A DNA stretch of 63,602 nt, filler included, from Rhabdomonas costata (lineage: Eukaryota), in assembly GCA_019059605.1 (NCBI GenBank). It is 31 parts of 31 records of this genome, joined end to end, with 100 filler letters (N's around TTAATTAATTAA, not from the genome) between each part and the next. Parts side by side here need not be neighbours in the genome. Positions count along the whole stretch, not along the records: positions 51,385 to 53,334 come from JAHMHO010007018.1; 30 more parts are not named here. One strand, given 5' to 3'. Both the position numbers and the translations under genes were made by a program. The notes under the pieces are model-generated. The model ran no database searches. It had not been told where the DNA came from and was given only the letters and a program-made list of their open reading frames with translations. Shown piece by piece: positions 1 to 63,602 of this stretch (positions are counted from its first letter, which is position 1; every line of letters starts with the position of its first letter).

Positions 1-549
1 GTTGGTTTGTCACACAATTTCAGACCAAACGGTACTTAGTCTTTCACACAGCGCTAAGAACGCTCAGTGATGGAATCAACGTAAAATAAAAGATCTGGGC
101 GGTCTTGCGCTCTGGCATGTGATGGAATACAGGCTAGTGGTTCACACTGAGCTAGGTGTGGAGGGGGTACCCTGGTTCAGATACTGTCAGGCACCGAAGT
201 CGGCTCGAATCCATGTCACGGTCTAAAGCGCTGGTCCCCATTTGGCGTTATGATGAAGGCAACTCTGGACAAACCCCCAAAATGTCTTCCCCTATGGAAC
301 AGCGGGCCAGCAGGTTCCTGGTTGGGACACAAGTTGCCAGTTTCTCGAGCAGTCGCGAGATGATGACTGAGAAAGGTCTATCTCTTTCTCCCTGATCCAC
401 ACGCACAGTCTCTCTCAATCATAGCGCAACGAACAGCGGGAACTGCGTGGTCCCTGTTTTTCACAGTAGTGCATCTCGTGACCCAAACTAAGTGTGGTGA
501 ATTGCAGGGCTCAGCAGATTCATCGGGAACACAAAGGGATTGGTGCATG

Positions 550-736
550 CAAGAAGACCTTCCACGACGATCTTCTTGGAGCTGCGGTAGTTCTCGGCCT
601 CCATGGGGCTCAGCGAGGCCACGGCGGGGTGCTCGTTGTAGCAATCCCGCCTCACGGCGGGCGCGGAGTAGCTGCACAGCGTGGCCATCTGAGAGGAGTA
701 GCTGCTGGACGACGAGGCCTCCATTGAAGAATCCAT
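550..736 (-). CDS. N-terminal exon of a DDX5/DDX17/Dbp2-like DEAD-box helicase (fragment)
   Basis: RRDCYNEHPAVASLSPMEAENYRSSKKIVVEG resembles the DDX5 pre-Q-motif segment KNFYxEHPxxxxxxxxEVExYRxSKEITVxG. The 3' end is approximate and no clean downstream exon was found. Confidence 0.55.
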
Positions 737-1478
737 TTTGCTTTCAAAGCCACACTAACACACGCACACCCGCCTGCGTTTCCTGGGAAAACAATAAGAC
801 GAAGGGAAAGGGGTGAACTATGGGGGCAGGTCTGAAGTGTTCCACATCTGCGCGTAATTATGGAGGACGTCCATTTCATCACCCGATGATAGCGCTCTGC
901 GTACTGCAGCAGTGGACAATGTACACAGCTGGAGGGCGGCTAAGGCGGAATGAGCACGCACCAAGTTGCCCACAGTGGAGGGGGTCGCAGCGATTCATAC
1001 TCTCAATCTCTCTCGGGATGGCCAAAATGGAGCAGTAATGGAGGAGCACATGCCAGCCCGTTCTCAAAGCCACTTATGTGAAGGAAGCAGAGATTGCAGG
1101 CGAGTGCAGCGGTAACATGACGGCCGAATCAATCACCACTCCTTGCAGCAAAGATGGCAACAACTTTGGTGGCGGATCGGAACCTATTGCCTGTACCCGA
1201 GTACCAGAAACGAATCCTTTCGTTTCGGCAATTGTGTCGTCTGCCGGCATATCGGTCAGAACCTGCTGAGAATCTGAGAACCTGAGAACCCCCAGAGAGT
1301 TTTTCCATCCAGACAAACAGCCAACCTCTCGAAATCCAAAGAACACAAACTGCAATAGAGCTGTCCGCGCAGCGTGAAGAATCGTGATCGGCGCACAACA
1401 CACATGGTGGTGCGCACTATGGGGGGAATGGGGTCGGCGGGAAAAAAGGCATGGCTCCCCACAGCGTGGGGAATTCCC

Positions 1479-1598
1479 CTACAGGGAAAGGCCCTCCAGC
1501 TTGCCCTCCACAGCGGCGCGAAGGTTCTTGGTGAGATGCTGGATGCGATAGTCCCGGCGTGCCACGGTGGCCTTCAACTTTTGCACTTCCTCACGGGC
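1479..1598 (-). CDS. Terminal exon of a small coiled-coil protein
   Basis: Acceptor attattag, then AREEVQKLKATVARRDYRIQHLTKNLRAAVEGKLEGLSL*. The YRIxHL motif resembles the RARS1-type N-terminal leucine zipper. Confidence 0.5.
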   Translation of the reverse strand, partial: AREEVQKLKATVARRDYRIQHLTKNLRAAVEGKLEGLSL

Positions 1599-1958
1599 CT
1601 AATAATGAAGCCGAAAGGCCCACCACATCAACACACGCACTATCAGTCGCGCATTGCTGAAAAATAACGCAATGGCGGGCAAAGGAAGTCGGTGCCCTGG
1701 CAGAAGGTTGTCAGAACACACAAACTGAAATTGAGCTGCTTTTCCGACGTGCTTTGAGCTCGACCAGGGAACAGAAAAGGTACTGTGTGTATGTCTGAGC
1801 GCGCTTGTTCCCTGACGCGCTGTGGTTGCAAAGCAAAAAGACTCAACGTACTCAGTCGTATCCTGCTGTTCTCATAATTCTGACACTCACGCTCCGACAT
1901 TGCACCCATGATGCGTTTCCACCATGCGGGGGAACAACCCAAAAGGTTGCTCTGGCAC

Positions 1959-2058
1959 NNNNNNNNNNNNNNNNNNNNNNNNNNNNNNNNNNNNNNNNNN
2001 NNTTAATTAATTAANNNNNNNNNNNNNNNNNNNNNNNNNNNNNNNNNNNNNNNNNNNN
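1959..2058. other. Artificial contig spacer (44 N + TTAATTAATTAA + 44 N); first of 30 identical spacers
   Basis: The same 100-nt block recurs about every 2.05 kb. The linker puts stops in all six frames. Contig lengths are nearly identical, consistent with a size-sorted assembly. Confidence 0.99.
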
Positions 2059-2420
2059 GTGTGGTGGGGTTTGGTGTTACGGTTGGTGCGAAGGGTATGT
2101 TGGTTGCGTAGGGTGTGTTGGTGGTTGCGTTGGTGGTAGCGTTGGTTGTAGCGTGTCGTGGAGTCGTAGTCGTTGGTGCTGATGCTGTAGGGGTTCGTGG
2201 TGTGGTTGGAGCTGGTGCGTTGGAGGTTGGTACGTTGGAGGTTGGTGCTGCTGCTGTGTGTTCTTCGCTCTCTGTCTCAGGGTCTGTCTCAGGGTCTGTC
2301 TCAACCATGCTCTCAGGGTTCGTGTCAACCATGCTCTCTTGCTTCGTAACCATGCTCTCTGTAACCATGCTCACTCTGTCTCTGTTCCTGCTGTTGTGTT
2401 GGTTGGTTGGTGCGTAGGGT
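2059..2420 (+). repeat. G/T-skewed low-complexity tract with short tandem units
   Basis: Repeated TCTGTCTCAGGG and AACCATGCTCTC units, directly upstream of the RT region. Confidence 0.7.
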
Positions 2421-4008
2421 GTGAGATGCGCAATGAAAGGGTCCACCGTTGGAAGGATATTCTTCCTACCCTCTGGGCTACCCAGAGCGCGCGCGTGTTC
2501 TCGTGGCTGAAGGCGGACACGCCGTCCTGGGGCTCTTCTCCTATTTTACAATGCTCGGGCATGCAGTGCACCACTCTCGAGGAGGTCGATATCCAGGTCC
2601 AGGACTTTTGGGTTAAAAAGATCTGGAACCTGCACGCCTCGGTGGATTCCGCGCAGCGATGGGCAGCTTTTCAGTCCTCGCCCTTCTTCGCACACATTCC
2701 GATGGACTGCAACGCTTGTGAGTCGGAGCGTGTGCGGACTGTCCTCCGGAGTATGCGGGAGGGCTCCTCTCCAGGGGCCCGAGGCTTCCCCATTTCTCTC
2801 TGGAGGGCCCTTCCGGACTCCTTCCTCAAGCGGGTAGCTGACCTCTTTACCTTGGTGGAGGTGGATGCGTTGTGGCCTAAGGAGCTCCTGACGGCATACT
2901 TCACGATGATCCCGAAGGCCTCGGGCGGTAGTCGCCCTCAGGACAAACGGCCGATCACAGGGCATGGTCATCACATGGGCCCCTGCCCTCCAGAGCTGTT
3001 ACCTCGGGTCCACGGTGATGGGGTTTCGGGCGCAGGCAGGCACCCTTCACCTCGTCCAACTGCTGGCCGACTTGATCGAGCTTCAGAAGCGGCGTCGGCA
3101 GCCCTTATGGCTGGTGTCGTTCGACGTGGAAAAATGCTTCCCGTCGCTGCCGTGGTGGGCCATTTTTGGCGTGCTGGAGCGGGCCGGAGCTCCTCCTCAT
3201 TTGGTGAACTGTTTCCGCAGTTTCTACAGCCACCTCCGCCAACGATTTCGCTACGGCCAGGTGGATGGTGCCGAGTGGAGTGCGGCCAACGGCCTTGCGC
3301 AAGGCTGCCCTGCGAGTCCCGACTTGATGAACATCTTGTTCGAGCCCTTCCACCGCTGGGCCGCTGTGTCGGAGTTCCTATCCTAGACGAGTTCATCGCC
3401 TCGGGCAGCTTCGCCGATGACGTGGCGCTGGTGGCCACCTCCCTTGCAGAGGTGCTGCTTCTGGTGAACGGGTACCAGGCCTGGTGCGACCTTACCCTCC
3501 ACGTGGAAAAGACAAAGCTGTGGTCGCTCCAAGGTCGCCCTGGCGATCATATTGAACTATCTTTGGCCAAGGGCCCTCTCACCTTGGAGCTTCAGCCTAC
3601 GTTCCGCATTGTGGGAGTTGAGCTGGGATCTCAGGAACGTGTCGCCACTACGGCTCACTTCGCTCCGCGTCTTGCAAAAGCTCTTCTGGGAGGCCGGCGG
3701 CTCGCTGCTCTGGAGGTACCCGCAGCAGTTGCTGCCCAGCTGTGGCGTACGGCCATTCTTCCCACGGCATTGTATGGCAGTGAGGTTCGGCGGGTTACCC
3801 CTTCTCAGCTTTGGCCCCTGGCTTTACAAGGCCGCAAGGTGGTGCCGGCGAAGCTCCCGCTCTCCATTTCTCAATACGGAGCCATTGGGAGCCTGCGCCT
3901 TCCGTGACCCCCGCCTGGATGTGCTGGCCCGTCGTCTACGGTGGCTCATTACGCTAGCCAATCTGCCCAGCTTGGTCGGGACGGTACACCGCTTTCTGGC
4001 CACCTCCT
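2420..4008 (+). mobile_element. Non-LTR (LINE-type) retrotransposon reverse transcriptase, frameshifted
   Basis: RT motifs in order across two frames: SSPGARG, IPKASG..RPI, GFR, SFDVEKCF, GLAQGCPASP, FADD. Frame changes near 2960, 3380 and 3890. No introns. Confidence 0.9.
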
Positions 4009-4589
4009 NNNNNNNNNNNNNNNNNNNNNNNNNNNNNNNNNNNNNNNNNNNNTTAATTAATTAANNNNNNNNNNNNNNNNNNNNNNNNNNNNNNNNNNNN
4101 NNNNNNNNGTGGTTGGTTTAACTTTCTGTCTCAATTAGACCCTCTTTCAATGTGACTGTTGTTTTTGATATTGCGACCTTTCGTGCCCTTTTTCCTCGGC
4201 ACTGTGCGTGTGCTCCCTTTAATCAAATTGTTGGACGCCACATTGATTTGGTGGCGTTCTGACCTTAATTCAGCACATGCGTACAAAACGAGACGTGCGG
4301 TGGCGCATCTATCGGACGAAGCACTAAACAGTACCCTCCTCTGCTTTCTCTTGGGGGCGAGAGGTGAGGGAATGCTGAAGACTGGGCTTAAGAGGTCGGG
4401 TAAAATGATAATGTACTCTAATATGATGCGAAAGAGAGAGGATCTTCCTTGATCCGTATTCACAGAGGCTGTATTGAGTAGCACGGGATGTACCTCTCTG
4501 GTGAACCCCTGCAAATTAGTTCAGCTGCGAAATCACCAGCGGTGTGCAAAAGGCGTTTGAAATTCATAAACACGGAGCAAAACGATAGG

Positions 4590-5565
4590 TGCAGGGCACC
4601 ATATTTGGCCGAGAAGTACGCGGCGGCGTAGATCCCGACCCGCTCTGGGGCCCGCAAGAGGACAGTTCCAAGGCTGAGGTCCGGCCGGGCGTTCAGCGCG
4701 TCCGCCACCTCCACACAGCTGTAGATCCGCGCCCCGGACTCGTAGTCCACCACCACAATCAGATCTATAGAGCCCAGCATCACTTCAGTCCGCTCGGGTA
4801 CGGGGAAGAGAACGGAGGACGTGGAGGATACCATACTTATTTCATCCTCGAAAAGTACTGCTGAATTTAAGATGGGCAAAAATGAATCCACAGCGTGTGG
4901 CAAAACTCTGCGATCATTTTCTGATTCTCTCTGTGTTGTGACCTTTCTATGTGTTCGTCGCCTAACGTAGAACGTTTCGGTTTTGTGGTCGATTTTTTTT
5001 GGGAACAGTTACCAGTGGCAATCATTACCAGTGGTAACCGTTTCCAGTGGTTACAGAAATCTGGCTCAAAAAATTTTTTCTTTATGTATTGCAAAGTGAA
5101 AAGGTCACAGTGCTTGCCAAATTACAAGCAACACAGAAGTTTTGGCAGATGTTGCGGGTCGGAGGATCAGGATTGAGTGAAACAAACTGCCCAAGGGATG
5201 CATGAGTTCGCTTGTCGCCCAGGGGCCATAATAGCTTAACATAAACCAATCAAACTGAGTCACAACTTTCCCCTCAAACGCATGTAACTTCATTGCAATG
5301 AAACAGCAGAGGCAGTGTTGGGCAGCAATTCGATTATGCCCAGACACAACAAGGAGGCAAAGAGCGGTTGAACCGAAAGCAGATGCACACCAGAGGGGTC
5401 AGGCATGCCATCGGTGAGGTGAAAGCTCACCATCACTATGCTTCCCACAACGGCCGCAGGAGTGGGGATCAATCTGCCCGAGCTGAACTCCGTGCCCAGC
5501 TTGAAGAACTCCGTCAGGTCGGGGTTGCGGGTGGGGTTTCCAACGAGAGGTGGTGGTGCCAGAGC
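4590..5565 (-). CDS. Two exons of an unidentified protein, possibly rhodanese-like
   Basis: Exons 5565-5391 and 4860-~4590 join in phase through a GT(GTGTGC)-AG intron. LIVVVDYES...FSAKYG is a weak rhodanese-like pattern. Confidence 0.4.
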
Positions 5566-6539
5566 CTGGGACTATCCCCCACCCACCCAACTATAACAGA
5601 GCTCACATATATCATAGATGCGCATCACAATGCCCACCACAACGGCGAACATCACCACACATCGATACACAAAGAAATACAACAAAAAGCTGCACAATGG
5701 ACATTCGGATAGGATGCAAACAAGCGACTTTGGCTTGGAGAGTTCAGATGGGTTCAGAAATGGCATCGATTTAGTTATTTTTCGTGTGTATGGCAGGGCA
5801 ATTGCGCGCGTAACTACCCCTCAGGTGGTTCAGGTGGTGGTATGGGTTGCTGCGCACGGTCATCAGCAAAGGCAAGCCAACGAAACTGACAACTAGGCGC
5901 GAAGTTCTATTGCTAGAGTTGATCTTTGTTCTTTGTGGAGCTTTTGGTGCTTTCTAGTGCAGTATAGACAAGTGTATTGATTATACCGGAAGAGACGCAA
6001 AGAGAAGCAAGCCGAAGCGCCCTTAAATGAGAATAATTCTGCGGAGCACAAAATAGGATGTCATACNNNNNNNNNNNNNNNNNNNNNNNNNNNNNNNNNN
6101 NNNNNNNNNNTTAATTAATTAANNNNNNNNNNNNNNNNNNNNNNNNNNNNNNNNNNNNNNNNNNNNTGTGGGTTGGGTGCGTTTCGTCAGGCTTCCTTCC
6201 CAACCCCCCGCGGGGGCAAAGGTGTGAGGTCGCTCGGAGTCCCGATGCATCGACGCGCGACCGCTTTCACTCCCGGAGCCCTTTTAAAAGCACGAGCCGC
6301 AGGTTTCCAAAGCCGGCGGCACCAGGATTCCTAACCTAAGTCAACTCCAGCCACTACTAGCGTAGGAAAAACAGGGATTGAGTTACGCGCTACGTTGCAT
6401 AGCCTCACCGTGATACCTGTATCCTCGCGTGGTTCGTGTTGCCTCGATCAGTGACACAATGTCAGACCAGGCGTTGAACTTCAGTGTGACATCCGCGAAA
6501 TCGAGACATGAACCCAACCTCCGGAGATGGAAAGCAAAG

Positions 6540-7160
6540 ACCGACGCAACTCTCATTCACTCAACTCTCCAGCTCCAACTCAACCCTCCTTCTTATTCTC
6601 ACCATACGACCCAGAATCCGCACCATGACCTTCCACGCAACCTTAAACATCCAACAACGCAAAATCACCGTCACTCACACGCACACGCAACAACCACCCC
6701 ACCGTCCATCACCGCAAAGTCCACAGAAACCGTGAACACTCACCTTCACCATCACAAAACCACGAACACAAAAACACACGACGACAGAAACGCGAACCCA
6801 CAGACATTCACCCTTCACCATCCACCTTCCAACGTGACACCGTAACCACCCATTCTCGATCCTCCACACGAAACCATCCACCCTCCACAAAATCCACGCA
6901 AACACGAAACCCTACACCTTCCACACGCAAATCCGTCACACCCTCCCCAACTCCCACACATTCGAACTTCTACCATCCACAAACACAAACCACCGAGGCA
7001 ACTCTGACCCTCAGACCCAACGCACATACAGTGACCCTCCGACACCTCAACGTGACCATGACCACAACATCCCAACGTGACCCCAACGTGACACCATCCA
7101 TCACACACGCACCATCCATCATCCACAACCTCAAAAGTACACATTTTCACTCAACAACGC
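6540..7160 (+). repeat. C/A-skewed low-complexity tract with recurring AACGTGAC units
   Basis: Very low G and T on the + strand. AACGTGAC occurs four times between about 6830 and 7095. Confidence 0.6.
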
Positions 7161-8680
7161 ACCCTTTGATATTCACATAAACAATCATGAACCTAACAGT
7201 TTTACTTTGCACTTACTCTCTTTATGCATAAGACAATAAAATTCATCAAAAACCGCTTTGTTTTGTGAAATATCCCACTCAAGATCCATTCAAAAAATGA
7301 GAGAGGAGAGAAAACGCGTAAGAAATGACCCCTTTTTGATGTTTTTCTATAACAAATGCTTCCAAGTGCCAAGTGTGACAAGTGTGTGAATTAGGTTGTA
7401 GAATAGAAATCATAAAAAGTGTATAAAAACGCAAAAAAAATACACCCGCAAAAGAGGGTGAAAAAGATGAGAGATGCAGAAGTGGTATTATCAAGACGTC
7501 TCACATGCATGTAATTGTCTTTAAGGTGTTTGTGGCCCCTTTGTTTTTGCTGCTCGTATGCTACGCAACGCTGTGCATATTTCCTAGATGTGATGATTCA
7601 TGTGCTCAACCGACATAAGCCGCGTACGAACATTCACCTACCCCCCACACTCTGCAGCGGTCGTTGGGGTGGTAATCATGAAAGATGAGTGGTGAGGGTC
7701 ACCCAAGATGTCCTTGATGGTCGCATAATCGCAACGCTCGTATGCTCCCTAAATGAAGTGGTTAGTGCATTACACCACCATAAGGTGTCTACATGCACTC
7801 ACTCTCTAAGGTCTTCACTCACTATGTTAGTTGTAGAAATGCCTTTAAGAGAGAAAAAGATGTTTATTTCTGGTCGCATACTCGCATACGCTCGTATACT
7901 CCCTACATTTGATGGTTCATTCGCTCCACTGCTACGCGGTTACAATATCAAAGATCAAATCACAGCAAAGGAGCCCATGTAGTAGATGAACCAGAAGGCA
8001 AATCCACCGCAACCAGAACCCGGACACCAAACGCATGAATCATTGAAGCAGCTCCGAACACAGCACCCACCTAACCACAACATCCAACCGACCATAGTTC
8101 ACAACAACAAAAATGAATCCAAGTCNNNNNNNNNNNNNNNNNNNNNNNNNNNNNNNNNNNNNNNNNNNNTTAATTAATTAANNNNNNNNNNNNNNNNNNN
8201 NNNNNNNNNNNNNNNNNNNNNNNNNGGTTGTGTGGCCGCGGGCAAGGGCGAGGCGGGACGGACTCAAAAGGATGGCAGCGGCAGCATCGTCCACGGGGAA
8301 GCCATTGATCGATGGGAAGGAATCAGCAGTTGTGAGCCCGACACTCGGGTGCAATCCAAACGGCCCTGCAGAAGACTTCAGCGGAAATTACCTGACTTCA
8401 CGAAGGACCGGCTCCGGCGAAAATGACAACGCGGCCATTCTGTGGAGGGAACGACTCGGGTTCAAAATTTCCGTTGGAAATGGACTCGACGAACGGTCGG
8501 TAATCGATGCAGTCCAGGACAGCGGTGCTTGACGTGGGGGTCGAGTGCTTTGTGTCTGTTGGATTGGTAGAAAAATGCACAGCCCGTGCAGCCGTTGAAG
8601 GAAAATGTTTTTGTTTGAAAGCGAAAGACGCACGGAAAAGGTGAATGGTTTGACTTCTCTCTGTGCCTTTGTGTCTGCAG

Positions 8681-9744
8681 GAAACAAGTACGAGGATGCC
8701 AAGCCGCTCTTTCTTCAAGCTGCGAATCAGTTCAAGGGAGCGAGCCTATGGGAGGAGGCCGGGAGGGCTTTCATTCGTGCGTCGGAGTGCTGTGCAAAAC
8801 TAAAGCATGCTTTTTTATGCTCCATTGCGGTTCCGACCATATCCTTTCAGGCTTTTTGTTTTTTCGGAAACAGCGTTTTCTTTTCGTTCTTTGCCATCTC
8901 AGGGAACCTCTGGATACCGCAAACAATCTCGCTGAGGCCGCAGCCATGTACAAGAAAGTCAATCCCTTGAAAGCAGCGGGCTTCCTTCAAGAAGGTGGCG
9001 CGAACATGTCTCGTTTGGGTAAAACCGTCCGTTTGTTGCGTGATGATGAGATTTGGTTTTAGATTTTCAGCACATTCAGTATTGCACAATTGGGACGCTG
9101 TGAGGGGCTCCTTGGCTGGGTTAAGGTATTTGAGGAATAGAGCGTTGTCCACCATGTTTTTTTTCTTCATTGCGTTTTCGTTGTGTTTCTTCCGGATGCC
9201 GTTCATGGTGGTGATGGTGATGCTCATGGACCCACCCCTCGGAGGGCGGGTAGAGCAGATCCACACCTATGTCAGAACAGGCGCGAACACATGGGGCTTG
9301 ACGCCCGGAGGAGCACGACGACCAGCACCGGCACGAGCACGAGCACCATGACCCACCTCGTGGTTGTGGATGTCGTCATGGATGGGTGCTGGCTGATGGT
9401 TTCGTTGTTCTTGCTCTACTTCAGAAAAGCAAGCATAATTGAAGCACTCCTCTGTAAAGGGGATTTGAAGTAACTGTTTGTCAACTTGTTTGAGACTTTG
9501 AGTTGAGGAAGTCTCCTAGAACAGTTTCATTTCGTTTTTTAATTCGCTGTCTTCTTTGCTGCCAGCTTTGGACACCTTCGACAAGTCGGGCCGTTTCAGC
9601 AAAAGCGCAAAACTCTCCTGCGACCTGGCAGAAACGTTTGAGAAGGACGGAAATCTGGACAGTGCCATGGAGTGGTACTTGAAGGCATCCGACTACTATC
9701 GTTCGGAGGGCTCCACCTCTACTAGCAACGGCTGCAGATTGAAG
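8681..9744 (+). CDS. SEC17: Alpha-soluble NSF attachment protein (alpha-SNAP/Sec17), internal exons
   Basis: Exons 8681-8804, 8903-8994 and 9566-9744 splice in frame: NKYEDA..F.QAANQFK...WEEAGRAF...ANNLAEAAAMYKKVNP...GRFSKSAK...AMEWYLKASDYY...NGCRLK. Intron 1 is GC-AG. Confidence 0.93.
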
Positions 9745-10067
9745 GTTTGAGCTGGCCAAACGCACCCACGGACTCCATAGGAGGCTGAGACATAAATGCA
9801 CACCACCTTCTTTCTCATGAGGCGCATTAAAATGCCCCACTTTGCAATGGGTGACGGGGCCAGTGTATGTATGTATGTATTGGGCTTGATTTGTTAGCAG
9901 CCCCCCCCCGGTCCGCTGCGCTCCCCGGCCAAAGACTTCCGTACAAGCAACACTTAACTCGACCCAACAGTTCACAGCATCGCCAAAAATGTCTATAGAA
10001 ATATACAACACCGCTGTATAAAGTTTATAGCATGGCTATTTTTACAGCGTTACTTCATACAGCGTTT

Positions 10068-10120
10068 GGTCCGTTTTGTAGCAACGCTATATATATATAG
10101 CGTTGCTACCAAACGGGGCC
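10068..10120. repeat. Palindrome/hairpin
   Basis: GTAGCAACGCTATATATATATAGCGTTGCTAC (10078-10109) is a perfect palindrome, with imperfect flanking arms. Confidence 0.85.
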
Positions 10121-11270
10121 ATTTAACAAACTTTTTTGTGGGGGCTTTTTTTTTGAAAGCTCACTTTGGGTCGTCGCTCCCCCCANNNNNNNNNNNNNNN
10201 NNNNNNNNNNNNNNNNNNNNNNNNNNNNNTTAATTAATTAANNNNNNNNNNNNNNNNNNNNNNNNNNNNNNNNNNNNNNNNNNNNGGGGTTGTTGTGTTC
10301 TTGCCCCCCTGTCAGGATCTCCTGTACAGCCACACCACTCGGGTTCGGCGGCAGCTGGGCCTCCCTCGAGGCCCCCATGCTCACGCGTAGACGCAGTCCT
10401 CAGCAACGTTACCAGCAGTACGGTTGAGCCGCCTTCTCCGGGGCATGGAGTGAGGAGGGTTCACCTACGGGATACCGTCGCTACTCCTTAGGCCCGTCCT
10501 CCGCGTGAGGTGTGATAAACACTTGAACACTCGCCCGAAACACTATGCCCTGAATCGGCACGTGGTGTGGAAGGCGTTGAACACTCGGCAAGCGTTGCAG
10601 ATACTGTCGGTGCGCGCATTTGAAAATACTGAGCTGGGCCATTCCTGCTGAGGACCCCGCTGGTAAGCGACCACGAAGAAGTGCTGTACTGTTGTTCCAG
10701 ATTGAATTGGGGTGGTCTTGGTGTGGAAATGTGTGTGTGTGGGTGCCCTGTGAACGATGTGACAATGGAATGGTGGGATTGGTCTTTGGATTTCAGCTGG
10801 AGGTGGGTTTGCCAGAAAGTAAGAGGGGGGGGGGAAGACCATTGTGGGTGAGTTTATTGGGAGGGCGGCATGCATAATGGCCACACCAGACCGGACCAGG
10901 AAGTCGACCTCCCGTTGTTCCTTCAGAACAATCACTGCGAAAACGCGTGACGAGTTGTACTGCACCTACCCACACTGCAAACATATGATTATATGTTTGC
11001 TCCTTTTTTAGCTCCGTGTCCACATGTCCACGCCGAGGTATGACCACCCTGAAGGTACCTGTATTTTAGGATCTTTTGGACTTCCAGAGTTTCGGGGTGC
11101 ATTTTTCATGCTTGCTGGCCTGCAAACTGAGCGCTTTGCTGCTTAGCATACCTAAGAGTAGAGCCCACTTCACGCTGGCACTGGAATAGGCCGAAACCAG
11201 TTTTGGCTCCTTCTTCAGCGTCGGTGCGTGTTGTTGAGCCTTCCCCTCCCCGGGGCTCGCTCACCCAAAA

Positions 11271-11780
11271 ATGCTGCTTGCCCACCTTCCACCATGGCTG
11301 TGCCTATACCGCCATTGTGGCTTCCCTGTTCGGCTTGCGGCCGCCGCGCTGCTCCTTGTGCTGGCCTCTGCCTACGCCTTCCATGTCATCCGACCCGCCG
11401 CCCTCTCCTCGTCTCCCCGCGGGCGTTGGGGACCAGCTCGCGCATTGCTTCTGGCCCTTCCCGTGCTCGTGCCTGCCGTCCTGGCGCCCCCGCTGGTGTT
11501 CAGCCGTTCCACCGAGGTGCACGCCCTGCTGGTGGTGAGCTTCCTGGCCTCTTGGCTGATGACCCAGAAGCTCTGCGGGCTGTGCTGGGGGGTGGGCCCG
11601 CTGGCCCAGTGTCAGGGTCTGCTGAGCTTCACGATCGTCGCGATCTTCCCGGTGGTCCCCGCGGCACCCCGCCACCCCGTCTGCCCGGCTTCCGTCTTCT
11701 TTGCCAGAGCCGCGGGGAAGTTCGGGTTGTTCTTTGGGCTGGTCTACCTCTCCTCTGCACCCCTGCGCTCGGGGGGGGTT
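11271..11780 (+). CDS. MBOAT-family wax ester synthase / long-chain-alcohol O-acyltransferase-like protein, N-terminal part
   Basis: Hydrophobic ORF AYAF...GPARALLLALPVL...PLVFS...SFLASWLMTQKL.GL..G.GPL....LLSF..AIFPV fits the plant/algal wax synthase N-terminal pattern (RLLxxLP...FFxxWLxxFKL...GPL...F...LPI). The catalytic region is not seen, and the exon end is approximate. Confidence 0.65.
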
Positions 11781-12379
11781 TGCGGTCGCAGGTGCGGAGG
11801 GATCCGTACTTCCAGAGTCGCTCTCCCTGGTGATTATTCTATTCCATTCAATGTCCGAGACAACCATACCAGGCTTAGTACCTAGTAGTTGGTATTATGC
11901 ATAGGTCCAGTGTAACCGCGTTCTTTCTATTTGATGTCTCAGTCTGCCAGTATTGATTCTGGGTATCTCAGGCAGTTCTGAGTGGACGGCTCAAAGTCAG
12001 CCATGCATTTTGCCTTCACTTCCCCACAAAAACCTAGCCATGGAATGAACTGATCTCCTCTTTGTGTGGCACCTTATGGCAACGAAGCTGGTACATCAGT
12101 ACTTCCTACTTGAACTTGGGGCCACCGCCCCACCCACCTCGTAACTGATGGATAGCTATCGGTTGTTGTTGCTGCCGGTTCCTTCGCACCGCTCCGGGAA
12201 GTCCTCTTTGTGTGTCTTTGCCGCCCCCGCCAGACAATTGTTNNNNNNNNNNNNNNNNNNNNNNNNNNNNNNNNNNNNNNNNNNNNTTAATTAATTAANN
12301 NNNNNNNNNNNNNNNNNNNNNNNNNNNNNNNNNNNNNNNNNNGGGGTGGAGGACACGGAGCGGACGAAGAAGCGCATGG

Positions 12380-12926
12380 GGGCCTCGATCAGGCTGTTCG
12401 CGGCCCCCATGCGCTTCTTCGTCCGCTCCGTGTCCTCCGCTGCGCAACAACACAGGCGAAGTTACGAAGGTCCTTGTCAGAACCCTCGACAGAGCTCCAG
12501 GCAGTGCACGCTGCATTTCAAACTGGGCAGGCTCAATCATTGGGCAGAAATATTTCAGCCTGCGATTTCTAATTCACGATGAAGAAGAAGCTGTAGCCCA
12601 GTCGACATCACAAAGAAGAAGACGAGGATGAGGTAAAAGGGGTGCATACCCAAGTCTTGCTTGCGGGTTGTCGCAGCGTCCAGCCGGGATTGGCACCTTG
12701 CCAGCTCTGCCTAAAGAAAGAAAGAAAAGAGGGCGTTGATGAGGATCAGGAGAGCTTCAAAAAAGTCACAAGGCAAATAAATGGCAAAATTGGCAACATA
12801 TTCCCCATTCGCTGAGAAAGGAGGAAGAACGGGGGGGGGACCTTCATGGTGTCCTGAAGCTGCGCCTCGGTACGCTTCACAGCGGTGAGCTCCGCCACAG
12901 TGGCCTGCAAGACTTCGATGCGCTTC
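12380..12926 (-). CDS. Axonemal dynein heavy chain, stalk coiled coil (outer-arm gamma / DNAH5-like)
   Basis: Exons 12926-12842, 12710-12650 and 12439-~12380 give MKAELARCQSRLDAATTRKQDLAEDTERTKKRMGAANSLIEA, similar to DNAH5 KQAELD..QAEYEQAM.EKQ.L.EDAERC..KM..AS.LI.GL. Confidence 0.75.
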
Positions 12927-14426
12927 CTGAGCAAAATCCAAAAGAAAAAGAGCCCCACCCCCCATCAAGCAGAGGCCTCCAGAGAAAAGGCAGGAGGCAA
13001 AGCGATCGCAAAACAGTTGTCACATGGCAGAGGGCTGATTGCCCGGGCTTGCCATCGATCAGCTGAGTCCATGGGACTTGCATCGATGAAGTGCTGCAAG
13101 GGACACCATGACGTGAATGTGTGAGGTGAGGCAACGCAGGGATGAGCGATAAGGGAAGGTAAACGTGCAATCGGACTTGCTCAGAAAACATGTTCTGTGA
13201 GCGTTGGAGCGCCCGAAAGGCAGAGTCAGCCAACGGGCAACCAGTTGCTCATGATGTAGTATGTAAGTGGTCTGTCTGGGCACTCGATTGTAAAAAAGGT
13301 TGAAGTCGCAGCGAGAATGAGAATCGATCCTGGGAAGAACTCCCGGCGGGACTGAGCAGGATGTAGACCGGGAGGGAGGGGAGAGGAGAGTGATGCCCTG
13401 ACTCAGCCACCTCCAGCAGAAAAGAGAGCAGGTGGTGGTGGTGGTGGTGGGCAAGTTGTTTGTGTGCATGCGTGTGGGTGAAGGTGACCACCCGTGTGAA
13501 CACGTGTGTGTGCGTGTGCGTGTGTGGAATAAGGTGGTGCTGGGACCCTTCGCGACTTCGCGCCCCTTTGTCAACATATCCCAGAGTTCTCGCACTTCAC
13601 AAGCAATCTACATTGCCTCTGCTTCTGCAATCAGAGTGTCACAGTCCCCATTTTTGCTTGCGTACATTTTTTGGCTTCTGCTTTTGCTGCAAAGCATTGC
13701 ATTTTCCTTTCGTCCAAACTGTGACCATGGTTGTGATGACATTTGCTTGAAACAAGAAACTATTTCAACATTTCCACCCACGAAGTTGCATTTGCCTATG
13801 AAAAAGTGTAGGCACGGAAGCAGGCACGTTTGGGGACCCACCTCTGCGTGACGGCGGAGACGGCGCGGGACAGTCTGGTCTGGGTGTGCTGGGCTCCCCC
13901 CGAGGCCGCGGACTGCCCTGGCTGAGCGTGCGAGGCCTCCATGGCGCTGCGGCCCGAGGAGGGCCCGCGGGAAGAATTCCCCTGAAAGGGGGCGATGAGG
14001 GGTTAAACAGAAGGACTCCTTTCAGCAATGACAGACACACACCATCACACACAGCATCGGTGCAAAACGCAGGGATGCTATTTCACAAACACTGGGGCTG
14101 AAGCCGAGGCACAGGAAACGGCTGCGCACTGGTCCTTGAACCCCAGGCCAGTCACTTCCATTTTTGGCGGCTCATGTATATTGTACAATCTTGTGCTGCT
14201 TCTTTCCCGCAACAGCCGGTGGGTTTGACGGAAGTACCCACAACTCAGGGGGAAGCCAAAAAATAAGTGTATGGTGTGGGTCATTTTCTCGAACAAACAC
14301 ANNNNNNNNNNNNNNNNNNNNNNNNNNNNNNNNNNNNNNNNNNNNTTAATTAATTAANNNNNNNNNNNNNNNNNNNNNNNNNNNNNNNNNNNNNNNNNNN
14401 NCTGTCGCATGTGTGCAGCTCAACAG

Positions 14427-16193
14427 GAGGTAAAACACCTGATGCAGCAGATTGACAAGAGGGATGGGCTGAGCCTCTCCGACGATTGTAAACGTGTGCG
14501 CAGCATGTTCCAGACCCCAAAGGGTGCCGATGAGGAGGAGGAGGTGTTATGCGGCTCCCCTGCTGCCACTTGTTGAATACATTGTGTGGGTTTGGTGTAG
14601 AAACTCGAAAAGTAATTGAAAAGGACCCAGTGATGGCAGTCTGTTATTTTTGGTATGCTCATGTTGTACGCGCCCGGACCCACGGGAAAAGCGGAGATTC
14701 CTGTCCTGCAGCGCGTTCAATGCTTGAAACATCTTTCTCGTCATCCATCGTCCGTATCAACACAGGCTTTTCAGGGGGGGCGGGGGAGAAATTCAAGACA
14801 TAATAACTGTTATTTACGCTGGTAGCTTCCAGCCCTTCAGCCAATTACAAAAAGTTATGCGGTGTTGCGGGTATTGCATTCTCGCGTTAACGTCGTTGAA
14901 CTCCGCAGGGAAAAAAAAGCTGTGGGGATGGATATTTTGTTTGACTCTGATACAGTACAATCCTTAACAGTCTGTTCGATCCAGTGAACATCAAGATCGT
15001 CATGTTATCGATTATTGTTGGAGTGAACCTTCAACCTCTCTCCAACCATTGGCACCGCTATCCCTTGAAGGTTTTGAAGCAAAGGAAGCTTTCGGAAGCT
15101 TGTTTTGTTGGGCATACGCAGCCACCGCGGCAGACTTGAAGGATCACGGGCAACCCGTGGGATGTCCATCTCCCTTGCCTCTCTCTTCCGCATCTCAAAC
15201 GCCCAACTGTGCACCCACTCTCCGCAGGAGATCGAAGCCACCGCGCTGCACGTCAGCTTGCAGTGCCCGCTAAGCTTCATACGGATTAGCATCCCTGGAA
15301 AGGGCCTGGATTGCCGGCACATCCAGTGCTTTGACCTGGAGTCCTTCCTCACGACAAACCTAGGTATGCGGCTGGTGTGAGGGCACATGGTCATGCTTTT
15401 GCAGGGTTGTTTTTCCCTTTCCGTTGAACTCCAAGCATTCTTAAGCAACCAATTGCTACTTTAAATCTTTTCGCAGGCTGATAAGCTGGGAGGAGGGTTA
15501 TCTCCCGCGGGATTTGCCGGAGCATCACAGGGTAGCCCTCACATCACAAGTGGTCGTTTGTGTACTACTGTGGCGTCAGCAGTGCCTCGTGTGTGTGTGT
15601 GTGGTGAGGGCTGCGCTGTTCGGGCAATTAATGTCCCCAACCTTGGGCCGTGGTTGGCCCCCATGTTTCACAGGGTAAGTCCTGGTTGGTGTTGGGGATG
15701 GCCTTCACCCCAACGCCTAATCGAGACCAGCGTGGTAGACCGTGAGTTTGGATTCGAGCCACCTTTCGGTGCCTGACATTTTCCGCACCAATGTGTGTGA
15801 AGAGAGGGTGGCAAGAAGAATGTGTGTGTGTGTGTGTGTATGAATACAGGGTGGCAAGCGGACAATGGAAATGAAGGGAAGAGCAGGAAGCCAGCAGACA
15901 AGGAGATGCACGAGGAGCCAGCTACAGAGGCCAGCCTCGAGGAGCAGCTCGTGCCCAAGAAAAAGCGAGGCATGACGAGTTCTGATAAGGATCCCAAAAG
16001 GCTGAGAGTTGATCGGGGTGGGGGTGGTGCCTCAGGGCGGCGGAAGCGAAGAAAGGAGAAGGACCGCGACCGGGACCGAGATAGGGACCGCCGCGAGCGG
16101 GAGGACTGGCTGTGCCCGGTGTGCAGTCGCGCCGTCCACCGCGATGACCTCTACGTAGACAAGTACTTCCTGGACATCCTGAACAAGGCCGAC
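14427..16193 (+). CDS. SP-RING (MIZ) E3 SUMO ligase, PIAS/Siz family
   Basis: Exons 14427-14543, 15228-15363 and 15850-16193: EIEAT...[24 protein letters not shown]...WLCPVC.....[13 protein letters not shown]. Confidence 0.9.
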
Positions 16194-17485
16194 GTACGTG
16201 CACGCCCTGCGGCCCCCCAGCTCCCGCCCTTGTGAGTAAAGAAGAGTGAGAGAAAGTTTTGAGAGAGCATCATTATCAAGGGCTCATCAAGGATCCTGCT
16301 CTAGCGGGACCCCACCTCGCGCGCCACCACTTTACCTTCACCCTATCCACAACCCACCNNNNNNNNNNNNNNNNNNNNNNNNNNNNNNNNNNNNNNNNNN
16401 NNTTAATTAATTAANNNNNNNNNNNNNNNNNNNNNNNNNNNNNNNNNNNNNNNNNNNNTGTTGGTGGTGAAAACTTGATATAGAATATTCCAGTGAAGTC
16501 GCAGAATACAGAGTTCCACATGACCAGGCAGTGACGTGGATAGAAGGCAGAGTAGCGATCTACACAGAGAACACGTTGAACTACCTTGCAACCTGGAACT
16601 CGCCGTCGTTCTGGGCGCTTTGTAAGAGTGTTTGTATTTCACAGTGTATGGTGAAAGAAAGCATAAAGCAACGGAGCTCACCGGTCTTCGCAAAGGACCC
16701 CAATTTTCCTCTGAATGTCCCGTGCCAGGGCTTTCATTATTGCCTGCGGAAGTAGGTCGAGTGCCATTCTTGGGATTCACCTGTCTCTTCTCTGGCTTTT
16801 ATGGGACCTGGCTGCCTCAGCACAGAATAGAACGATGCAGCAAAACAAGTCATTTTGCGTGAGTGCGTTGAAAAAACAAGTTGCTATTTTCTTTTGAAAC
16901 AATTCCGCACAACGTGGCTTAGTTCATACATCTGCCCCACATCCGCGGCAGGCCGGATGGGGCTGGATGGTGTTTCAGGAAGTGTCCGAAAATCTAGCCT
17001 CATGTCTGGCGGGCAGTCAGTCTCCACAGCACCTGCGAATACCGTGAGAAGAGGCATACACTCCTGGGCAGCAAATTAAACACCAATGTCACTTTTCCCT
17101 TCTCCTTCCACTGAATGGTAATGCAGCAATGCATGATTCGCTCACATCTCACTCTGCAAGATGTGCAAGGAGTGCACACCCATTTTCAGAGGTTAATTGT
17201 TTCTATAGAATCTGTCTTCGGGCATGTTCTTCGACCTCTGAGTTTTCAGGTGAAGAGGGTTTTCAGGACGTCGTGGTGTACGAACGCTCGCAAGACGCAG
17301 GCAGGAGGGAGGTGGTCGTAGATCAACGGAAGGAGGAGTCGAAAGACTGGAGGGATTTGTTGGGGGGACTGATCGGAGAAAAAAAGATGCAACAGTCCAA
17401 AAAAGGTTCTGAAAGGAAAGATAAGAATGAAAAAGGACTGTAACTGCGTATGAATTTGTATGCGTGTGTTCTCTGTCCTGGTCAG

Positions 17486-18340
17486 CGTTTTGCTCGACGA
17501 AAGTGATGGCGTACTGCTATGCGCGACGGCTGCGGGAGGCTGGGGTCACTGCGCAGCCGATTACGGGCACGATGGACGTTGCCCGGCGGCAGGGCATCCT
17601 GGATGACTTCATGAGCAAGGGCTTCCAAGTCCTCCTCTCCACAGACATGCTCAACCGGGGCCTGGGTGTGCACCTGACCGTGACACTCCGTAGCGTGTGT
17701 TCGGCAAATGATCTTGGGTACAGCACGAATTCAACATTCAATCTGTTTCATGGATGTATCTCCTGCATACATTGTCTTCCATCCATCCATATAATATGAT
17801 TATCATCATATTAACACCCGACATAGGCGTTGGATGTTCTGGACCAACCTCCAAAGGTATTTTAATCGGGAACGCTACCGACCGGAGATATGCAGTTCCA
17901 GGTGGTCAGTTGCATCCCCTATGCCTTAGTGTTGTTGCTCTTTCAGATTTGTGCGATCTGAGCGTCGTGGTGAATCTCGCGTTACCCAACTGCTTGCACA
18001 AGTTTATCACCCGAGTGGGAAGGGTCGCCCGGGCTGGCCGTCCGGGGGTGGCTCTGTCCTTCTACAACCCCGACACTGACGCCGAGATGAAAGGATATCT
18101 CGTGGCCCTGCTGCAGAAGAACGGTTCCCTTCTCTCTATTCCTTCTCCTCTTGGCAATATTTTATTTCTACACCTTGTTTTGGTTCTGACATCTCTCCTG
18201 AATTCAAGGCATTTCACTGGATCTGTTTTTGCAGAGCATGTATGTGTGTTTGCTATCTAAGGGGTTTTTTGAGCATGTGCATGTATGTCATGCAGGCCGT
18301 CCCTTGCCCCCGTTCTTCTCCCCGGAAGATGCAAAGGAAG
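17486..18340 (+). CDS. DEAD-box RNA helicase, C-terminal RecA2 domain
   Basis: Exons 17486-17665, 17947-18123 and 18296-~18340 carry motif IV (FCSTK), motif V (STDMLNRGLD) and motif VI (TRVGRVARAGRPG). Confidence 0.88.
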
Positions 18341-19755
18341 ACCTGCATGACATACATGCACATGCTCAAAAAACCCCTTAGATAGCAAACACACATACAT
18401 GCTCTACAAAAACACNNNNNNNNNNNNNNNNNNNNNNNNNNNNNNNNNNNNNNNNNNNNTTAATTAATTAANNNNNNNNNNNNNNNNNNNNNNNNNNNNN
18501 NNNNNNNNNNNNNNNGGGGTGGGGGGGGCAAAATGTACTTGACATGGTGGGTCCATACTTGCACTTATGCCGTCAAAAACGGTTTGGCGGTGCTAAACGT
18601 GCAGTACGTTTTGTTACCGATTCGGGATCAAAGCAATCACAACTGAGCGTAGCAGCGGTCACTATGCCCTCCTGGACTTTGTGATTTCGTTTGTTGGGAA
18701 AACAGTCAAAACATTTCCTTGCAAAATGACGGAATGGTTTGATGAAATGCTCTTTGCTTGAACAGGGTCACGGCTACTTCCTGTGCCGCCAGTGCCAGGC
18801 AAAGTGGAAGTCGTGTCCTCGCCATCACCAATAATGATTGGAACACTAGTTTTTTTCGCACATCTGCTCCGTTTTTGCATGGGTGTGAAGGCAAAGGGTT
18901 CTCCAGGTCAGATTATGTGCTTTTCCGTTTAAAAGGTTGGGTTTTGTTTCAGGTCATTGAGAAAATGAGGGAAAACGTTTTTTGCGTTGTGTTATTTGCT
19001 CACGCGCACAACCCTTTCCTAATAGGGAAGCGTTTCCGATCAACGGCACACAGACACACCCCGTCCTCTCCTTTCGTCCGGTGGAAGAGAAAATGGATCG
19101 GGAGATTCCAAGGGCGATCCTAGGATTGCATTGTGTCTGCACAGGGGAAGGAAGGGGTGTTGTCTAGATGTAGCACCAAGGTTGTCTTTTTCTGGGAATG
19201 GGAATCATTGAAGCTTGACTTTCTTCTTTTTTTTTGCGGTCGCCCTTTGTCCCTTTTTCCTTCCTTCTTCCTGTTGTGTTCACTCCCTGCCCGTGGCTCG
19301 TTCCCTTCGAGCCGCCCCCTGCGTGCCCCGTTTGATGCATCCCAACGGTGGAGTTGGGTCTACCCCCTCCCCTTCCACTTTTACTGCGTGTGTGGCCCGA
19401 TGTCTCTGCTTCTCTCTCTTTCTCTACCGTTTTCATCTCTATTTACGGCACTCTCACGCGGATTACGTTCCTGGACACGAATAATGGTTTTTTTGGTCTT
19501 GGAGTAGTGCCCCCTACAGAAAGGGACTTGTACATCATTTGCTGATCTGCGATGCCACAACGCGCTTTTTCATTCGCATCTTGTTGTACGCTTTGGTGCA
19601 TTTTGGTGGTGTGTTTCTCCATGCTGGAATTTTCCACGTTGCCAGGGAGTCGCAGGTCTGGGGGAGCAAAGGCTTTTTCCCGAGGATTTTGGCGTCTTCC
19701 AGAAATGGAATTGGAGGCTCTGCATTCTAACGCCTTTTGCCCCTGTCAATTGTAG

Positions 19756-19945
19756 AGATCCACAGTTGTGAAGGCTCTCTCCCCCTGTGGTTTCAACCGC
19801 GAGGTAGAGATTCGTATGTCCCCGGCGAGCCAGCACAGGTTCTCGTGTGTGGTATTTGGTTGATGCCCAGCCGGGTTGCCTTCATCTTGGGATCGTGCCA
19901 AACTCTACGGATGATGTAATTCGTCTTCAATGGGATATGATAGAG
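19756..19945 (+). CDS. Possible cupin / phosphomannose-isomerase-like fragment
   Basis: Two putative exons (19756-19803, 19839-19945, 35-nt GT-AG intron) give ...LPLWFQPRGSRVWYLVDAQPGCLHLG, similar to PMI WYILDAxPGxxLxxG. The match is weak. Confidence 0.25.
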
Positions 19946-20592
19946 GTCAGTGTAAACAAGCGTTGGCAAAAGCTAGCCGATGGAGGCAATTATCGCTCTG
20001 TTGGTCTGCCTTTACACGACAAAATTCCTCCCCAAAAAACCTCAGACTAAAGGTAAAAAATTGTCCTGCACAGAAAATAGCACAGTTTTCACTGTCCGCC
20101 GCCAAAAGAAGAAGCAACTCCTGAGCTCAACAAGACTGGGAAAAGTGGGACAGTGTGGCAGTTCCATGATGGTTGAATAGTGAAGAGAGCGGTTCGTCTT
20201 TCTCGAAGAGGTTGCCTGTCGTTTCCTTTCAGGCTGGGTATGTTCTTTCAAAAAAAAAACGTAAGCTGTAAATCGATGTATACGGTTTTTGCATGAAGGG
20301 TTTCCTTTACATTCGAGTTTATTTAATCTTTGCAGCATCCTCCTTCCTTTCTTTGGGTGGTGTGCTTTTCATTGTGGGCTCACCGGACAAGAGAAATGGT
20401 TTCGACCACCCGTCTCGTCCACAGTCCCTACACCGCCCTTGGTTTGCTGCACACTTGGGGCTATTCTTTNNNNNNNNNNNNNNNNNNNNNNNNNNNNNNN
20501 NNNNNNNNNNNNNTTAATTAATTAANNNNNNNNNNNNNNNNNNNNNNNNNNNNNNNNNNNNNNNNNNNNGGGGTGGAGAAAGGGACCGGTAC

Positions 20593-21747
20593 CTGTGCAC
20601 GGGGTACAACTCAAACATGCGCTGGGGCACCGCCAGCACAAGCTCGGCGCCCTTGGGGTCCCTATGGAGGTGCACCCGCCGCCCTGGAAACGGGTCCCTC
20701 AGCACGTGGTGCATCCCCGCCATCTTCTCCACTGCTTCCACGGATGGCGTCGATGCAGCAGGCGCGGCCCCACCGGGGGTCTCCCCGCTGAACACCACCA
20801 GCACATGGACGTGGGCGCCCCAGCTGCCGAGCAGCCCAGACAGACGCGGGTTTGTTGCCTCACGCGGTGCCGGAGAGGCCGGAGAGGAAGCGGCCGCAGA
20901 GGGGACCGAGCGCAGGCCAAAGGCCACGTAGGGCAGGACTTTGGAGGTGGAGTGGTAGGGCACGGAGTCGTACATCGTGAGGTTGGGGCGGGCCCCGATC
21001 CGGACGTTCTGCCACAGCAGCAGGCGATTGACTCGGGCGGCCATCCGGTCGTCCCTGGAGAAGCCCAGAGGAGGATTCCCAGCGCAGAGAGAAAGCGGAA
21101 AAATGAAAACGACAAGCACGGCCCCCAACAGTTCGTTACCGTTCATGTGCGAGCGTCCAGACAGCGCGTGTGATTGCAGGGACATCTTGTTTTCACTCAT
21201 CTTCTGTCCAAATCAAAAACACGTTGACTCAGTGTAACAGCCCGCGCCAACTTTCATTGCTCTGAGCTAACAAACAGCATGAGACGTTTCCCAATGAGCT
21301 CTGAGTGGGCTGTACAAAGATGCGTGCGCGGGGATTGGCACCCGCACCATGAGAGAAAAGAAACTGCTGACGACACTTGGGTTCCACTCACATAAATCGT
21401 CCCGTGCACATTTCGGCAAAAGCACAGTGATAAACAACACTGACAGAGGATAGTACTGAAACCTCCAGCATCGTCGCATACCAAAACAAAGAGGAAAACA
21501 GGAGGAGGTGCCTGGCAAAGAAGGCGTGCTCCAACTCCACCACCGTGTCCAGCCTGGAGGACAGCTTGGCCTGCGAATCCAGAATTTGCGAGAGCAGTGA
21601 GACTGTGGTTGTCGTGGTCGCCTTGCCCTCTGAGAGAACGTGCTGCGCCATCATCCATACCAGCACCAGCGGGGGTGCCAGAAGCACCACGCAAAGAAAA
21701 GGAAGACGCATTCCTCTTCCTCCCTTCCGGGCCTCACTTCTGAGCAT
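20593..21747 (-). CDS. Type II membrane protein, probable Golgi glycosyltransferase (fringe/GT31-like)
   Basis: Exon 21747-21512 has a basic tail, a TM helix and a stem. It joins in phase through a GC-AG intron to exon 21054-20593 (LLGSWG...VVFS; RMFELYP.HR). Confidence 0.5.
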
Positions 21748-24700
21748 CAACCACTCCCCCCACCACAGCAGGCTTCACGCATCCGCGAGGAATGACCGCG
21801 CGACAAACAGAGTGGCAATAGAACCTTTTCTGAAAATACGAAACAAAGATCCAAGGATAAGAATTCGAGCCCCGCGCTCAAGCTATGTTGCACCAGATAA
21901 GTCTTTGCTCGCTTTCACACCTGTCATCTCCAATGCATGTGAAATGCGGGAAAGGGATCCCCACCAATATTGCCACGCCATTTGAACGAAGCATTTATCA
22001 TGTGCCTTAATCTCCATGCAAATCATTGTTTGCTCACTACAATAACGGCTCCCTCCGGATTCACGTGTCAACCACCTTTTTTATCTCACTTTTACAGTGC
22101 AATCCCTCCCCAGCGGGTTCACCGCCTTTCTCCCATTGCTCTGTTCCATTGCTCTGGGTCAATCGGCTATGATATCCGTGGTCGCCTGCTTCCGCTGCCT
22201 CTTTCCCCTTATTGCTTTACACACGGACCCCCAGAACTCTTCTGAAACTCTGCTCATTCGGGAGGGAGTTCAAAACCTCCAAGGGCGCCTGGAAGAGGAG
22301 AACCATATCCAAGTTCAGCAGTGCAAAAATAGAACCGGTCAGTCGAGTGCCAAAGCGCCAAATAGGGCAGCAAACACTGCTTACACAGCTTAGGCTTAGG
22401 CTCAACCCCACAGCACTCCATGTCCATGGCATGTTCCACAGGGCCGAAGGGAGAGGAAGGCTTCCTTGCTATGAGACAATAGCTACACAACAGAAGCCTT
22501 CTCTGGCGCAAGGTCCGGGTAGCTTNNNNNNNNNNNNNNNNNNNNNNNNNNNNNNNNNNNNNNNNNNNNTTAATTAATTAANNNNNNNNNNNNNNNNNNN
22601 NNNNNNNNNNNNNNNNNNNNNNNNNGAGCAGGTCGACCTAACCAAAGGGAGTTCTCTCTTCGCAACTTTACCAAAGGCAATGGCCCAATGGAAGGGGGGG
22701 GGGTAACGGTCATCACAGGCAACGGGTACAAGTGGTTACAAGAAACTCGGCATTTCTAATTGTAAAGCAGGCCTGTACTCCAGTTGAGATGGGTCCCGTG
22801 CTTTCTTCTTTCCTCTGCTCAGAAGTGTGCATCGATGAGGTTCTGGAGGTGGACACCATTGTAGGCACCTTGGTGGACAGCCGGATGGACCAGGTCTTTT
22901 CTGCGGAGGAGATTGCACGAAACCTCAGCGCCTGAGTACCTTTCGAGGGCCTGGGGCCTGGGGATGCGGGCTTGTAGCCTGCACTCCCCCATCGTTCCTG
23001 ACTCCTTGTGATGGCTTGCTGCAATGGGTATTTCACACGTCTGCTTTGAACGTCACTCATCGCCCTTGGAAGTGTGTCTTCTTTTTGTGCCACTGGGAAA
23101 AGGAGTTAGCCTTCCCGGAAGCCGGTCAGCACTTGTGAGTTCTCGGTGCTTCCAGTCATCTTTTTTATGGTGGGTTGCTCTTCTCACTGTGCTCTAACCC
23201 GCGTCAACCTTTGGAGATTTTGGCTGCGCACCTGGAGCTGGGTGGACTTGACTGGACTGAATGGAAGGTAATGACATGCAAGGGGGCTGCTTAGAAAGGG
23301 TCCCTCTCTTTTTCGTCTTCTTTGCCCGCCGCTAGTACAAACTCCGGAATGCGTGTGTTTTGGTGATTGGCTGCTGCCTGGGTTTTATGTTTTGTCAATG
23401 TCAATAGTTGTTTGATTTGTCTGCAGTGTGTTGGCATCCCTTTGTTGCCAGGTCTTGCCAGAATTTTTTGTTTTCATAGAGCATTCGGAAGGGTTTCCGG
23501 CGGTTGTTGTCTGTGAAGGGAAGAACGAGCTGTTGACTGAGTGGACACTCTGAGCATAGTCTGTGTGCAAGACCCACCTCGATGGGGTTTTGTGTGAAAT
23601 TTGATATTATCCTTCGGTTTCTTATTTAACTCTGGATTTGACCGAAACCTTTCGGCAGAAGTGTGTGCCTGCATGTGATCGTCAAAACCGCCTAAACTGC
23701 CTGCACGTGGGTTTTGTAAAAAAGTAACCTTCTGGGCAGTCCATCAGCCTGTCCCTTTTGTCTCGTTTTGATATGATCAGAACTTCTGTCTTTCTTCGGC
23801 CATATTTCCGCGCAAAACTGTATCTCAAATTACCTTGGCATTAGTCTGGCCTTCAGTAGTTTACAGTGTGCTTCTTCGTTTCTGCCATTTTTTAACCTAG
23901 TTGATTTCCAGTCTTGCTTTTAGCCGAGTGCCGGCGCCGAGTGTTGAGCGAGGGACGACCTGTCCCATTTTTCGATAATTCCGAAGCTTGCTGACTTGGG
24001 CATGTGATCAATTCCAGGAATTGCACGCCTCATGTGATTTTCCCGAGAGGCAGGGTTTCGCGCTCACTGGCGTCCGCCCCTTGAATCAAGCCTGTATCAG
24101 TCACACCCTAAAGTCTAAAAACGCTTAAAGTTGACGTTGGCAGAGCTAGGCGTTGTGTGACGACCAACATCCATGTGCAATAAAACTTCAACCAGATAAC
24201 ACGCCGTGAACTCCCCGATTCTTCCCGATTCTCTGCAGCACATGAATAAACGAAGCCAATCGGGCCAGCCTACTTGCGATTGGTTTGGTGAGGCAGGAGG
24301 ATGCTGATGTGGTAAAATGTAGTCTTCTTTGTCCATGCAACGATTTTTTTATGACTGTTTGAAAGCGGGTTTTGTAATAACTTCATTATCTGGCTCTCTG
24401 GCTTCTTCTTTGGCGGCATATAATCCCACTCCTCCCAGGTATCTTCTTTCCCCAGTGTTGTTTCTTTTTTCTGCATCTTTCCCCGCTCGTTTTTTGTGGA
24501 GAAAAGGCGCAAAGCTCGCATTCCCTGGAGAAGAATATTTCTTTGGTCGTGCGAGCTTTGCGCCTTTTCTCCACACAAAACNNNNNNNNNNNNNNNNNNN
24601 NNNNNNNNNNNNNNNNNNNNNNNNNTTAATTAATTAANNNNNNNNNNNNNNNNNNNNNNNNNNNNNNNNNNNNNNNNNNNNGGTTGTGGTTCGAGTATAC

Positions 24701-25004
24701 TTTGTGTGAAGAGCTCCGATCTGATTTTAGTACCTCTGAAGGAGTGCGCCCATCGGATGTTCGAGTTGGGAGTTGTCTGCCATCCATAGAGAGGTTGGGT
24801 TGGGTTTTTTCCTTTTCCACACATGGAAATTGCTGTGAAAGCGTGCTGTATACACAAAAACCTCGAGGCCTGCTTCGACATAACCGTGCAGTAATAACTG
24901 CAAAGATAACCTGGTGGACACCCGCCGCTAGACAAATTCTCCATAACAACACTTGTATTAACTACTTTTGATGCCTCTGCGCATATGTTTGGGTGCGCCC
25001 AAAA

Positions 25005-25095
25005 AATACGAAAATACCGGAAAACACAAAAAAAATACGAAATTTACGAAAAGAATTTACGAATGAAAAACCTTCTGAAAAATTACGAAATACGG
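25005..25095 (+). repeat. Degenerate tandem TACGAA/AT-rich repeat
   Basis: About five TACGAA copies separated by A runs. A reverse-oriented TTCGTA pair occurs near 33628-33643. Confidence 0.5.
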
Positions 25096-25796
25096 GGATC
25101 CCAGGCTATGTGATTTTTGATGCCCCTGGCCTATTCCTCCAGCTCCATCTCTTCTTTCGTACGCTCAGCAAACTGCCGTGAACATCGCGTACGCAGCCAA
25201 GCTCATCGTTCCGGTATTGGCGAGGGCAACTATGAGAGAGGGGAGGAAAGTCCCAAATGGCTGTGGGTTGGGAAAGGCATGCTGCGGCACCCGTAACGCA
25301 GACAGCACCCCCTAACAGTCAGCATCATGTTTCAAGGCCGCGAAAGTGACAGCGTGTGGATGGTTGTTGTGTGCCTGATCTTTTTCGATTTGCCTTCATT
25401 TCATATGCGAAGGGGAGAGTCTGTTCCACCTTCCACCATTCCATGCAAGAATGTCTGAGCTTGGCGCGAACTGCTTCGACCCCCCGTTCCCGTCCGCGAA
25501 GGGCAGAAAGTATGGGAGGGTCCAGTGTTTCGGATGTGTTCTCTCCTGATACTCTCTTCTCAAATCCCCATCCCCTCTCATACAGATCTTACTGGAAGTT
25601 GAAGGATAATCCGAGAAGGAGGATGTCTTGGGATTGTATTTTGGGGGGGCGGGTCTGTGAGCCGCACCCAATAAGAAAATTTTTCTCTGCACGCTGAAGA
25701 CCATGGAGAAGTCTTCGGGCTGTTGACTTGCCTCGTTTGTCGACCGTGTGTATCCCTCCTTCTTGTAGAAGCGGCGATGTCTTTTTTGTGCTGCAG

Positions 25797-26592
25797 AGCA
25801 TGGCCCACGTGGTTTTCACGGCGGTCACCCAGGAGGCGTTTCTGGCAGAGCTGGAGCAGCTCAGCCAGGTCGAACTTGACCCCAGCAGCGTCGCGGTCAT
25901 CATCTCAGGCTCGCGCGCCATCACGTGACCAGAGAGGAGGGGGGAGGGAACGGCATTTGGGATCGAGAACCTGCTCCGTGTCCAATCCAACCCAATCCAA
26001 TCCAATATACACATGTCCACTCCATGTCCACTCGCTCACCGTTTTGAGAACACGATTTCCGAATAAGGAGCTGACCAGTTGTTGTATATATTGCCCCTGC
26101 CACCTCAAAAGCGAGAGGTGGCAAAGAGTTACCAAAATGTTATCGTTGGACTCACTGGGTTTTGGGGTTGATAAAAAAGTCTCAATTTGTAAACCATGTC
26201 AGCACAATTGTTTCGTTTGCATTGGAAGCTGGAAGCTATTTCCGGTTCATTTTTCTGGGATATACGGAAGTTTCCAGATGTGCGAGTGACATTAGCTGTG
26301 ATCTCTCGGTTCTCACTGTTCACCCTATCACCAAACGCGCTTAAGGGCACTTCGTGTTCAGCGGGGCGACGGGAACGTGACTCTTCCGTTAGCCTGGCCT
26401 TCTCTTCTTTCCATACTCGTCATCATACAGGCACGTCGTTGGCTGTGGGGCTCTCGGACGAGGTCCGGCCGGCCTTCTACAAGTTCGTCGCCGGGGTTGC
26501 GGTTGTGATGTGCTGCCGCGTGAGCCCAGACCAGAAGGCTCAAGTGGTACAGCTGATCCAGAGCAGATCGTCTGTCGTAACCCTGGCCATAG
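25797..26592 (+). CDS. P4-type ATPase (phospholipid flippase), P-domain fragment
   Basis: Exons 25797-25908 and 26431-26592 (GC-AG intron): AVIISG|TSL...VMCCRVSPDQKAQVVQLI...TLAIG, a diagnostic P4-ATPase motif. Confidence 0.93.
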
Positions 26593-29500
26593 GTTTGAGA
26601 AGGAGGGGCACAAGTCCTTTACTTCCCCCACCCCCCACNNNNNNNNNNNNNNNNNNNNNNNNNNNNNNNNNNNNNNNNNNNNTTAATTAATTAANNNNNN
26701 NNNNNNNNNNNNNNNNNNNNNNNNNNNNNNNNNNNNNNTGTGGTTGTTAAGACATTCCGGGATGTTTTCATCCCATTCTGTGGCCGAAACCAACAGCTCG
26801 GTAAAGAACGTATTTTCCAATTTTCAACTCAGGTTTTCACTATATCCGCGTTGTAAACCACTTGTTGTGCCGTTGGAAAACATTCCGTTTTTTGTTTCTT
26901 ACGCTGTCTCGCACATTTATCCTCTCATGAAAAGTCATGGCTCCACACTAGCTCCACTATTTTGCTCCATGCATTTTATCAACTTTGAAATTAAGTTTAA
27001 CGGTGGTAAAAATTCACCATGGTAAACAGAAAACAAAAATCAGCAACTAACAGCAAAAAACGTTTACCTTACCCAATCCATTTACGTATATAATTTGATC
27101 CAGTTCGTTGTGGCACTCCATATACGTTCCACGTTTTACCATGTAACCGTGAGATCATTTAGCAACTGAGATATCCTTGATTGTCTAAAGTAAAGTACCT
27201 TGGAATCTGAAGATGCTTTGCTGATACAAAAAATCAATTCAACACAGGAAGATCGAAAGAAGGAGAAGGGACCAACAGGCAAGAAAAACACGCCGCCTGA
27301 TTTCGAGAGGTCGGTTGGCGGTTGGGATTTTTTGGAAGCCCAGAAAGAGGTAAAAGAAAGCCAGGAGGGAATTTACAAGTAAAGCATTGGAAAATTCTCA
27401 GAAAAGTAAAAGCTTTGATGGGGATTGATTCTAACGCCTGATGCTTAATTTGGAAATACTCGGTGGGAAATTTCCGACAAATTTCAGCGGTAGACTTGCA
27501 TTTTAAATAAACCTAAAGCTAGTCAGGGGAAAACACGCAATACTGTACAAAACAGGGGCGACAATGGGATGAGGGGATGAAAAGCGCAATGTAACGCAAA
27601 GGAACTCGAACCAAGGTGCGGGTTGAGGCGCCAGGGTGAGGAAAAGAAACAGTCTGTCAAAAGAACTGTGTTGTGTCAAAGGTAGTGGGTTGTCCAGCCA
27701 TGATTTGGCCCACAATATGGATGAGGGAAGAATGAACGAGCGAATCGGCTACAAAATTCGACGGGAGTGGACGAGAATGGGACTTTTCAAGGAAAGAGGG
27801 TTTCGTGGGGAAAAGGGGTGGGTTGGAAAGATTGAAAAATCAATGGAATTTCGGGGGAACTGGTGGAAGGCACGATCTGATCCAAAAGGGGTTTTTGTAT
27901 GGGCAGATGCTTCATGGGAAGGCACAAAGGATATGAGATGCAGACTTAACAGTGCTTGAGGCTGAGTTCTGAGTTTGGAGCAGCCACAACAAAAACACAG
28001 GTCATGGGCATACTGGGCGGTAGGGCCGAATCTGAGAGAGGGACGCTTCGAGGAGAGGCAGAGAAGAGGCACGAAGGAAACAGGCGTGCGGAAGCGCAGG
28101 CCGGGCAGAAATCGGGGGGAAGCCGCAAGTCTCGCGCCAAGGCGCGGGCGGCGAGAAAAGACCAAAGCCCACCACGGCAACGCACTGGGAGAACAAACAC
28201 AGAAGCCGGAAAGACGAAGCACAGAAGAACAGGCACGCCAAGAGAGTGCACCTGCTTTTACAAGGGGGGCGCCCGACCGAAACAATGTAAGTTGCAGGCC
28301 AGCTGGCTAACGGGAAAGGAAAGAAGCACGCACGAATGAACAGCGAAAGGCACAGGATAAATGAAAGCAGCCAGCCGGCAGAGAGCACAGGAGCGCACCC
28401 TTATAAGCTCAACTGGACTGGAAAGGCTTGATGGAAGACATTAAGGTTGTTGGGTTGTTGTTCAGAAACGGTGCGCAAACCCAAAGAACCGGGCAACCGA
28501 AAAGCCGTGATTTGGACAATTGACGCTGACTCTCGTTCAATTCGTCCGCAAATAACTGTAAATCTCGAGTGGTGGAAATCTTCACAATTGACCCGCTTTC
28601 GTTTACACAATTGTTCAGCGACATACCTTCCTCTTCAGCGACGTACCTTCCTCAAATCAGTGAAACCCACGAGACAACAACGCAGCACACAAAACNNNNN
28701 NNNNNNNNNNNNNNNNNNNNNNNNNNNNNNNNNNNNNNNTTAATTAATTAANNNNNNNNNNNNNNNNNNNNNNNNNNNNNNNNNNNNNNNNNNNNCTAGA
28801 CTAAACCTCCAAACACGACAAAACTCCCGGATTTGACCCGAAAACGTAGGCCAATGAATTGATGCAAATATCTTCCATTCACATGCACATTTGCTTTCCT
28901 CTTCCAAGCTTTTACACACTCTTCTTCCTTCTCTCCATTTCCGACATTGTTTCAATCCAAAAAACCGTGGTTACAATGTGTGTGTGTTTGTTTCCTTCTA
29001 ACGATTTTGTTTTTGGGATTTGGAAAGATGGTAAGTGTCAACTAAATTGTACCATATCAGCAAAGTATTTTGTAAAGTAAGTGTGTATCTGTAAACCGTG
29101 CCCTGAGCCCAGTCCGAGGTTTGGGAGACCATCTCAAGCTGTCGTCTTCGCCCACAATTTATCGCACCTTTGAAGGTAACAGAACCGGATTTTTCAGTGT
29201 TTACAAAGTTGTCAGGAGCACACGTGCGGTCATCGTCTAACAATGCGTCGATCCAACAGGCTGTTTGCTTTCTTGCCTGTGTCGCGCCTTTCCACGTTGT
29301 CATGTTAGTGGGGTTGAATCGCCCTGATGTCGCTAACCGGCCTGGTGAGTCTGATTAGATTGACCCCATTGACGCCCATCTACTTCATCCCAGACATGAT
29401 GTACGCCAAAGAAAAGCCCATTCGAAATCCAAAGATACAAGGGCCATTTCCTTGGTCCCGGACGCCGCAGCTGCAATTACGACGACGGCCTTGGAAGCAG

Positions 29501-32500
29501 CACAAAGCAGCAGCATAAGTAGAGCTTACAACCCCCAAAGTTCGGATTGATTTGAAACGTTGTGTACAGAGTCTTTGGTGTTTCTTTTTACTTCTTTTCC
29601 AATCCAAAATGGAAAAGTAATCCAAAAAATTGGCATTTTTGTGCTTTGGATTTACGATTAGGCAGTGTGTGAGTGTTTCATTCTCTTTTATATAACTTAA
29701 GAGTGTGGGTATTCTTTCTTCGGTCACCCCCCCCACTAAATCATCTAATGCTGTGTGCTGTTCACCAGCTGATGTCCACATATTGTCACACCTGGTTGCA
29801 GGCAAGTGTTGGGACCTAAGCCTGACACGCTTTGCGTGTGTGAGTGCGGTTTTCTCAATTTTCTAAGGCAATGCGTCGTTTGCCAATCCGCGGAAGCTGA
29901 TGAGTCCCATTTGTTTCCAGGAAAGGAGCGTTTTTCCAAGACCACGATGGAACGTTTGTTGTTTTCGAGGCTTCGTTAGCCTATCCGCGTGGGGTGTGGC
30001 CAAGTCGGAACAATTCCCCACTGCACCATAACTACAGTGGAATTACCACAGCATTATCTTCACAGGTGCGGATTTTGAGACGAGCCTATGGCGATACGTT
30101 ATCCAGGATGGCTCACCATTGTCTCTTCTTGGTTAGTTGGTGATAAGCAGCTCGTTGGTTAGCAGCCCGTTGGTTAGCTAATTCGTGGTAATGTGAGCGT
30201 TTCCCCAGTGTACCCCTCAGTGCCCGTTGCGCTGAAGCCTGAAGTTTTGTCAGAAACCATCCGGCAAACAACAGCTGTTCCTTTGCAAGCCGTGAAGCAC
30301 ATGCATGCAGAGCAATATGTTTCACGCTCAGGCGCAGTTTGCCTAGCGCAGTTTCAAAACTCAACAAGATATGCTTCAGCAAATTGCAACTTAGTCGCAA
30401 ACGTACCACATCAGCAGGTTGCAGACTTGCAGTTCCCCAATAAGCTGTTAACACCGAGCACGTTCCGCCGTGAAAACGTTTTTCAGGTTCCCGAAGCAGT
30501 CGCCATCCAGTATTCCCCCATCGCATTTGGCGAACATGTCATCTGGAGTCTTTCTGGAGTCTTTATGCAAGGAGCTCAAGCCCAAGTTCATGTGACACAC
30601 CTATTAGTGGCATATTTTGATTGAAACTTACTAGTATTAAAGGAAACTGGACAAGTTCCAGTTTCGGTTGTCCATACCTACTAGATGTTTATCCACGCAC
30701 AGTTAAACCGTTCAATGATAATGAACATGATAAAAGCGCCGCAACCCTAAACNNNNNNNNNNNNNNNNNNNNNNNNNNNNNNNNNNNNNNNNNNNNTTAA
30801 TTAATTAANNNNNNNNNNNNNNNNNNNNNNNNNNNNNNNNNNNNNNNNNNNNGTGGTTGGGTCGGCTCACAAAAATACTGCAGCTTCCGCTTTTAAACCT
30901 GTGCAGAAACGTAAGATGGCCGGTATGTGCCCTCACACCGGAGTTCACAGTGCAAATCGGGACAATCACCCCTGGCGACTGCAGAGCCCGCACAGTGTAC
31001 AACACATGTGGAGACAAAGGCCCGTTCTTCTCAGTCGCAACCTGTCAGTCGCAAAAGATATGAGGAGTGACAAGTGAGTGAAGCGAACAGTGAAGAAGGC
31101 AGATTCAATCAGTTGTCAAAATGACACACGCACACAAGATCAGGAGGAACCACCCCTTCTGCTAAATAACTCTGTCGCCCTTTCCAACCACGGAGAAAAT
31201 TGAAGACCTGATGAGCGGACGGTGTGGGTTGGAGGTCACGAAGTTGAGAGGACATTTCCCTCGCAAGTGCAGTTGAAACAACAACAACACGCAACAAACA
31301 GTTGAGAGCAGCAACGCCGGGAGATGAATGCTGCAGAACAGAAGAGCAAGCAGTCCAAAAACCAAACAGTTGAACGGTGTTATTATCATAGATTGTCGTA
31401 TAAAAATTCCAACGGAGGTCAAAATACCAACAAGGCAAGGGCTCAACAGACTTGAGGTAAATTTTCTTCCACTTCTGAAATACTTCAGGAGCGATCGCGA
31501 AGGTCACTTGTCCTGAGTATCGGAGGAAGCTGAAAACGTCGTTGCTTGAAAAGTAGTGTGGGTGTAAATACGCATTTGGAACTGATGCCGATCAGCAAAA
31601 ATCGCACCATCCAAGCCATACACCTCCCATTGGGACAAAGGACACCGTTGCGGTTGTTTATATACAAAAACTGAGCGCTTTCCCTTGGTCTCACTGCACC
31701 GCCTATTTTGTGAATCCGACCACTCGTCAAATCCACAACACGATTCTTGAGCATTAAGCACTGGTCTAGTCAGCGAAAAATTTAGCAACAATACACAATG
31801 GCCGCTCAACACGTTCAACTTCATTTGACATTTGCGCACGCAGTCAATGGAAACCATTTTGATACCGCACGAGGAAGTCAACGGGAAATAAGAGATTCTC
31901 CGTGTGCAGTTCACGCGAAACCCAATAGTTTGATCTTTCCCAACACATCCTTCCTAAGGTTTAACCCCGCACGCACACACACAGAAGCACTTATAGTATC
32001 CGCCCTCGTCCTTCTGCATCGCCACACCTCCTGTCGCCCGGCGTGTTTGTCTACCAATACTCCATTGCTCCTTCTTCGCATCCTGTTTTTGGGTGTGTCT
32101 TCTTGATCGTTGTCCTTCGACTCGCAGCAATGAAGACACAACTGTCCCTAAGTCAAAGAAGATAATCGGTTGGTTCGGGTGATGTGCATTTTAGCCGTAG
32201 CAAACCTTAATTGCTGCCCGGCAAGAAGGGAAATCTGCACAATCCAGAGGAGGCCAGATATTGTAGTGTTGAGACCATTGGGAAAAATGTGAAGGGGTGC
32301 GGGCGTTTATCGGGATACACTCCACTTGAAGCCATCAACGAGGAACAGGATAGCAGGGCAACCTGACTCGGATATGGAAGAAGTGGTGGTCGGGGGATGG
32401 GTGAGCAGGACTCTAAGCCTCCAAGAGGAAAGAGGGGAGCTACCTGGAAATGTACGCGCACGCATACAACCAGCAAGAAAGAAAAAACTGAAAAAAACAA

Positions 32501-35237
32501 GTAAGTACGTAAGTAAGCAGTGAGGTACATAGCTATACAATACTACGCCGCTTCACCCGGAGGGTGTAGCGGCGAAGCATGGGCACAGTCCCACAAGGGA
32601 GCAGCACCGAGAGAGGATAAGCAAAGGCGGCGGAACCCGAAACATGGGCGACAGGCTGTGTGATCCTTTCCGCAAGGCCAGGCAGACACAATGGAATTTT
32701 TCGTTTGAAGCGTCCGGAAAATCAAAGGGGAGGTATTCGCTCACCGAACGCGGAGCAATCGAGCCCACTATTCCGGTTATCCAAACCCATATCTGCACCC
32801 CACAAAAANNNNNNNNNNNNNNNNNNNNNNNNNNNNNNNNNNNNNNNNNNNNTTAATTAATTAANNNNNNNNNNNNNNNNNNNNNNNNNNNNNNNNNNNN
32901 NNNNNNNNGGGTGGGGGGTACACAGCAGCATGATTGGTAGGGCACATGGTCAATGGGCGGACGGAATATTTAACACGTTGAGTTGCGTTGAAGCTGGTTA
33001 TTATTATCAAGGTGGTGGCTCGGAGCAATGGATGGGCAGAGATATAGAGGATGTTGTGACCAATGTTGGGATAGATATCGACTTTGTCTCGATTTGGGCT
33101 CAGGAAGCGCATCGTTGCGTGTCAGGAGGTTACCACAGGTGTCAGTACCGGTCGATTGAAGACAGAGTGGAGTAGGAGTGTTGTCTAAAACACACTTTGA
33201 ACGGGGACTGTCGAAATGTTTAGCACTTCCTGCCTGCTGTTTTGTAGGCGTGGTAGTGGTTTGAAGTTGGCTGGTATATCTGGGTAAAAGGCAATGGAAT
33301 GCAGTTGGTGATACACTAGGTAAGGTACACTAGGTGAGGCGTGTTTTTCTGAAAAACCATTCTGCGTAGGGGTGTGAAGGTGATGGGCGAGGTCTCATCT
33401 TCTCTACCGACTGGTGGGCGAGGTTCAAAACATGGAGCCTTGAAAGGCGTGTGGGGATCGAATGCAATTCAACAGTTTGTACGCGCATAGTCTCAACACC
33501 TGTTCTGCCGATCATGCACATTTATATCTCCCTGCATACAGATCCTTTCACGGATGGGAGCAGGTGGGGCTCACCTGCAAATCTAAGTTTTCTCCACAAG
33601 CACTGAAAGGACATTTTTGACCCAATTTTCGTATATTTCGTATGCAAAAAAACCATGCCGAGATTTTGTAAGTGTCTTCTTTGCGTTCAACGTTTCAAAA
33701 AGATGGAATGGGGATGGATAGGGCACTTTCCGCTGCAGGAATCTAACACCATCACTTCACCCCTGAGTCAGGGCAAATTTTCGCGCTTTCTGGGCTTTCA
33801 CTGGTGCCTGGCCAGAATAGATTTTCAAAGAGAGCTTTTAGATGGCATAAATTGAGGAGAAACGTGGCACTGGAGATGCAAAACCACTTCTTTTTGCATC
33901 CCAGAGAGATAAATCAAAACTCAAGGTTCGAAAATTGATGACTCCGTGTCTCAAACGCGGTGCTTCCGGCTGTGGACCTGCACTTTGACCACTGTACCAG
34001 GCATGAACGCAGCTGGCCGCTGGGTGGCTTCGACTGGGAACATGTGCACATCTAGGCGTAGTCAAGTGAAAAGGCATGCTGCAGGAAGCAAAATTACGCC
34101 TCTCTTGACTATGGATCGAGAGTTAAAACCTTTCAGGTGGTGGAGCGTTGACCCTGAAATGGTTTTTTTCTGGAGAATGGGGGTGGCAGGAACAAAACTT
34201 TCCTAAAAGTACACAAAAATGCCTTTCAGACCCAACTTTTTGATTTCTGTGGTTTTAACTGGTGTTTTCATGGCACAGGAGGTGCGTTTTTTGACCCAAC
34301 GACCCCAAAAACAGGGAATTAGGCTACCTTTCCGACACAGACCACACCTCTACCGGTTTGCCCATTTCCGTGGTCGCCAGGCTTGCCAAACGTGACCCAA
34401 TAATGACTTTGCCCATTGCCTAAGATAACGTCGGAGCTGAAAAAAGTGATTTCCTATCGGTTTTAAAGAAACCACATGGGTTGGAATCGGTTTCCCGAAC
34501 AAACTGGTCAAGGGAATCGATGCCAGGTCGTTTAGGAGCGGCCTCCAAACTTATAGGTGCCATCGGTTTTTTACTTGCTTGGTGGTTTCAGGGCGCGACC
34601 CGGACCGCCGGGTCATAGTTGGGGGACCATAAATGGACGGGACTATATGGCCGTTAGATTGCCGGGCCACCATGTGTAATAGTCATCGTGTGTGGGGGTG
34701 GATTTGGGTGTGGGTATGCCCTAAATTGCTCCCGCTTTTTTTTTAGAAAGGAATCAACATGAAGGCGACGAAACTTTTGAGAAACTTGCTAGGGTATAAA
34801 AACACACAACCACATTTAACCAAATACAACCACGTATGTCCAGATTTGCGGTTATCAACTGGTTNNNNNNNNNNNNNNNNNNNNNNNNNNNNNNNNNNNN
34901 NNNNNNNNTTAATTAATTAANNNNNNNNNNNNNNNNNNNNNNNNNNNNNNNNNNNNNNNNNNNNGGGTTGGATTGAAAGCATCCCAAATATATATACGTG
35001 ATGTGACGAATTTTGCGCTGGGGCTTCCTTTGAAAGAATAATTTCTTGGCTGGATTCAAAAACCCCGATTCGCAGGGAATACTCTAAAAAGCCAAAAAAA
35101 AAGTTGCACACTACACGCAACAGTGCGCAGAGAAAGAGGGTCGCAGTCAAAGCCCGCAAAACTCGTTGCAGGCGAATAGAAATTTCGTCCGTGCCCAATG
35201 AACACATGCAGGGCACGGTTGAGCAAAGTCACAGTGG

Positions 35238-36614
35238 TCAGGAGGAGGCGAGTTCGCCCAGCCACATCGTGCTGTCGCTACTGCATGACAGCACAATGGG
35301 GCTTGTTGGGTGGAAGACAACCTGAGCGAAGTAAAGGGCAGAATAGAATCTTTCGGGTCACTGCTTTCTATCTTTTTTCTTTTATTCAGCCCCTGTCCCC
35401 ATAATCCAAAAACAGAATAGTCGACCGCAACTGCCATGTTGAGAGATGGTCACCCTCACTCCCAACCGTTCCGTTTGGGCAGAGGTACCTCGTCGCCCGA
35501 GTCTTTCCGGGAGTTGGCCCTTTGTGAACACAATCACATCCACATCCATATCTGAAACCCTAACAACGTTCACAACCTGTACGAAAATCATTCTTTCAAT
35601 ATCTCTTGATAGCTTCCTACCACCCACTCCAGCGGGAGAAACGGGTGGCAATCGATTACCCTCGGTAACCCGAGGAAGGGGAAGGGGAAGGTTGTCATGT
35701 GCAGGTTTTGTTTCTACTCAAGACATCCCCTTTTGCTCTTTGTTTCCGGTGAGACGAAAGAGCAACCACCACAGAAAAAGGGAGCTACGTCAATGGTCTG
35801 AATACCGAGCAGGGCATGTTCGTTCCATTAATCACAAGGAGATAAAAAAGCCAGGCACCTCGTTACAGGTGGCCTTGTGCCCAGGAAGCCGGTACAGCAG
35901 CTTGCGGGTGTGGAACTCCCAGATGTAGCTGTGTGCGGGGGAGTCTGAGCTGCCGGAGGAGACCATAGATCCATCAGCGGACCAACTGCACTTCAGCAGG
36001 TTCTGAAGGGCAGCAGCGAGGGGAAGTACAAACCAGCTATCCAATTCTCGAAGGAAAGAGAAAGGTAGCGTCTCTTCCTTCTTAGCGGTTGCGACGAGAA
36101 TTCGATGCCACTTACAAATCATTAATCGCCAAGAAACCGCTCTATAGCTATGAACAACCGACTACCAGCACTCTATCAGAGTAGCTTCCAACACCGTTGC
36201 ACCGCTGCACATTGCACTTGAATTGCGCCCGGAATAAAATAAGCGAAAGATTGGAAACAGCCAAGGAATACACGGCGAGATGAAACGCCCACATCATGTT
36301 ATGGTCATTACAGAAAAAAGCGGGGACCAAACTGAAACCAAAAAGAAGAAAGCGAGGGAAGCGCCAGAACCTTGTCGACCCCGTGGGTGTGACCCGTGAA
36401 GGTTTTGACGCAGCGCTGGGAGTCACCGCCCTTGCAAAAGGCAAAAGGAAAACAGAGTCAGGCTCACAGAAGGTCTTGGCGGTACATTCAAAGGGTTTTT
36501 GCACACGGCAAGCAATGAACGGACCTGAACGAAGGGCCTCACATCCCAGCATCGCAGTGTATTATCCATTGAGTTTGTCAACAGATGAGCGCCGTCGGGA
36601 GACAAAGATGAGCC
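35238..36614 (-). CDS. SNRNP40: U5 snRNP 40 kDa WD40 protein, C-terminal exons
   Basis: Exons 36614-36525, 36430-36371, 36002-35859 and 35321-35238: SPDG..LLTNSMDNTLRCWDVRPF..RCVKTF.GH.HG.DKNLLKCSWS.DG...LLYRLPGH...NEVVFHP..PIVLS.SSD...WLGEL..*. Confidence 0.95.
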
Positions 36615-37632
36615 CTGAGCAAACCAATTTCAGAAACAAGGATACTTGATATAAATGAATGCATGATCACAGAGGAAGACAGATTTCAAAGTTGAGAGCC
36701 TCTATCACAGCACAGCCTCGATCTGCGACGCGCGTAAGACGAAGTTGCATGACTTATCTTAATGAGTGATCCGAGAAGAAATGCGGGTATATTTTCTTGG
36801 CCATTCTTCAGATGTAAAAAGTTGACCAGCCACCAAAGCACACTAAGCTGAGAGCAGAAGACACTCGACCCAGAACAAAACCCAGATGTGCAATCCCAAA
36901 AGTCAGACATACAAAACACCNNNNNNNNNNNNNNNNNNNNNNNNNNNNNNNNNNNNNNNNNNNNTTAATTAATTAANNNNNNNNNNNNNNNNNNNNNNNN
37001 NNNNNNNNNNNNNNNNNNNNTGGGTGGTTTTGTGATGGACACCACATTTATTTGTGCCATTTGCAGCCGACTGGTTCTTTCCTTCTCTTCTATTTCAGTG
37101 GGTGGGCTCGTGAGACTTTTATTTGATACCCGGTATGTGTTCCTCGTTTTGAGTATTTGTTTTCCTCAGCGCTGGTGTGAATTCAACGGTCTTTCAGGAA
37201 AGGTTTAGTTGAGAGGATTTTTGACGAAGGGCCAGGTATTTTCAAATTACATTTGACGGCTCAGCTCAGCTAGGCTTGGGTAGAAGCAGGAAGTTGACGT
37301 TGGTTGGCTGCAACATCTTCACTCGCCTTCAGTCGCTGAGCCACCACGTCGCCTCATCAGTACAGTGTAGGGACTGTTCAACTCGGCTGTGCACCCATCC
37401 CGAGAAGGAGAAGAGGAGGAAAAGCATTGACGCCCTAGCTTTCGGACTGGCTGCTTGGTCTTGCGGCTTATGTTCAAGACTTGTGTGTCCGTGTAGTTGC
37501 AATGCAGAGCTGGGGGGCACACCCACTTTAAGAAGATAAGCTGCTAGCAGTAAGGCATGCATGTCAAAAGGAAATGCTACAGCGTCTCGCACAATTTGAA
37601 AAGCTGCTTTCATTTCTCTCGTTTTTCCTCAG

Positions 37633-38910
37633 GTTGACCGGCACTCCTTTAAGGAGATCGATTCACGAGTCCCGAAGCTGCATGCTATCCCGGAGGACTT
37701 CATTCTTGCGACCTGCCACTACGCTTCAGGGTCATTTCCTCAGATTCCTCTGGACGTCCACTTTGACTTTCACCTGAGTGAGACCCGAACGTCGGTTGCC
37801 GTGGAAACGACCGCGGGGGGCGAGTTTTCCGAAGTTCGCCACTTTGTGCGGGTGATGATTCTCAGTGGTATTTCTTTCAGTTCCACACCTTCTAGTCCCA
37901 GAGGGGAGCGGGGCTGCTGCTACTACAGCTTAGCAGTCAGTGGATCTAGGGATGTGGTGGGTGTTTCCTTTTTCTGTCGAGAGAGGGCGTCAAAAGACGG
38001 CCACTCTTAACCTCAACGGCTTTGGTTTGCGCCCACGTCCACCTCCGGTGTTCGAGATGCGATCCGTTTTGAAGCTGTATTAATCCCTTCCGTCGCGGGT
38101 AGTGTGGGGAGACACAATCGGAACGCTCCGGTTTTTTTCGAAATGGTTTGCACGTTGTCTCTTTGCAGACCGCAGCGCAGCGTGGCGCAGTTTACCTTCG
38201 AGACCCCCCGTTGGTTTTCAAGCTGTTGTGTTTTTCCGAAGCTGTATTGTTTTGTATTCCTTTTCGTAAATATGTTTTTTATGTAAGGTGAAGCCGCCCT
38301 GATTCACCGCAAAAGAAATATTCCCAGCGTAAGTACAAAGCGCACGCACACTTCGCAGCCGTTGCTCGCTGTGTCTCGCAAACAGGAGCCAAGAAAGACG
38401 CAGAAGAGGATGCCAAGGAAATGGTTCCCCTTTCCAGAAAGCTCCACTTTCTGCTTCAAAAAAGCCCTCAGGGTGTGCCTGGCGAGACCGTTGTTCATTT
38501 TTGGGATGCGGTGATCCGCTGCCTTTTGTCATAATTATTCGTTTTTTGTCCGCAGGCTTCATTACAGCCATTGGAGGAGAATGGATCCCTTCCAGTGGAA
38601 AGGTTCCCAGCGACGAGGCTCTGCGGAAAACGGCCATGTATGCTGGCTTTGGTTTCGTTTTTATTTCTTTATTTCTTTTCTTTTGTTCGCCTCGCTTCTC
38701 ACTTCCTCTGATTAAAGCGATGGGCTCGTAACTGGGGTGCCAGGCTGTTGGATTATGAGCATTGTTTAACAAGACGAGTAGCGGTGAGCTTTAGCACTGG
38801 CGACAAGATGGCCCGCACCAATTATCAAAGCTGCTTTTCATTTCCGTTTCGTTTTTGCCCCAATTGCAGCCGCTGTGCTTGGGAGACTGCTGGGCTGGAC
38901 CTGAGCAACG
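37633..38910 (+). CDS. CCAR1/CCAR2 (DBC1) family protein, DBC1 Nudix-like domain
   Basis: Exons 37633-37867, 38386-38472, 38556-38637 and 38870-~38910 splice in frame: EIDSRVPKLHAIPEDF...VRVMILSG...LHFLL...AIGGEWIPS......LRKTAIRC....GLDLSNV, similar to CCAR1 AIGGHWSPS...LIKTAIRC...GIDLS. Confidence 0.8.
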
Positions 38911-39292
38911 TCAGAGGAAGTGAGAAGCGAGGCGAACAAAAGAAAAGAAATAAAGAAATAAAAACGAAACCAACCNNNNNNNNNNNNNNNNNNNNNNNNN
39001 NNNNNNNNNNNNNNNNNNNTTAATTAATTAANNNNNNNNNNNNNNNNNNNNNNNNNNNNNNNNNNNNNNNNNNNNGTGGTTGTTGTGCACACACCTTCCT
39101 CTTTTGAGATGACGCGGGCCGTATGAGGACCGCTGACGAGGCGAGAAAAGGTTTGCAGTCTTCGAAGGTCTGCCACCGGGCGACAGAAGAGCAAGTCCAA
39201 TTGACAGGTTACTCTAAGTCCCTCCCGCACATCTTTCACACCTCGCTCCTCTGCTGCCTCCCCCTCCCTGCTTTGCGCCCCCACTGGCAAAC

Positions 39293-40939
39293 CATGTGAA
39301 GCAGGGAGACGATCAACGTGACGGCCAGCAGATAGGGGTTAGTCTTCACAAGCATCCGCCTCATGTCCTCGGATGGGGAGGCCCCGGGATCTACAACGGA
39401 ATGTTGGGTACAGAGAAGGACGTGGAATTCAACTCTTATTTTTCTCAGATTTCGCCCGCAGGGTTTCGTGTACTGGTGCGCTTCTGGTTTGGCCTGCCGA
39501 TTCTGAGCAAGAGCGGAGATGATGTGGCGACGTGCGCATTCCGCCAGACTACCTGTAATCTTTGGGTGCCACCCGCTCTGTTGCAAGAAGGCGGAGGTTT
39601 ATTCGCCGCAGCGTGTGTCGTGCTCTTACTGTTGCCATCCACAACGACCTAAAAACTCAGAGGATCTTCGGAGAATCACATTACACATGCCATTGTTCTC
39701 CCTGTGGATTTCTCCCTCCCCCCTACAGTGCCTTCCTGTCGTCCTGTCTCGTGGGTGCGGGTGCAGACCTGTCCTGTCCTGTAAATGTGGCCCTGTCATG
39801 TCTGTGTGGCGGCCTGAAAATCAGATATCACAAAAAGCGTGCCATTTGGTTTCGCACTGCATCAAGTCGCACATGGGCGTCGCCCATACGATCACCTTTA
39901 CCCCCACACCAACCACCAACCGCCACCTAAACGAGCCGAGCACCCACGGAAGGACGCAGACCAGAGCCCACTCCAGCCAACGGCATCATGTCCATCGTGT
40001 ACTCCATCTGCACCAGGAACTGCCACTTCCACAGGTCTACGGGGGCGTACGTGATCTGAAGGGACAGCGACTTGCCCTCCAGGGAGCGGTTGACCTCAAT
40101 CATGTCCTCCTACAAACGCAATCATTTCCAAGAAACACACAAGTAGTGAGGACGAACAGCCAAGTCATGATCTTCTTACAAGAAACACCTGATGTTCGGA
40201 ACCAGATACGCAGGGAAGTCAAGTTGCGGGACAGAAACCGGCCGAACGTGACACTTTACACAACTGTTATGCGAAGGGCTAATTTGCTGAGAACGTTCCC
40301 TGCTTTTCTTTGTGCTCTCCTCGCCTGCGCGCTTGAGGGACACAAAAAGCCATGTGGTGGCAAACTGCAGCAAACAGGGTCGAAGAAAAACGGTTTTTAT
40401 CAGTACAAAAACTCAAAGACAGACACACACACACACACAGTTTATTCTTTGTCTTGCCGGATGTGTGGAAAACACCCTCCCCCCCCCTCCCATGAAAAGT
40501 GCCTGTGAAACCCTTACTACATGGCCACGTTGACGCTGTGATTGTGTGACCATGCCTTCGTGTGACCGCCGGCTCCAGGGCGTGCGCGCGGGCGCAGGAA
40601 AAACATTTCGAAGAAAACGTGACCGTCTGGTCCACCCTATCAGCACTTGATGCTTCGTGTTAGAAAACTGAGGTGCCCACAGTGTCACTGACGCAGACCC
40701 ACAAACAGAAAAAGTAATTCTATTTTCGAAAAAGAAGAAGAAGAAGAAGAAGACTGCCGAAAACCGCGGCCTCCGTAAAAGTGTTTTTGCAGCATGGCCA
40801 CTCAGAAACGATGCCTTACCGGCAGCAGGCTGAACTCGTTCACATACAGCACGGGGGCCCACTGGCGAGACTTCCGGTCAAACTGGATCTGGTCCGCGAA
40901 GTGCGGAGGAAGCTGCGCCGGCGAGTACGTCGTCCAGTC
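39293..40939 (-). CDS. CLPTM1: CLPTM1-family membrane protein (lipid scramblase)
   Basis: Exons 40939-40820, 40109-39962 and 39390-39293: PVLYVNEF...EVN......L.L.I.Y.P..LWKWQ...MRRMLVKTNPYLLAVTLIVSLLHM. Confidence 0.92.
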
Positions 40940-41327
40940 CTGCACACCCCCACTCCCAACTTGACCGCCCCAAACACAAGCCAACCTGCCAACGTGCAGG
41001 GGGTGATTCTCTTCAAACCAAAACCAAGCATNNNNNNNNNNNNNNNNNNNNNNNNNNNNNNNNNNNNNNNNNNNNTTAATTAATTAANNNNNNNNNNNNN
41101 NNNNNNNNNNNNNNNNNNNNNNNNNNNNNNNGGGTTTGGGGTGAAAGCATCACGATTTCATCATCGGATGCACAAAGGTATAGCCGAAAGGATTTTCGGT
41201 GAACGGGCTTCACTTGGAGACCTAAAAGGGAAACCCATACACGCTCATGCAACCGTGGAAAAGGGTTTCAGAATGTCAGTTGGAGTTGGGAATCATAACT
41301 CAACCACGCGTTGCCGTGTGTCTCAGC

Positions 41328-41391
41328 AAGAGCGGTTTCGTGTTTTATAATCAAACATTAATTTTTGATTATAAAACACGAAACCGCTCTT
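41328..41391. repeat. Near-perfect inverted repeat (about 28-bp arms)
   Basis: AAGAGCGGTTTCGTGTTTTATAATCAAA ... TTTGATTATAAAACACGAAACCGCTCTT with a short loop. Confidence 0.9.
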
Positions 41392-41551
41392 TAATTATTG
41401 TTTGGACCTGTGTTTTTCTCCACTTTGTGCATTCCTTTCCATCTTTTCGATCATCTTCGCGCGTCCCTTCTCTGCTTCTCCTTGCTCACTGCAGCGGTGC
41501 CGCGCGGTTCTGCGTGCCGCGCGATTGTGTATTCCTCTGTACATTTTGCAG

Positions 41552-41681
41552 GGGGGAGCCGGCTCTACTCTGAGGGGGTGCTCCACGTGAAGGCCCGCCT
41601 GCAATGGGCTGAGGATCAGAAGTGGTTCGCGGACCGGAGCAAGGCAAAGGCTGAGAAGTGCACCTTCAACCCTGAGATAAG
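41552..41681 (+). CDS. Exon of an RLY...CTFxPxI-motif protein (protist cytoskeleton-associated type)
   Basis: Acceptor ttttgcag and donor gttcag bound GSRLYSEG...AEKCTFNPEI. Confidence 0.5.
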
Positions 41682-42630
41682 GTTCAGGCCTCCCTTCCCT
41701 AACACGCACACATACAGACACTCCGCCAGAAACAGCAGCAGCACATGCGCTTATCCCTTCACTCCGAAGCGCTCTGCACGGGCAGTTGTGTTTCATGTTC
41801 CAGATTCTTATTACAGTTCTTTCCTCCTCCTATCGCTGTTCTGGGGGTACTACCGGGGGAAGGCCTATCTTGCCTCTTCAGCCGGCCTCCAGAACCTCAC
41901 CGGTCGTCGTCCAAACTTTTTCCTTCGTATGCACACCACCTTCATATTCACACACATGTTCACGCACATTCATAACTCTGCCACGGAGCACCGCCGCCTG
42001 ACCCCTGGCTGTCAATCGATGGTAAGACAAACCTGGAGCAGGGAAAAGGGGGCAGGCAAGCGCTGGCTTCCCCCTTCTCTGGTGTGTTTCAAGGACGGTT
42101 TTTTGTTTGGCTGCAGGTGCGATTCTTTTTGTGACCCGTGCCAACCTCACATAGAAGGGATTGTCTAACGGTTTCCTACACTACAAGTGCACTCATGCGT
42201 AACAACCTACAGCGCGCTCTTAGCAGCTCATTCTTTATTGTCATCCCCACTTAATCCAGACCGTACTCTCGTGCCCCACGATGCAAAAAGGAGGCACCCA
42301 CTGGAATGCCTGCAAAATAGTTAGGGTTCTCGCAACGGCTCGGGAGGGGGGGGGGGTGCGTTAAAATGTTGAACATTGGAAGGGACCAAACTGAAACTAG
42401 GCTGGTGGGTTCCCTTGCATTGCTGCCTCTTCACCACTTCGGCTGAGTCTCCTCTACCTTGGGGGCTGCGTCGCTTGATTTCTGTTGGCTGCTACATCGC
42501 GGCCATGATTTCTTGGGGTGCTCGAGGAGGGCCGTGCGAGAGAAACCTTTTGCAGTTTTGTACAAATGCACTTCAAGCCACTGCCCTATCCCCTAAAAAC
42601 TACCCGCTTATAAAGTGTCCAGGCGGATTT

Positions 42631-42670
42631 TTAGTTACGGTTAGGGTTAGGGTTAACCAAACCCTTAAAA
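42631..42670 (+). repeat. Short interstitial TTAGGG-like tract
   Basis: TTAGTTACGGTTAGGGTTAGGGTTAACC, with only two perfect units. Confidence 0.5.
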
Positions 42671-43876
42671 CTACTATAGACCCCTGTAGGACCTGGCAGG
42701 CCAAAAAAAAGCCAACGAAAAAGGAAAAAGAGCGGCCGTTTTGTTAAATTTCACATAATCTGGACGGCACGGAAATTTTCCTAGCGATTTGATTTGGCCC
42801 TTTTTCCAAGATGGTTTCGATTGTTTCGGCAGTGAGTTCCATTTGGTATAAGTTTTTTTTTTAGATTTTGCGTTTCTTTTCGTTTTCTTCAGTTTTCTTC
42901 CTGTTGCGGGACTCCGCCTCCGAACAAGTTTTCAGGACCATCTTTTGCTTTGTTCGCAGCACGAAGTCTACACCCCAACCTGCCTTCCAGCTATCTACAA
43001 ACGAACCACTCCCTCTGTACAATCATTCATTCAGTCAAGGGGATAGGATACTTAAGCGGTTATTACAACCCCCCCTCCACACAAACCNNNNNNNNNNNNN
43101 NNNNNNNNNNNNNNNNNNNNNNNNNNNNNNNTTAATTAATTAANNNNNNNNNNNNNNNNNNNNNNNNNNNNNNNNNNNNNNNNNNNNGTGGTTGGGGTGG
43201 GCGATGCTCAAACGTTTAGCGGTGCTAAACGACGGAATTGGACATTTTTTGGATTTTATTTTTAGAACACGGGGGTTAGGTAAACACTGTCAATAACCTC
43301 TCAATGCATTTACTTTGGGGTAAGGATGCTGTTTTTCTGTCCCCTAGACAGACTACTTCCACTTAAAAGGGGTTAGAAAATTTACGACCATTTGGCAGTG
43401 CAAGACGAAAAGCTCCCCCCCGCAAAAAAAATGCACGAGGCCCGGCATGAGCTTCCCATACTTCTTCTCTTGAGACCACAGGATACTGTTGCCGCTTCTT
43501 GTGCCGCCGCCATTTACAGGGCACGAGATCACGGCCGTTTTGAAGGTATATGGACAAGCATCCACGAGATCCACCGTTTCTGGAGTGCCCAATGTCGAGT
43601 GTCCTTCGTTAATCTTTGGTATGCATCCAAAATCTGGGAATTTCCAGCCGCTGCTTTTCGTCACTAGACCAATCCGGTTTCGTCGTGAAAGCTCGGAACA
43701 CACAAAAGCATAAATGTTTCCCAGCGACACACACAAATGACTGATGACAAAAAAACGACTGTCGCTCAGGAACTCCGTCCCAAAGATACGCATTTTTTGA
43801 AGTGACTCCAAATCTACAGATCACTTGGTCGTCCCTGCTTGCACTGCAGCCGCAGCCGTTATGTGCAAATGGAAAC

Positions 43877-45058
43877 CTCAGCAGGGCAAGAGATGGCGGC
43901 CGCGGCGGCGCCGGAGGCCAGCCCGACGACCAGCCTGGACAGCAAATCTGTGGGGCGGTACTTCGCCATGATGTCTCGGAACACCTCGAAGAGCCCAAAC
44001 CGGCTGGTGGCGTAGAAGATCTGCCGGGTAATCCCCGCGCTCAGCCCTGTGTGCGCCATATTCAGAGCAATGAGGTGGCGTTGAACCTTAACGGGGCTGG
44101 GAGTAGCAACCGTCAGTACTGGTTGCGGTTCTTTGAGCGAATGGGCGAATGGGCGGTAACCAATGGGGACTTGGCGAATGGGCATTCTGGGACCCCCCCC
44201 CCAAGTTTACGGACCTCACAGGGTGCACGTCTCGTCCACTTATCAGGGCATTATAGAAGACCTCGTAGGGGATTACGTGGCGATTCACGTCTCCTCTAGG
44301 AGAAGACAGAAAGTCTCGCAGGGGGTTAGATTGCCCCTAGATGCCGCGCGATATATCCTCAATACCTCAATACCGTGGGACCCAAAAGCGCACCGTAACG
44401 GGGCCCTAACTGTTCTTCGAGGAGAGCGGGTTCGCTTAGTTTCAGAATCTGATCGCAGATCCCCCACACCTGCTACACGCCCGAACACAGTCCGCTCCGG
44501 TCCCGTGGTCCCAGCGCAACCGCAAAACTAGTTGGGGTGGTGGTGGTGGTGATGCTAACCACATCAACCACTGGTAATACAAAGACCTTTCGCCAGTCAC
44601 CGTGACAACTATCGTCGGAAGCCGGCCAAAGACCCAAGAGGCCAGCACTTAGCCCAGCAGTTATTCGGGACGCTGTATTCTCACCTAAACCCCTTTAACC
44701 CCTTTACCTAGAACAACCACTGTGAGAATGCAATATGCATAACCTGATTCAGCTTTTCTGTGCACCCTCAGTTCAGGTGCTGTGGCATTCTTCCCCCCTC
44801 GGTACAACAGCCCCCCCACAAATCTCATTCAGATCGGCCGCCACGCGTACCCACACCGGCATCACTCACAGAAGAACATGCTCATCGGGATGATGATTGT
44901 TGGTGGGTAGATGGTGGAGGTCGAGGTGTGTGTGTGGTACCGTTGTAGAGGGCCAGCACGCCCTCCTTCTGCACCACGGACTTCGTGAACTTCCCAAAAG
45001 AGATCCCCTTCAGAGGGCTGTCCGGGCTCATGTTCACCAGGTTCATCCGCACAGCGAC
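43877..45058 (-). CDS. Mitochondrial carrier, oxoglutarate/malate or dicarboxylate-tricarboxylate type (SLC25)
   Basis: Exons 45058-44941 and 44046-43877: VRM...EGVLALYNG|LSAGITRQIFYATSRFGLFE...GAAAAAISCPAE. Confidence 0.92.
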
Positions 45059-45883
45059 CTGCGCACGACGACGAAGAACATTACCGAACAAAAAAACAGC
45101 TACCCACAAGTCTCAACACAAACAACCCACACACACCCACCACNNNNNNNNNNNNNNNNNNNNNNNNNNNNNNNNNNNNNNNNNNNNTTAATTAATTAAN
45201 NNNNNNNNNNNNNNNNNNNNNNNNNNNNNNNNNNNNNNNNNNNGTTTTGGTGTTGTGAATTCGCGAGTGGAAGAAATGCTTTTACCCATCACAATTTTAC
45301 ATATTTTGTAATTCGTACTTTTTTCAGCAGAGAAATGAGCATTCTTTTAGGCCTGGTCCCACTACTTTGTGCGTCCTGTCTGCCACTCTATTTCCCCTCC
45401 CATTTTATCTTATCAATAGTTACCCAGTTTTAGTTTCCTATCGTCCTCACTTCCATCTGCATCACCTGTGGATTCCCGGTTGTTCTGCACTCCCTCCCTC
45501 CCTACTCATCCACACCTTTCACATGTTTAGTTCGGCTATGTCTCCGCCAAATGGCCGCCTTCAACGAACAGCCAGGGAAGCCAGGAAGAAATCGAAGCCT
45601 CACAAATTATCCGTTGAACAGCCCACTTGTAGTCCTACTGATACCTTTCAGGGATTGATTTAGTACTTGGATCCCCATGCAGACGAAATGAGGGATAGGC
45701 GATAACCCAATCAATCGAGAGGCAAGGATAATGTCGGAGTGCCTCCTTCCTCAATGATTCCACGAGCTTGCGATGATCTGACGTACTCCGTTCTGACGTT
45801 GTTGTCTTTTCGTTTAATTATCCGGCTTTGCATGTTTTTTCCGTTGTGTCCAGAGCAGTGGGAAGGGCGTGCTCCACTTGGAG

Positions 45884-46146
45884 GTCTTCGCGGTAGACTT
45901 TGGGCCCCCTCCGCAAGGCGCAGAGGCCCACTGGCGACGCCCCGAGGGGGTCACCGGGGGCCGCCTGCTGCTGCGCATCCGCGCAGCCACCCACAAGCCT
46001 ACGTGCAAGGCCCACACCACCTCCGCAGAGCTGTGCGTCGCGGTGGACGGCCCGTGCGAGAGCGTGCGGACCTCCGCGAAGAGCACGTTGGACCTCCGGG
46101 ACGCCCGGGAGTTCCGCTGGGAGAAGGACTTCCTTCTCCATGTGAA
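45884..46146 (+). CDS. Exon with a possible C2-like domain
   Basis: GC-rich coding-like stretch GRLLLRIRAA...CVAVDG...RT........FRWEKDFLLHV, ending at donor gtacgt. The start is approximate. Confidence 0.35.
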
Positions 46147-46849
46147 GTACGTGCGCCTGGGTGGTTTTCTTGTAATTACGTTGTGACACGGATAAACAAG
46201 GGGATGCCCATGCAGGCGCGACCAATTCCGTTTTTGCTACACTGCCCGCTCAAACGGGGTGTCCAACAGCAGCAGCGGCACACCGTACACAATACTTTTT
46301 GGTGGGCTTTCTCTCGGCTGCGTCGGGCAACAAGTGGTGCAAACGGATACGGAAGACGTACAGTAGGCTCCCCGAAACGCTGCGTGGACCGTCTTGGGGT
46401 CAGCTGTTTCTGACCCCTCACCCTCAATCAGTGCTCCCTGTGTGCATCTACTTGTGCTTGGGAGTTCGTTTGCTGACTACCTTTTTCCTTTACCTCTTCG
46501 ATTTGCCTTATTTGCTGGTGCGTGGTTCACCTTCCATTTCTTTGCAGAGCACTGCGGTTGTGTTTGGGATGCACTTTTTCAACGATCTTGGAAACCAAAC
46601 CAAGCTCTTGGGGTGCGTTTGAGTGATTGAGTGGTTTCCTTTTTCTCAGACAGCTTTCACACCACCCAAGAAAAGGCAGAACAGCAGCAAAGCTTCATAA
46701 GACTACTTTTGGGAATTTGGAAAATGGTTGGATAGGTTCTCGTTCCCCGGGGTTGATCCCTTATGGTTGTGATTGACCTCTCGTGGTGTCTATTTCGATC
46801 AGATCTCGGCCTTTCGTTGCCATTTCTCCCCAAGGATTTGGTAGTATAC

Positions 46850-47172
46850 TTCCCGCGCCTGGCTCTGGCTCCTGTTTTGGCGGGTCATCTGCGGTCGTGC
46901 CTGGAGACCTCCGGCTCTTTGCAGCGTCTCCTCAAGCATTTGTTCTGCGAACAGTGGAGCAGTCAGGAGGATTGGATGGAGGAAGTCCATCCTTCACTGA
47001 TCAGTGCTTGGTCGTCTCAGGTTTCGGACAGGCTGGTTCGTCTGCGGGACCTCTTCAGCGCGCCTCACAAAGGAGCGTCTCTCACACTTCTCCCGAACCC
47101 CGAGGAGGGACGCCCCTTTCTTCCCTTAGGGGAGTGCCAGCTGATTCTTAAATGGACACTAGGCCTCCCGCT
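46850..47172 (+). mobile_element. Non-LTR retrotransposon C-terminal fragment (CRE-like)
   Basis: RLRDLFSAPHKGASLTLLP......L...E..L.LKWTLGLP resembles the post-RT AGxWLxxxP...RLGLP region of CRE-type elements. Confidence 0.5.
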
Positions 47173-47899
47173 NNNNNNNNNNNNNNNNNNNNNNNNNNNN
47201 NNNNNNNNNNNNNNNNTTAATTAATTAANNNNNNNNNNNNNNNNNNNNNNNNNNNNNNNNNNNNNNNNNNNNGGGTGTTGGGTGTTTACCATGGTGCTAT
47301 TTGCTAGCTGGTGGAGGTGTTCTGCCATGATCCCAGACGGTCCGGGTGCGGTGCCCGGGACGAGTCAGTGTATCAGCTTGTCTGCATCGTCACCAGTGAT
47401 TTTGCAGCTTACTGGTGTAGGTAGCTATGGGCTCCTCCATTTTGTGGAAAATGGCCTGGATATTGTCCAGATGCTTCAATCCTTCCAACCCACTGACCCT
47501 AAATACCCACCCGGTATTCCACCGCCCAGCGCATACCCACCCAACATCCCACCTTACTAGGCCAACAGGCACACAAACAAAAGATACCCCTACGCAGAAA
47601 TCCACCACAAAAAGATCAAAGCTAGAAAATACGCCTCTTGAACCCCATATTCCGGACCAAAAACGCCTAACGTGACACCGAATGCGGAAATCCCAGAGAT
47701 GTCCCTTGCGTCATAACCCCACCCAAATGCCAACCTACCGCTACTACCCGTTGACCTCGCCACGCCTCCGTCCGCCAGCAAATGACACCCAAAGAAGAAA
47801 GAAATTCGATCCATGAATCTACGCGTAAATCCCACGCCAAGTGGATTTATGAGCCTCACATCAAAGGAGAGAGAAAAGTCTCGCTTGCCTGTCGTCGTT

Positions 47900-49227
47900 C
47901 TCCTTCTGGATCCTTATGAAAACAAACTTGGACAAAACTATCCTCTCGAACCGCGCTCGTTGGAATGCTCCACTGCCCCCACCTCTTGATCTCATCCGCT
48001 GTCTTCTGCCTCTTGGTCCCAACTTCTCTTGTATCCAGGCGTTCCCCCTCTGCACTCGTTCTTGCTTGCATACTTCGCTTCCCATCATTCATCACATTGC
48101 ATCTCTTTTCTCTTCTGTACTGCTCATCTTCTATGGCCACACCTACATGAAGTCTCTCTCTATTGGTCCACCTACGCGATCTCGGCCGTGACACAGCCAC
48201 GTGCTTTTAATGAAGAGAACAAACGGTTCTTCGACGACCAATTCCTTTTCACGTCCCCGCTCTCGTGCTGTAACCGTCTACGTGGTCGTACCTCCGCTCT
48301 TCTCTCCGGTGAAACCCAGTGACTCCTGTCTGCGGTTTCTTCCACCACACAATGCGCACTTTCCTGTTTTTGCTCTTTATCTTCCTTCATAAACCTCAGC
48401 ATGCGAGCAGCATGCAAACAGCGGTACATGCTCTGCGTCATCCAGCGCATACACCGCAACGCACACGACATTCAAAGCGCTACAGTAGACCACTACTTGT
48501 CCAACTCATCGCGCAATGCTGATCCTGGGTTCTCACTCTTACTATTACGTCTTATCCACAGTGCTCCAACCGCTTATTCGTAACACCAAATCTGAAATGA
48601 GAAGGATTGATAGCTTAATATTCTCTTGCAAAGCCGCGCTCAGCTTCACTCTTCCACTCTTTTCGGTCACCCCACACTAAAAGCTTGAGTAGTTAGTCAG
48701 CAGTAACACTTACCCACGCTTAATCAGCACGCACAAACAGACACTTTCGCATCCACACGTCCACAATACCCAAATCTCCACCGCATAAATCTTTCTCTGA
48801 GATGAGGAACTCCTATTGGAATACTCTGCTTTGCCATAAACTCCTGAAAAAGAAACAATAAATAAATGAATCTCCAGATCACTTTCATGAAATGAAGTGA
48901 AATGAACTCTGAATATCATTCTTCTGCACAGCAACACTCTCAGGCTCCGTAAGTTCCCAAAGCAAACTTCCTCAAGCTCCATTTTACAGCGCCTCTTTTT
49001 ACACCACCACTCTCAACTTATAAAAACAATGTAAGCCACATTGGCGGGGTCTCATGTCACCCTTCTTTGACTAATAGAGCTTACTTCCTCTCACAATTTA
49101 CTCCCAGAGGAAACCAAGGTGAGTCCATCCAACTTGGAGTAACTAGCAACACTTGCGCTTTATCTCTGCAAATCTTCATCATCACCAACGGGATTAAACT
49201 CCACGGAAGATTTGCGTACAACCCACC
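47900..49227 (-). mobile_element. Degenerate DIRS-type (tyrosine recombinase) retrotransposon
   Basis: 49218-49105 reads YANLPWSLIPLVMMKICRDKAQVLLVTPSWMDSPWFPL, matching the DIRS methyltransferase-like motif YAFPPxxLIxxVLxKI......LxxPxWxxxxWFP. Downstream is a decayed YR-like EIKRWGQWS. Confidence 0.65.
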
Positions 49228-51810
49228 NNNNNNNNNNNNNNNNNNNNNNNNNNNNNNNNNNNNNNNNNNNNTTAATTAATTAANNNNNNNNNNNNNNNNN
49301 NNNNNNNNNNNNNNNNNNNNNNNNNNNGTGTTGTGTGTTTGGTTGGGGGGGGTAGGACCACTTACTTTGGCCCCAAACCTCGCCAATCGCTTCACATCCG
49401 CCGTGGAGACCTAACATCGACCTCATAGCTCCAGCTAGAGTGACGAGTCGGCCTGAGATGGTTGGCCGCTTCCCGGCCTCGGACTCCTTCTCAACGCCGA
49501 GATGTGGCCCCTTCAAGGTTCCATTTTGGCCCTTTTAAGGGCACTTTTGACGTAAAAAATTTCAAGGGCCTGGGGTGCTTTTTTATAAACCTTTTCAGGC
49601 CTGCATAATGAGCCTAAGCTTTCGGCCGGGCCTGCTTAGTACCTTTACACAGGCTTGAAAGGACCATTTGTTTTGGCACTGGCTTTACATCGGGCTTTGG
49701 CTTTGGCTTTGATAAGAGAAAGAACTGTAGGCTGGCACACCATCCGCCCACCTGCACGCCGGTGTACCAGCAATTATTTACGTTTTTGTCGATGCTTGGG
49801 AGAACCTGAAATGTACTTGCCCTTATCCCTCCGTCGGTTGTTTTGTTTCAGCCTTGTAGGGTTTTCTATATTTGGCTTGGGTTTCCGAAGGGTTTGCACC
49901 TGTATGCCTCGGCTTGTTGAATCTTTTCAGCAGTGGGGATGCCCACCATAAAACCGCCCATGCGACCCAAGCAACCTGCAAATCTTGCATCCTGCAGAAT
50001 TGGACGACCGGGCTTTTGAGTTGCTGATGTCATTTGTCTTCGGATCCGCCTCAAAGTACTTCTGGAACATGTGCTTCCGCTCCGTTGCCCTTGACCCCAC
50101 ACCCACCTCGGGTAGGGTCATAGGGTACCTCTCGGAATTTCAATGGAAGAAGGGGGAGGGGGGATGCAAGAAGGACTTACAACGACTTTCCTAATTTTTT
50201 ATGTGGGGCAAAATTACGGCACAGCACAGGCACACAGGAGTTTTTGTAATGGCTGGGGTGCAGCACCAAACAAACAATTTACGCAAGAGAGATCCTGATT
50301 TCATTATTGTCGTTCTTGGAACGCATGTAGCACATCCCTCCCTTGCTCTCTGCACAACGTTTTGTGCTCCTTTTTGTTATGGCGCCCTTCACATTTGCAC
50401 AGCTTTGATTCTCAACTTGTTGCTTCATTGCGTTTTTTACCTCTCCCCCACCCCGTCATTTTGTGCCTTTTTTTTTCTATATTTTTACTCACATTTGGGT
50501 GTGAAGTTTCCGGACTTTTCGAAACGAGGGCAAGGCCGTAAAGAGAGACCCCCCCTTTTTTTTGCAATGGCGGATCAGTTGAGGTTCCCTGCCAGTGGAA
50601 AGTTCCCCACGGAGGTTTCTTCACCACTGCTCTCCTTTACCTCTTGACCGCCGTATGTTCGTGAGCGGAAACGGCCTCTGTTTGTGTGGGTGTGCCTTGG
50701 CATTGGACACCATGCACAGAGTGTCAGTTCATGTTTCTTCTCCTTTTTGCATCACAAACCTTCACGTCACCCGTTCCCGCGCAGCGCCGTCTTTCGATCC
50801 CCTTTGTTGAACACCGGGGTTTCTTGTCGGTCCCTCTCGTAGAAAATAAACGGGACGGAGCAGGAGGGAAGGATTGCAGAATTGCAGCCCTTCAGGTGCG
50901 TCCTCACCTCTTGCTGCTGTGTTGTATTCGTCGGTATGTAGGCTTCCTCATGCCCAAAGCGCAGCTCCAGAGACCATGTCAACATCCACGACCCGGACGA
51001 TCATCACGAGCCGCCAGTGCTCGGCCTTCGAAGGTACGCGCTGCGCATTGAATCCTATTTCGAGCTTTTTAGTTCAGCGGACGGCGTTTAACCTAATGGC
51101 AGCAGATGTGAATATGTGCATCCGCGCTGTGAAGTGGTTTTTTGTCCTTGCCAGTGTTGTGGTGTGTTGTCTTGTTCGTTGTTCGGGTTTCCCGTCCTCA
51201 GCTATTCCACGAGCTCCGCGGAGCTGGTATTCCTACCCGCCAGCTGCTTTGCAAACGACGTTCCGGGAAGCGCCCCCACCCACCNNNNNNNNNNNNNNNN
51301 NNNNNNNNNNNNNNNNNNNNNNNNNNNNTTAATTAATTAANNNNNNNNNNNNNNNNNNNNNNNNNNNNNNNNNNNNNNNNNNNNGGTGGTGGGGGTAATG
51401 CTTTCTTTGCAAACCCCCGCACCAAAATGGGTCGGCTTCAAACAGGTGTATTGTGCATTTGTCGTCGCACAGTGCGTGAGAACTGCATCAGAACAACGTG
51501 CAAGACAACCACAACAAAGAATCAGGGCCATGGCCAGGCTTAAGCCCTCCCAACATGAAACTCAAGGAAATAATTGACAAATGAATCTGTATGGAAGCCG
51601 AAAGTTCCACAGGGATCGCCGCTGGATCAAAACAGTTCAGCGTGCACAAGGTCGTAAAGGGAAACCCTGCAATGAACCACCCCGAATGGAAGTCATCCTA
51701 GCGGTATTGCCGTTTTGTCTCTTCATGCCGTGAGCAGGGGCCTCCGATGTAAAACCAACGGGATAGGCTTCCATCCGAATGAAGGGAATGACCTGCAACT
51801 CCGACACCGG

Positions 51811-53306
51811 TCAGAGTTTCGCTGCCCGTGCTCCAGAGACCTGTCTCATCCGGGCGTGAAGCATTTGGCCCAAGTCCCACCCCCGCTGGAAGCACCGCTG
51901 CAGGTCCGCTTCGCGGGGGACGTACCGCACCTCCACAGGGTCCACCTTGGGCACTTCCGCACCCATATCCGACAGAGCCTTTTCCAGCTGCGGCACAACT
52001 CCAGCGGCCCAACTGAGGGAGAAGCCGTGGTGGGGAGGGAAGCCTAAGTCCAAAGAGCTTCGGTCAACGAGTGACGTTCACAGAAGACAGCGCAAGTTAA
52101 AATAAAATAGAAGGTGGTGCAATGGCAACGCTTGATGCCCACACCGTGCCCAGGCCGCTCCAACTCATTTCGTGCCCGCTTGTGGAAGAGCGAGCGGGTG
52201 TTGGAATTTTTGTGACGTTTTGTCGCCTCTGTAGCTAACCTTTCGGTATTGCGTTTCAACCGGAAAGAAGCACTCTGAGGAGGCCTGCTCTCGGAACCCC
52301 AGACCCACTCTCTTTGACTTCCAGCGCACCCGTAGCTCCCGAAGGCTGCCCCAAGGAAGCCCTTCCGCCGCAGTCCCTGGAGGTACCCCAGGGTGTCCAG
52401 CAGGGCGGGCAAGGCGCGCCCGTTGAGTGTTGGGGAGCCCACCACCAGCAGCCCCGCATCCAGCAGTTCCGTGGCCACCACACTGCGGTGCGACGCCCCC
52501 TGCCGCAGTAGCTGCACCCTAACCTGCGTGTGTGTGTGTGTGCATGAGGCGCTAGCCGGGCCGTCTCAGGTGTGTAACATGTATATGGCCAGAATATGCT
52601 TGCTGTGTGGCGCACAATAAGGTCTGGTGCACATGCTCATTAGAAGACAGAGGACAGAGGTGTGCAGGAAAGGTGTCGACTCTTAGGGTACGGAGGTTGG
52701 GTAAACAGTGGAATTAAGAGGAATTAAAGGCTGCACCAGCGCACTTTTCATTTAAACGATTTGCTTTTGCTTTCCCCAAAGCTGTCCAAGAAGAAGCAGA
52801 TTACCCCGACTCTCTTTTTGAATCCGGTAAAGAGGATGAGTCGACAGAAAGGGGAAGACACCCCAGCAGAAATCAGCCCCTCCGCCAGAGCCTGTGCCAT
52901 GCTCTCCACGCTGCCCCACATTGTGTCGTACAGCACAACGGCTCTGAGGGAGGGCCTCTGTGCTGCCCACCGCAGCGTGGCAGCGACAATCCATTCCCTG
53001 AGCAGATGCGGGAAATGAGAGCATCAGAAGTTCAAGAGTAAAACCCAAACAAAAGAAATCCTGCAAGCGCAAATAGGAACCTGAGGGTAGCAGGGTTAGC
53101 AAGCAGCAAATTATACAAATCAGATCATAAATTAGAGAAACGCCAACCAGAGGCACAGAGGCAGAATCTCCAGTTCTCCAGATCAAGTTCCTCCCAAACA
53201 AAATGCAGACACACTTGTGCTCTCTCCACAGTGGCCCGTGGTCCGGGGCTATGATCTCTACGGCCTTGAGGAGCTCTGCCGACCGTTTCGCTACTCGCTC
53301 AATGAC
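51811..53306 (-). CDS. Flavodiiron protein (FprA/A-type flavoprotein; O2/NO reductase), C-terminal half with 3 introns
   Basis: Exons 53306-53215, 52997-52862, 52523-52330 and 52012-51811: IIAPDHGPLWR...VVLYDTMWGSVESMAQALAEG...VVGSPTLN...GAAFGSYG|WAAG...GWDLG...*. This covers the end of the beta-lactamase domain and the full flavodoxin domain. Confidence 0.95.
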
Positions 53307-53434
53307 CTATGGTTACGCCACAACAGAATTCGCANNNNNNNNNNNNNNNNNNNNNNNNNNNNNNNNNNNNNNNNNNNNTTAATTAATTAANNNNNNNNNN
53401 NNNNNNNNNNNNNNNNNNNNNNNNNNNNNNNNNN

Positions 53435-54005
53435 TTGTGGGTTGATTTTTATCCGTTCAATGCAATCAAGATCATAGATTCGTATCCATTACCTCGCATT
53501 GATGAAATGATTTATTACGCTGGTAAGGCTAAAGTGTTTTCGAGGTTATATTTGCATGCAGGTTTTCATCAGATTCGTATTCATCCTGAGCATGTGGAGC
53601 GTACAGCATTTACGACGAAGTACGGCAAGTTTCAGTTTTTGGTGATGCCGCGTTTGTTGTGCAATGCGCCAGCGACGTTCCACAGGACGATGGACTTCAT
53701 TCTGGAGGATCTGAGAGAAACGACTGGAGCATATGTGTATGACATCTTGGTGCACACTTACACCATGGCGAAGCATGCTGAAGCGTTGAGAGTGTTGTAT
53801 AGTATATTGCGGAATGAGAAGCTGTTTGCTAATCCCTAGAAGTGTGTGTTTGGTCAGCCAGAAGTGTAGTACTGTTGGTTCATTGTGTGGAGAGATGGAA
53901 TAAGGCCACATCCGAGGAATTTGATGGCGATTTATAAATGGCCAACGTTGAGGAACCCAGTGGATGTGAAGAGCTTTCTTGGTCTTTGTGTGTTTACCTT
54001 GAGTC
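53435..54005 (+). mobile_element. Ty3/Gypsy LTR retrotransposon RT, inactivated
   Basis: DSYPLPRIDE...GFHQIR...TAFTTKYG.FQF.VMP..LCNAPATF. The catalytic YxDD is mutated to YVYD, and in-frame stops follow at 53837 and beyond. Confidence 0.93.
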
Positions 54006-54465
54006 ATTCAGCTCGCTGAAGATGATTGGAGTCTGCAAGTCCTATCCCCATTCCCCCTTTGCGGCGGTGTTTCCGACAGGAAAAACCTGTGTGTGTGTTA
54101 ATGTGTTGGTTTGTGTTTGTGTGTGTGTGTGTGTCTGCGGGATGACCCCGGCAATGGTCGTTACCCCTACTTGTGCTGTAAGATCTTTCGAAGGACGGCG
54201 TGTGGGCATCAAGAGAAGCAACGATCCACCCTGTTTATTGCTCGTCGACAAGAAGGGCTCCTAAACGATTCGTATGGTAAACGCAAAGAGCATAAGAAGC
54301 TCTTCGTTGAGATTGGGTTGGATGCTGCGCAGTCCTGCAGAGTCATTGCCCGTTCTTCATGCTCGTGCGTGTGCGCACAGACCCACGCGCTGCTCCGCCG
54401 TACTCCACGTGGGGTGCTGCCCCCGACTCTGATAGTGCCCATGGGAGTCCCCCCGAGCCTTCCAG

Positions 54466-55365
54466 GGACGGCGCCAGGCAGCACCGGAGGGGCGTGCTTG
54501 GAGGCCAGCGACCTGGCGGAGCTGCTGCGCACTCCATGGAAGGAGCCGCCGCCCACTGTTGGGGTGCTGGCTCAGGTTCCAGAGGGCCCTCTAGAGGTCG
54601 AGCAAGAGCCTCTCCGCCCTCACCTTCGCTTCTGTGGGGTTTATGTAGTTCGTAGCTCGCTAAAGCCCGATCCAAAGCTGCTCACACTCACCTGTGAATG
54701 TTGAGGCACGTAGGAAAAGAACGTGCGTGGAGTTTACGTCAGCGTAACGGTGTGCGTTGGTTTTGACTCCCTTACATCCCTTCCTTGGTGCATTAACAGT
54801 ACGCGGGCTGTGGTCGCGTCTCTCGCGTGCCCAATGCGTAGTCTTCAGGAAGGACTGGTTTGTGACCTCGGTTGGCTCTCAAGTGGCTGTTTACTTTGCT
54901 GACGCGTGAAAGTGCAAATACAGAGGGTCGCTGGCAGGTCCGGGTCTCACATCTCACCTGCAGGACAACATTTTACATTTTTGCATACTATAGCATCACG
55001 AATCACAAATCCATGTACCGAATTGAATCCTTCAGATCATGATGAATCACCTCAACTCAAAGACCACCCACCCATACGCACACACACACCTCTTGAACAC
55101 CATTTCTTGCAGGTGGAATGGATCGATGAGCTTCCTGCGCCCATCCCCACCTCGGTTTTGGTCGTCGACCTACGGCCGGGTCCGCGCTACCGAGTCTGCC
55201 ACCTTGCCCACAGTCTGAGCCTCCCGTTCAGCCCGGTGTGCGACCGCCAGGCCTACAGCCGCCGCCTGCTCGCCCTGGTCCATGCCGTGAAGCACGGCCG
55301 GGTTGTGGCTGTATTTGCCCCCGTATGTGCCGCGGAGCTCCTGCTGGCGGGCTATTCCACCACAA
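54466..55365 (+). CDS. Rhodanese-domain protein (TBCK/TBC1D23-like C-terminus)
   Basis: Exons 54466-54575 and 55113-~55365 join in phase: LEASDLAELL...VLVVDLRP..RY...HL.HSLSLPF...GRVVAV. Confidence 0.55.
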
Positions 55366-55483
55366 ACCAACCACACCCAACACNNNNNNNNNNNNNNNNN
55401 NNNNNNNNNNNNNNNNNNNNNNNNNNNTTAATTAATTAANNNNNNNNNNNNNNNNNNNNNNNNNNNNNNNNNNNNNNNNNNNN

Positions 55484-56795
55484 CACCAGCCTCAGGCTGA
55501 CCCACATGGGCTGCGAGGGCGCCTCGTGGGTCGGCGAGGCCCCCTTCACAACCGCCCTCACATGTTCCAGGCACACCCACCCATCCAACACACACACGCT
55601 GTTACTTTCTCTCTCTTTTCAACCACAGCAATGGTCACCAATAGTTCTTGCATTACACCACATATACATATTGCACGCTCTGTGGGGGTCAGACTGACCC
55701 GAGCAAGTCCAGAGTCCATGGCTTCCGTGGTGCCCTCCGTGTCCGAGGGCGAGGGTCCGACAGCAGGGATTATTGCCAAGTGCCACACCCGAGATTATTG
55801 CCAAGTGCCACACTCCGGGGACTGAGCAGACAGACGCAGTTCTCAAGCACAGCAGACTGCGGACTGCCACTCTATCCACGCACACAGAGTGAGGTTTCTT
55901 CGCTTAGCGGGACGGTGCCGCACACAATTTGCTGCTTGCGAGGAAATTCGAGAACGTTTCGCTCCTTCCATTCCTTGCACCCCTCAAACCTAAGGGAAGA
56001 GAATGAGAAGAGCTTGGTCAGATTGCCTGTGCGTGTGGCAATGGGTTGGCATCCTTTCTCCAGGTTCCTCTCTCAAGTGGCTCACCTGGCTCCTTTTCAT
56101 TTAGCTTTGCACGGTATTAGTTTCTGGTGGGGCGGGGGGCGTGCCCCAGAACATGGGAGATGGCACGTACTTTCACTCCGGCGTGCTGGCGATCCGCCAC
56201 GCTATTGCCACCAACACCACAATGACGTACAAGCTGCTGTTTAACAATGCCGTCGCCCTCACTGGTGCTGTGCGATGTCATAGTGCGTGCGCGCATGGGA
56301 GCTGTCGCTGCCGAGTTGTGGGGAGCGAAGACAGACACAAAGGAGACTCTGTCAAAGGGCGGTGCTGCGCGGCTTGGTGAGTGGGGCGTGTATTAAACGT
56401 TTGATGGCTTCTGTGCCTTGAACTGTTCTTGTGGTTTACCCGCTGCCAATTATTATCGACACACAGCTTGGCATCGGCGAAGCAGTCTCGAGAAGTTTGA
56501 TGTCCATGTCAGCTTACGTGGCAATGAAACGTCACGCGGCCTTGTCACTGACAATTTTTTGGGGTTTCCACCGCTTGCTTGCTTTGTAAGGCTATCATTG
56601 GAATCCGCGGTTTCTGCACTTCAACGGTTACCTGCACAGCAAGATTAAAACAAAAAAGGTGGCCAGCCCTTCGACGGCCCGCTGACGGTGCAGCAGCTGG
56701 CGGCTCAGGTCTACGCCGAGGGCGTCGCCAAGCTTGTCGTGGTCACCGCGAACATGGAGCAGCATAAGGGATCCGCCTGGCCACCCAACACAGAG
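55484..56795 (+). CDS. Indolepyruvate:ferredoxin oxidoreductase (fused bacterial-type IOR), TPP-binding region with introns
   Basis: Exons ~55484-55570, 56150-56264 and 56659-56795: THMGCEGASWVGEAPFT..PHMFQ|NMGDGTYFHSGVLAIRHAIA....TYKLLFNNAVALTG|GQP.DG..TVQQLAAQVYAEGV. A one-base frameshift is needed near 55550. Confidence 0.92.
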
Positions 56796-58299
56796 GTCAT
56801 TCCCACACCACCACCTTTCTGGGCTGGAGTGAGCGGAAGGGGGTGTTCCCCACCTGCATTGCTACCTTCCTGCAATGCTGGCGACCTTCCCTCTCATCTT
56901 TCCAATGCCTTGAAGAGTGTCCTCCTCGTTATCTCTTCTCTCCTCCCTTTCCCTGTGCCGTCGGCTTCTGAACAACCCATCCTCAACCTCAGGACGAAAT
57001 CACATCAAAAACCTCATAATGTTTTCTCGATTGAAAACTGAAGAATAAACAAGGGCTAAGCCGAAGCAGGCCTGCAGTCTTTTGTTTTTTAAAGCAGGCT
57101 TCCTGAAAAGCGCTGGTTGACCCGTCCTTGGGGTCATCGGCTGAGACGTTTCCTGACCTTTCCCCCTCCGCCGGTAGTGGAGCCCCTTGGCGGCTCCTTC
57201 ATTCCCTTTTGCACTGTTTCTTCTGCCCCAGGCAGTGGAGGGTTTTTTATGACAGCACCCACAACGTATTTGCAAAAAACTCATTATCAGGGGATGCGGG
57301 CCTTCTGCCTCAGTTGTCCGTATCAGACGTAGTCATGTCCGATGCTCAGCAACGCGAAGAAAGCGATTCGGGAAGGACACTAATGAATAGAGACAAAAAC
57401 GCAAGCCAAAGCAGAGCCAGAGACAGCAAACAAACCACNNNNNNNNNNNNNNNNNNNNNNNNNNNNNNNNNNNNNNNNNNNNTTAATTAATTAANNNNNN
57501 NNNNNNNNNNNNNNNNNNNNNNNNNNNNNNNNNNNNNNTTTTGTGGTGGCTGTTCTTTCGTTGCTCGCGAGGCGAGGCGAAAAAGAACAAAAGGGAACAT
57601 CATCAGTGAAACAAACCGAAAAAATGATTACACTCAGTAACGATAACTACGGCTCCAAGTGTGCGATTAGCGCAGAAGGAGAGCCACCAACCCTCCGCAC
57701 CTTGGTGCGGTGCATGTCCTGCTTTCTCGCAGTAGTGGCCTCCATAGTCTCTCCGGTATTCCCTGATCTGCGTGCAGCGCGGGAGTTCTTGCTGTGGGTG
57801 CCTCGCTCCTTCCAGTTCCGGCTGGACTTGTTCGCGGGCATTTTCTCTCTCTCCAAAAATGGAAGAATGGAAAGAACGCCGACGACGAGAGCTCTTCGAA
57901 GTATCCCCCCAACAACAAGAAGAGGCTTGAACACTGACAAAAAGAGAGCGAAACTCCCAAACGACAAGCCAATGAACAACGGCTGGGACACAGAACAGGG
58001 AAATTGCAAGCCTGAAAGCCTGAAGAAGAAGGCAGTTGAGACCAAAGAAACAGCTTTCTGTTAGACCGTCAGCTGGTGGAGGCAAGCAAGCAAAAGCGAC
58101 GAGAGCCTATTTCATTGCCATTGAAAGGATAGAATGATGCACCAACCATGCCAGTGCCTCAATGAGCCAGTGAATCAGAGTATCGCTGGCACGATGACAG
58201 CGTCGCCACGTAGTGACCCATGACACTGCAAACTAACCGCCTCGAATCCACACAAAACTGGACGAAGGTGTCAAACGGAAGCCACACTGGCTGCAGTCA

Positions 58300-59306
58300 T
58301 TACCCCGCTTCGGCTCGGGCCCCGCAGTCCGCCATTGCGGTGCTCACCCTCTGAGTCACAGGGTCGGCGCAGACGGCGACCGAGGCGGAGACGTCAATGG
58401 CCTCTAGCCGCACCCCGGCCTCGCGGTAGTGCCTCAGAATGGGCTCCGCCTGTCCGTGGTACGCCGCCACCCGCCGTGCGATGACCTCGGGCTGGTCGTC
58501 GGGGCGTTGGGTGAGCTCCCCACCACAGGCGTCACATACTCCTATTACCGGATTGTAAAGCAGGTTTCATCATAAAGCAGAAAGTCCAGCATTTGAAAGT
58601 CATTGCGAAAAATTTTCATATCGGAATTCACTGCGCACTTATTTTGGGAGGTGTTGCCTGCTTATGTTCACCACCATTACAGCATCCAATTACTATAAAG
58701 GGGCGATAGAAAGCTGCCCGATGGATTCATCCATCCAAAATTGCAAGGAACCGGAAATTATGAAAAGGATATTATGAACAACGAAAAGTATTGGCGCAGC
58801 GAGAAAGAGATGGCAAGGACGCTGCCAAACCATAAATCAGGTCTCGTGCAACCAGTTAAACACACAGGGCACTTTGCTGTCTAGACCGAAATTGTTCACT
58901 GTCCTGCGATCGCCACGATTTGAAAGAGAAACGAGAGGCAAAATAAACAAACATAGCATAAACGCAGGCCATGTGAACATGACGGGCCGGCCAATTTTTA
59001 AAATACAATTGGTCTCGTCGTTGGTCTGCGGATGTCTTGCGAACATATGCATATACCGGGAACTTTTGGAGGCATCGCAGGCATGTTGACACCGGGCTCC
59101 ACTATGGTGACCAAGTTGAAGCCATGCCCACAGCTCCGACAGATTCTCCGCCCGGCCATCTTACCAACCAGGTGCTCATCCTTGAGCTGCAGCTCCAGCA
59201 CATAGTCCACCGCACTGCTGCCGCCACCGCCATTGCAACCACCAAGCAGCCCTTGGGCACTGGCAAGCGTGTCCCGCAAAGCGGTCTCCAGCAAGGCGAT
59301 CTGCTC
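58300..59306 (-). CDS. Adenylate kinase, long LID type with Cys4 zinc site, C-terminal exons
   Basis: Exons 59306-59057 and 58541-58300: GRRICRSCG..FN......MPPKVPG|VCDACGGELTQRPDDQPEVIARRV..YH.QAEPIL.HY...*. Confidence 0.92.
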
Positions 59307-59759
59307 CTGAATTTCCCACAAGGGGTGTATTGAGAGGGTAGCAATGCTCTTTAATTATCTTTTAGACAAAACATGCGCAGATCAGAAACGAAACGCTGGG
59401 GGATGGGGGGCGGGGGGACCGAATCTCGACGGAAGGAATGATGCTTGTCCACAAGTCTCCTGAAGGGCTGAAGGGAGGGAAGGATACATGGAANNNNNNN
59501 NNNNNNNNNNNNNNNNNNNNNNNNNNNNNNNNNNNNNTTAATTAATTAANNNNNNNNNNNNNNNNNNNNNNNNNNNNNNNNNNNNNNNNNNNNGGGACAG
59601 CTTCCCACACGGCGGGATCTAGCAGGGTCTCCGAGGCCAGCAAGCTGACCTCCGTGAAGGGCACGTACCTCAACACCACCTCTGCTGTGAAGAGTACCGG
59701 AGGGGGGTATCATCCTTAAAATAAAGACGGCCGCTTCGGTTGTCGAAAGAGACATCCGC

Positions 59760-61347
59760 ATCAATAATACCAATCTTGTTCTTGATGGTTTCACATTGAA
59801 AAAGCCAATTGGGGGGGGGGGGTAACCACAGGAGCTTGACACCACTGTTGTACACACCAGCTGCTGAGATGTTGTCCAGGGCCACCTTCAGCCCAAGGCC
59901 GCCCTCCGGGTCCTCCCAGAAAAGCGTAACATTCCGGAGAGCCAGCTCCGCCGCCAGGCTAGCGTTCAGGATGGCCCAGTCCTGGGTGGGGTTGTGGTGC
60001 AGGGGAAGCTGCCCACACCCCACGACACTGAGGTTGAGCGCGAGCATCGCAGAGGAGGTGATGGGGTCCATCACCAGCGGCTGCGTCAGGGTACCACGGG
60101 CCACCGGAATGAGGAGTTCGGCCGACAGGGAGGCCGAGAGCACAGGAAGAGAAATCGTGTCTACCGCGAACCCTGATGTGATTTGGGATGACAAACATAC
60201 ACTCATACACTATCGCCGTTTGCGGCAGAAAACAAGAAAGAAAAAAGGTGGGCGTCACAACAAAAGCAGTACCTTCACATGGAGAGAGAATCTCTGCTGC
60301 AGAAAAGGGGAGTCTACAAACAAACGAAAAACAGTGAAGAGGATGCGGATCACAGTCAGGCGTTTGGCGTGGAGTGAGAAGAAGAGACAATAACATGGAG
60401 AAGATCGCCGATGCTAGTGCCGGCGAAAGAAAAAGTGAGGAAAATCACACAAACAACTAGAGGCCGAATCCGAAGCAGCAGAGGTCTTTTCTATGTGCAA
60501 TGGGTCTCGAAACTCTGCATGGCCCGTAATTTCAACCTCACGCTGGTACGAACCCGCGCACCTTGACCACAGCACCCACAACGTAATTACAGAACCCTCT
60601 GTGAAACACGGAATCTACAACACCGGTGAGAAAGATCTCCTTTTGGAAGTCCTCGCAAGGTGCCGTACGTATCACTATTACAGCAGCCTTGCAGTGCTGC
60701 AGAAATCTCCCCAGAAAGCGGGCAGCAAGCTCCTTCACACTGACCAACAACTCCGCGTATTCGAATGTGCACAACCCCTCATCACCGGGCATCACCACCC
60801 CTCAATGCGATCATCCTATTCCCATCCCCATCTGCCAGACCTGTGCCTGGGCACTGCAGGGTGGTGGTGATGACCACCGCAGCGGATAGCAGCACCGGGG
60901 CGACCTGGACCTCAAGCAGCGCGGTCGAATTGGAGGGGAAGGCCACCTGAAAGGTGGCCAGGCCGCCCGCCAAGGGATCCAAACTGCAGTTCCACGCGGA
61001 GGAGCAACTCAACTGCACCTCTCCGGGAAAATCTGTTTTAGGAAGACAAGAAAGGTGGAAAAGGGAGAAGCTTCTTCCATGCGGTGGAGACTAGCTACCG
61101 TTTACCATTTCATTTTCAAGAGAACCATCCTTATATGCTTCATATGCGACCGTGTATCTCTGCAACAAGTGCCACTGTCCGCAAGCACGAACCCGTGCAG
61201 TCACACCAGACAAAGCAAACAACTGGGCCACGCAGGGCTCCAAGACAGCGTCAGGGATGCTGTACTCCACCCGCAGCGCAAACGCAACCCCGCCGCGAAC
61301 TTCAGAGCCGTTCGGCCGGAGCGTCACGCCTCCCGATGCCACGACCT
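59760..61347 (-). CDS. Multi-exon unidentified protein, possibly surface or secreted and beta-rich
   Basis: Three GC-rich coding-like blocks (~61347-61235, ~61035-60850, ~60175-59760) with several NxS/T sequons. No family recognised, and boundaries are approximate. Confidence 0.35.
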
Positions 61348-61648
61348 TGCGAAGAGCACATAGGACGATGACAAGGCACCACAGTAGAGAACATGGGGAC
61401 ATCCCAGACATCCATCAATACGCAGGCAGAAACTACTGATACAGCAGGGCCAAAAAGCCAACCAACCAAACCGGCAGTGTTCTTGCTCGAACCCATTGGA
61501 TGTGTTTGGCAAGGGTTCTCTCACTCTTAGCACTGAGGACAACCAAGCNNNNNNNNNNNNNNNNNNNNNNNNNNNNNNNNNNNNNNNNNNNNTTAATTAA
61601 TTAANNNNNNNNNNNNNNNNNNNNNNNNNNNNNNNNNNNNNNNNNNNN

Positions 61649-62633
61649 GTCTTTTGTTCAAAGAGGTGAGATTAGGGAAAAACGTCGACGCAGCAAGTGC
61701 TTGCAACCCTGACGATCCTATTCCGTTCCGGCACACATCCAAGAACGTGAGGTCGGGAAAGAAATGTGAGGAGGCGAGCATCTGCAATCCCTCTGATCCG
61801 ATGCGATTGCGGCCTAATTCCAGTGACGCGAGCTCGGGAAAAAAGGAAGAAGTAGCAAACGCTTCGACTCCCGCAGCCCCGATCTCATTATGGCATAAAT
61901 TTAAGCACTGGAGGTTGGTGAAGAAGGAGGAAGCTGCCAGAGCCTGTATTCCTGCATCCCCGACAATGTCAAAGCCAGCATTCACGACTGTGAGGTTTGG
62001 AAACAAAGGTGATGCCATCAGCGCACCCAGCCCAACTTGTCCGATCCTGTTACCGGCAATGTGAAGAGACTTAAGCTCGGAGAAAAACGGTGAGGATGAG
62101 AACGCTTGCATACCGGCAGCCTCAATCTGGTTGTCGCTTGCATTGAGAGTCGTCAATTTGGGGAGAAAGCAGGATGCAGCAAGCGCTCGCATTCCGGAAG
62201 ACCCAATCTCACTCTGTCGCACATCTAAGGATGTGAGTTTCGTGAAGAGCGAAGAGGCCATAAGCGTCTGCATTCCCGAAACTCCAAATGCTGAAAAGCT
62301 CACTATCAAAGACGTGAGGTTGGGGAAGAGAGAAACATTGGATCCAACAACCACTTCTGCAGCACCAATCCGACCCAAGAGCTCCAGGTCCTCCTTTTCT
62401 TTAATCGAGAGCTCCCCAGCGGAGCAAACCAGCCAGACAGCCTCGCGAACACGTTCCATGCTGAAAGAATCTCGGAGGGACCTCGAAAATCGAGGGGTTG
62501 CCTTCCATTCCAGGACGAGACATTCATCAACAATGCGTCGAAACCGCCGGCAGACTAGCCGAAGGGTCAGATGCAGCTCCATCCGAAGGAACCGAAAGCA
62601 ACAAACCAATGCGTCCTCAGAAAGCGCGGACAT
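61649..62633 (-). CDS. F-box plus RI-like leucine-rich repeat protein, intronless, 3'-truncated
   Basis: N-terminal LSEDALVCCFRFL.......LRLVCRRFRRIV (F-box), followed by about 8 repeats of 28 aa of the form FPxLTxLxxxxNxIGxxGxxALAxSxF. Confidence 0.9.
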
Positions 62634-63602
62634 CGACACTTCGGACTCCTTTCTTTCTCAGCGCTTCAAAACAGAACAAAGCACAAGACTAGAAAAGTGA
62701 AACGCGAGGAAGCCACCCCAAAATTTGCGCAATACGCTCGTGCACCGAAATCTTTTTCCTCCAACACCATAATGATCACATCTAATGCAATCCCAACACA
62801 TCGTCAAAGCTCTGTGTCCTCGCCAAACTCACCAACGGAGATAAAATTTATTCGCACCGTGGTGCCTCCTCTCAACGTCGCCCCCTTCTTCGATCAATAG
62901 AAAGCGAGCGGTCAAAGATTCAGCAAAAAAAACCTCTGCATTATGCATTACCTGTAACAGGATGCCCGGCAAGGACGTGACACCCTTCCTTACCACCGCT
63001 AAACATCTGCCCGTGTCTGGGGGCCCAAGGCAGCCCCGTTCATTTGGAGCAGCCGCTGATATATGTGGGATTGCCACGCCACCGTTGGAGCTTCCGGCGG
63101 CAGGACTTCAATGCCTGGAAGCATCGACGGGTCAGCAGTCGATCGAGTCCGTGTGCAAGAGGACAAGACAGGTGCTGCCCGCTCACAACCTCAAAAGTAG
63201 CCCTCACCAGCGCCAGTGGGGTCCCGCGGGATCACCACAGCGGAGCTACCCGCGTTGGCCCCATGCACGGAGACCTTGATTGCGTGCCGCAGCTGCCGCC
63301 GAGCCTTGCACCTCAGCTCCTCGTCGCCTGCATGTTGCACAAAACCATACCAACCTCCACAAAAAATCGCCACCAAACAATGCAAATCAAGAAGGACTTC
63401 CTCAAGAACACATTTAGTAACCACTGGTTGAGCTCCGGGCAAATGATTCTTCTTTATGCTATCTTACTGCTGAGATTGTGGCAAAATTTTCCCGAATGCC
63501 AGTGTACAATTGTGCTGGCCGATACTGATTTCCTGGGTCACGTTTGCTACATCTCACTTGTCTGCCGTCCTTGCATAACTTTCTTCCTGTTTTCACTGCC
63601 TG

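Follow-up and report, generated by a model that had tools for sequence, protein, structure and literature searches.

The closest described systems are those of the euglenids, which are known as facultative anaerobes with PNO, rhodoquinone, fumarate reductase and wax esters (PMC8219788), and in which wax-ester fermentation is accompanied by facultatively anaerobic mitochondria (PMC8219788; PMC10407231). Such metabolism has been described for Euglena gracilis and Rhabdomonas costata (PMC8219788), mitochondrial carriers are known from the group, and an FDP (flavodiiron protein) gene has already been listed for E. gracilis (10.1101/228015). The terminal wax-ester enzymes of E. gracilis are WSD2 and WSD5, whereas EgWS, its wax synthase of the MBOAT type, shows low expression, gave no wax ester in yeast and is not the main enzyme (PMC5647427). 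For R. costata, no wax ester synthase is reported to have been detected in the transcriptome. Conventional introns have been described for euglenids (PMC11170887; PMC8219788), and in the latter paper all 29 complete introns are of the GT/AG type.

At the level of single proteins, the solved class-A FDPs (D. gigas ROO, 1e5d; Moorella FprA, 1ycf; Giardia FDP, 2q9u), the fused proteobacterial IOR-family proteins (~1160–1200 aa; TPP_enzyme_C, POR and DUF6537) and the MBOAT_2 acyltransferases (plant wax synthase/ASAT1-like proteins and EgWS) offer the nearest comparisons. The window analysed here, a stretch of 63,602 nucleotides with filler included, probably samples a small part of a Rhabdomonas-like euglenid's nuclear genome, essentially at random, and holds intron-split fragments of two bacterial-type genes, a class-A FDP and a fused IOR-family enzyme.

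Composition and source of the window

The window consists of 31 separate contigs of 1929–1960 bp each (~1.95 kb; ~60 kb in total) joined by N44-TTAATTAATTAA-N44 spacers. Database-supported gene fragments were found on 14 of these, codon-biased exons without identity on six further contigs and no coding signal on 11, which makes the figure of about 25 gene fragments given in the first-pass annotation somewhat high. The features discussed below are as follows.

8599..9747, + strand, alpha-SNAP/Sec17 exons (SNAP, E 3.8e-11 and 1.6e-14)
11271..11783, + strand, contig 6, first exon (from ATG) of a protein with several membrane passes, similar to the N-terminal part of MBOAT_2 (wax-synthase/ASAT-like) acyltransferases
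26430..26537, + strand, P4-ATPase (phospholipid flippase) exon (E 5e-6)
35835..36629, - strand, SNRNP40 (U5-40K) WD40 exons (solved U5-40K, E 4e-18)
39284..40945, - strand, three CLPTM1 exons
43877..45058, - strand, contig 22, SLC25 mitochondrial carrier, exons 45058-44941 and 44046-43877
51811..53306, - strand, contig 26, C-terminal half of a class-A FDP gene, exons ~53306-53215, 52997-52862, 52523-52330 and 52012-51811 (including the stop)
55485..56768, + strand, contig 28, IOR-family (fused IorA/IorB type) gene fragment, exons 55485-55570, 56150-56264 and 56659-~56768
57540..57646, - strand, contig 29, spliced-leader RNA gene, with leader exon 57643-57617, then GT, CCCUUUUG in a single-stranded stretch and a hairpin on the 3' side
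58318..59225, - strand, adenylate kinase exons (ADK_lid, E 1.2e-6 and 3.8e-5; GC3 0.87)

The host genes SNRNP40, Sec17 and CLPTM1 named earlier were thus recovered. The axonemal dynein reported with them was not confirmed: a Pfam scan of 988 ORFs of at least 40 aa from the window gave no dynein family, motif searches were empty, and comparison of five further ORFs with solved structures gave no dynein either.

The gene on contig 29 has the leader exon, GT donor, Sm-like site and 3' hairpin of a euglenid spliced-leader RNA. Its leader matches the R. costata leader, as published in PMC8219788, at 24 of 27 bases, the last 17 being identical and three differing, and none of 100 shuffles gave a match. 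The predicted fold has a minimum free energy of -26 kcal/mol (z -2.76), and no Rfam family matched the gene. Adenylate kinase exons lie on the same contig and strand. This lineage marker is found on one of the 31 contigs, and the others are tied to contig 29 by composition alone: the dinucleotide signature is uniform over all 31 (CpG 0.77 ± 0.06, TpA 0.53 ± 0.08, CpA 1.21 ± 0.07), and the contigs that carry the FDP and the IOR sit centrally in the range. Against a background GC of 0.505, GC3 is 0.69–0.96 in the FDP, IOR, carrier and MBOAT-like exons and 0.78–0.93 in CLPTM1, ADK, helicase, zf-MIZ and P4-ATPase; the strong bias is absent from SNAP (0.54–0.69), an F-box/LRR ORF (0.55) and one reverse transcriptase (0.51). 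All eight introns measured are GT/GC-AG, with a mean length of ~500 bp, which fits the conventional introns described for euglenids in PMC11170887 and PMC8219788, and C exceeds T in the last 20 nt of five of the eight. A ninth intron, in the helicase, was read by eye. Given the spliced-leader match and the uniform codon bias, intron style and dinucleotide signature, the source of the contigs is most likely a Rhabdomonas-like euglenid flagellate. The earlier suggestion of a flagellate, possibly euglenozoan, is therefore borne out by an independent marker that it had not used.

Two intron-split bacterial-type genes

The four exons of the FDP gene are separated by three GT-AG introns of 217, 338 and 317 bp and splice to an open frame of 206 aa with no internal stops, which is 44–47% identical over 187–199 aa to FDPs of 397–411 aa and ends where they end, in agreement with the intron-containing flavodiiron protein of the first-pass annotation. 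The alignment with P0003 (E 1e-58) covers residues 203–396 of 397, exon 2 matches Flavodoxin_1 (E 2.5e-4), and the aligned homologues carry ODP/Lactamase_B plus Flavodoxin_1, which fits the class-A order of a beta-lactamase-like domain followed directly by a C-terminal flavodoxin-like FMN domain. Against P0003 the stop codon is reached at residue 396 and hence, as read from genomic sequence rather than cDNA, no further C-terminal domain follows; by lacking such an extra domain, class A differs from the class C FDPs of photosynthesis. The N-terminal ~200 residues, including the diiron domain, lie off the contig except for an ...APDHGP... segment, which we take to be a putative diiron ligand site. 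This segment and the flavodoxin-like C-terminal domain are shared with ROO, FprA and the Giardia FDP, whereas the gene on contig 26 is split by three spliceosomal introns. Among solved structures it lies nearer to the bacterial FDPs (D. gigas ROO, E 3e-10; the other, E 4e-8) than to the Giardia protein (E 0.0028). The encoded protein would be expected to reduce O2 or NO to harmless products by way of its flavodoxin-like FMN domain.

The three exons on contig 28, separated by a GC-AG intron of 579 bp and a GT-AG intron of 394 bp, align without gaps over 98–99 aa at 60–67% identity (E 3e-42) to proteins of ~1160–1200 aa named 'indolepyruvate ferredoxin oxidoreductase family protein', and the intron-containing IOR noted earlier is confirmed, with an apparent 1-nt frameshift. 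The fragment corresponds to residues ~468–586 of these homologues, or ~9% of the protein. In exon B the segment GDGTYFHSG...LLFNN could be read directly as a thiamine-diphosphate motif, GDG-X26-NN, within the pattern GDG-X(24-27)-NN and in common with the fused proteobacterial proteins, and the homologue P0038 carries TPP_enzyme_C at 452–536. Unlike those proteins, the fragment has two introns, a eukaryotic host and the frameshift, which lies near 55553-55556 in exon A, in a run of C between ...APFTT and PHMFQ. Its named relatives are all bacterial, for instance Reyranella, Roseateles and Pseudovibrio, which are largely aerobic heterotrophs, and for this reason the IOR family is no marker of anaerobiosis; the premise that a 2-oxoacid:ferredoxin oxidoreductase marks low-oxygen metabolism does not hold for it. 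If intact, the enzyme would use its thiamine diphosphate to decarboxylate 2-oxoacids, whether arylpyruvates or others, to acyl-CoA, with ferredoxin receiving the electrons. No report of a fused proteobacterial-type IOR-family OFOR in a eukaryote was found in the literature searched in full text, and neither that literature nor one supplement of PMC8219788 mentions an IOR-family gene. An intron-bearing IOR-family gene in a eukaryote is the only possibly new item in the window.

The FDP and IOR genes now look like resident nuclear genes, because in both the spliceosomal introns (GT/GC-AG) are placed exactly with respect to the codons, and both share the GC3-rich codon bias of the housekeeping genes.

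The carrier and the MBOAT-like exon

The two carrier exons on contig 22 are separated by a GT-AG intron of 894 bp and match Mito_carr with E 0.0042 and 0.058, both under the Pfam cut-off of 22.3 bits; together with the matches to the solved UCP1 (E 6e-5) and UCP2 (E 6e-4), this supports the SLC25 assignment made earlier. Judged by these similarities, it appears to belong to the UCP/dicarboxylate/oxoglutarate-carrier group, and would exchange dicarboxylates across the inner mitochondrial membrane. It looks like an ordinary, generic mitochondrial carrier.

For the ORF on contig 6, which had been described as an MBOAT wax-synthase-like ORF, Pfam gave no match, and comparison with 1.84 billion representatives gave three (E 8.3e-7, 3.8e-4 and 5.9e-4), none of them named a wax synthase. 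One of these, P0075, is a Botryococcus braunii protein whose full-length isoform P0077 (391 aa, in the same 90% cluster) has MBOAT_2 at 218–310 (E 6.9e-8). The ORF is 28% identical to P0077 over 126 aa, confined to N-terminal residues 20–135, and shares with it the membrane pattern ...W L x x x K L ... G x G P L...; a protein atlas score of 0.80 serves as a lead only. The resemblance of the N-terminal membrane exon to an MBOAT_2 protein is weak. MBOAT_2 acyltransferases have the PF13813 domain and a catalytic histidine, whereas contig 6 has the N-terminal segment alone, and no C-terminal (catalytic) exons, PF13813 domain or catalytic histidine of this gene occur anywhere in the window. The protein is a candidate acyltransferase.

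Readings of the co-occurrence

The first-pass annotation had read the four genes as one coordinated low-oxygen programme of an uncultured micro- or anaerobic flagellate, in which ferredoxin-linked oxidation of oxoacids and the detoxification of O2/NO would be joined by wax esters as a sink for electrons. An FDP and an OFOR-family enzyme are indeed both present and both intron-bearing, and the spliced leader places the window in a lineage for which wax-ester fermentation and facultatively anaerobic mitochondria are described (PMC8219788; PMC10407231). We nevertheless regard such a programme as quite unlikely. The genes are unlinked, as the annotation itself stated in speaking of co-occurrence and not a cluster, the carrier is generic, and the named relatives of the IOR fragment are largely aerobic bacteria. 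Wax-ester synthesis through an MBOAT enzyme finds no support, since the window has no catalytic part and E. gracilis relies on WSD2 and WSD5 rather than EgWS (PMC5647427). None of the defining euglenid enzymes (PNO, rhodoquinone methyltransferase, fumarate reductase, TER and WSD) was seen in the window; the Pfam scan of its 988 ORFs likewise gave no PFO, hydrogenase, RquA or FAR, absences of little weight, as the same scan missed the real IOR, carrier and MBOAT-like fragments and ~60 kb makes a tiny sample. A mixture of organisms, in which the contig of the FDP or of the IOR belongs to a different eukaryote or is a chimeric artefact, is very improbable: palindromes at the ends of several contigs do betray assembly artefacts and a few genes have lower GC3, but the dinucleotide signature is even throughout, the contigs have codon bias and intron style in common, none of the 31 has the dense long ORFs of bacterial DNA, and in the FDP and the IOR fragment the exon junctions agree with the homologues to the codon, as those of chimeras would not. 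The FDP, IOR, carrier and MBOAT-like genes are thus four separate genes whose joint action is putative, and the "toolkit" is a co-occurrence in a small random sample.

The 1-nt shift in the IOR fragment may reflect either faulty assembly or a genuine mutation. The GC donor of intron 1, together with the shift, would suit a decaying remnant of gene transfer, a pseudogene, and the same might apply to other fragments. Such decay seems rather unlikely, given that apart from the shift 98–99 residues align gaplessly with the thiamine-diphosphate motif intact, that a GC3 of 0.76–0.96 suggests selection on translation, and that the shift sits in a run of C and the palindromic contig ends fit error-prone assembly, perhaps of amplified DNA. 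The fragment may, though less probably than not, come from a working, intron-bearing, fused proteobacterial-type IOR gene in a euglenid nuclear genome. With the class-A FDP, such a gene would extend what euglenids can do at low oxygen by a route that links aromatic or other 2-oxoacids to ferredoxin, and the contig 6 gene would be an MBOAT_2-type acyltransferase in a lineage in whose transcriptome (R. costata) no wax ester synthase is reported to have been detected. If expressed and intact, the IOR-family gene would widen the eukaryotic set of oxoacid:ferredoxin enzymes beyond PFO/PNO and be one more gene that euglenids, with their flexible energy metabolism, have taken over from bacteria. Failing that, the outcome is chiefly corrective, the "toolkit" being sampled by chance from a lineage already described as facultatively anaerobic. 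Where protein phylogenies are out of reach, a fragmentary assembly from a eukaryote can be placed by means of a spliced-leader RNA gene.

Flavodiiron and oxidoreductase gene fragments

Two redox gene fragments of bacterial type, both well supported and interrupted by introns, lie in the window: one from a flavodiiron protein (FDP, contig 26), the other from the indolepyruvate:ferredoxin oxidoreductase (IOR) family (contig 28). Exon 3 of the FDP gene (64 aa, minus strand) matched four proteins at E <=0.001 among 691 candidates, the best with 66% identity, and these relatives, of 397-411 aa, combine beta-lactamase-like and flavodoxin domains. By tblastn, four exons cover residues ~203-396 of a 397-aa homologue; joined by their coordinates, they form a 206-aa frame with zero internal stops, which aligns at 44-47% identity over 187-199 aa (E 1e-58 to 5e-55) and terminates at the same point as its homologues. 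The three introns, of 217, 338 and 317 bp, are all GT-AG, so that the intron-containing flavodiiron gene proposed in the first-pass annotation is confirmed. Judged from its sequence, the gene would encode a class-A FDP rather than one of the longer, photosynthetic type. Among solved structures, D. gigas ROO is nearest (E 3e-10); Moorella FprA matched at E 4e-8, whereas the Giardia FDP is more distant (E 0.0028). An exact 40-mer from exon 3 was absent from the metagenome and prokaryote-genome collections. An FDP gene is already listed in the E. gracilis anaerobic repertoire (10.1101/228015).

Exon B of the IOR gene (plus strand) contains a GDG-X26-NN motif and matched 69 proteins at E <=0.01 among 109 candidates, mostly of ~1160 aa and labelled 'indolepyruvate ferredoxin oxidoreductase family protein'. 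All named relatives are bacterial (Reyranella, Betaproteobacteria, Roseateles, Pseudovibrio, Terrarubrum, Sinobacterium, Chromatiales, Rhizobiales and Deltaproteobacteria). Three exons cover residues ~468-586 of the homologues, and the spliced product aligns gap-free over 98-99 aa with 60-67% identity (E 3e-42). The first intron (579 bp) has GC-AG borders, the second (394 bp) GT-AG borders. The IOR gene named in the annotation stands as a fragment whose frame is shifted by an apparent 1-nt deletion in a C run at 55553-55556 (+), between ...APFTT and PHMFQ, which could reflect either an assembly mistake or genuine damage to the gene. Inverted sequences occur on five other contigs:

12348-12438, palindromic end of contig 7
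18224-18414, palindromic end of contig 9
24489-24581, palindromic end of contig 12
38649-38711 with 38911-38973, inverted repeat further inside contig 19
41328-41391, inverted repeat further inside contig 21

They appear to be artefacts that arose when amplified DNA was assembled, and they urge caution over errors of a single base, of which the IOR frameshift may be one.

Spliced leader, introns and source lineage

The source is most likely a Rhabdomonas-like euglenid. The leader printed for R. costata (PMC8219788) matches 24 of 27 bases on contig 29, the last 17 being identical, and a GT follows the match directly; no such match arose in 100 shuffled controls. The three mismatches all lie within the first 10 bases. 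The features concerned are:

57617-57643 (-), leader match
57540-57646 (-), euglenid-type spliced-leader RNA gene; adenylate kinase exons lie ~670 bp upstream of it on that strand

In the predicted fold of the 108-nt stretch (MFE -26 kcal/mol, z -2.76), the leader pairs with the intron, CCCUUUUG is single-stranded and a hairpin closes the 3' end, an arrangement typical of spliced-leader RNAs. No Rfam model matched the stretch.

Codon bias, measured as GC3, is 0.87 in the adenylate kinase exons and likewise high in FDP (0.69-0.84), IOR (0.76-0.96), the SLC25 carrier on contig 22 (0.84-0.85), the MBOAT-like exon on contig 6 (0.80) and CLPTM1 (0.81-0.93); strong bias is absent from SNAP (0.54-0.69) and the F-box/LRR ORF (0.55). 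The dinucleotide signature is uniform across the 31 contigs, with the low-complexity contig 4 as the lone outlier. All eight introns measured are GT/GC-AG, with an average length of ~500 bp and 3' ends that are C-rich rather than T-rich in five of the eight; a ninth, in the helicase gene, was read by eye. These introns agree with the conventional introns described for euglenids (PMC11170887) and with R. costata, for which PMC8219788 gives GT/AG borders in 29/29 complete introns from six genes. A dinoflagellate origin was rejected in view of the GT donors in 8/9 introns together with the euglenid-type leader. E. gracilis itself is unlikely, since none of the nine introns is nonconventional as against ~57% in that species (PMC11170887), and the leader matches Rhabdomonas. 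The guess of a flagellate, possibly euglenozoan, is thus upheld by spliced leader, codon bias, intron style and dinucleotide signature alike, and the window amounts to an unremarkable sample from the nuclear genome of a euglenid. Its 63,602 bases comprise 31 contigs of 1929-1960 bp, with GC contents of 0.46-0.60, joined by N44-TTAATTAATTAA-N44 spacers. Published euglenid drafts are likewise fragmented (N50 955 and 1194 bp), and for the R. costata draft GC stands at 51.6% and the reads derive from an amplified sample.

Strongly complementary 5' and 3' ends were found in two of seven introns tested:

55571-56149 (+), IOR intron 1, GC-AG
40110-40819 (-), CLPTM1 intron, GT-AG

Both leave ~5 nt unpaired at the 3' end, with duplex energies of -19.7 against -12.2 +/- 2.4 in shuffles and -12.0 against -5.4 +/- 2.0. 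They recall euglenid 'intermediate' introns or transposon-derived introns.

Carrier, MBOAT-like exon and the low-oxygen reading

The carrier gene (minus strand) has two exons with Mito_carr scores under the curated cut-off (E 0.0042 and 0.058), and its matches among solved structures include UCP1 (E 6e-5) and UCP2 (E 6e-4). From this likeness it is placed, provisionally, in the UCP/dicarboxylate/oxoglutarate group; the proposed mitochondrial dicarboxylate carrier therefore holds as an SLC25-type carrier of that group, but a generic one. A regex match to a carrier motif on contig 15 was rejected for want of Pfam support.

The MBOAT-like ORF, an N-terminal membrane exon, had no match in Pfam or among 7,999 word-sharing candidates. 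When 1.84 billion representatives were searched in full with HMMER, three matches emerged (E 8.3e-7, 3.8e-4 and 5.9e-4), among them a Botryococcus braunii protein whose 391-aa isoform carries MBOAT_2 at 218-310; the likeness of the ORF to this isoform is confined to residues 20-135 of the latter, with 28% identity. No catalytic exons of the gene were found within the window. The wax-synthase-like MBOAT of the annotation is thus far plausible, though unproven. In E. gracilis, WSD2 and WSD5 carry the wax-ester step; expression of the MBOAT-type EgWS is weak, and this enzyme formed zero wax ester in yeast (PMC5647427).

The first-pass annotation had joined FDP, IOR, MBOAT and carrier into a low-oxygen toolkit. 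Its observation is partly confirmed and its interpretation partly supported: the FDP and IOR fragments are real and the host is most likely a euglenid, but the four genes are unlinked, the carrier is generic and joint action is unsupported by the window. Most of the bacteria named as IOR relatives are presumably aerobic, and for this reason IOR alone is no mark of anaerobiosis. The low-oxygen biology pointed to is already described for the lineage, PMC8219788 giving R. costata a 'facultatively anaerobic mitochondrion' whose PNO, rhodoquinone and fumarate reduction feed into wax monoesters. IOR is possibly the sole item of the set that is new for eukaryotes; no published report of an IOR-family gene in a eukaryote was found, and an IOR-like transcript may be listed in the supplementary files of the E. 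gracilis preprint or in further PMC8219788 files. The terms 'indolepyruvate', 'flavodiiron' and 'MBOAT' are absent from one supplement of PMC8219788.

Other genes and elements

The Pfam scan covered 988 stop-to-stop ORFs (322 of at least 80 aa, 330 of 55-79 aa and, in the 40-54 aa class, 336 out of 359, from which 23 were excluded for low complexity).

Table. Families found in the Pfam ORF scan
RVT_1: contigs 2 and 27
SNAP: contig 5
zf-MIZ: contig 8
Helicase_C: contig 9
WD40: contig 18
CLPTM1: contig 20
Flavodoxin_1, weak: contig 26
ADK_lid: contig 29
F-box + LRR: contig 31

Three further matches were at chance level, and none of the MBOAT, Mito_carr, POR or dynein families appeared among these ORFs. 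The remaining genes were located through the strong GC3 bias of real exons. The claimed SNRNP40 was borne out by comparison with solved structures, and a P4-ATPase exon was confirmed. The claimed axonemal dynein was not recovered, the ORF scan yielding no dynein family, motif searches being empty and five ORFs showing no dynein among solved structures. Scanning the window for Rfam families and tRNAs gave no matches, and tandem repeats were uninformative. Further segments are:

563-724 (-), exon-like, strong GC3 bias, contig 1
4607-4756 (-), exon-like, strong GC3 bias, contig 3
20583-21675 (-), exon-like, strong GC3 bias, contig 11
45848-46159 (+), exon-like, strong GC3 bias, contig 23
59868-61351 (-), exon-like, strong GC3 bias, contig 30
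61650-62657 (-), F-box + LRR_6 ORF
6167-8125, contig 4, GC skew -0.25, low-complexity A+C-rich runs
2183-3904 (+), reverse-transcriptase fragment, contig 2
53435-53836 (+), reverse-transcriptase fragment, contig 27

The five exon-like segments had no Pfam match, and those on contigs 3, 11, 23 and 30 had none among solved structures; they may be lineage-specific genes. The F-box ORF runs for 336 uninterrupted codons with far weaker bias than the other genes, and its top clusters in the protein atlas, from Mucoromycota, Rotifera, Chlorophyta and Haptophyta, carry no usable lineage signal. On contig 2, where an open frame extends over 574 codons, the RVT_1 match falls in a different frame, and the reverse transcriptase there is for this reason read as a degenerate element. 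The fragment on contig 27, with a low GC3 (0.51), appears LTR-retrotransposon-like when read by eye.

Follow-up and report, generated by a model that had tools for sequence, protein, structure and literature searches.

The 3′ half of a probable eukaryotic flavodiiron protein gene of bacterial origin with spliceosomal-type introns and a PTS1-like C-terminus

Introduction

A gene of prokaryotic type that is interrupted by introns may be bacterial contamination of a eukaryotic assembly or a bacterial gene that was taken up and remodeled by a eukaryote. We addressed this question for a flavodiiron protein (FDP) gene within a stretch of 63,602 bases (in the following termed the window), and asked to which class of FDPs the encoded protein belongs, whether it is likely to be still functional and where it may come from. 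Class A FDPs are a standard example of bacterial genes helping eukaryotes to face O2 or NO in low-oxygen niches, and a strongly diverged, intron-rich copy is a data point on the frequency and age of such transfers and on the gain of introns by transferred genes.

Class A FDPs have been described from Giardia, Spironucleus, Trichomonas, Entamoeba, Mastigamoeba, Sawyeria, Stygiella, Pygsuia, and Breviata (PMC4989108, PMC1484493) and also in Histomonas (PMC12528894). Monocercomonoides has an FDP (PMC6759080), and for Euglena gracilis one FDP gene and a very fragmented assembly are reported (bioRxiv 10.1101/228015), the class being stated in neither of these two extracts. For the eukaryotic FDPs of bacterial origin, at least two acquisitions were inferred and monophyly of the eukaryotic proteins was rejected (PMC4989108, PMC1484493; extracts). 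Two FDP-bearing protist genomes are described in the extracts as intron-rich (PMC4989108, PMC8136499, PMC6759080, bioRxiv 10.1101/228015). For Mastigamoeba 3.4 introns per gene are given (PMC8136499, extract), so that the occurrence of an FDP in the intron-bearing genome of a protist is in itself no novelty. Since class A FDPs gained laterally by protists are already documented, the novelty of the gene described here is lower than a first-pass annotation of the same DNA had implied.

Results

The FDP gene fragment lies on a single contig of a fragmented eukaryotic genome

The window consists of 31 contigs of 1929–1960 bp each, which are separated by 30 linkers of the form N44-TTAATTAATTAA-N44, and has a GC content of about 50%. 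When four bacterial FDPs were compared with all 31 contigs by tblastn, significant matches were obtained only on the contig at 51385–53334 (E-values of 2e-20 to 2e-3), the best match on any other contig having an E-value of 0.36. Due to the linkers, the contigs flanking 51385–53334 in the window are physically unlinked to it and provide no genomic context. On other contigs, exons of alpha-SNAP, helicase C, and CLPTM1 are present, together with an F-box/LRR ORF and two fragments of reverse transcriptase. These eukaryotic gene pieces and the reverse transcriptase sequences indicate that the assembly represents a fragmented, transposon-bearing eukaryotic genome. A search of the whole window against Rfam gave no matches, and the spliced-leader motifs of dinoflagellates and of Euglena also gave none with up to three mismatches allowed.

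The FDP gene fragment is located on the minus strand and has the following features:

51385..53334, strand not applicable: FDP-bearing contig, 1950 bp, with a linker N44-TTAATTAATTAA-N44 on both sides
53307..53334, minus strand: last 28 nt of an upstream intron, with an AG acceptor at 53308–53307 and an in-frame TAG just before exon A
53215..53306, minus strand: exon A, 92 nt, residues 1–30 plus 2 nt, end of the beta-lactamase-like domain, NF008887 positions 210–231
52998..53214, minus strand: intron 1, 217 nt, GTGTGT...CAG, phase 2, alignment gapless over the junction
52862..52997, minus strand: exon B, 136 nt, start of the flavodoxin-like domain, NF008887 positions 236–275
52524..52861, minus strand: intron 2, 338 nt, GTGTCT...(CA)n GCAG, phase 0
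52330..52523, minus strand: exon C, 194 nt, motifs HRS.VATELLDA, GSPTLNG, and FGSYG, NF008887 positions 282–344
52013..52329, minus strand: intron 3, 317 nt, GTGCGC...CAG, phase 2
51811..52012, minus strand: exon D, 202 nt including the TGA at 51811–51813, NF008887 positions 346–394 of 396
51835..51840, minus strand: candidate donor CAG|GTCTCT that is not used in the gene model, located nine codons upstream of the stop and read from the sequence
51814..51822, minus strand: codons of the C-terminal tripeptide Ala-Lys-Leu, which is PTS1-like
51385..51810, minus strand: probable 3′ UTR or flank without a recognizable domain

The four exons at 51811–53306 are joined to 207 codons followed by TGA. 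The translations of the exons match the 396-position FDP model NF008887 of NCBIfam in colinear order, and the joined protein of 207 amino acids aligned with four FDPs of 397–411 amino acids with 45–47% identity and 170–179 bits, without a gap at any of the three junctions. With this minus-strand model, the colinear match and the gapless junctions, the boundaries and the three GT-AG introns given in the first-pass annotation proved to be exact. All three complete introns start with GT and end with AG, and none of their lengths is divisible by three, so that the open reading frame arises only after intron removal; the transcript would presumably be spliced in vivo. The GC content is 60–70% in the exons and 44–54% in the introns.

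The in-frame TAG and the AG acceptor located 28 nt from the contig end make a fourth intron probable. The N-terminal half of the protein is thus missing because the contig ends at this position and not because the gene is short. Its recovery had been proposed in the first-pass annotation; tblastn with the four bacterial FDPs did not find an N-terminal half in any of the 31 contigs.

The nearest full-length relatives of the protein are bacterial (see below), as would be the case if the contig were bacterial contamination and the introns were due to chance or to assembly artefacts. However, three insertions of 217–338 nt are located exactly at the breaks in homology, have GT-AG ends and shift the reading frame, no bacterial relative shows more than 49.5% identity, and other contigs carry eukaryotic sequences (SNAP, CLPTM1, F-box/LRR, reverse transcriptase). 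We consider contamination by bacterial DNA as effectively refuted, in agreement with the initial view that its spliceosomal-type introns set this prokaryote-type FDP gene apart from a bacterial contaminant. The locus probably represents, in our view, the 3′ half of a nuclear eukaryotic gene with spliceosomal introns, which encodes a two-domain FDP of the class A type and is of bacterial origin.

Conserved features of the encoded domains

Of the diiron domain, only the final stretch is encoded on the contig. Exon A contains the motif APDHGP (53232–53249), and the conserved columns that are retained include A20, P21, D22, H23, and G24. The diiron site of FDPs is formed by seven ligands (a His/Glu/Asp-His cluster, His, Asp, and His), six of which would be located in the half beyond the contig, and the His of APDHGP (53238–53240) corresponds to the last of them in known structures. 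This last His is present in the window protein. The flavodoxin-like FMN-binding domain follows directly after the lactamase-like domain (NF008887 positions 236–394; Pfam Flavodoxin_1 on exon B). Flavodoxin_1 matched exon B with an E-value of 2.8e-4 and 21.5 bits, which is below the cut-off of 25 bits since exon B represents only a fragment of the domain. Exon B also encodes the FMN phosphate loop (52907–52924), in which the usual Thr is replaced by Val (T61V). At a position of the flavodoxin domain that is linked to O2/NO selectivity, the protein has a Trp (W58), as do at least 90% of 84 bacterial relatives (see below); the second residue linked to this selectivity would be located in the half beyond the contig. 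Exon C is the best-conserved part of the gene fragment, and intron 3 interrupts the Gly codon between FGSY and the next Trp. A match of Pfam DUF2759 to exon C (16.7 bits) was below the cut-off of this family and was taken as spurious. Exon D completes the flavodoxin domain and adds a tail whose length exceeds the bacterial median by about 10 residues.

Relatives in bacteria and in a metagenome

A word-index search of longer proteins with exon C led to four FDPs (P0001–P0004, 397–411 amino acids) with 58–66% identity. When one genome of each prokaryotic species was scanned, 131 stretches were matched, 109 of which encode relatives; 80 of these (L001–L080) were kept and form, together with P0001–P0004, a set of 84 bacterial sequences. 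The 80 loci belong to various phyla, among them Elusimicrobiota, Planctomycetota, Armatimonadota, and Myxococcota. Identity to these loci was 50–71% for exon C, and identity to the 84 bacterial relatives was 36.9–49.5% for the whole region of 207 residues. Neither of two candidates among proteins of 35–112 amino acids was a relative of exon C, and a metagenome scan with exon C gave 599 pattern matches with no confirmed relative.

When 1.84 billion cluster representatives were searched exhaustively with exon D by HMMER, a single match was obtained, P0005, a fragment of 62 amino acids encoded on a metagenome contig of 2212 bp. It is 58% identical to exon D over all 62 residues and scored 78.2 bits against the window protein vs. 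at most 36.2 bits against any of the 84 bacterial rows. P0005 starts within five residues of the position of intron 3 in the window gene, which would be compatible with an intron at the corresponding position of its source gene, as read from the protein alone. Both proteins end with Ala-Lys-Leu (AKL), the residues just before this tripeptide being diverged between them. P0005 differs from the window protein in being known only for the last exon's worth of protein. A metagenome scan with the alignment of exon D and P0005 gave 193 pattern matches without a confirmed relative, none of 364 candidates from a word-index search of longer proteins with the exon D alignment was a relative, and a look-up of exon D in the Atlas gave only bacterial clusters of flavodoxin-like fragments.

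The C-terminal end is of the class A type

The alignment with the homologs reaches to within a few residues of their C-termini. The distance from a conserved Cys to the stop codon is 27 amino acids in the window protein, compared to 14–28 (median 17) in the 84 bacterial relatives. In the approximately 425 bp after the stop codon, none of four tested ORFs matched a Pfam family at E ≤ 1. The position of the stop and this domain-free stretch leave the flavodoxin domain without a subsequent redox domain, which is the architecture of class A, with the reservation of an unused candidate donor at 51840 and of an N-terminus located off the contig. The first-pass annotation had likewise placed the stop just after the flavodoxin domain.

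The candidate donor CAG|GTCTCT, if used, would replace the AKL tail by exons located beyond the contig, and a longer isoform would be possible. The protein could then exceed class A in length, with off-contig exons adding a redox domain as in classes B–H or in algal Flv proteins. This would be compatible with the consensus-like CAG|GT at 51840 and with the mere 425 bp between the stop and the contig end. On the other hand, the candidate donor has a C at position +3, whereas the three used donors of the FDP gene and the donor of the helicase exon, i.e., four of four inferred GT donors, have a G. Moreover, the AKL end is conserved in P0005 despite the diverged tail preceding it, the remaining 425 bp contain no domain, the nearest relatives are all two-domain proteins of 397–411 amino acids, and the similarity to the cores of Flv proteins is weak. 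A longer protein thus appears very unlikely.

The class C Flv proteins (FlvA/FlvB and Flv1–4 of cyanobacteria, green algae, mosses, and Symbiodiniaceae) have an FDP core, and the algal ones are encoded by nuclear, intron-bearing genes. In contrast to the window protein, whose reading frame stops after the flavodoxin domain, they have a C-terminal extension of about 160 amino acids (PMC1484493, extract), described as a flavin-reductase-like domain in the abstract of PMC4390876. In a comparison with proteins of known structure, exon B matched the Synechocystis Flv core (6h0c/6h0d) with 13.3 bits, Moorella FprA (1ycf) with 32.7 bits, and Desulfovibrio gigas ROO (1e5d) with 27 bits, and 6h0c/6h0d were absent from the matches of exon C at E ≤ 1. 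The initial distinction from cyanobacterial and algal Flv proteins is therefore borne out by exon B (13.3 bits for 6h0c vs. 32.7 bits for Moorella FprA).

With exon C, the scores were 43.4 bits for D. gigas ROO, 36.8 bits for Moorella FprA, and 21.5 bits for the Giardia FDP (2q9u). The latter was absent from the 17 rows obtained with exon B and from the five rows obtained with exon D in the PDB at E ≤ 10. Thus, the Giardia protein is a weaker match to the exons of the window gene than bacterial ROO/FprA. For the independent lateral acquisition that the first-pass annotation suggested as a possibility, this weaker match is the one comparison at hand. The resemblance to class A enzymes of anaerobic protists proposed in the first-pass annotation holds for the architecture and does not extend to close similarity in sequence (21.5 bits for 2q9u vs. 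43.4 and 36.8 bits, exon C). With the bacterial ROO/FprA proteins (1e5d, 1ycf, and the uncultured-bacterium relatives P0001–P0004 and L001–L080) the window protein shares the two-domain C-terminal end and the motifs APDHGP, GSPTLNG, and FGSYGW, and they include its best matches in the PDB. It differs from them by the spliceosomal-type introns of its gene, an identity of at most 49.5%, a long branch without support, and the longer tail with the AKL end. By these comparisons, the predicted protein has at its C-terminal end the architecture of class A and a sequence of the bacterial ROO/FprA type, and it is not an algal or cyanobacterial Flv protein.

Divergence and constraint of the FDP gene

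A quick maximum-likelihood tree was calculated from 85 rows (the window protein and the 84 bacterial relatives) and 197 columns. The end branch of the window protein was 1.42 changes per site, compared to a median of 0.14. The protein had no supported sister in this tree, the best pairing being with a Nitrospiraceae row at 33% support, so that the tree points to no particular donor lineage.

To what extent the gene is still constrained was judged from the 50 columns that are at least 90% conserved in the 84 bacterial relatives. The window protein retains 45 of them, which lies within the range of the bacterial sequences when each was left out in turn (lowest values 42/52, 44/50, and 45/50), and the protein consequently looks functional as predicted from its sequence. 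The remaining five columns show the replacements K49R, T61V within the FMN phosphate loop, D91V at a near-invariant Asp, F114L, and A118L, of which T61V or D91V could reflect a relaxed constraint. These two replacements, the latter of which lies in a near-invariant motif, together with the very long branch and the location of the N-terminal half beyond the contig end, are what one might expect of a decaying relic of an old transfer whose enzyme is no longer active. This is contradicted by 207 codons without a stop or frameshift, by splice sites that are all canonical, and by the conserved columns, of which the window protein retains a share within the bacterial range. In addition, purifying selection is indicated by P0005, which at 58% identity has kept both the same conserved residues and the tail. 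A relic is quite improbable in the light of these data, and we read the sequence as that of an old, fast-evolving gene which appears to be still under constraint and not dead.

The AKL terminus and a possible peroxisomal location

The PTS1 consensus [SAC]-[KRH]-[LM] directs peroxisomal import, and the AKL end of the window protein conforms to it. A C-terminal tripeptide of the form [SAC][KRH][LM] was found in none of the 84 bacterial relatives. The C-terminal extension ending with AKL that is common to the window protein and P0005 tentatively suggests import into peroxisomes via the PTS1 route, a reading based on these two sequences and one that we hold to be possible rather than probable. We know of no electron donor for an FDP in peroxisomes. 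Among the matches listed in a literature search for flavodiiron proteins in combination with peroxisomes or PTS1, there was no report of a peroxisomal FDP. The class A FDPs of protists are located in the cytosol or, via N-terminal signals, in mitochondrion-related organelles according to the extract of PMC4989108, in contrast to the PTS1-like tail observed here. Apart from its AKL tail and its deep divergence, the gene shows nothing out of the ordinary.

A more far-reaching and rather doubtful scenario is that the window gene and P0005 might represent a separate old lineage of eukaryotic class A FDPs, distinct from the Giardia/Trichomonas and the Entamoeba/Mastigamoeba clades, which gained introns and a PTS1. 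The enzyme would then act inside the peroxisomes of a protist or alga with a large, transposon-rich genome and a possibly aerobic lifestyle, and its reduction of O2 or NO might proceed without the release of reactive oxygen species. If AKL truly directs the protein to peroxisomes, this would be a new cellular location of FDPs and would raise the question of the electron donor there. Should the host turn out to be an ordinary alga or protist with an aerobic lifestyle, the enzyme would have a wider distribution than is known so far.

Proposed origin and reaction

The gene would have been taken from bacteria long enough ago to have acquired at least three, probably four, introns and to have diverged strongly. 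According to the extract of PMC12528894, the diiron site and FMN of class A FDPs are about 40 Å apart within the monomer and about 9 Å apart in the head-to-tail dimer, which allows electron transfer to O2, yielding water, or to NO; the electrons are provided by separate proteins, for example rubredoxin with its reductase. The microaerophilic protists with class A FDPs offer a parallel to the window gene in that these FDPs are prokaryote-derived two-domain proteins in eukaryotic nuclei, and the ones that were assayed reduce O2 (PMC4989108, PMC12528894; extracts). The FDPs of Giardia and Trichomonas show high affinity for O2, and O2 detoxification is regarded as their role (PMC4989108, extract). 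By analogy, we infer the same chemistry for the window protein as for the characterized class A FDPs: it would form a head-to-tail homodimer, electrons would move from the FMN of one subunit to the diiron site of the second subunit, and O2 or NO would be reduced to water or N2O, respectively, with a separate partner such as rubredoxin serving as the electron source.

The FDP contig in comparison to the other contigs of the window

A real eukaryotic gene could also originate from a second eukaryote in the sequenced material, such as a contaminant, prey or symbiont protist. The contig is short (1.95 kb), unplaced and unlinked, which would leave room for this explanation, and class A FDPs are typically found in protists with a microaerophilic lifestyle (PMC4989108, PMC12528894; extracts). 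Furthermore, the CpG observed/expected ratio of the FDP contig (0.67) is the lowest of the 31 contigs, three others having values of 0.68–0.70, and the contig has no repeat in common with any of the other 30 contigs. However, the lack of shared repeats says little, as only one pair among the 31 contigs shares any repeat. The GC content of the FDP contig (0.549; range of the 31 contigs 0.458–0.597), its trinucleotide distance (rank 17 of 31) and the GC3 of its exons (0.75 vs. 0.51–0.81 in other putative exons of the window) are all inside the spread of the other contigs. Also the donor style is similar, with G|GTGTGC at the helicase exon on another contig resembling the donors of the FDP gene. 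The composition and the donor style fit the assumption that the FDP contig and the other contigs belong to one genome, and we consider an origin from a second eukaryote unlikely. The host of the eukaryotic FDP gene would accordingly be presumed to be the organism represented by the other contigs. The published figures for two protists with FDPs do not match the window and its FDP introns: Mastigamoeba, with 60.7% GC and introns of 137 bp, does not fit the GC content of about 50% of the window and the FDP introns of 217–338 bp, and neither does Monocercomonoides with 36.8% GC fit the GC content of the window. As a side observation on another contig, the Atlas relatives of the F-box/LRR ORF came from mixed taxa, namely Mucoromycota, Rotifera, Chlorophyta, Haptophyta, and bacteria.

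Composition of the window

In the window, 31 contigs with lengths of 1929-1960 bp follow one another, joined by 100-bp linkers of the form N44-TTAATTAATTAA-N44, e.g., at 51285-51384 and 53335-53434. Arguments from neighbouring genes are therefore unsound wherever they cross a linker.

Other eukaryotic gene pieces

Four further gene pieces were annotated:

8680-8967, plus strand: alpha-SNAP, two exons (Pfam SNAP, E 3.8e-11)
17488-17670, plus strand: helicase C-terminal exon (donor G|GTGTGC)
39284-39379, minus strand: CLPTM1 exon
61650-62657, minus strand: intronless F-box/LRR ORF of 336 codons (LRR_6, E 4e-27)

The helicase C-terminal and CLPTM1 exons are ordinary eukaryotic housekeeping gene pieces, and their GC3 of about 0.8 is close to that of the exons of the flavodiiron protein (FDP) gene. 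Both alpha-SNAP exons have the acceptor CAG|G, and the intron between them seems to start with GC (GCATGC) instead of GT, which is possibly a non-canonical donor. In the F-box/LRR ORF, about ten leucine-rich repeats of the RNI type come after the F-box; its look-alikes in the Atlas, in which it was looked up, come from mixed eukaryotic taxa and are uninformative on the host.

Reverse-transcriptase fragments and a long open frame

Two reverse-transcriptase fragments and one long open frame were found:

53435-53839, plus strand: reverse-transcriptase fragment (RVT_1, E 7e-14)
2910-3383, plus strand: reverse-transcriptase fragment (RVT_1, E 1e-11)
2183-3904, plus strand: open frame of 574 codons, for which no Pfam match was obtained

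Since the ORF of the first fragment ends at an in-frame stop (53837-53839) and at least one further stop follows in frame just past it, this fragment looks like a decayed retrotransposon copy. The second fragment is overlapped by the 574-codon frame in a different reading frame. The contig carrying the latter has the highest GC content of all 31 (0.597) and is the joint-largest trinucleotide outlier, and short tandem repeats are present at the 5′ end of the frame. This frame may belong to a transposon, or it may be open merely by chance, in DNA that is rich in GC.

An unusual placement among the bacterial FDP relatives

At loci L070 and L071, an FDP of a bin labelled as Eggerthellaceae (Actinomycetota) nests with 100% support in a tight Elusimicrobiales clade, probably as a consequence of a mis-binned contig or of a recent transfer among gut bacteria.

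Follow-up and report, generated by a model that had tools for sequence, protein, structure and literature searches.

Does the nuclear genome of Rhabdomonas costata carry an intron-bearing gene for an indolepyruvate:ferredoxin oxidoreductase (IOR) of the single-chain, fused type known from bacteria? A preliminary description had proposed such a gene at positions 55484 to 56795 of the window, by which we mean the whole 63,602-base stretch of DNA (GCA_019059605.1) that was analysed. The reading that we favour, with a probability of roughly 0.6, is that these positions hold three exons of a eukaryotic nuclear gene from the bacterial fused IOR family, a branch of the 2-oxoacid:ferredoxin oxidoreductases (OFORs), and that this gene would have been acquired horizontally and would have received its introns later.

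Rather than a continuous piece of chromosome, the window is a series of 31 contigs (1929-1960 bp each) joined by 30 identical linkers. As the contigs are unlinked and artificially joined, no gene neighbourhood can be read across the linkers, and contig 28 (55484-57438, 1955 bp), on which the IOR-like exons lie, provides their sole surroundings. Position 55484, where the preliminary description had the locus begin, is the first base of contig 28, right after a linker, so that exon 1 is cut off and has no real upstream context, and position 56795, where it had the locus end, is the final base 5' of a GT donor at 56796. The features are as follows.

1959-2058, 4009-4108, ... 61549-61648: artificial linkers, N44-TTAATTAATTAA-N44
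55384..55483, no strand: artificial linker at the 5' edge of the contig; the previous contig is unrelated
55484..55570, plus strand: exon 1, truncated where the contig begins; NF009589 match, tblastn matches in both frames
55554..55559, plus strand: frameshift of one nucleotide where three C follow each other (55555-55557), ~75 nt into the contig
55571..56149, plus strand: intron 1, 579 nt, GC...AG, phase 0, GC content 0.55
56150..56264, plus strand: exon 2, NMGDGTYFHSG...TYKLLFNNAVALTG
56265..56658, plus strand: intron 2, 394 nt, GT...AG, phase 1, GC content 0.51
56659..56795, plus strand: exon 3, (G)GQPFDGPLTVQQLAAQVYAEGVAKLVVVTANMEQHKGSAWPPNTE
56796..57438, plus strand: sequence 3' of the GT donor (GAG/GTCATT), presumed 5' part of intron 3, with a minimum length of 643 nt
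57439..57538, no strand: artificial linker that joins the next, unrelated contig

Pfam searches on both strands of contig 28 found no family outside the IOR-like exons, and Rfam gave no match in the whole window.

The IOR signal is real: it runs in order along one strand and lies far beyond chance. Exons 1 to 3 match the NF009589 profile at 477-495, 502-541 and 541-587 on the plus strand (E 0.005, 1.3e-18 and 7.6e-10; bit scores 14.5, 66.1 and 37.1), the whole-protein cut-off of 816 being beyond the reach of 113 of 1170 positions, and tblastn with eight full-length homologues (~1160 residues) placed the exons at residues ~468-574. When a custom profile, made from 70 of 124 fetched full-length bacterial open frames, was run on 2406 six-frame segments of the window, just three segments matched (E 1.1e-5, 5.4e-22 and 1.6e-10 for exons 1 to 3), and the signature reported earlier for this locus, which lies on the plus strand, is sound. 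The next best segment (71-223, contig 1, E 1.4) looks like chance, and neither tblastn nor the custom profile detected other parts of the IOR family on the remaining contigs of the window, or a further IOR-like exon between 56796 and the end of contig 28. Exon 2 (56150-56264), which translates to NMGDGTYFHSGVLAIRHAIATNTTMTYKLLFNNAVALTG, contains a complete thiamine-diphosphate/Mg motif. This motif, which is common to thiamine-diphosphate enzymes, is defined as GDG-X(24-27)-N(N/D), and here it comprises GDG at 56156-56164, X26, and NN at 56243-56248; in the bacterial rows it ends in ND in at least 96% and in NN in 1 of 148.

By its profile matches, the fragment belongs to the bacterial single-chain fused IOR family (NF009589/PRK13030), whose members measure ~1150-1270 residues and combine PF02775, PF01558 and PF20169 (DUF6537). 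Like them, it matches profile positions 477-587 in order and keeps GDG-X26-N(D/N); unlike them, it has two intron-like inserts, a third donor, a frameshift and a long branch. About 10% of the ~1170-residue protein (residues ~468-580) is on the contig, the off-contig parts being the Pyr domain, the cysteine motifs, the POR gamma domain (PF01558) and the C-terminal DUF6537 (PF20169). Where the preliminary description spoke of an IOR gene, the family was thus correctly named, but the object is a fragment.

The two inserts interrupt a co-linear coding sequence at exact, codon-compatible positions, and their removal restores co-linearity with the bacterial proteins. The spliced peptide, in which both inserts were removed by coordinate and an X was placed at the frameshift (113 positions, 112 codons read), could be aligned with 159 of the 160 loci compared (bacterial or metagenomic) in one segment that runs through the two junctions, with 57-68% identity and 0-1 gaps in the 40 best of the 160 rows, in agreement with the introns proposed earlier. 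That the borders are GC-AG and GT-AG and that removal restores the frame fits a eukaryotic nuclear gene with spliceosomal introns. GC content is 0.64 in the exons (GC3 0.85) and 0.51-0.55 in the inserts. As to the splice sites themselves, intron 1 has a rare GC donor of weak consensus, the 3' ends of both introns are without clear pyrimidine tracts, and GGTG occurs at both borders of intron 2, so that its exact cut may slide by a few bases. Transposon-like or otherwise non-conventional introns were considered and dropped, the repeats and hairpins at the intron ends being only short, chance-level matches. Inside intron 1 there is a 25-nt tandem duplication (55755-55804; copies 80% identical) that contains ATTATTGCCAAGTGCCACAC. 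Where exon 1 ends and exon 2 begins, the bases (55557-55567 and 56149-56159, CTCACATGTTC and GAACATGGGAG) are 91% complementary over 11 nt, probably by chance, this being one of 26 inverted pairs on the contig.

The preliminary description had written the conserved residues as one string in a single frame, joined by splicing; this does not hold for exon 1. Its frame 2 (55485-55556) encodes a peptide ending in LTHMGCEGASWVGEAPFTTA and its frame 1 (55559-55570) encodes HMFQ, the frame being lost between 55556 and 55559, and the reading frame is thus not uninterrupted. Between PFTTA and HMFQ eight bases are present where nine are needed, and if one residue is read as X the alignment shows no gap at this junction. 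Since exactly three residues separate PFT from H in bacterial homologues (e.g. PFVDTPHMFQ in homologue P0037), the lesion consists of one missing base and not of an extra intron. Its position in a homopolymer ~75 nt from the contig end, where errors would be common, would make an assembly error more likely than a real lesion. If real, the frameshift makes this gene copy a pseudogene, and it is on account of the frameshift that this possibility, already named in the preliminary description, stays under consideration.

According to this alternative, which we regard as rather unlikely although it survives better than the others, a bacterial-type IOR gene was integrated, gained introns and was then disabled by a real frameshift, and perhaps truncated, so that a decaying pseudogene or fragment is what we see; a large and repetitive genome might contain several dead copies, this being one. 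Besides the 1-nt frameshift within exon 1, such a history would accommodate the very long terminal branch of the fragment in the tree (which could reflect relaxed constraint), the 643 nt after exon 3 that contain no further exon, and the nature of the contig, a remnant of ~2 kb from a highly fragmented assembly in which two other contigs carry dead retroelement pieces (RVT_1). It is at odds with the small extent of the damage (a single lesion over 113 codons, the 112 that were read being free of stops), with the strong GC contrast between exons and introns and the high GC3, and with the location of the frameshift in a homopolymer close to the contig end, which is probably an error-prone place. 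The conserved sites weigh in the same direction: of the 39 near-invariant columns, defined by conservation of at least 95% over 148 distinct bacterial rows, the fragment retains 37, GDG-X26-NN is intact, and the two other columns show conservative replacements, M to L and, within the thiamine-diphosphate motif, D to N, each of which also occurs in one bacterial row. Overall, the fragment is 46-63% identical to the 148 distinct bacterial rows (median 54%), compared with a median of 63% for the bacteria among each other. Such a pattern would fit a gene that has long diverged under purifying selection, and also a recently disabled copy; the conserved sites could have been inherited from a recent donor and not maintained in the eukaryote. 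In our judgement, a gene that still works, or that lost its function only recently, is likelier than one dead for a long time.

We then have to ask whose gene it is. As contig 28 has no link to undoubted host genes and no repeat in common with the rest of the window, its assignment to the host rests on its composition and its introns; its trinucleotide composition correlates with that of the other 30 contigs pooled at r = 0.89, among the highest values of the 31. A eukaryotic origin fits the introns and the composition of the contig, and the eukaryotic nuclear setting proposed earlier agrees with the other contigs, on which SNAP, CLPTM1, F-box/LRR and adenylate kinase sequences are found. A bacterial contaminant is excluded by the intron-like inserts together with the lack of any near-identical sequence. 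It is improbable, too, that the contig comes from another eukaryote in the sample or from bacterial reads misassembled with eukaryotic sequence into a chimera. The missing link or shared repeat would agree with such an origin, as would the identity of the exons to proteobacterial genes, 57-68% in the 40 best rows and 46-63% over 148 distinct rows, but no bacterial or metagenomic sequence exceeds 80% identity for exon 2 or 54-61% for exon 3, which leaves no known bacterium as the source; moreover, two frame-restoring inserts with GC-AG and GT-AG borders are unlike the product of a chimera, and the composition is typical of the remaining contigs.

All of the closest relatives found belong to the Pseudomonadota. 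A word-indexed search with exon 2 left, of 77 candidates, 60 matches at E ≤ 0.001, none of them more than 80% identical and, where they carried names, all bacterial or metagenomic; the same search with exon 3 gave 13 matches at E ≤ 0.01 among 22 candidates, bacterial or metagenomic only, the best named one being from Aestuariispira insulae (59% over 98% of the query). An exhaustive search with exon 3 of 1.84 billion representatives returned seven matches at E ≤ 0.001, identity being 54% in the top-scoring one and not more than 61% in any. As this library is reduced to single representatives of clusters at 50% identity, a eukaryotic orthologue could hide in a bacterial cluster. Scans of metagenomes and of species-representative genomes yielded 127 and 160 relatives, respectively; the best 80 of the 127 were at most 80% identical, and the best 80 of the 160 were titled Alpha-, Beta- or Gammaproteobacteria or unclassified Pseudomonadota. 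No eukaryotic homologue was found in the word-indexed, clustered and pattern-based searches, which, with queries of 41-51 residues, are weak evidence of absence. In a maximum-likelihood tree of 80 named genomes and the fragment (114 columns), the terminal branch of the fragment has a length of 2.13 versus a median of 0.087, and the fragment groups weakly with Arenicellales (SH-aLRT 89), no placement being well supported. The sequence search and tree that the preliminary description had called for thus returned relatives that are exclusively bacterial or metagenomic, but not a firm position among them. From these matches, a proteobacterium-like donor is most likely, which we do not name below phylum level; spliceosomal introns would have been gained after the transfer.

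Another thiamine-diphosphate family (PFOR/PNO, OGOR, two-subunit IOR or a decarboxylase) is a hardly credible source of the fragment, since the weak exon 2 matches to TIGR03336 (IOR_alpha/IorA, E 9.6e-4) and PF02775 (TPP_enzyme_C, E 0.11) that could suggest one are expected from the shared motif, whereas the fused-family models (NF009589, E 1.3e-18; NF009588, E 2.5e-17) are at least 15 orders of magnitude better, exon 3, which lies outside the shared motif, matches the fused family only (NF009589 and NF009588), and the listed homologue matches with Pfam domains show the fused architecture only, mostly PF01558 with PF20169 and often with PF02775 (a few short or partial matches list no Pfam domain). 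Exons 1 and 3 are without a TIGR03336 match. The fused bacterial family named in the preliminary description is thus confirmed, and a best match to a different thiamine-diphosphate family, which was to count against it, was not seen.

What would the complete protein do? That OFORs form a superfamily is established knowledge, and the reaction steps given here are those expected of its members. The 113 visible codons would encode the central part of the domain that binds thiamine diphosphate (PP domain), with GDG-X26-NN as the anchor of the Mg-diphosphate, and the full protein, if it works as its family suggests, would catalyse the CoA-dependent oxidative decarboxylation of an arylpyruvate or a related 2-oxoacid to acyl-CoA and CO2, passing two electrons through Fe-S clusters to a low-potential acceptor. 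In such a reaction, (i) thiamine diphosphate would attack the 2-oxoacid, which is the sole step whose cofactor-binding motif is visible here; (ii) CO2 would leave; (iii) the hydroxyalkyl-thiamine intermediate would be oxidised in two one-electron steps via the Fe-S clusters; and (iv) the acyl group would be transferred to CoA. Substrate, acceptor, compartment and oxygen tolerance cannot be read from the fragment.

The best functional analogy for the full protein is Ior1 of Phaeobacter, a marine alphaproteobacterium, likened to it by annotation and not by sequence; we take Ior1 to be a member of the fused NF009589 family. According to a review, work with mutants and 13C labelling on this protein, annotated as an indolepyruvate oxidoreductase, is reported to show that phenylpyruvate is converted to phenylacetyl-CoA during aerobic growth (PMC5577590). 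The two-subunit IorAB of archaea and anaerobic bacteria shares the superfamily and the thiamine-diphosphate motif with the fragment, as the weak exon 2 match reflects, but differs in subunit architecture and scores far below the fused family; in Aromatoleum, IorAB is reported to carry out the anaerobic conversion of phenylpyruvate to phenylacetyl-CoA (PMC9765128). The eukaryotic PFO/PNO enzymes constitute a different OFOR family, and the fragment has no match to PFOR models. In the relevant passages of a 2026 review of PFOR, PFO/PNO are OFOR-superfamily enzymes of bacterial origin with a patchy distribution in anaerobic and aerobic protists, IOR is named only as a member of the superfamily, and eukaryotic enzymes are described for PFOR only (PMC13768988).

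Little biochemistry was found for the bacterial fused family itself, its functional evidence being genetic and indirect. Among solved structures there was no sequence-detectable relative of a full-length NF009589 member, and a literature search found, among the papers listed, no mention of the C-terminal DUF6537 of fused IOR. Full-text searches, judged by titles and abstracts, gave no report of an IOR in a eukaryote and, for indolepyruvate in euglenids, no euglenid enzyme; no literature on IOR and dinoflagellates was found. The earlier statement that IOR is rare in eukaryotes agrees with these limited searches, in which neither a eukaryotic homologue nor a literature report turned up, and, as far as they reach, fused IOR as an OFOR class not yet described in eukaryotes is a credible lead.

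Caulobacter vibrioides is an obligate aerobe, and it was the only one of 14 control genomes in which NF009589 was detected; among the sampled Pseudomonadota genomes, 35 of 151 had a match above the cut-off. Being common in Proteobacteria and present in Caulobacter, the family is no marker of anaerobiosis, and the anaerobic, ferredoxin-linked fermentation of aromatic amino acids suggested in the preliminary description finds no support. By analogy with what the family seems to do in aerobic Proteobacteria, IOR might be active under oxic conditions.

It is possible, as a tentative extension of the favoured reading, that a proteobacterial-type single-chain IOR is encoded by a functional nuclear gene with introns in a euglenid-like protist and would convert aromatic 2-oxoacids to arylacetyl-CoA alongside PFO/PNO. 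With the same reserve, such an enzyme would provide a CoA-dependent, low-potential route for aromatic 2-oxoacids from Phe, Tyr or Trp. What we have is likely a horizontally acquired nuclear gene fragment, of which too little is visible to say that the gene works. Bacterial metabolic genes in protist nuclei are an already known kind of case. Should the gene be intact and expressed, it would add a new class of 2-oxoacid:ferredoxin oxidoreductase to a eukaryotic repertoire so far of the PFO/PNO type, represent a further case of transfer from bacterium to protist followed by intron gain, and offer a directly testable eukaryotic enzyme for the conversion of arylpyruvate to arylacetyl-CoA; it would also bear on the role of the little-studied fused IOR family in aerobes. 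As a 113-codon fragment with a frameshift, its current value is that of a lead and not of a result.

Several minor observations concern the other contigs of the window. The contig at 51385-53334 (minus strand), considered as a flavodiiron/flavodoxin-like candidate, was dropped, Pfam giving nothing relevant even at E 1. RVT_1 fragments lie at 2910-3383 and 53435-53836 (both plus strand), and the first of them is enclosed by a 574-codon open frame (2183-3904) with no other Pfam match. A 90-nt inverted similarity (79% identical) between 173-260 and 15701-15790, on contigs 1 and 8, is the sole similarity between contigs in the window. Exon-sized matches to SNAP (alpha-SNAP; 8599-8967, plus strand), Helicase_C (17431-17796, plus strand) and CLPTM1 (39239-39598, minus strand) indicate that parts of ordinary eukaryotic genes are found on these small contigs. 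On the minus strand at 61650-62657, a 336-codon open frame encodes an F-box and many LRR_6 repeats; of its 41 matches, the two best come from the euglenid Rhabdomonas costata in EukProt (50% and 40% identity; E 1.4e-44 and 6.1e-34), which hints, from one gene, at a euglenid-like host, and the remaining ones are mostly bacterial or metagenomic LRR proteins. Finally, two adenylate kinase exons (GC3 0.71-0.81) are found on the minus strand at 58345-59215 (contig 57539-59493), with ADK_lid split between them by a GT-AG intron of ~510 nt; the second exon ends at a GTGAGC donor, and the pair provides an example of the conventional introns of the host.
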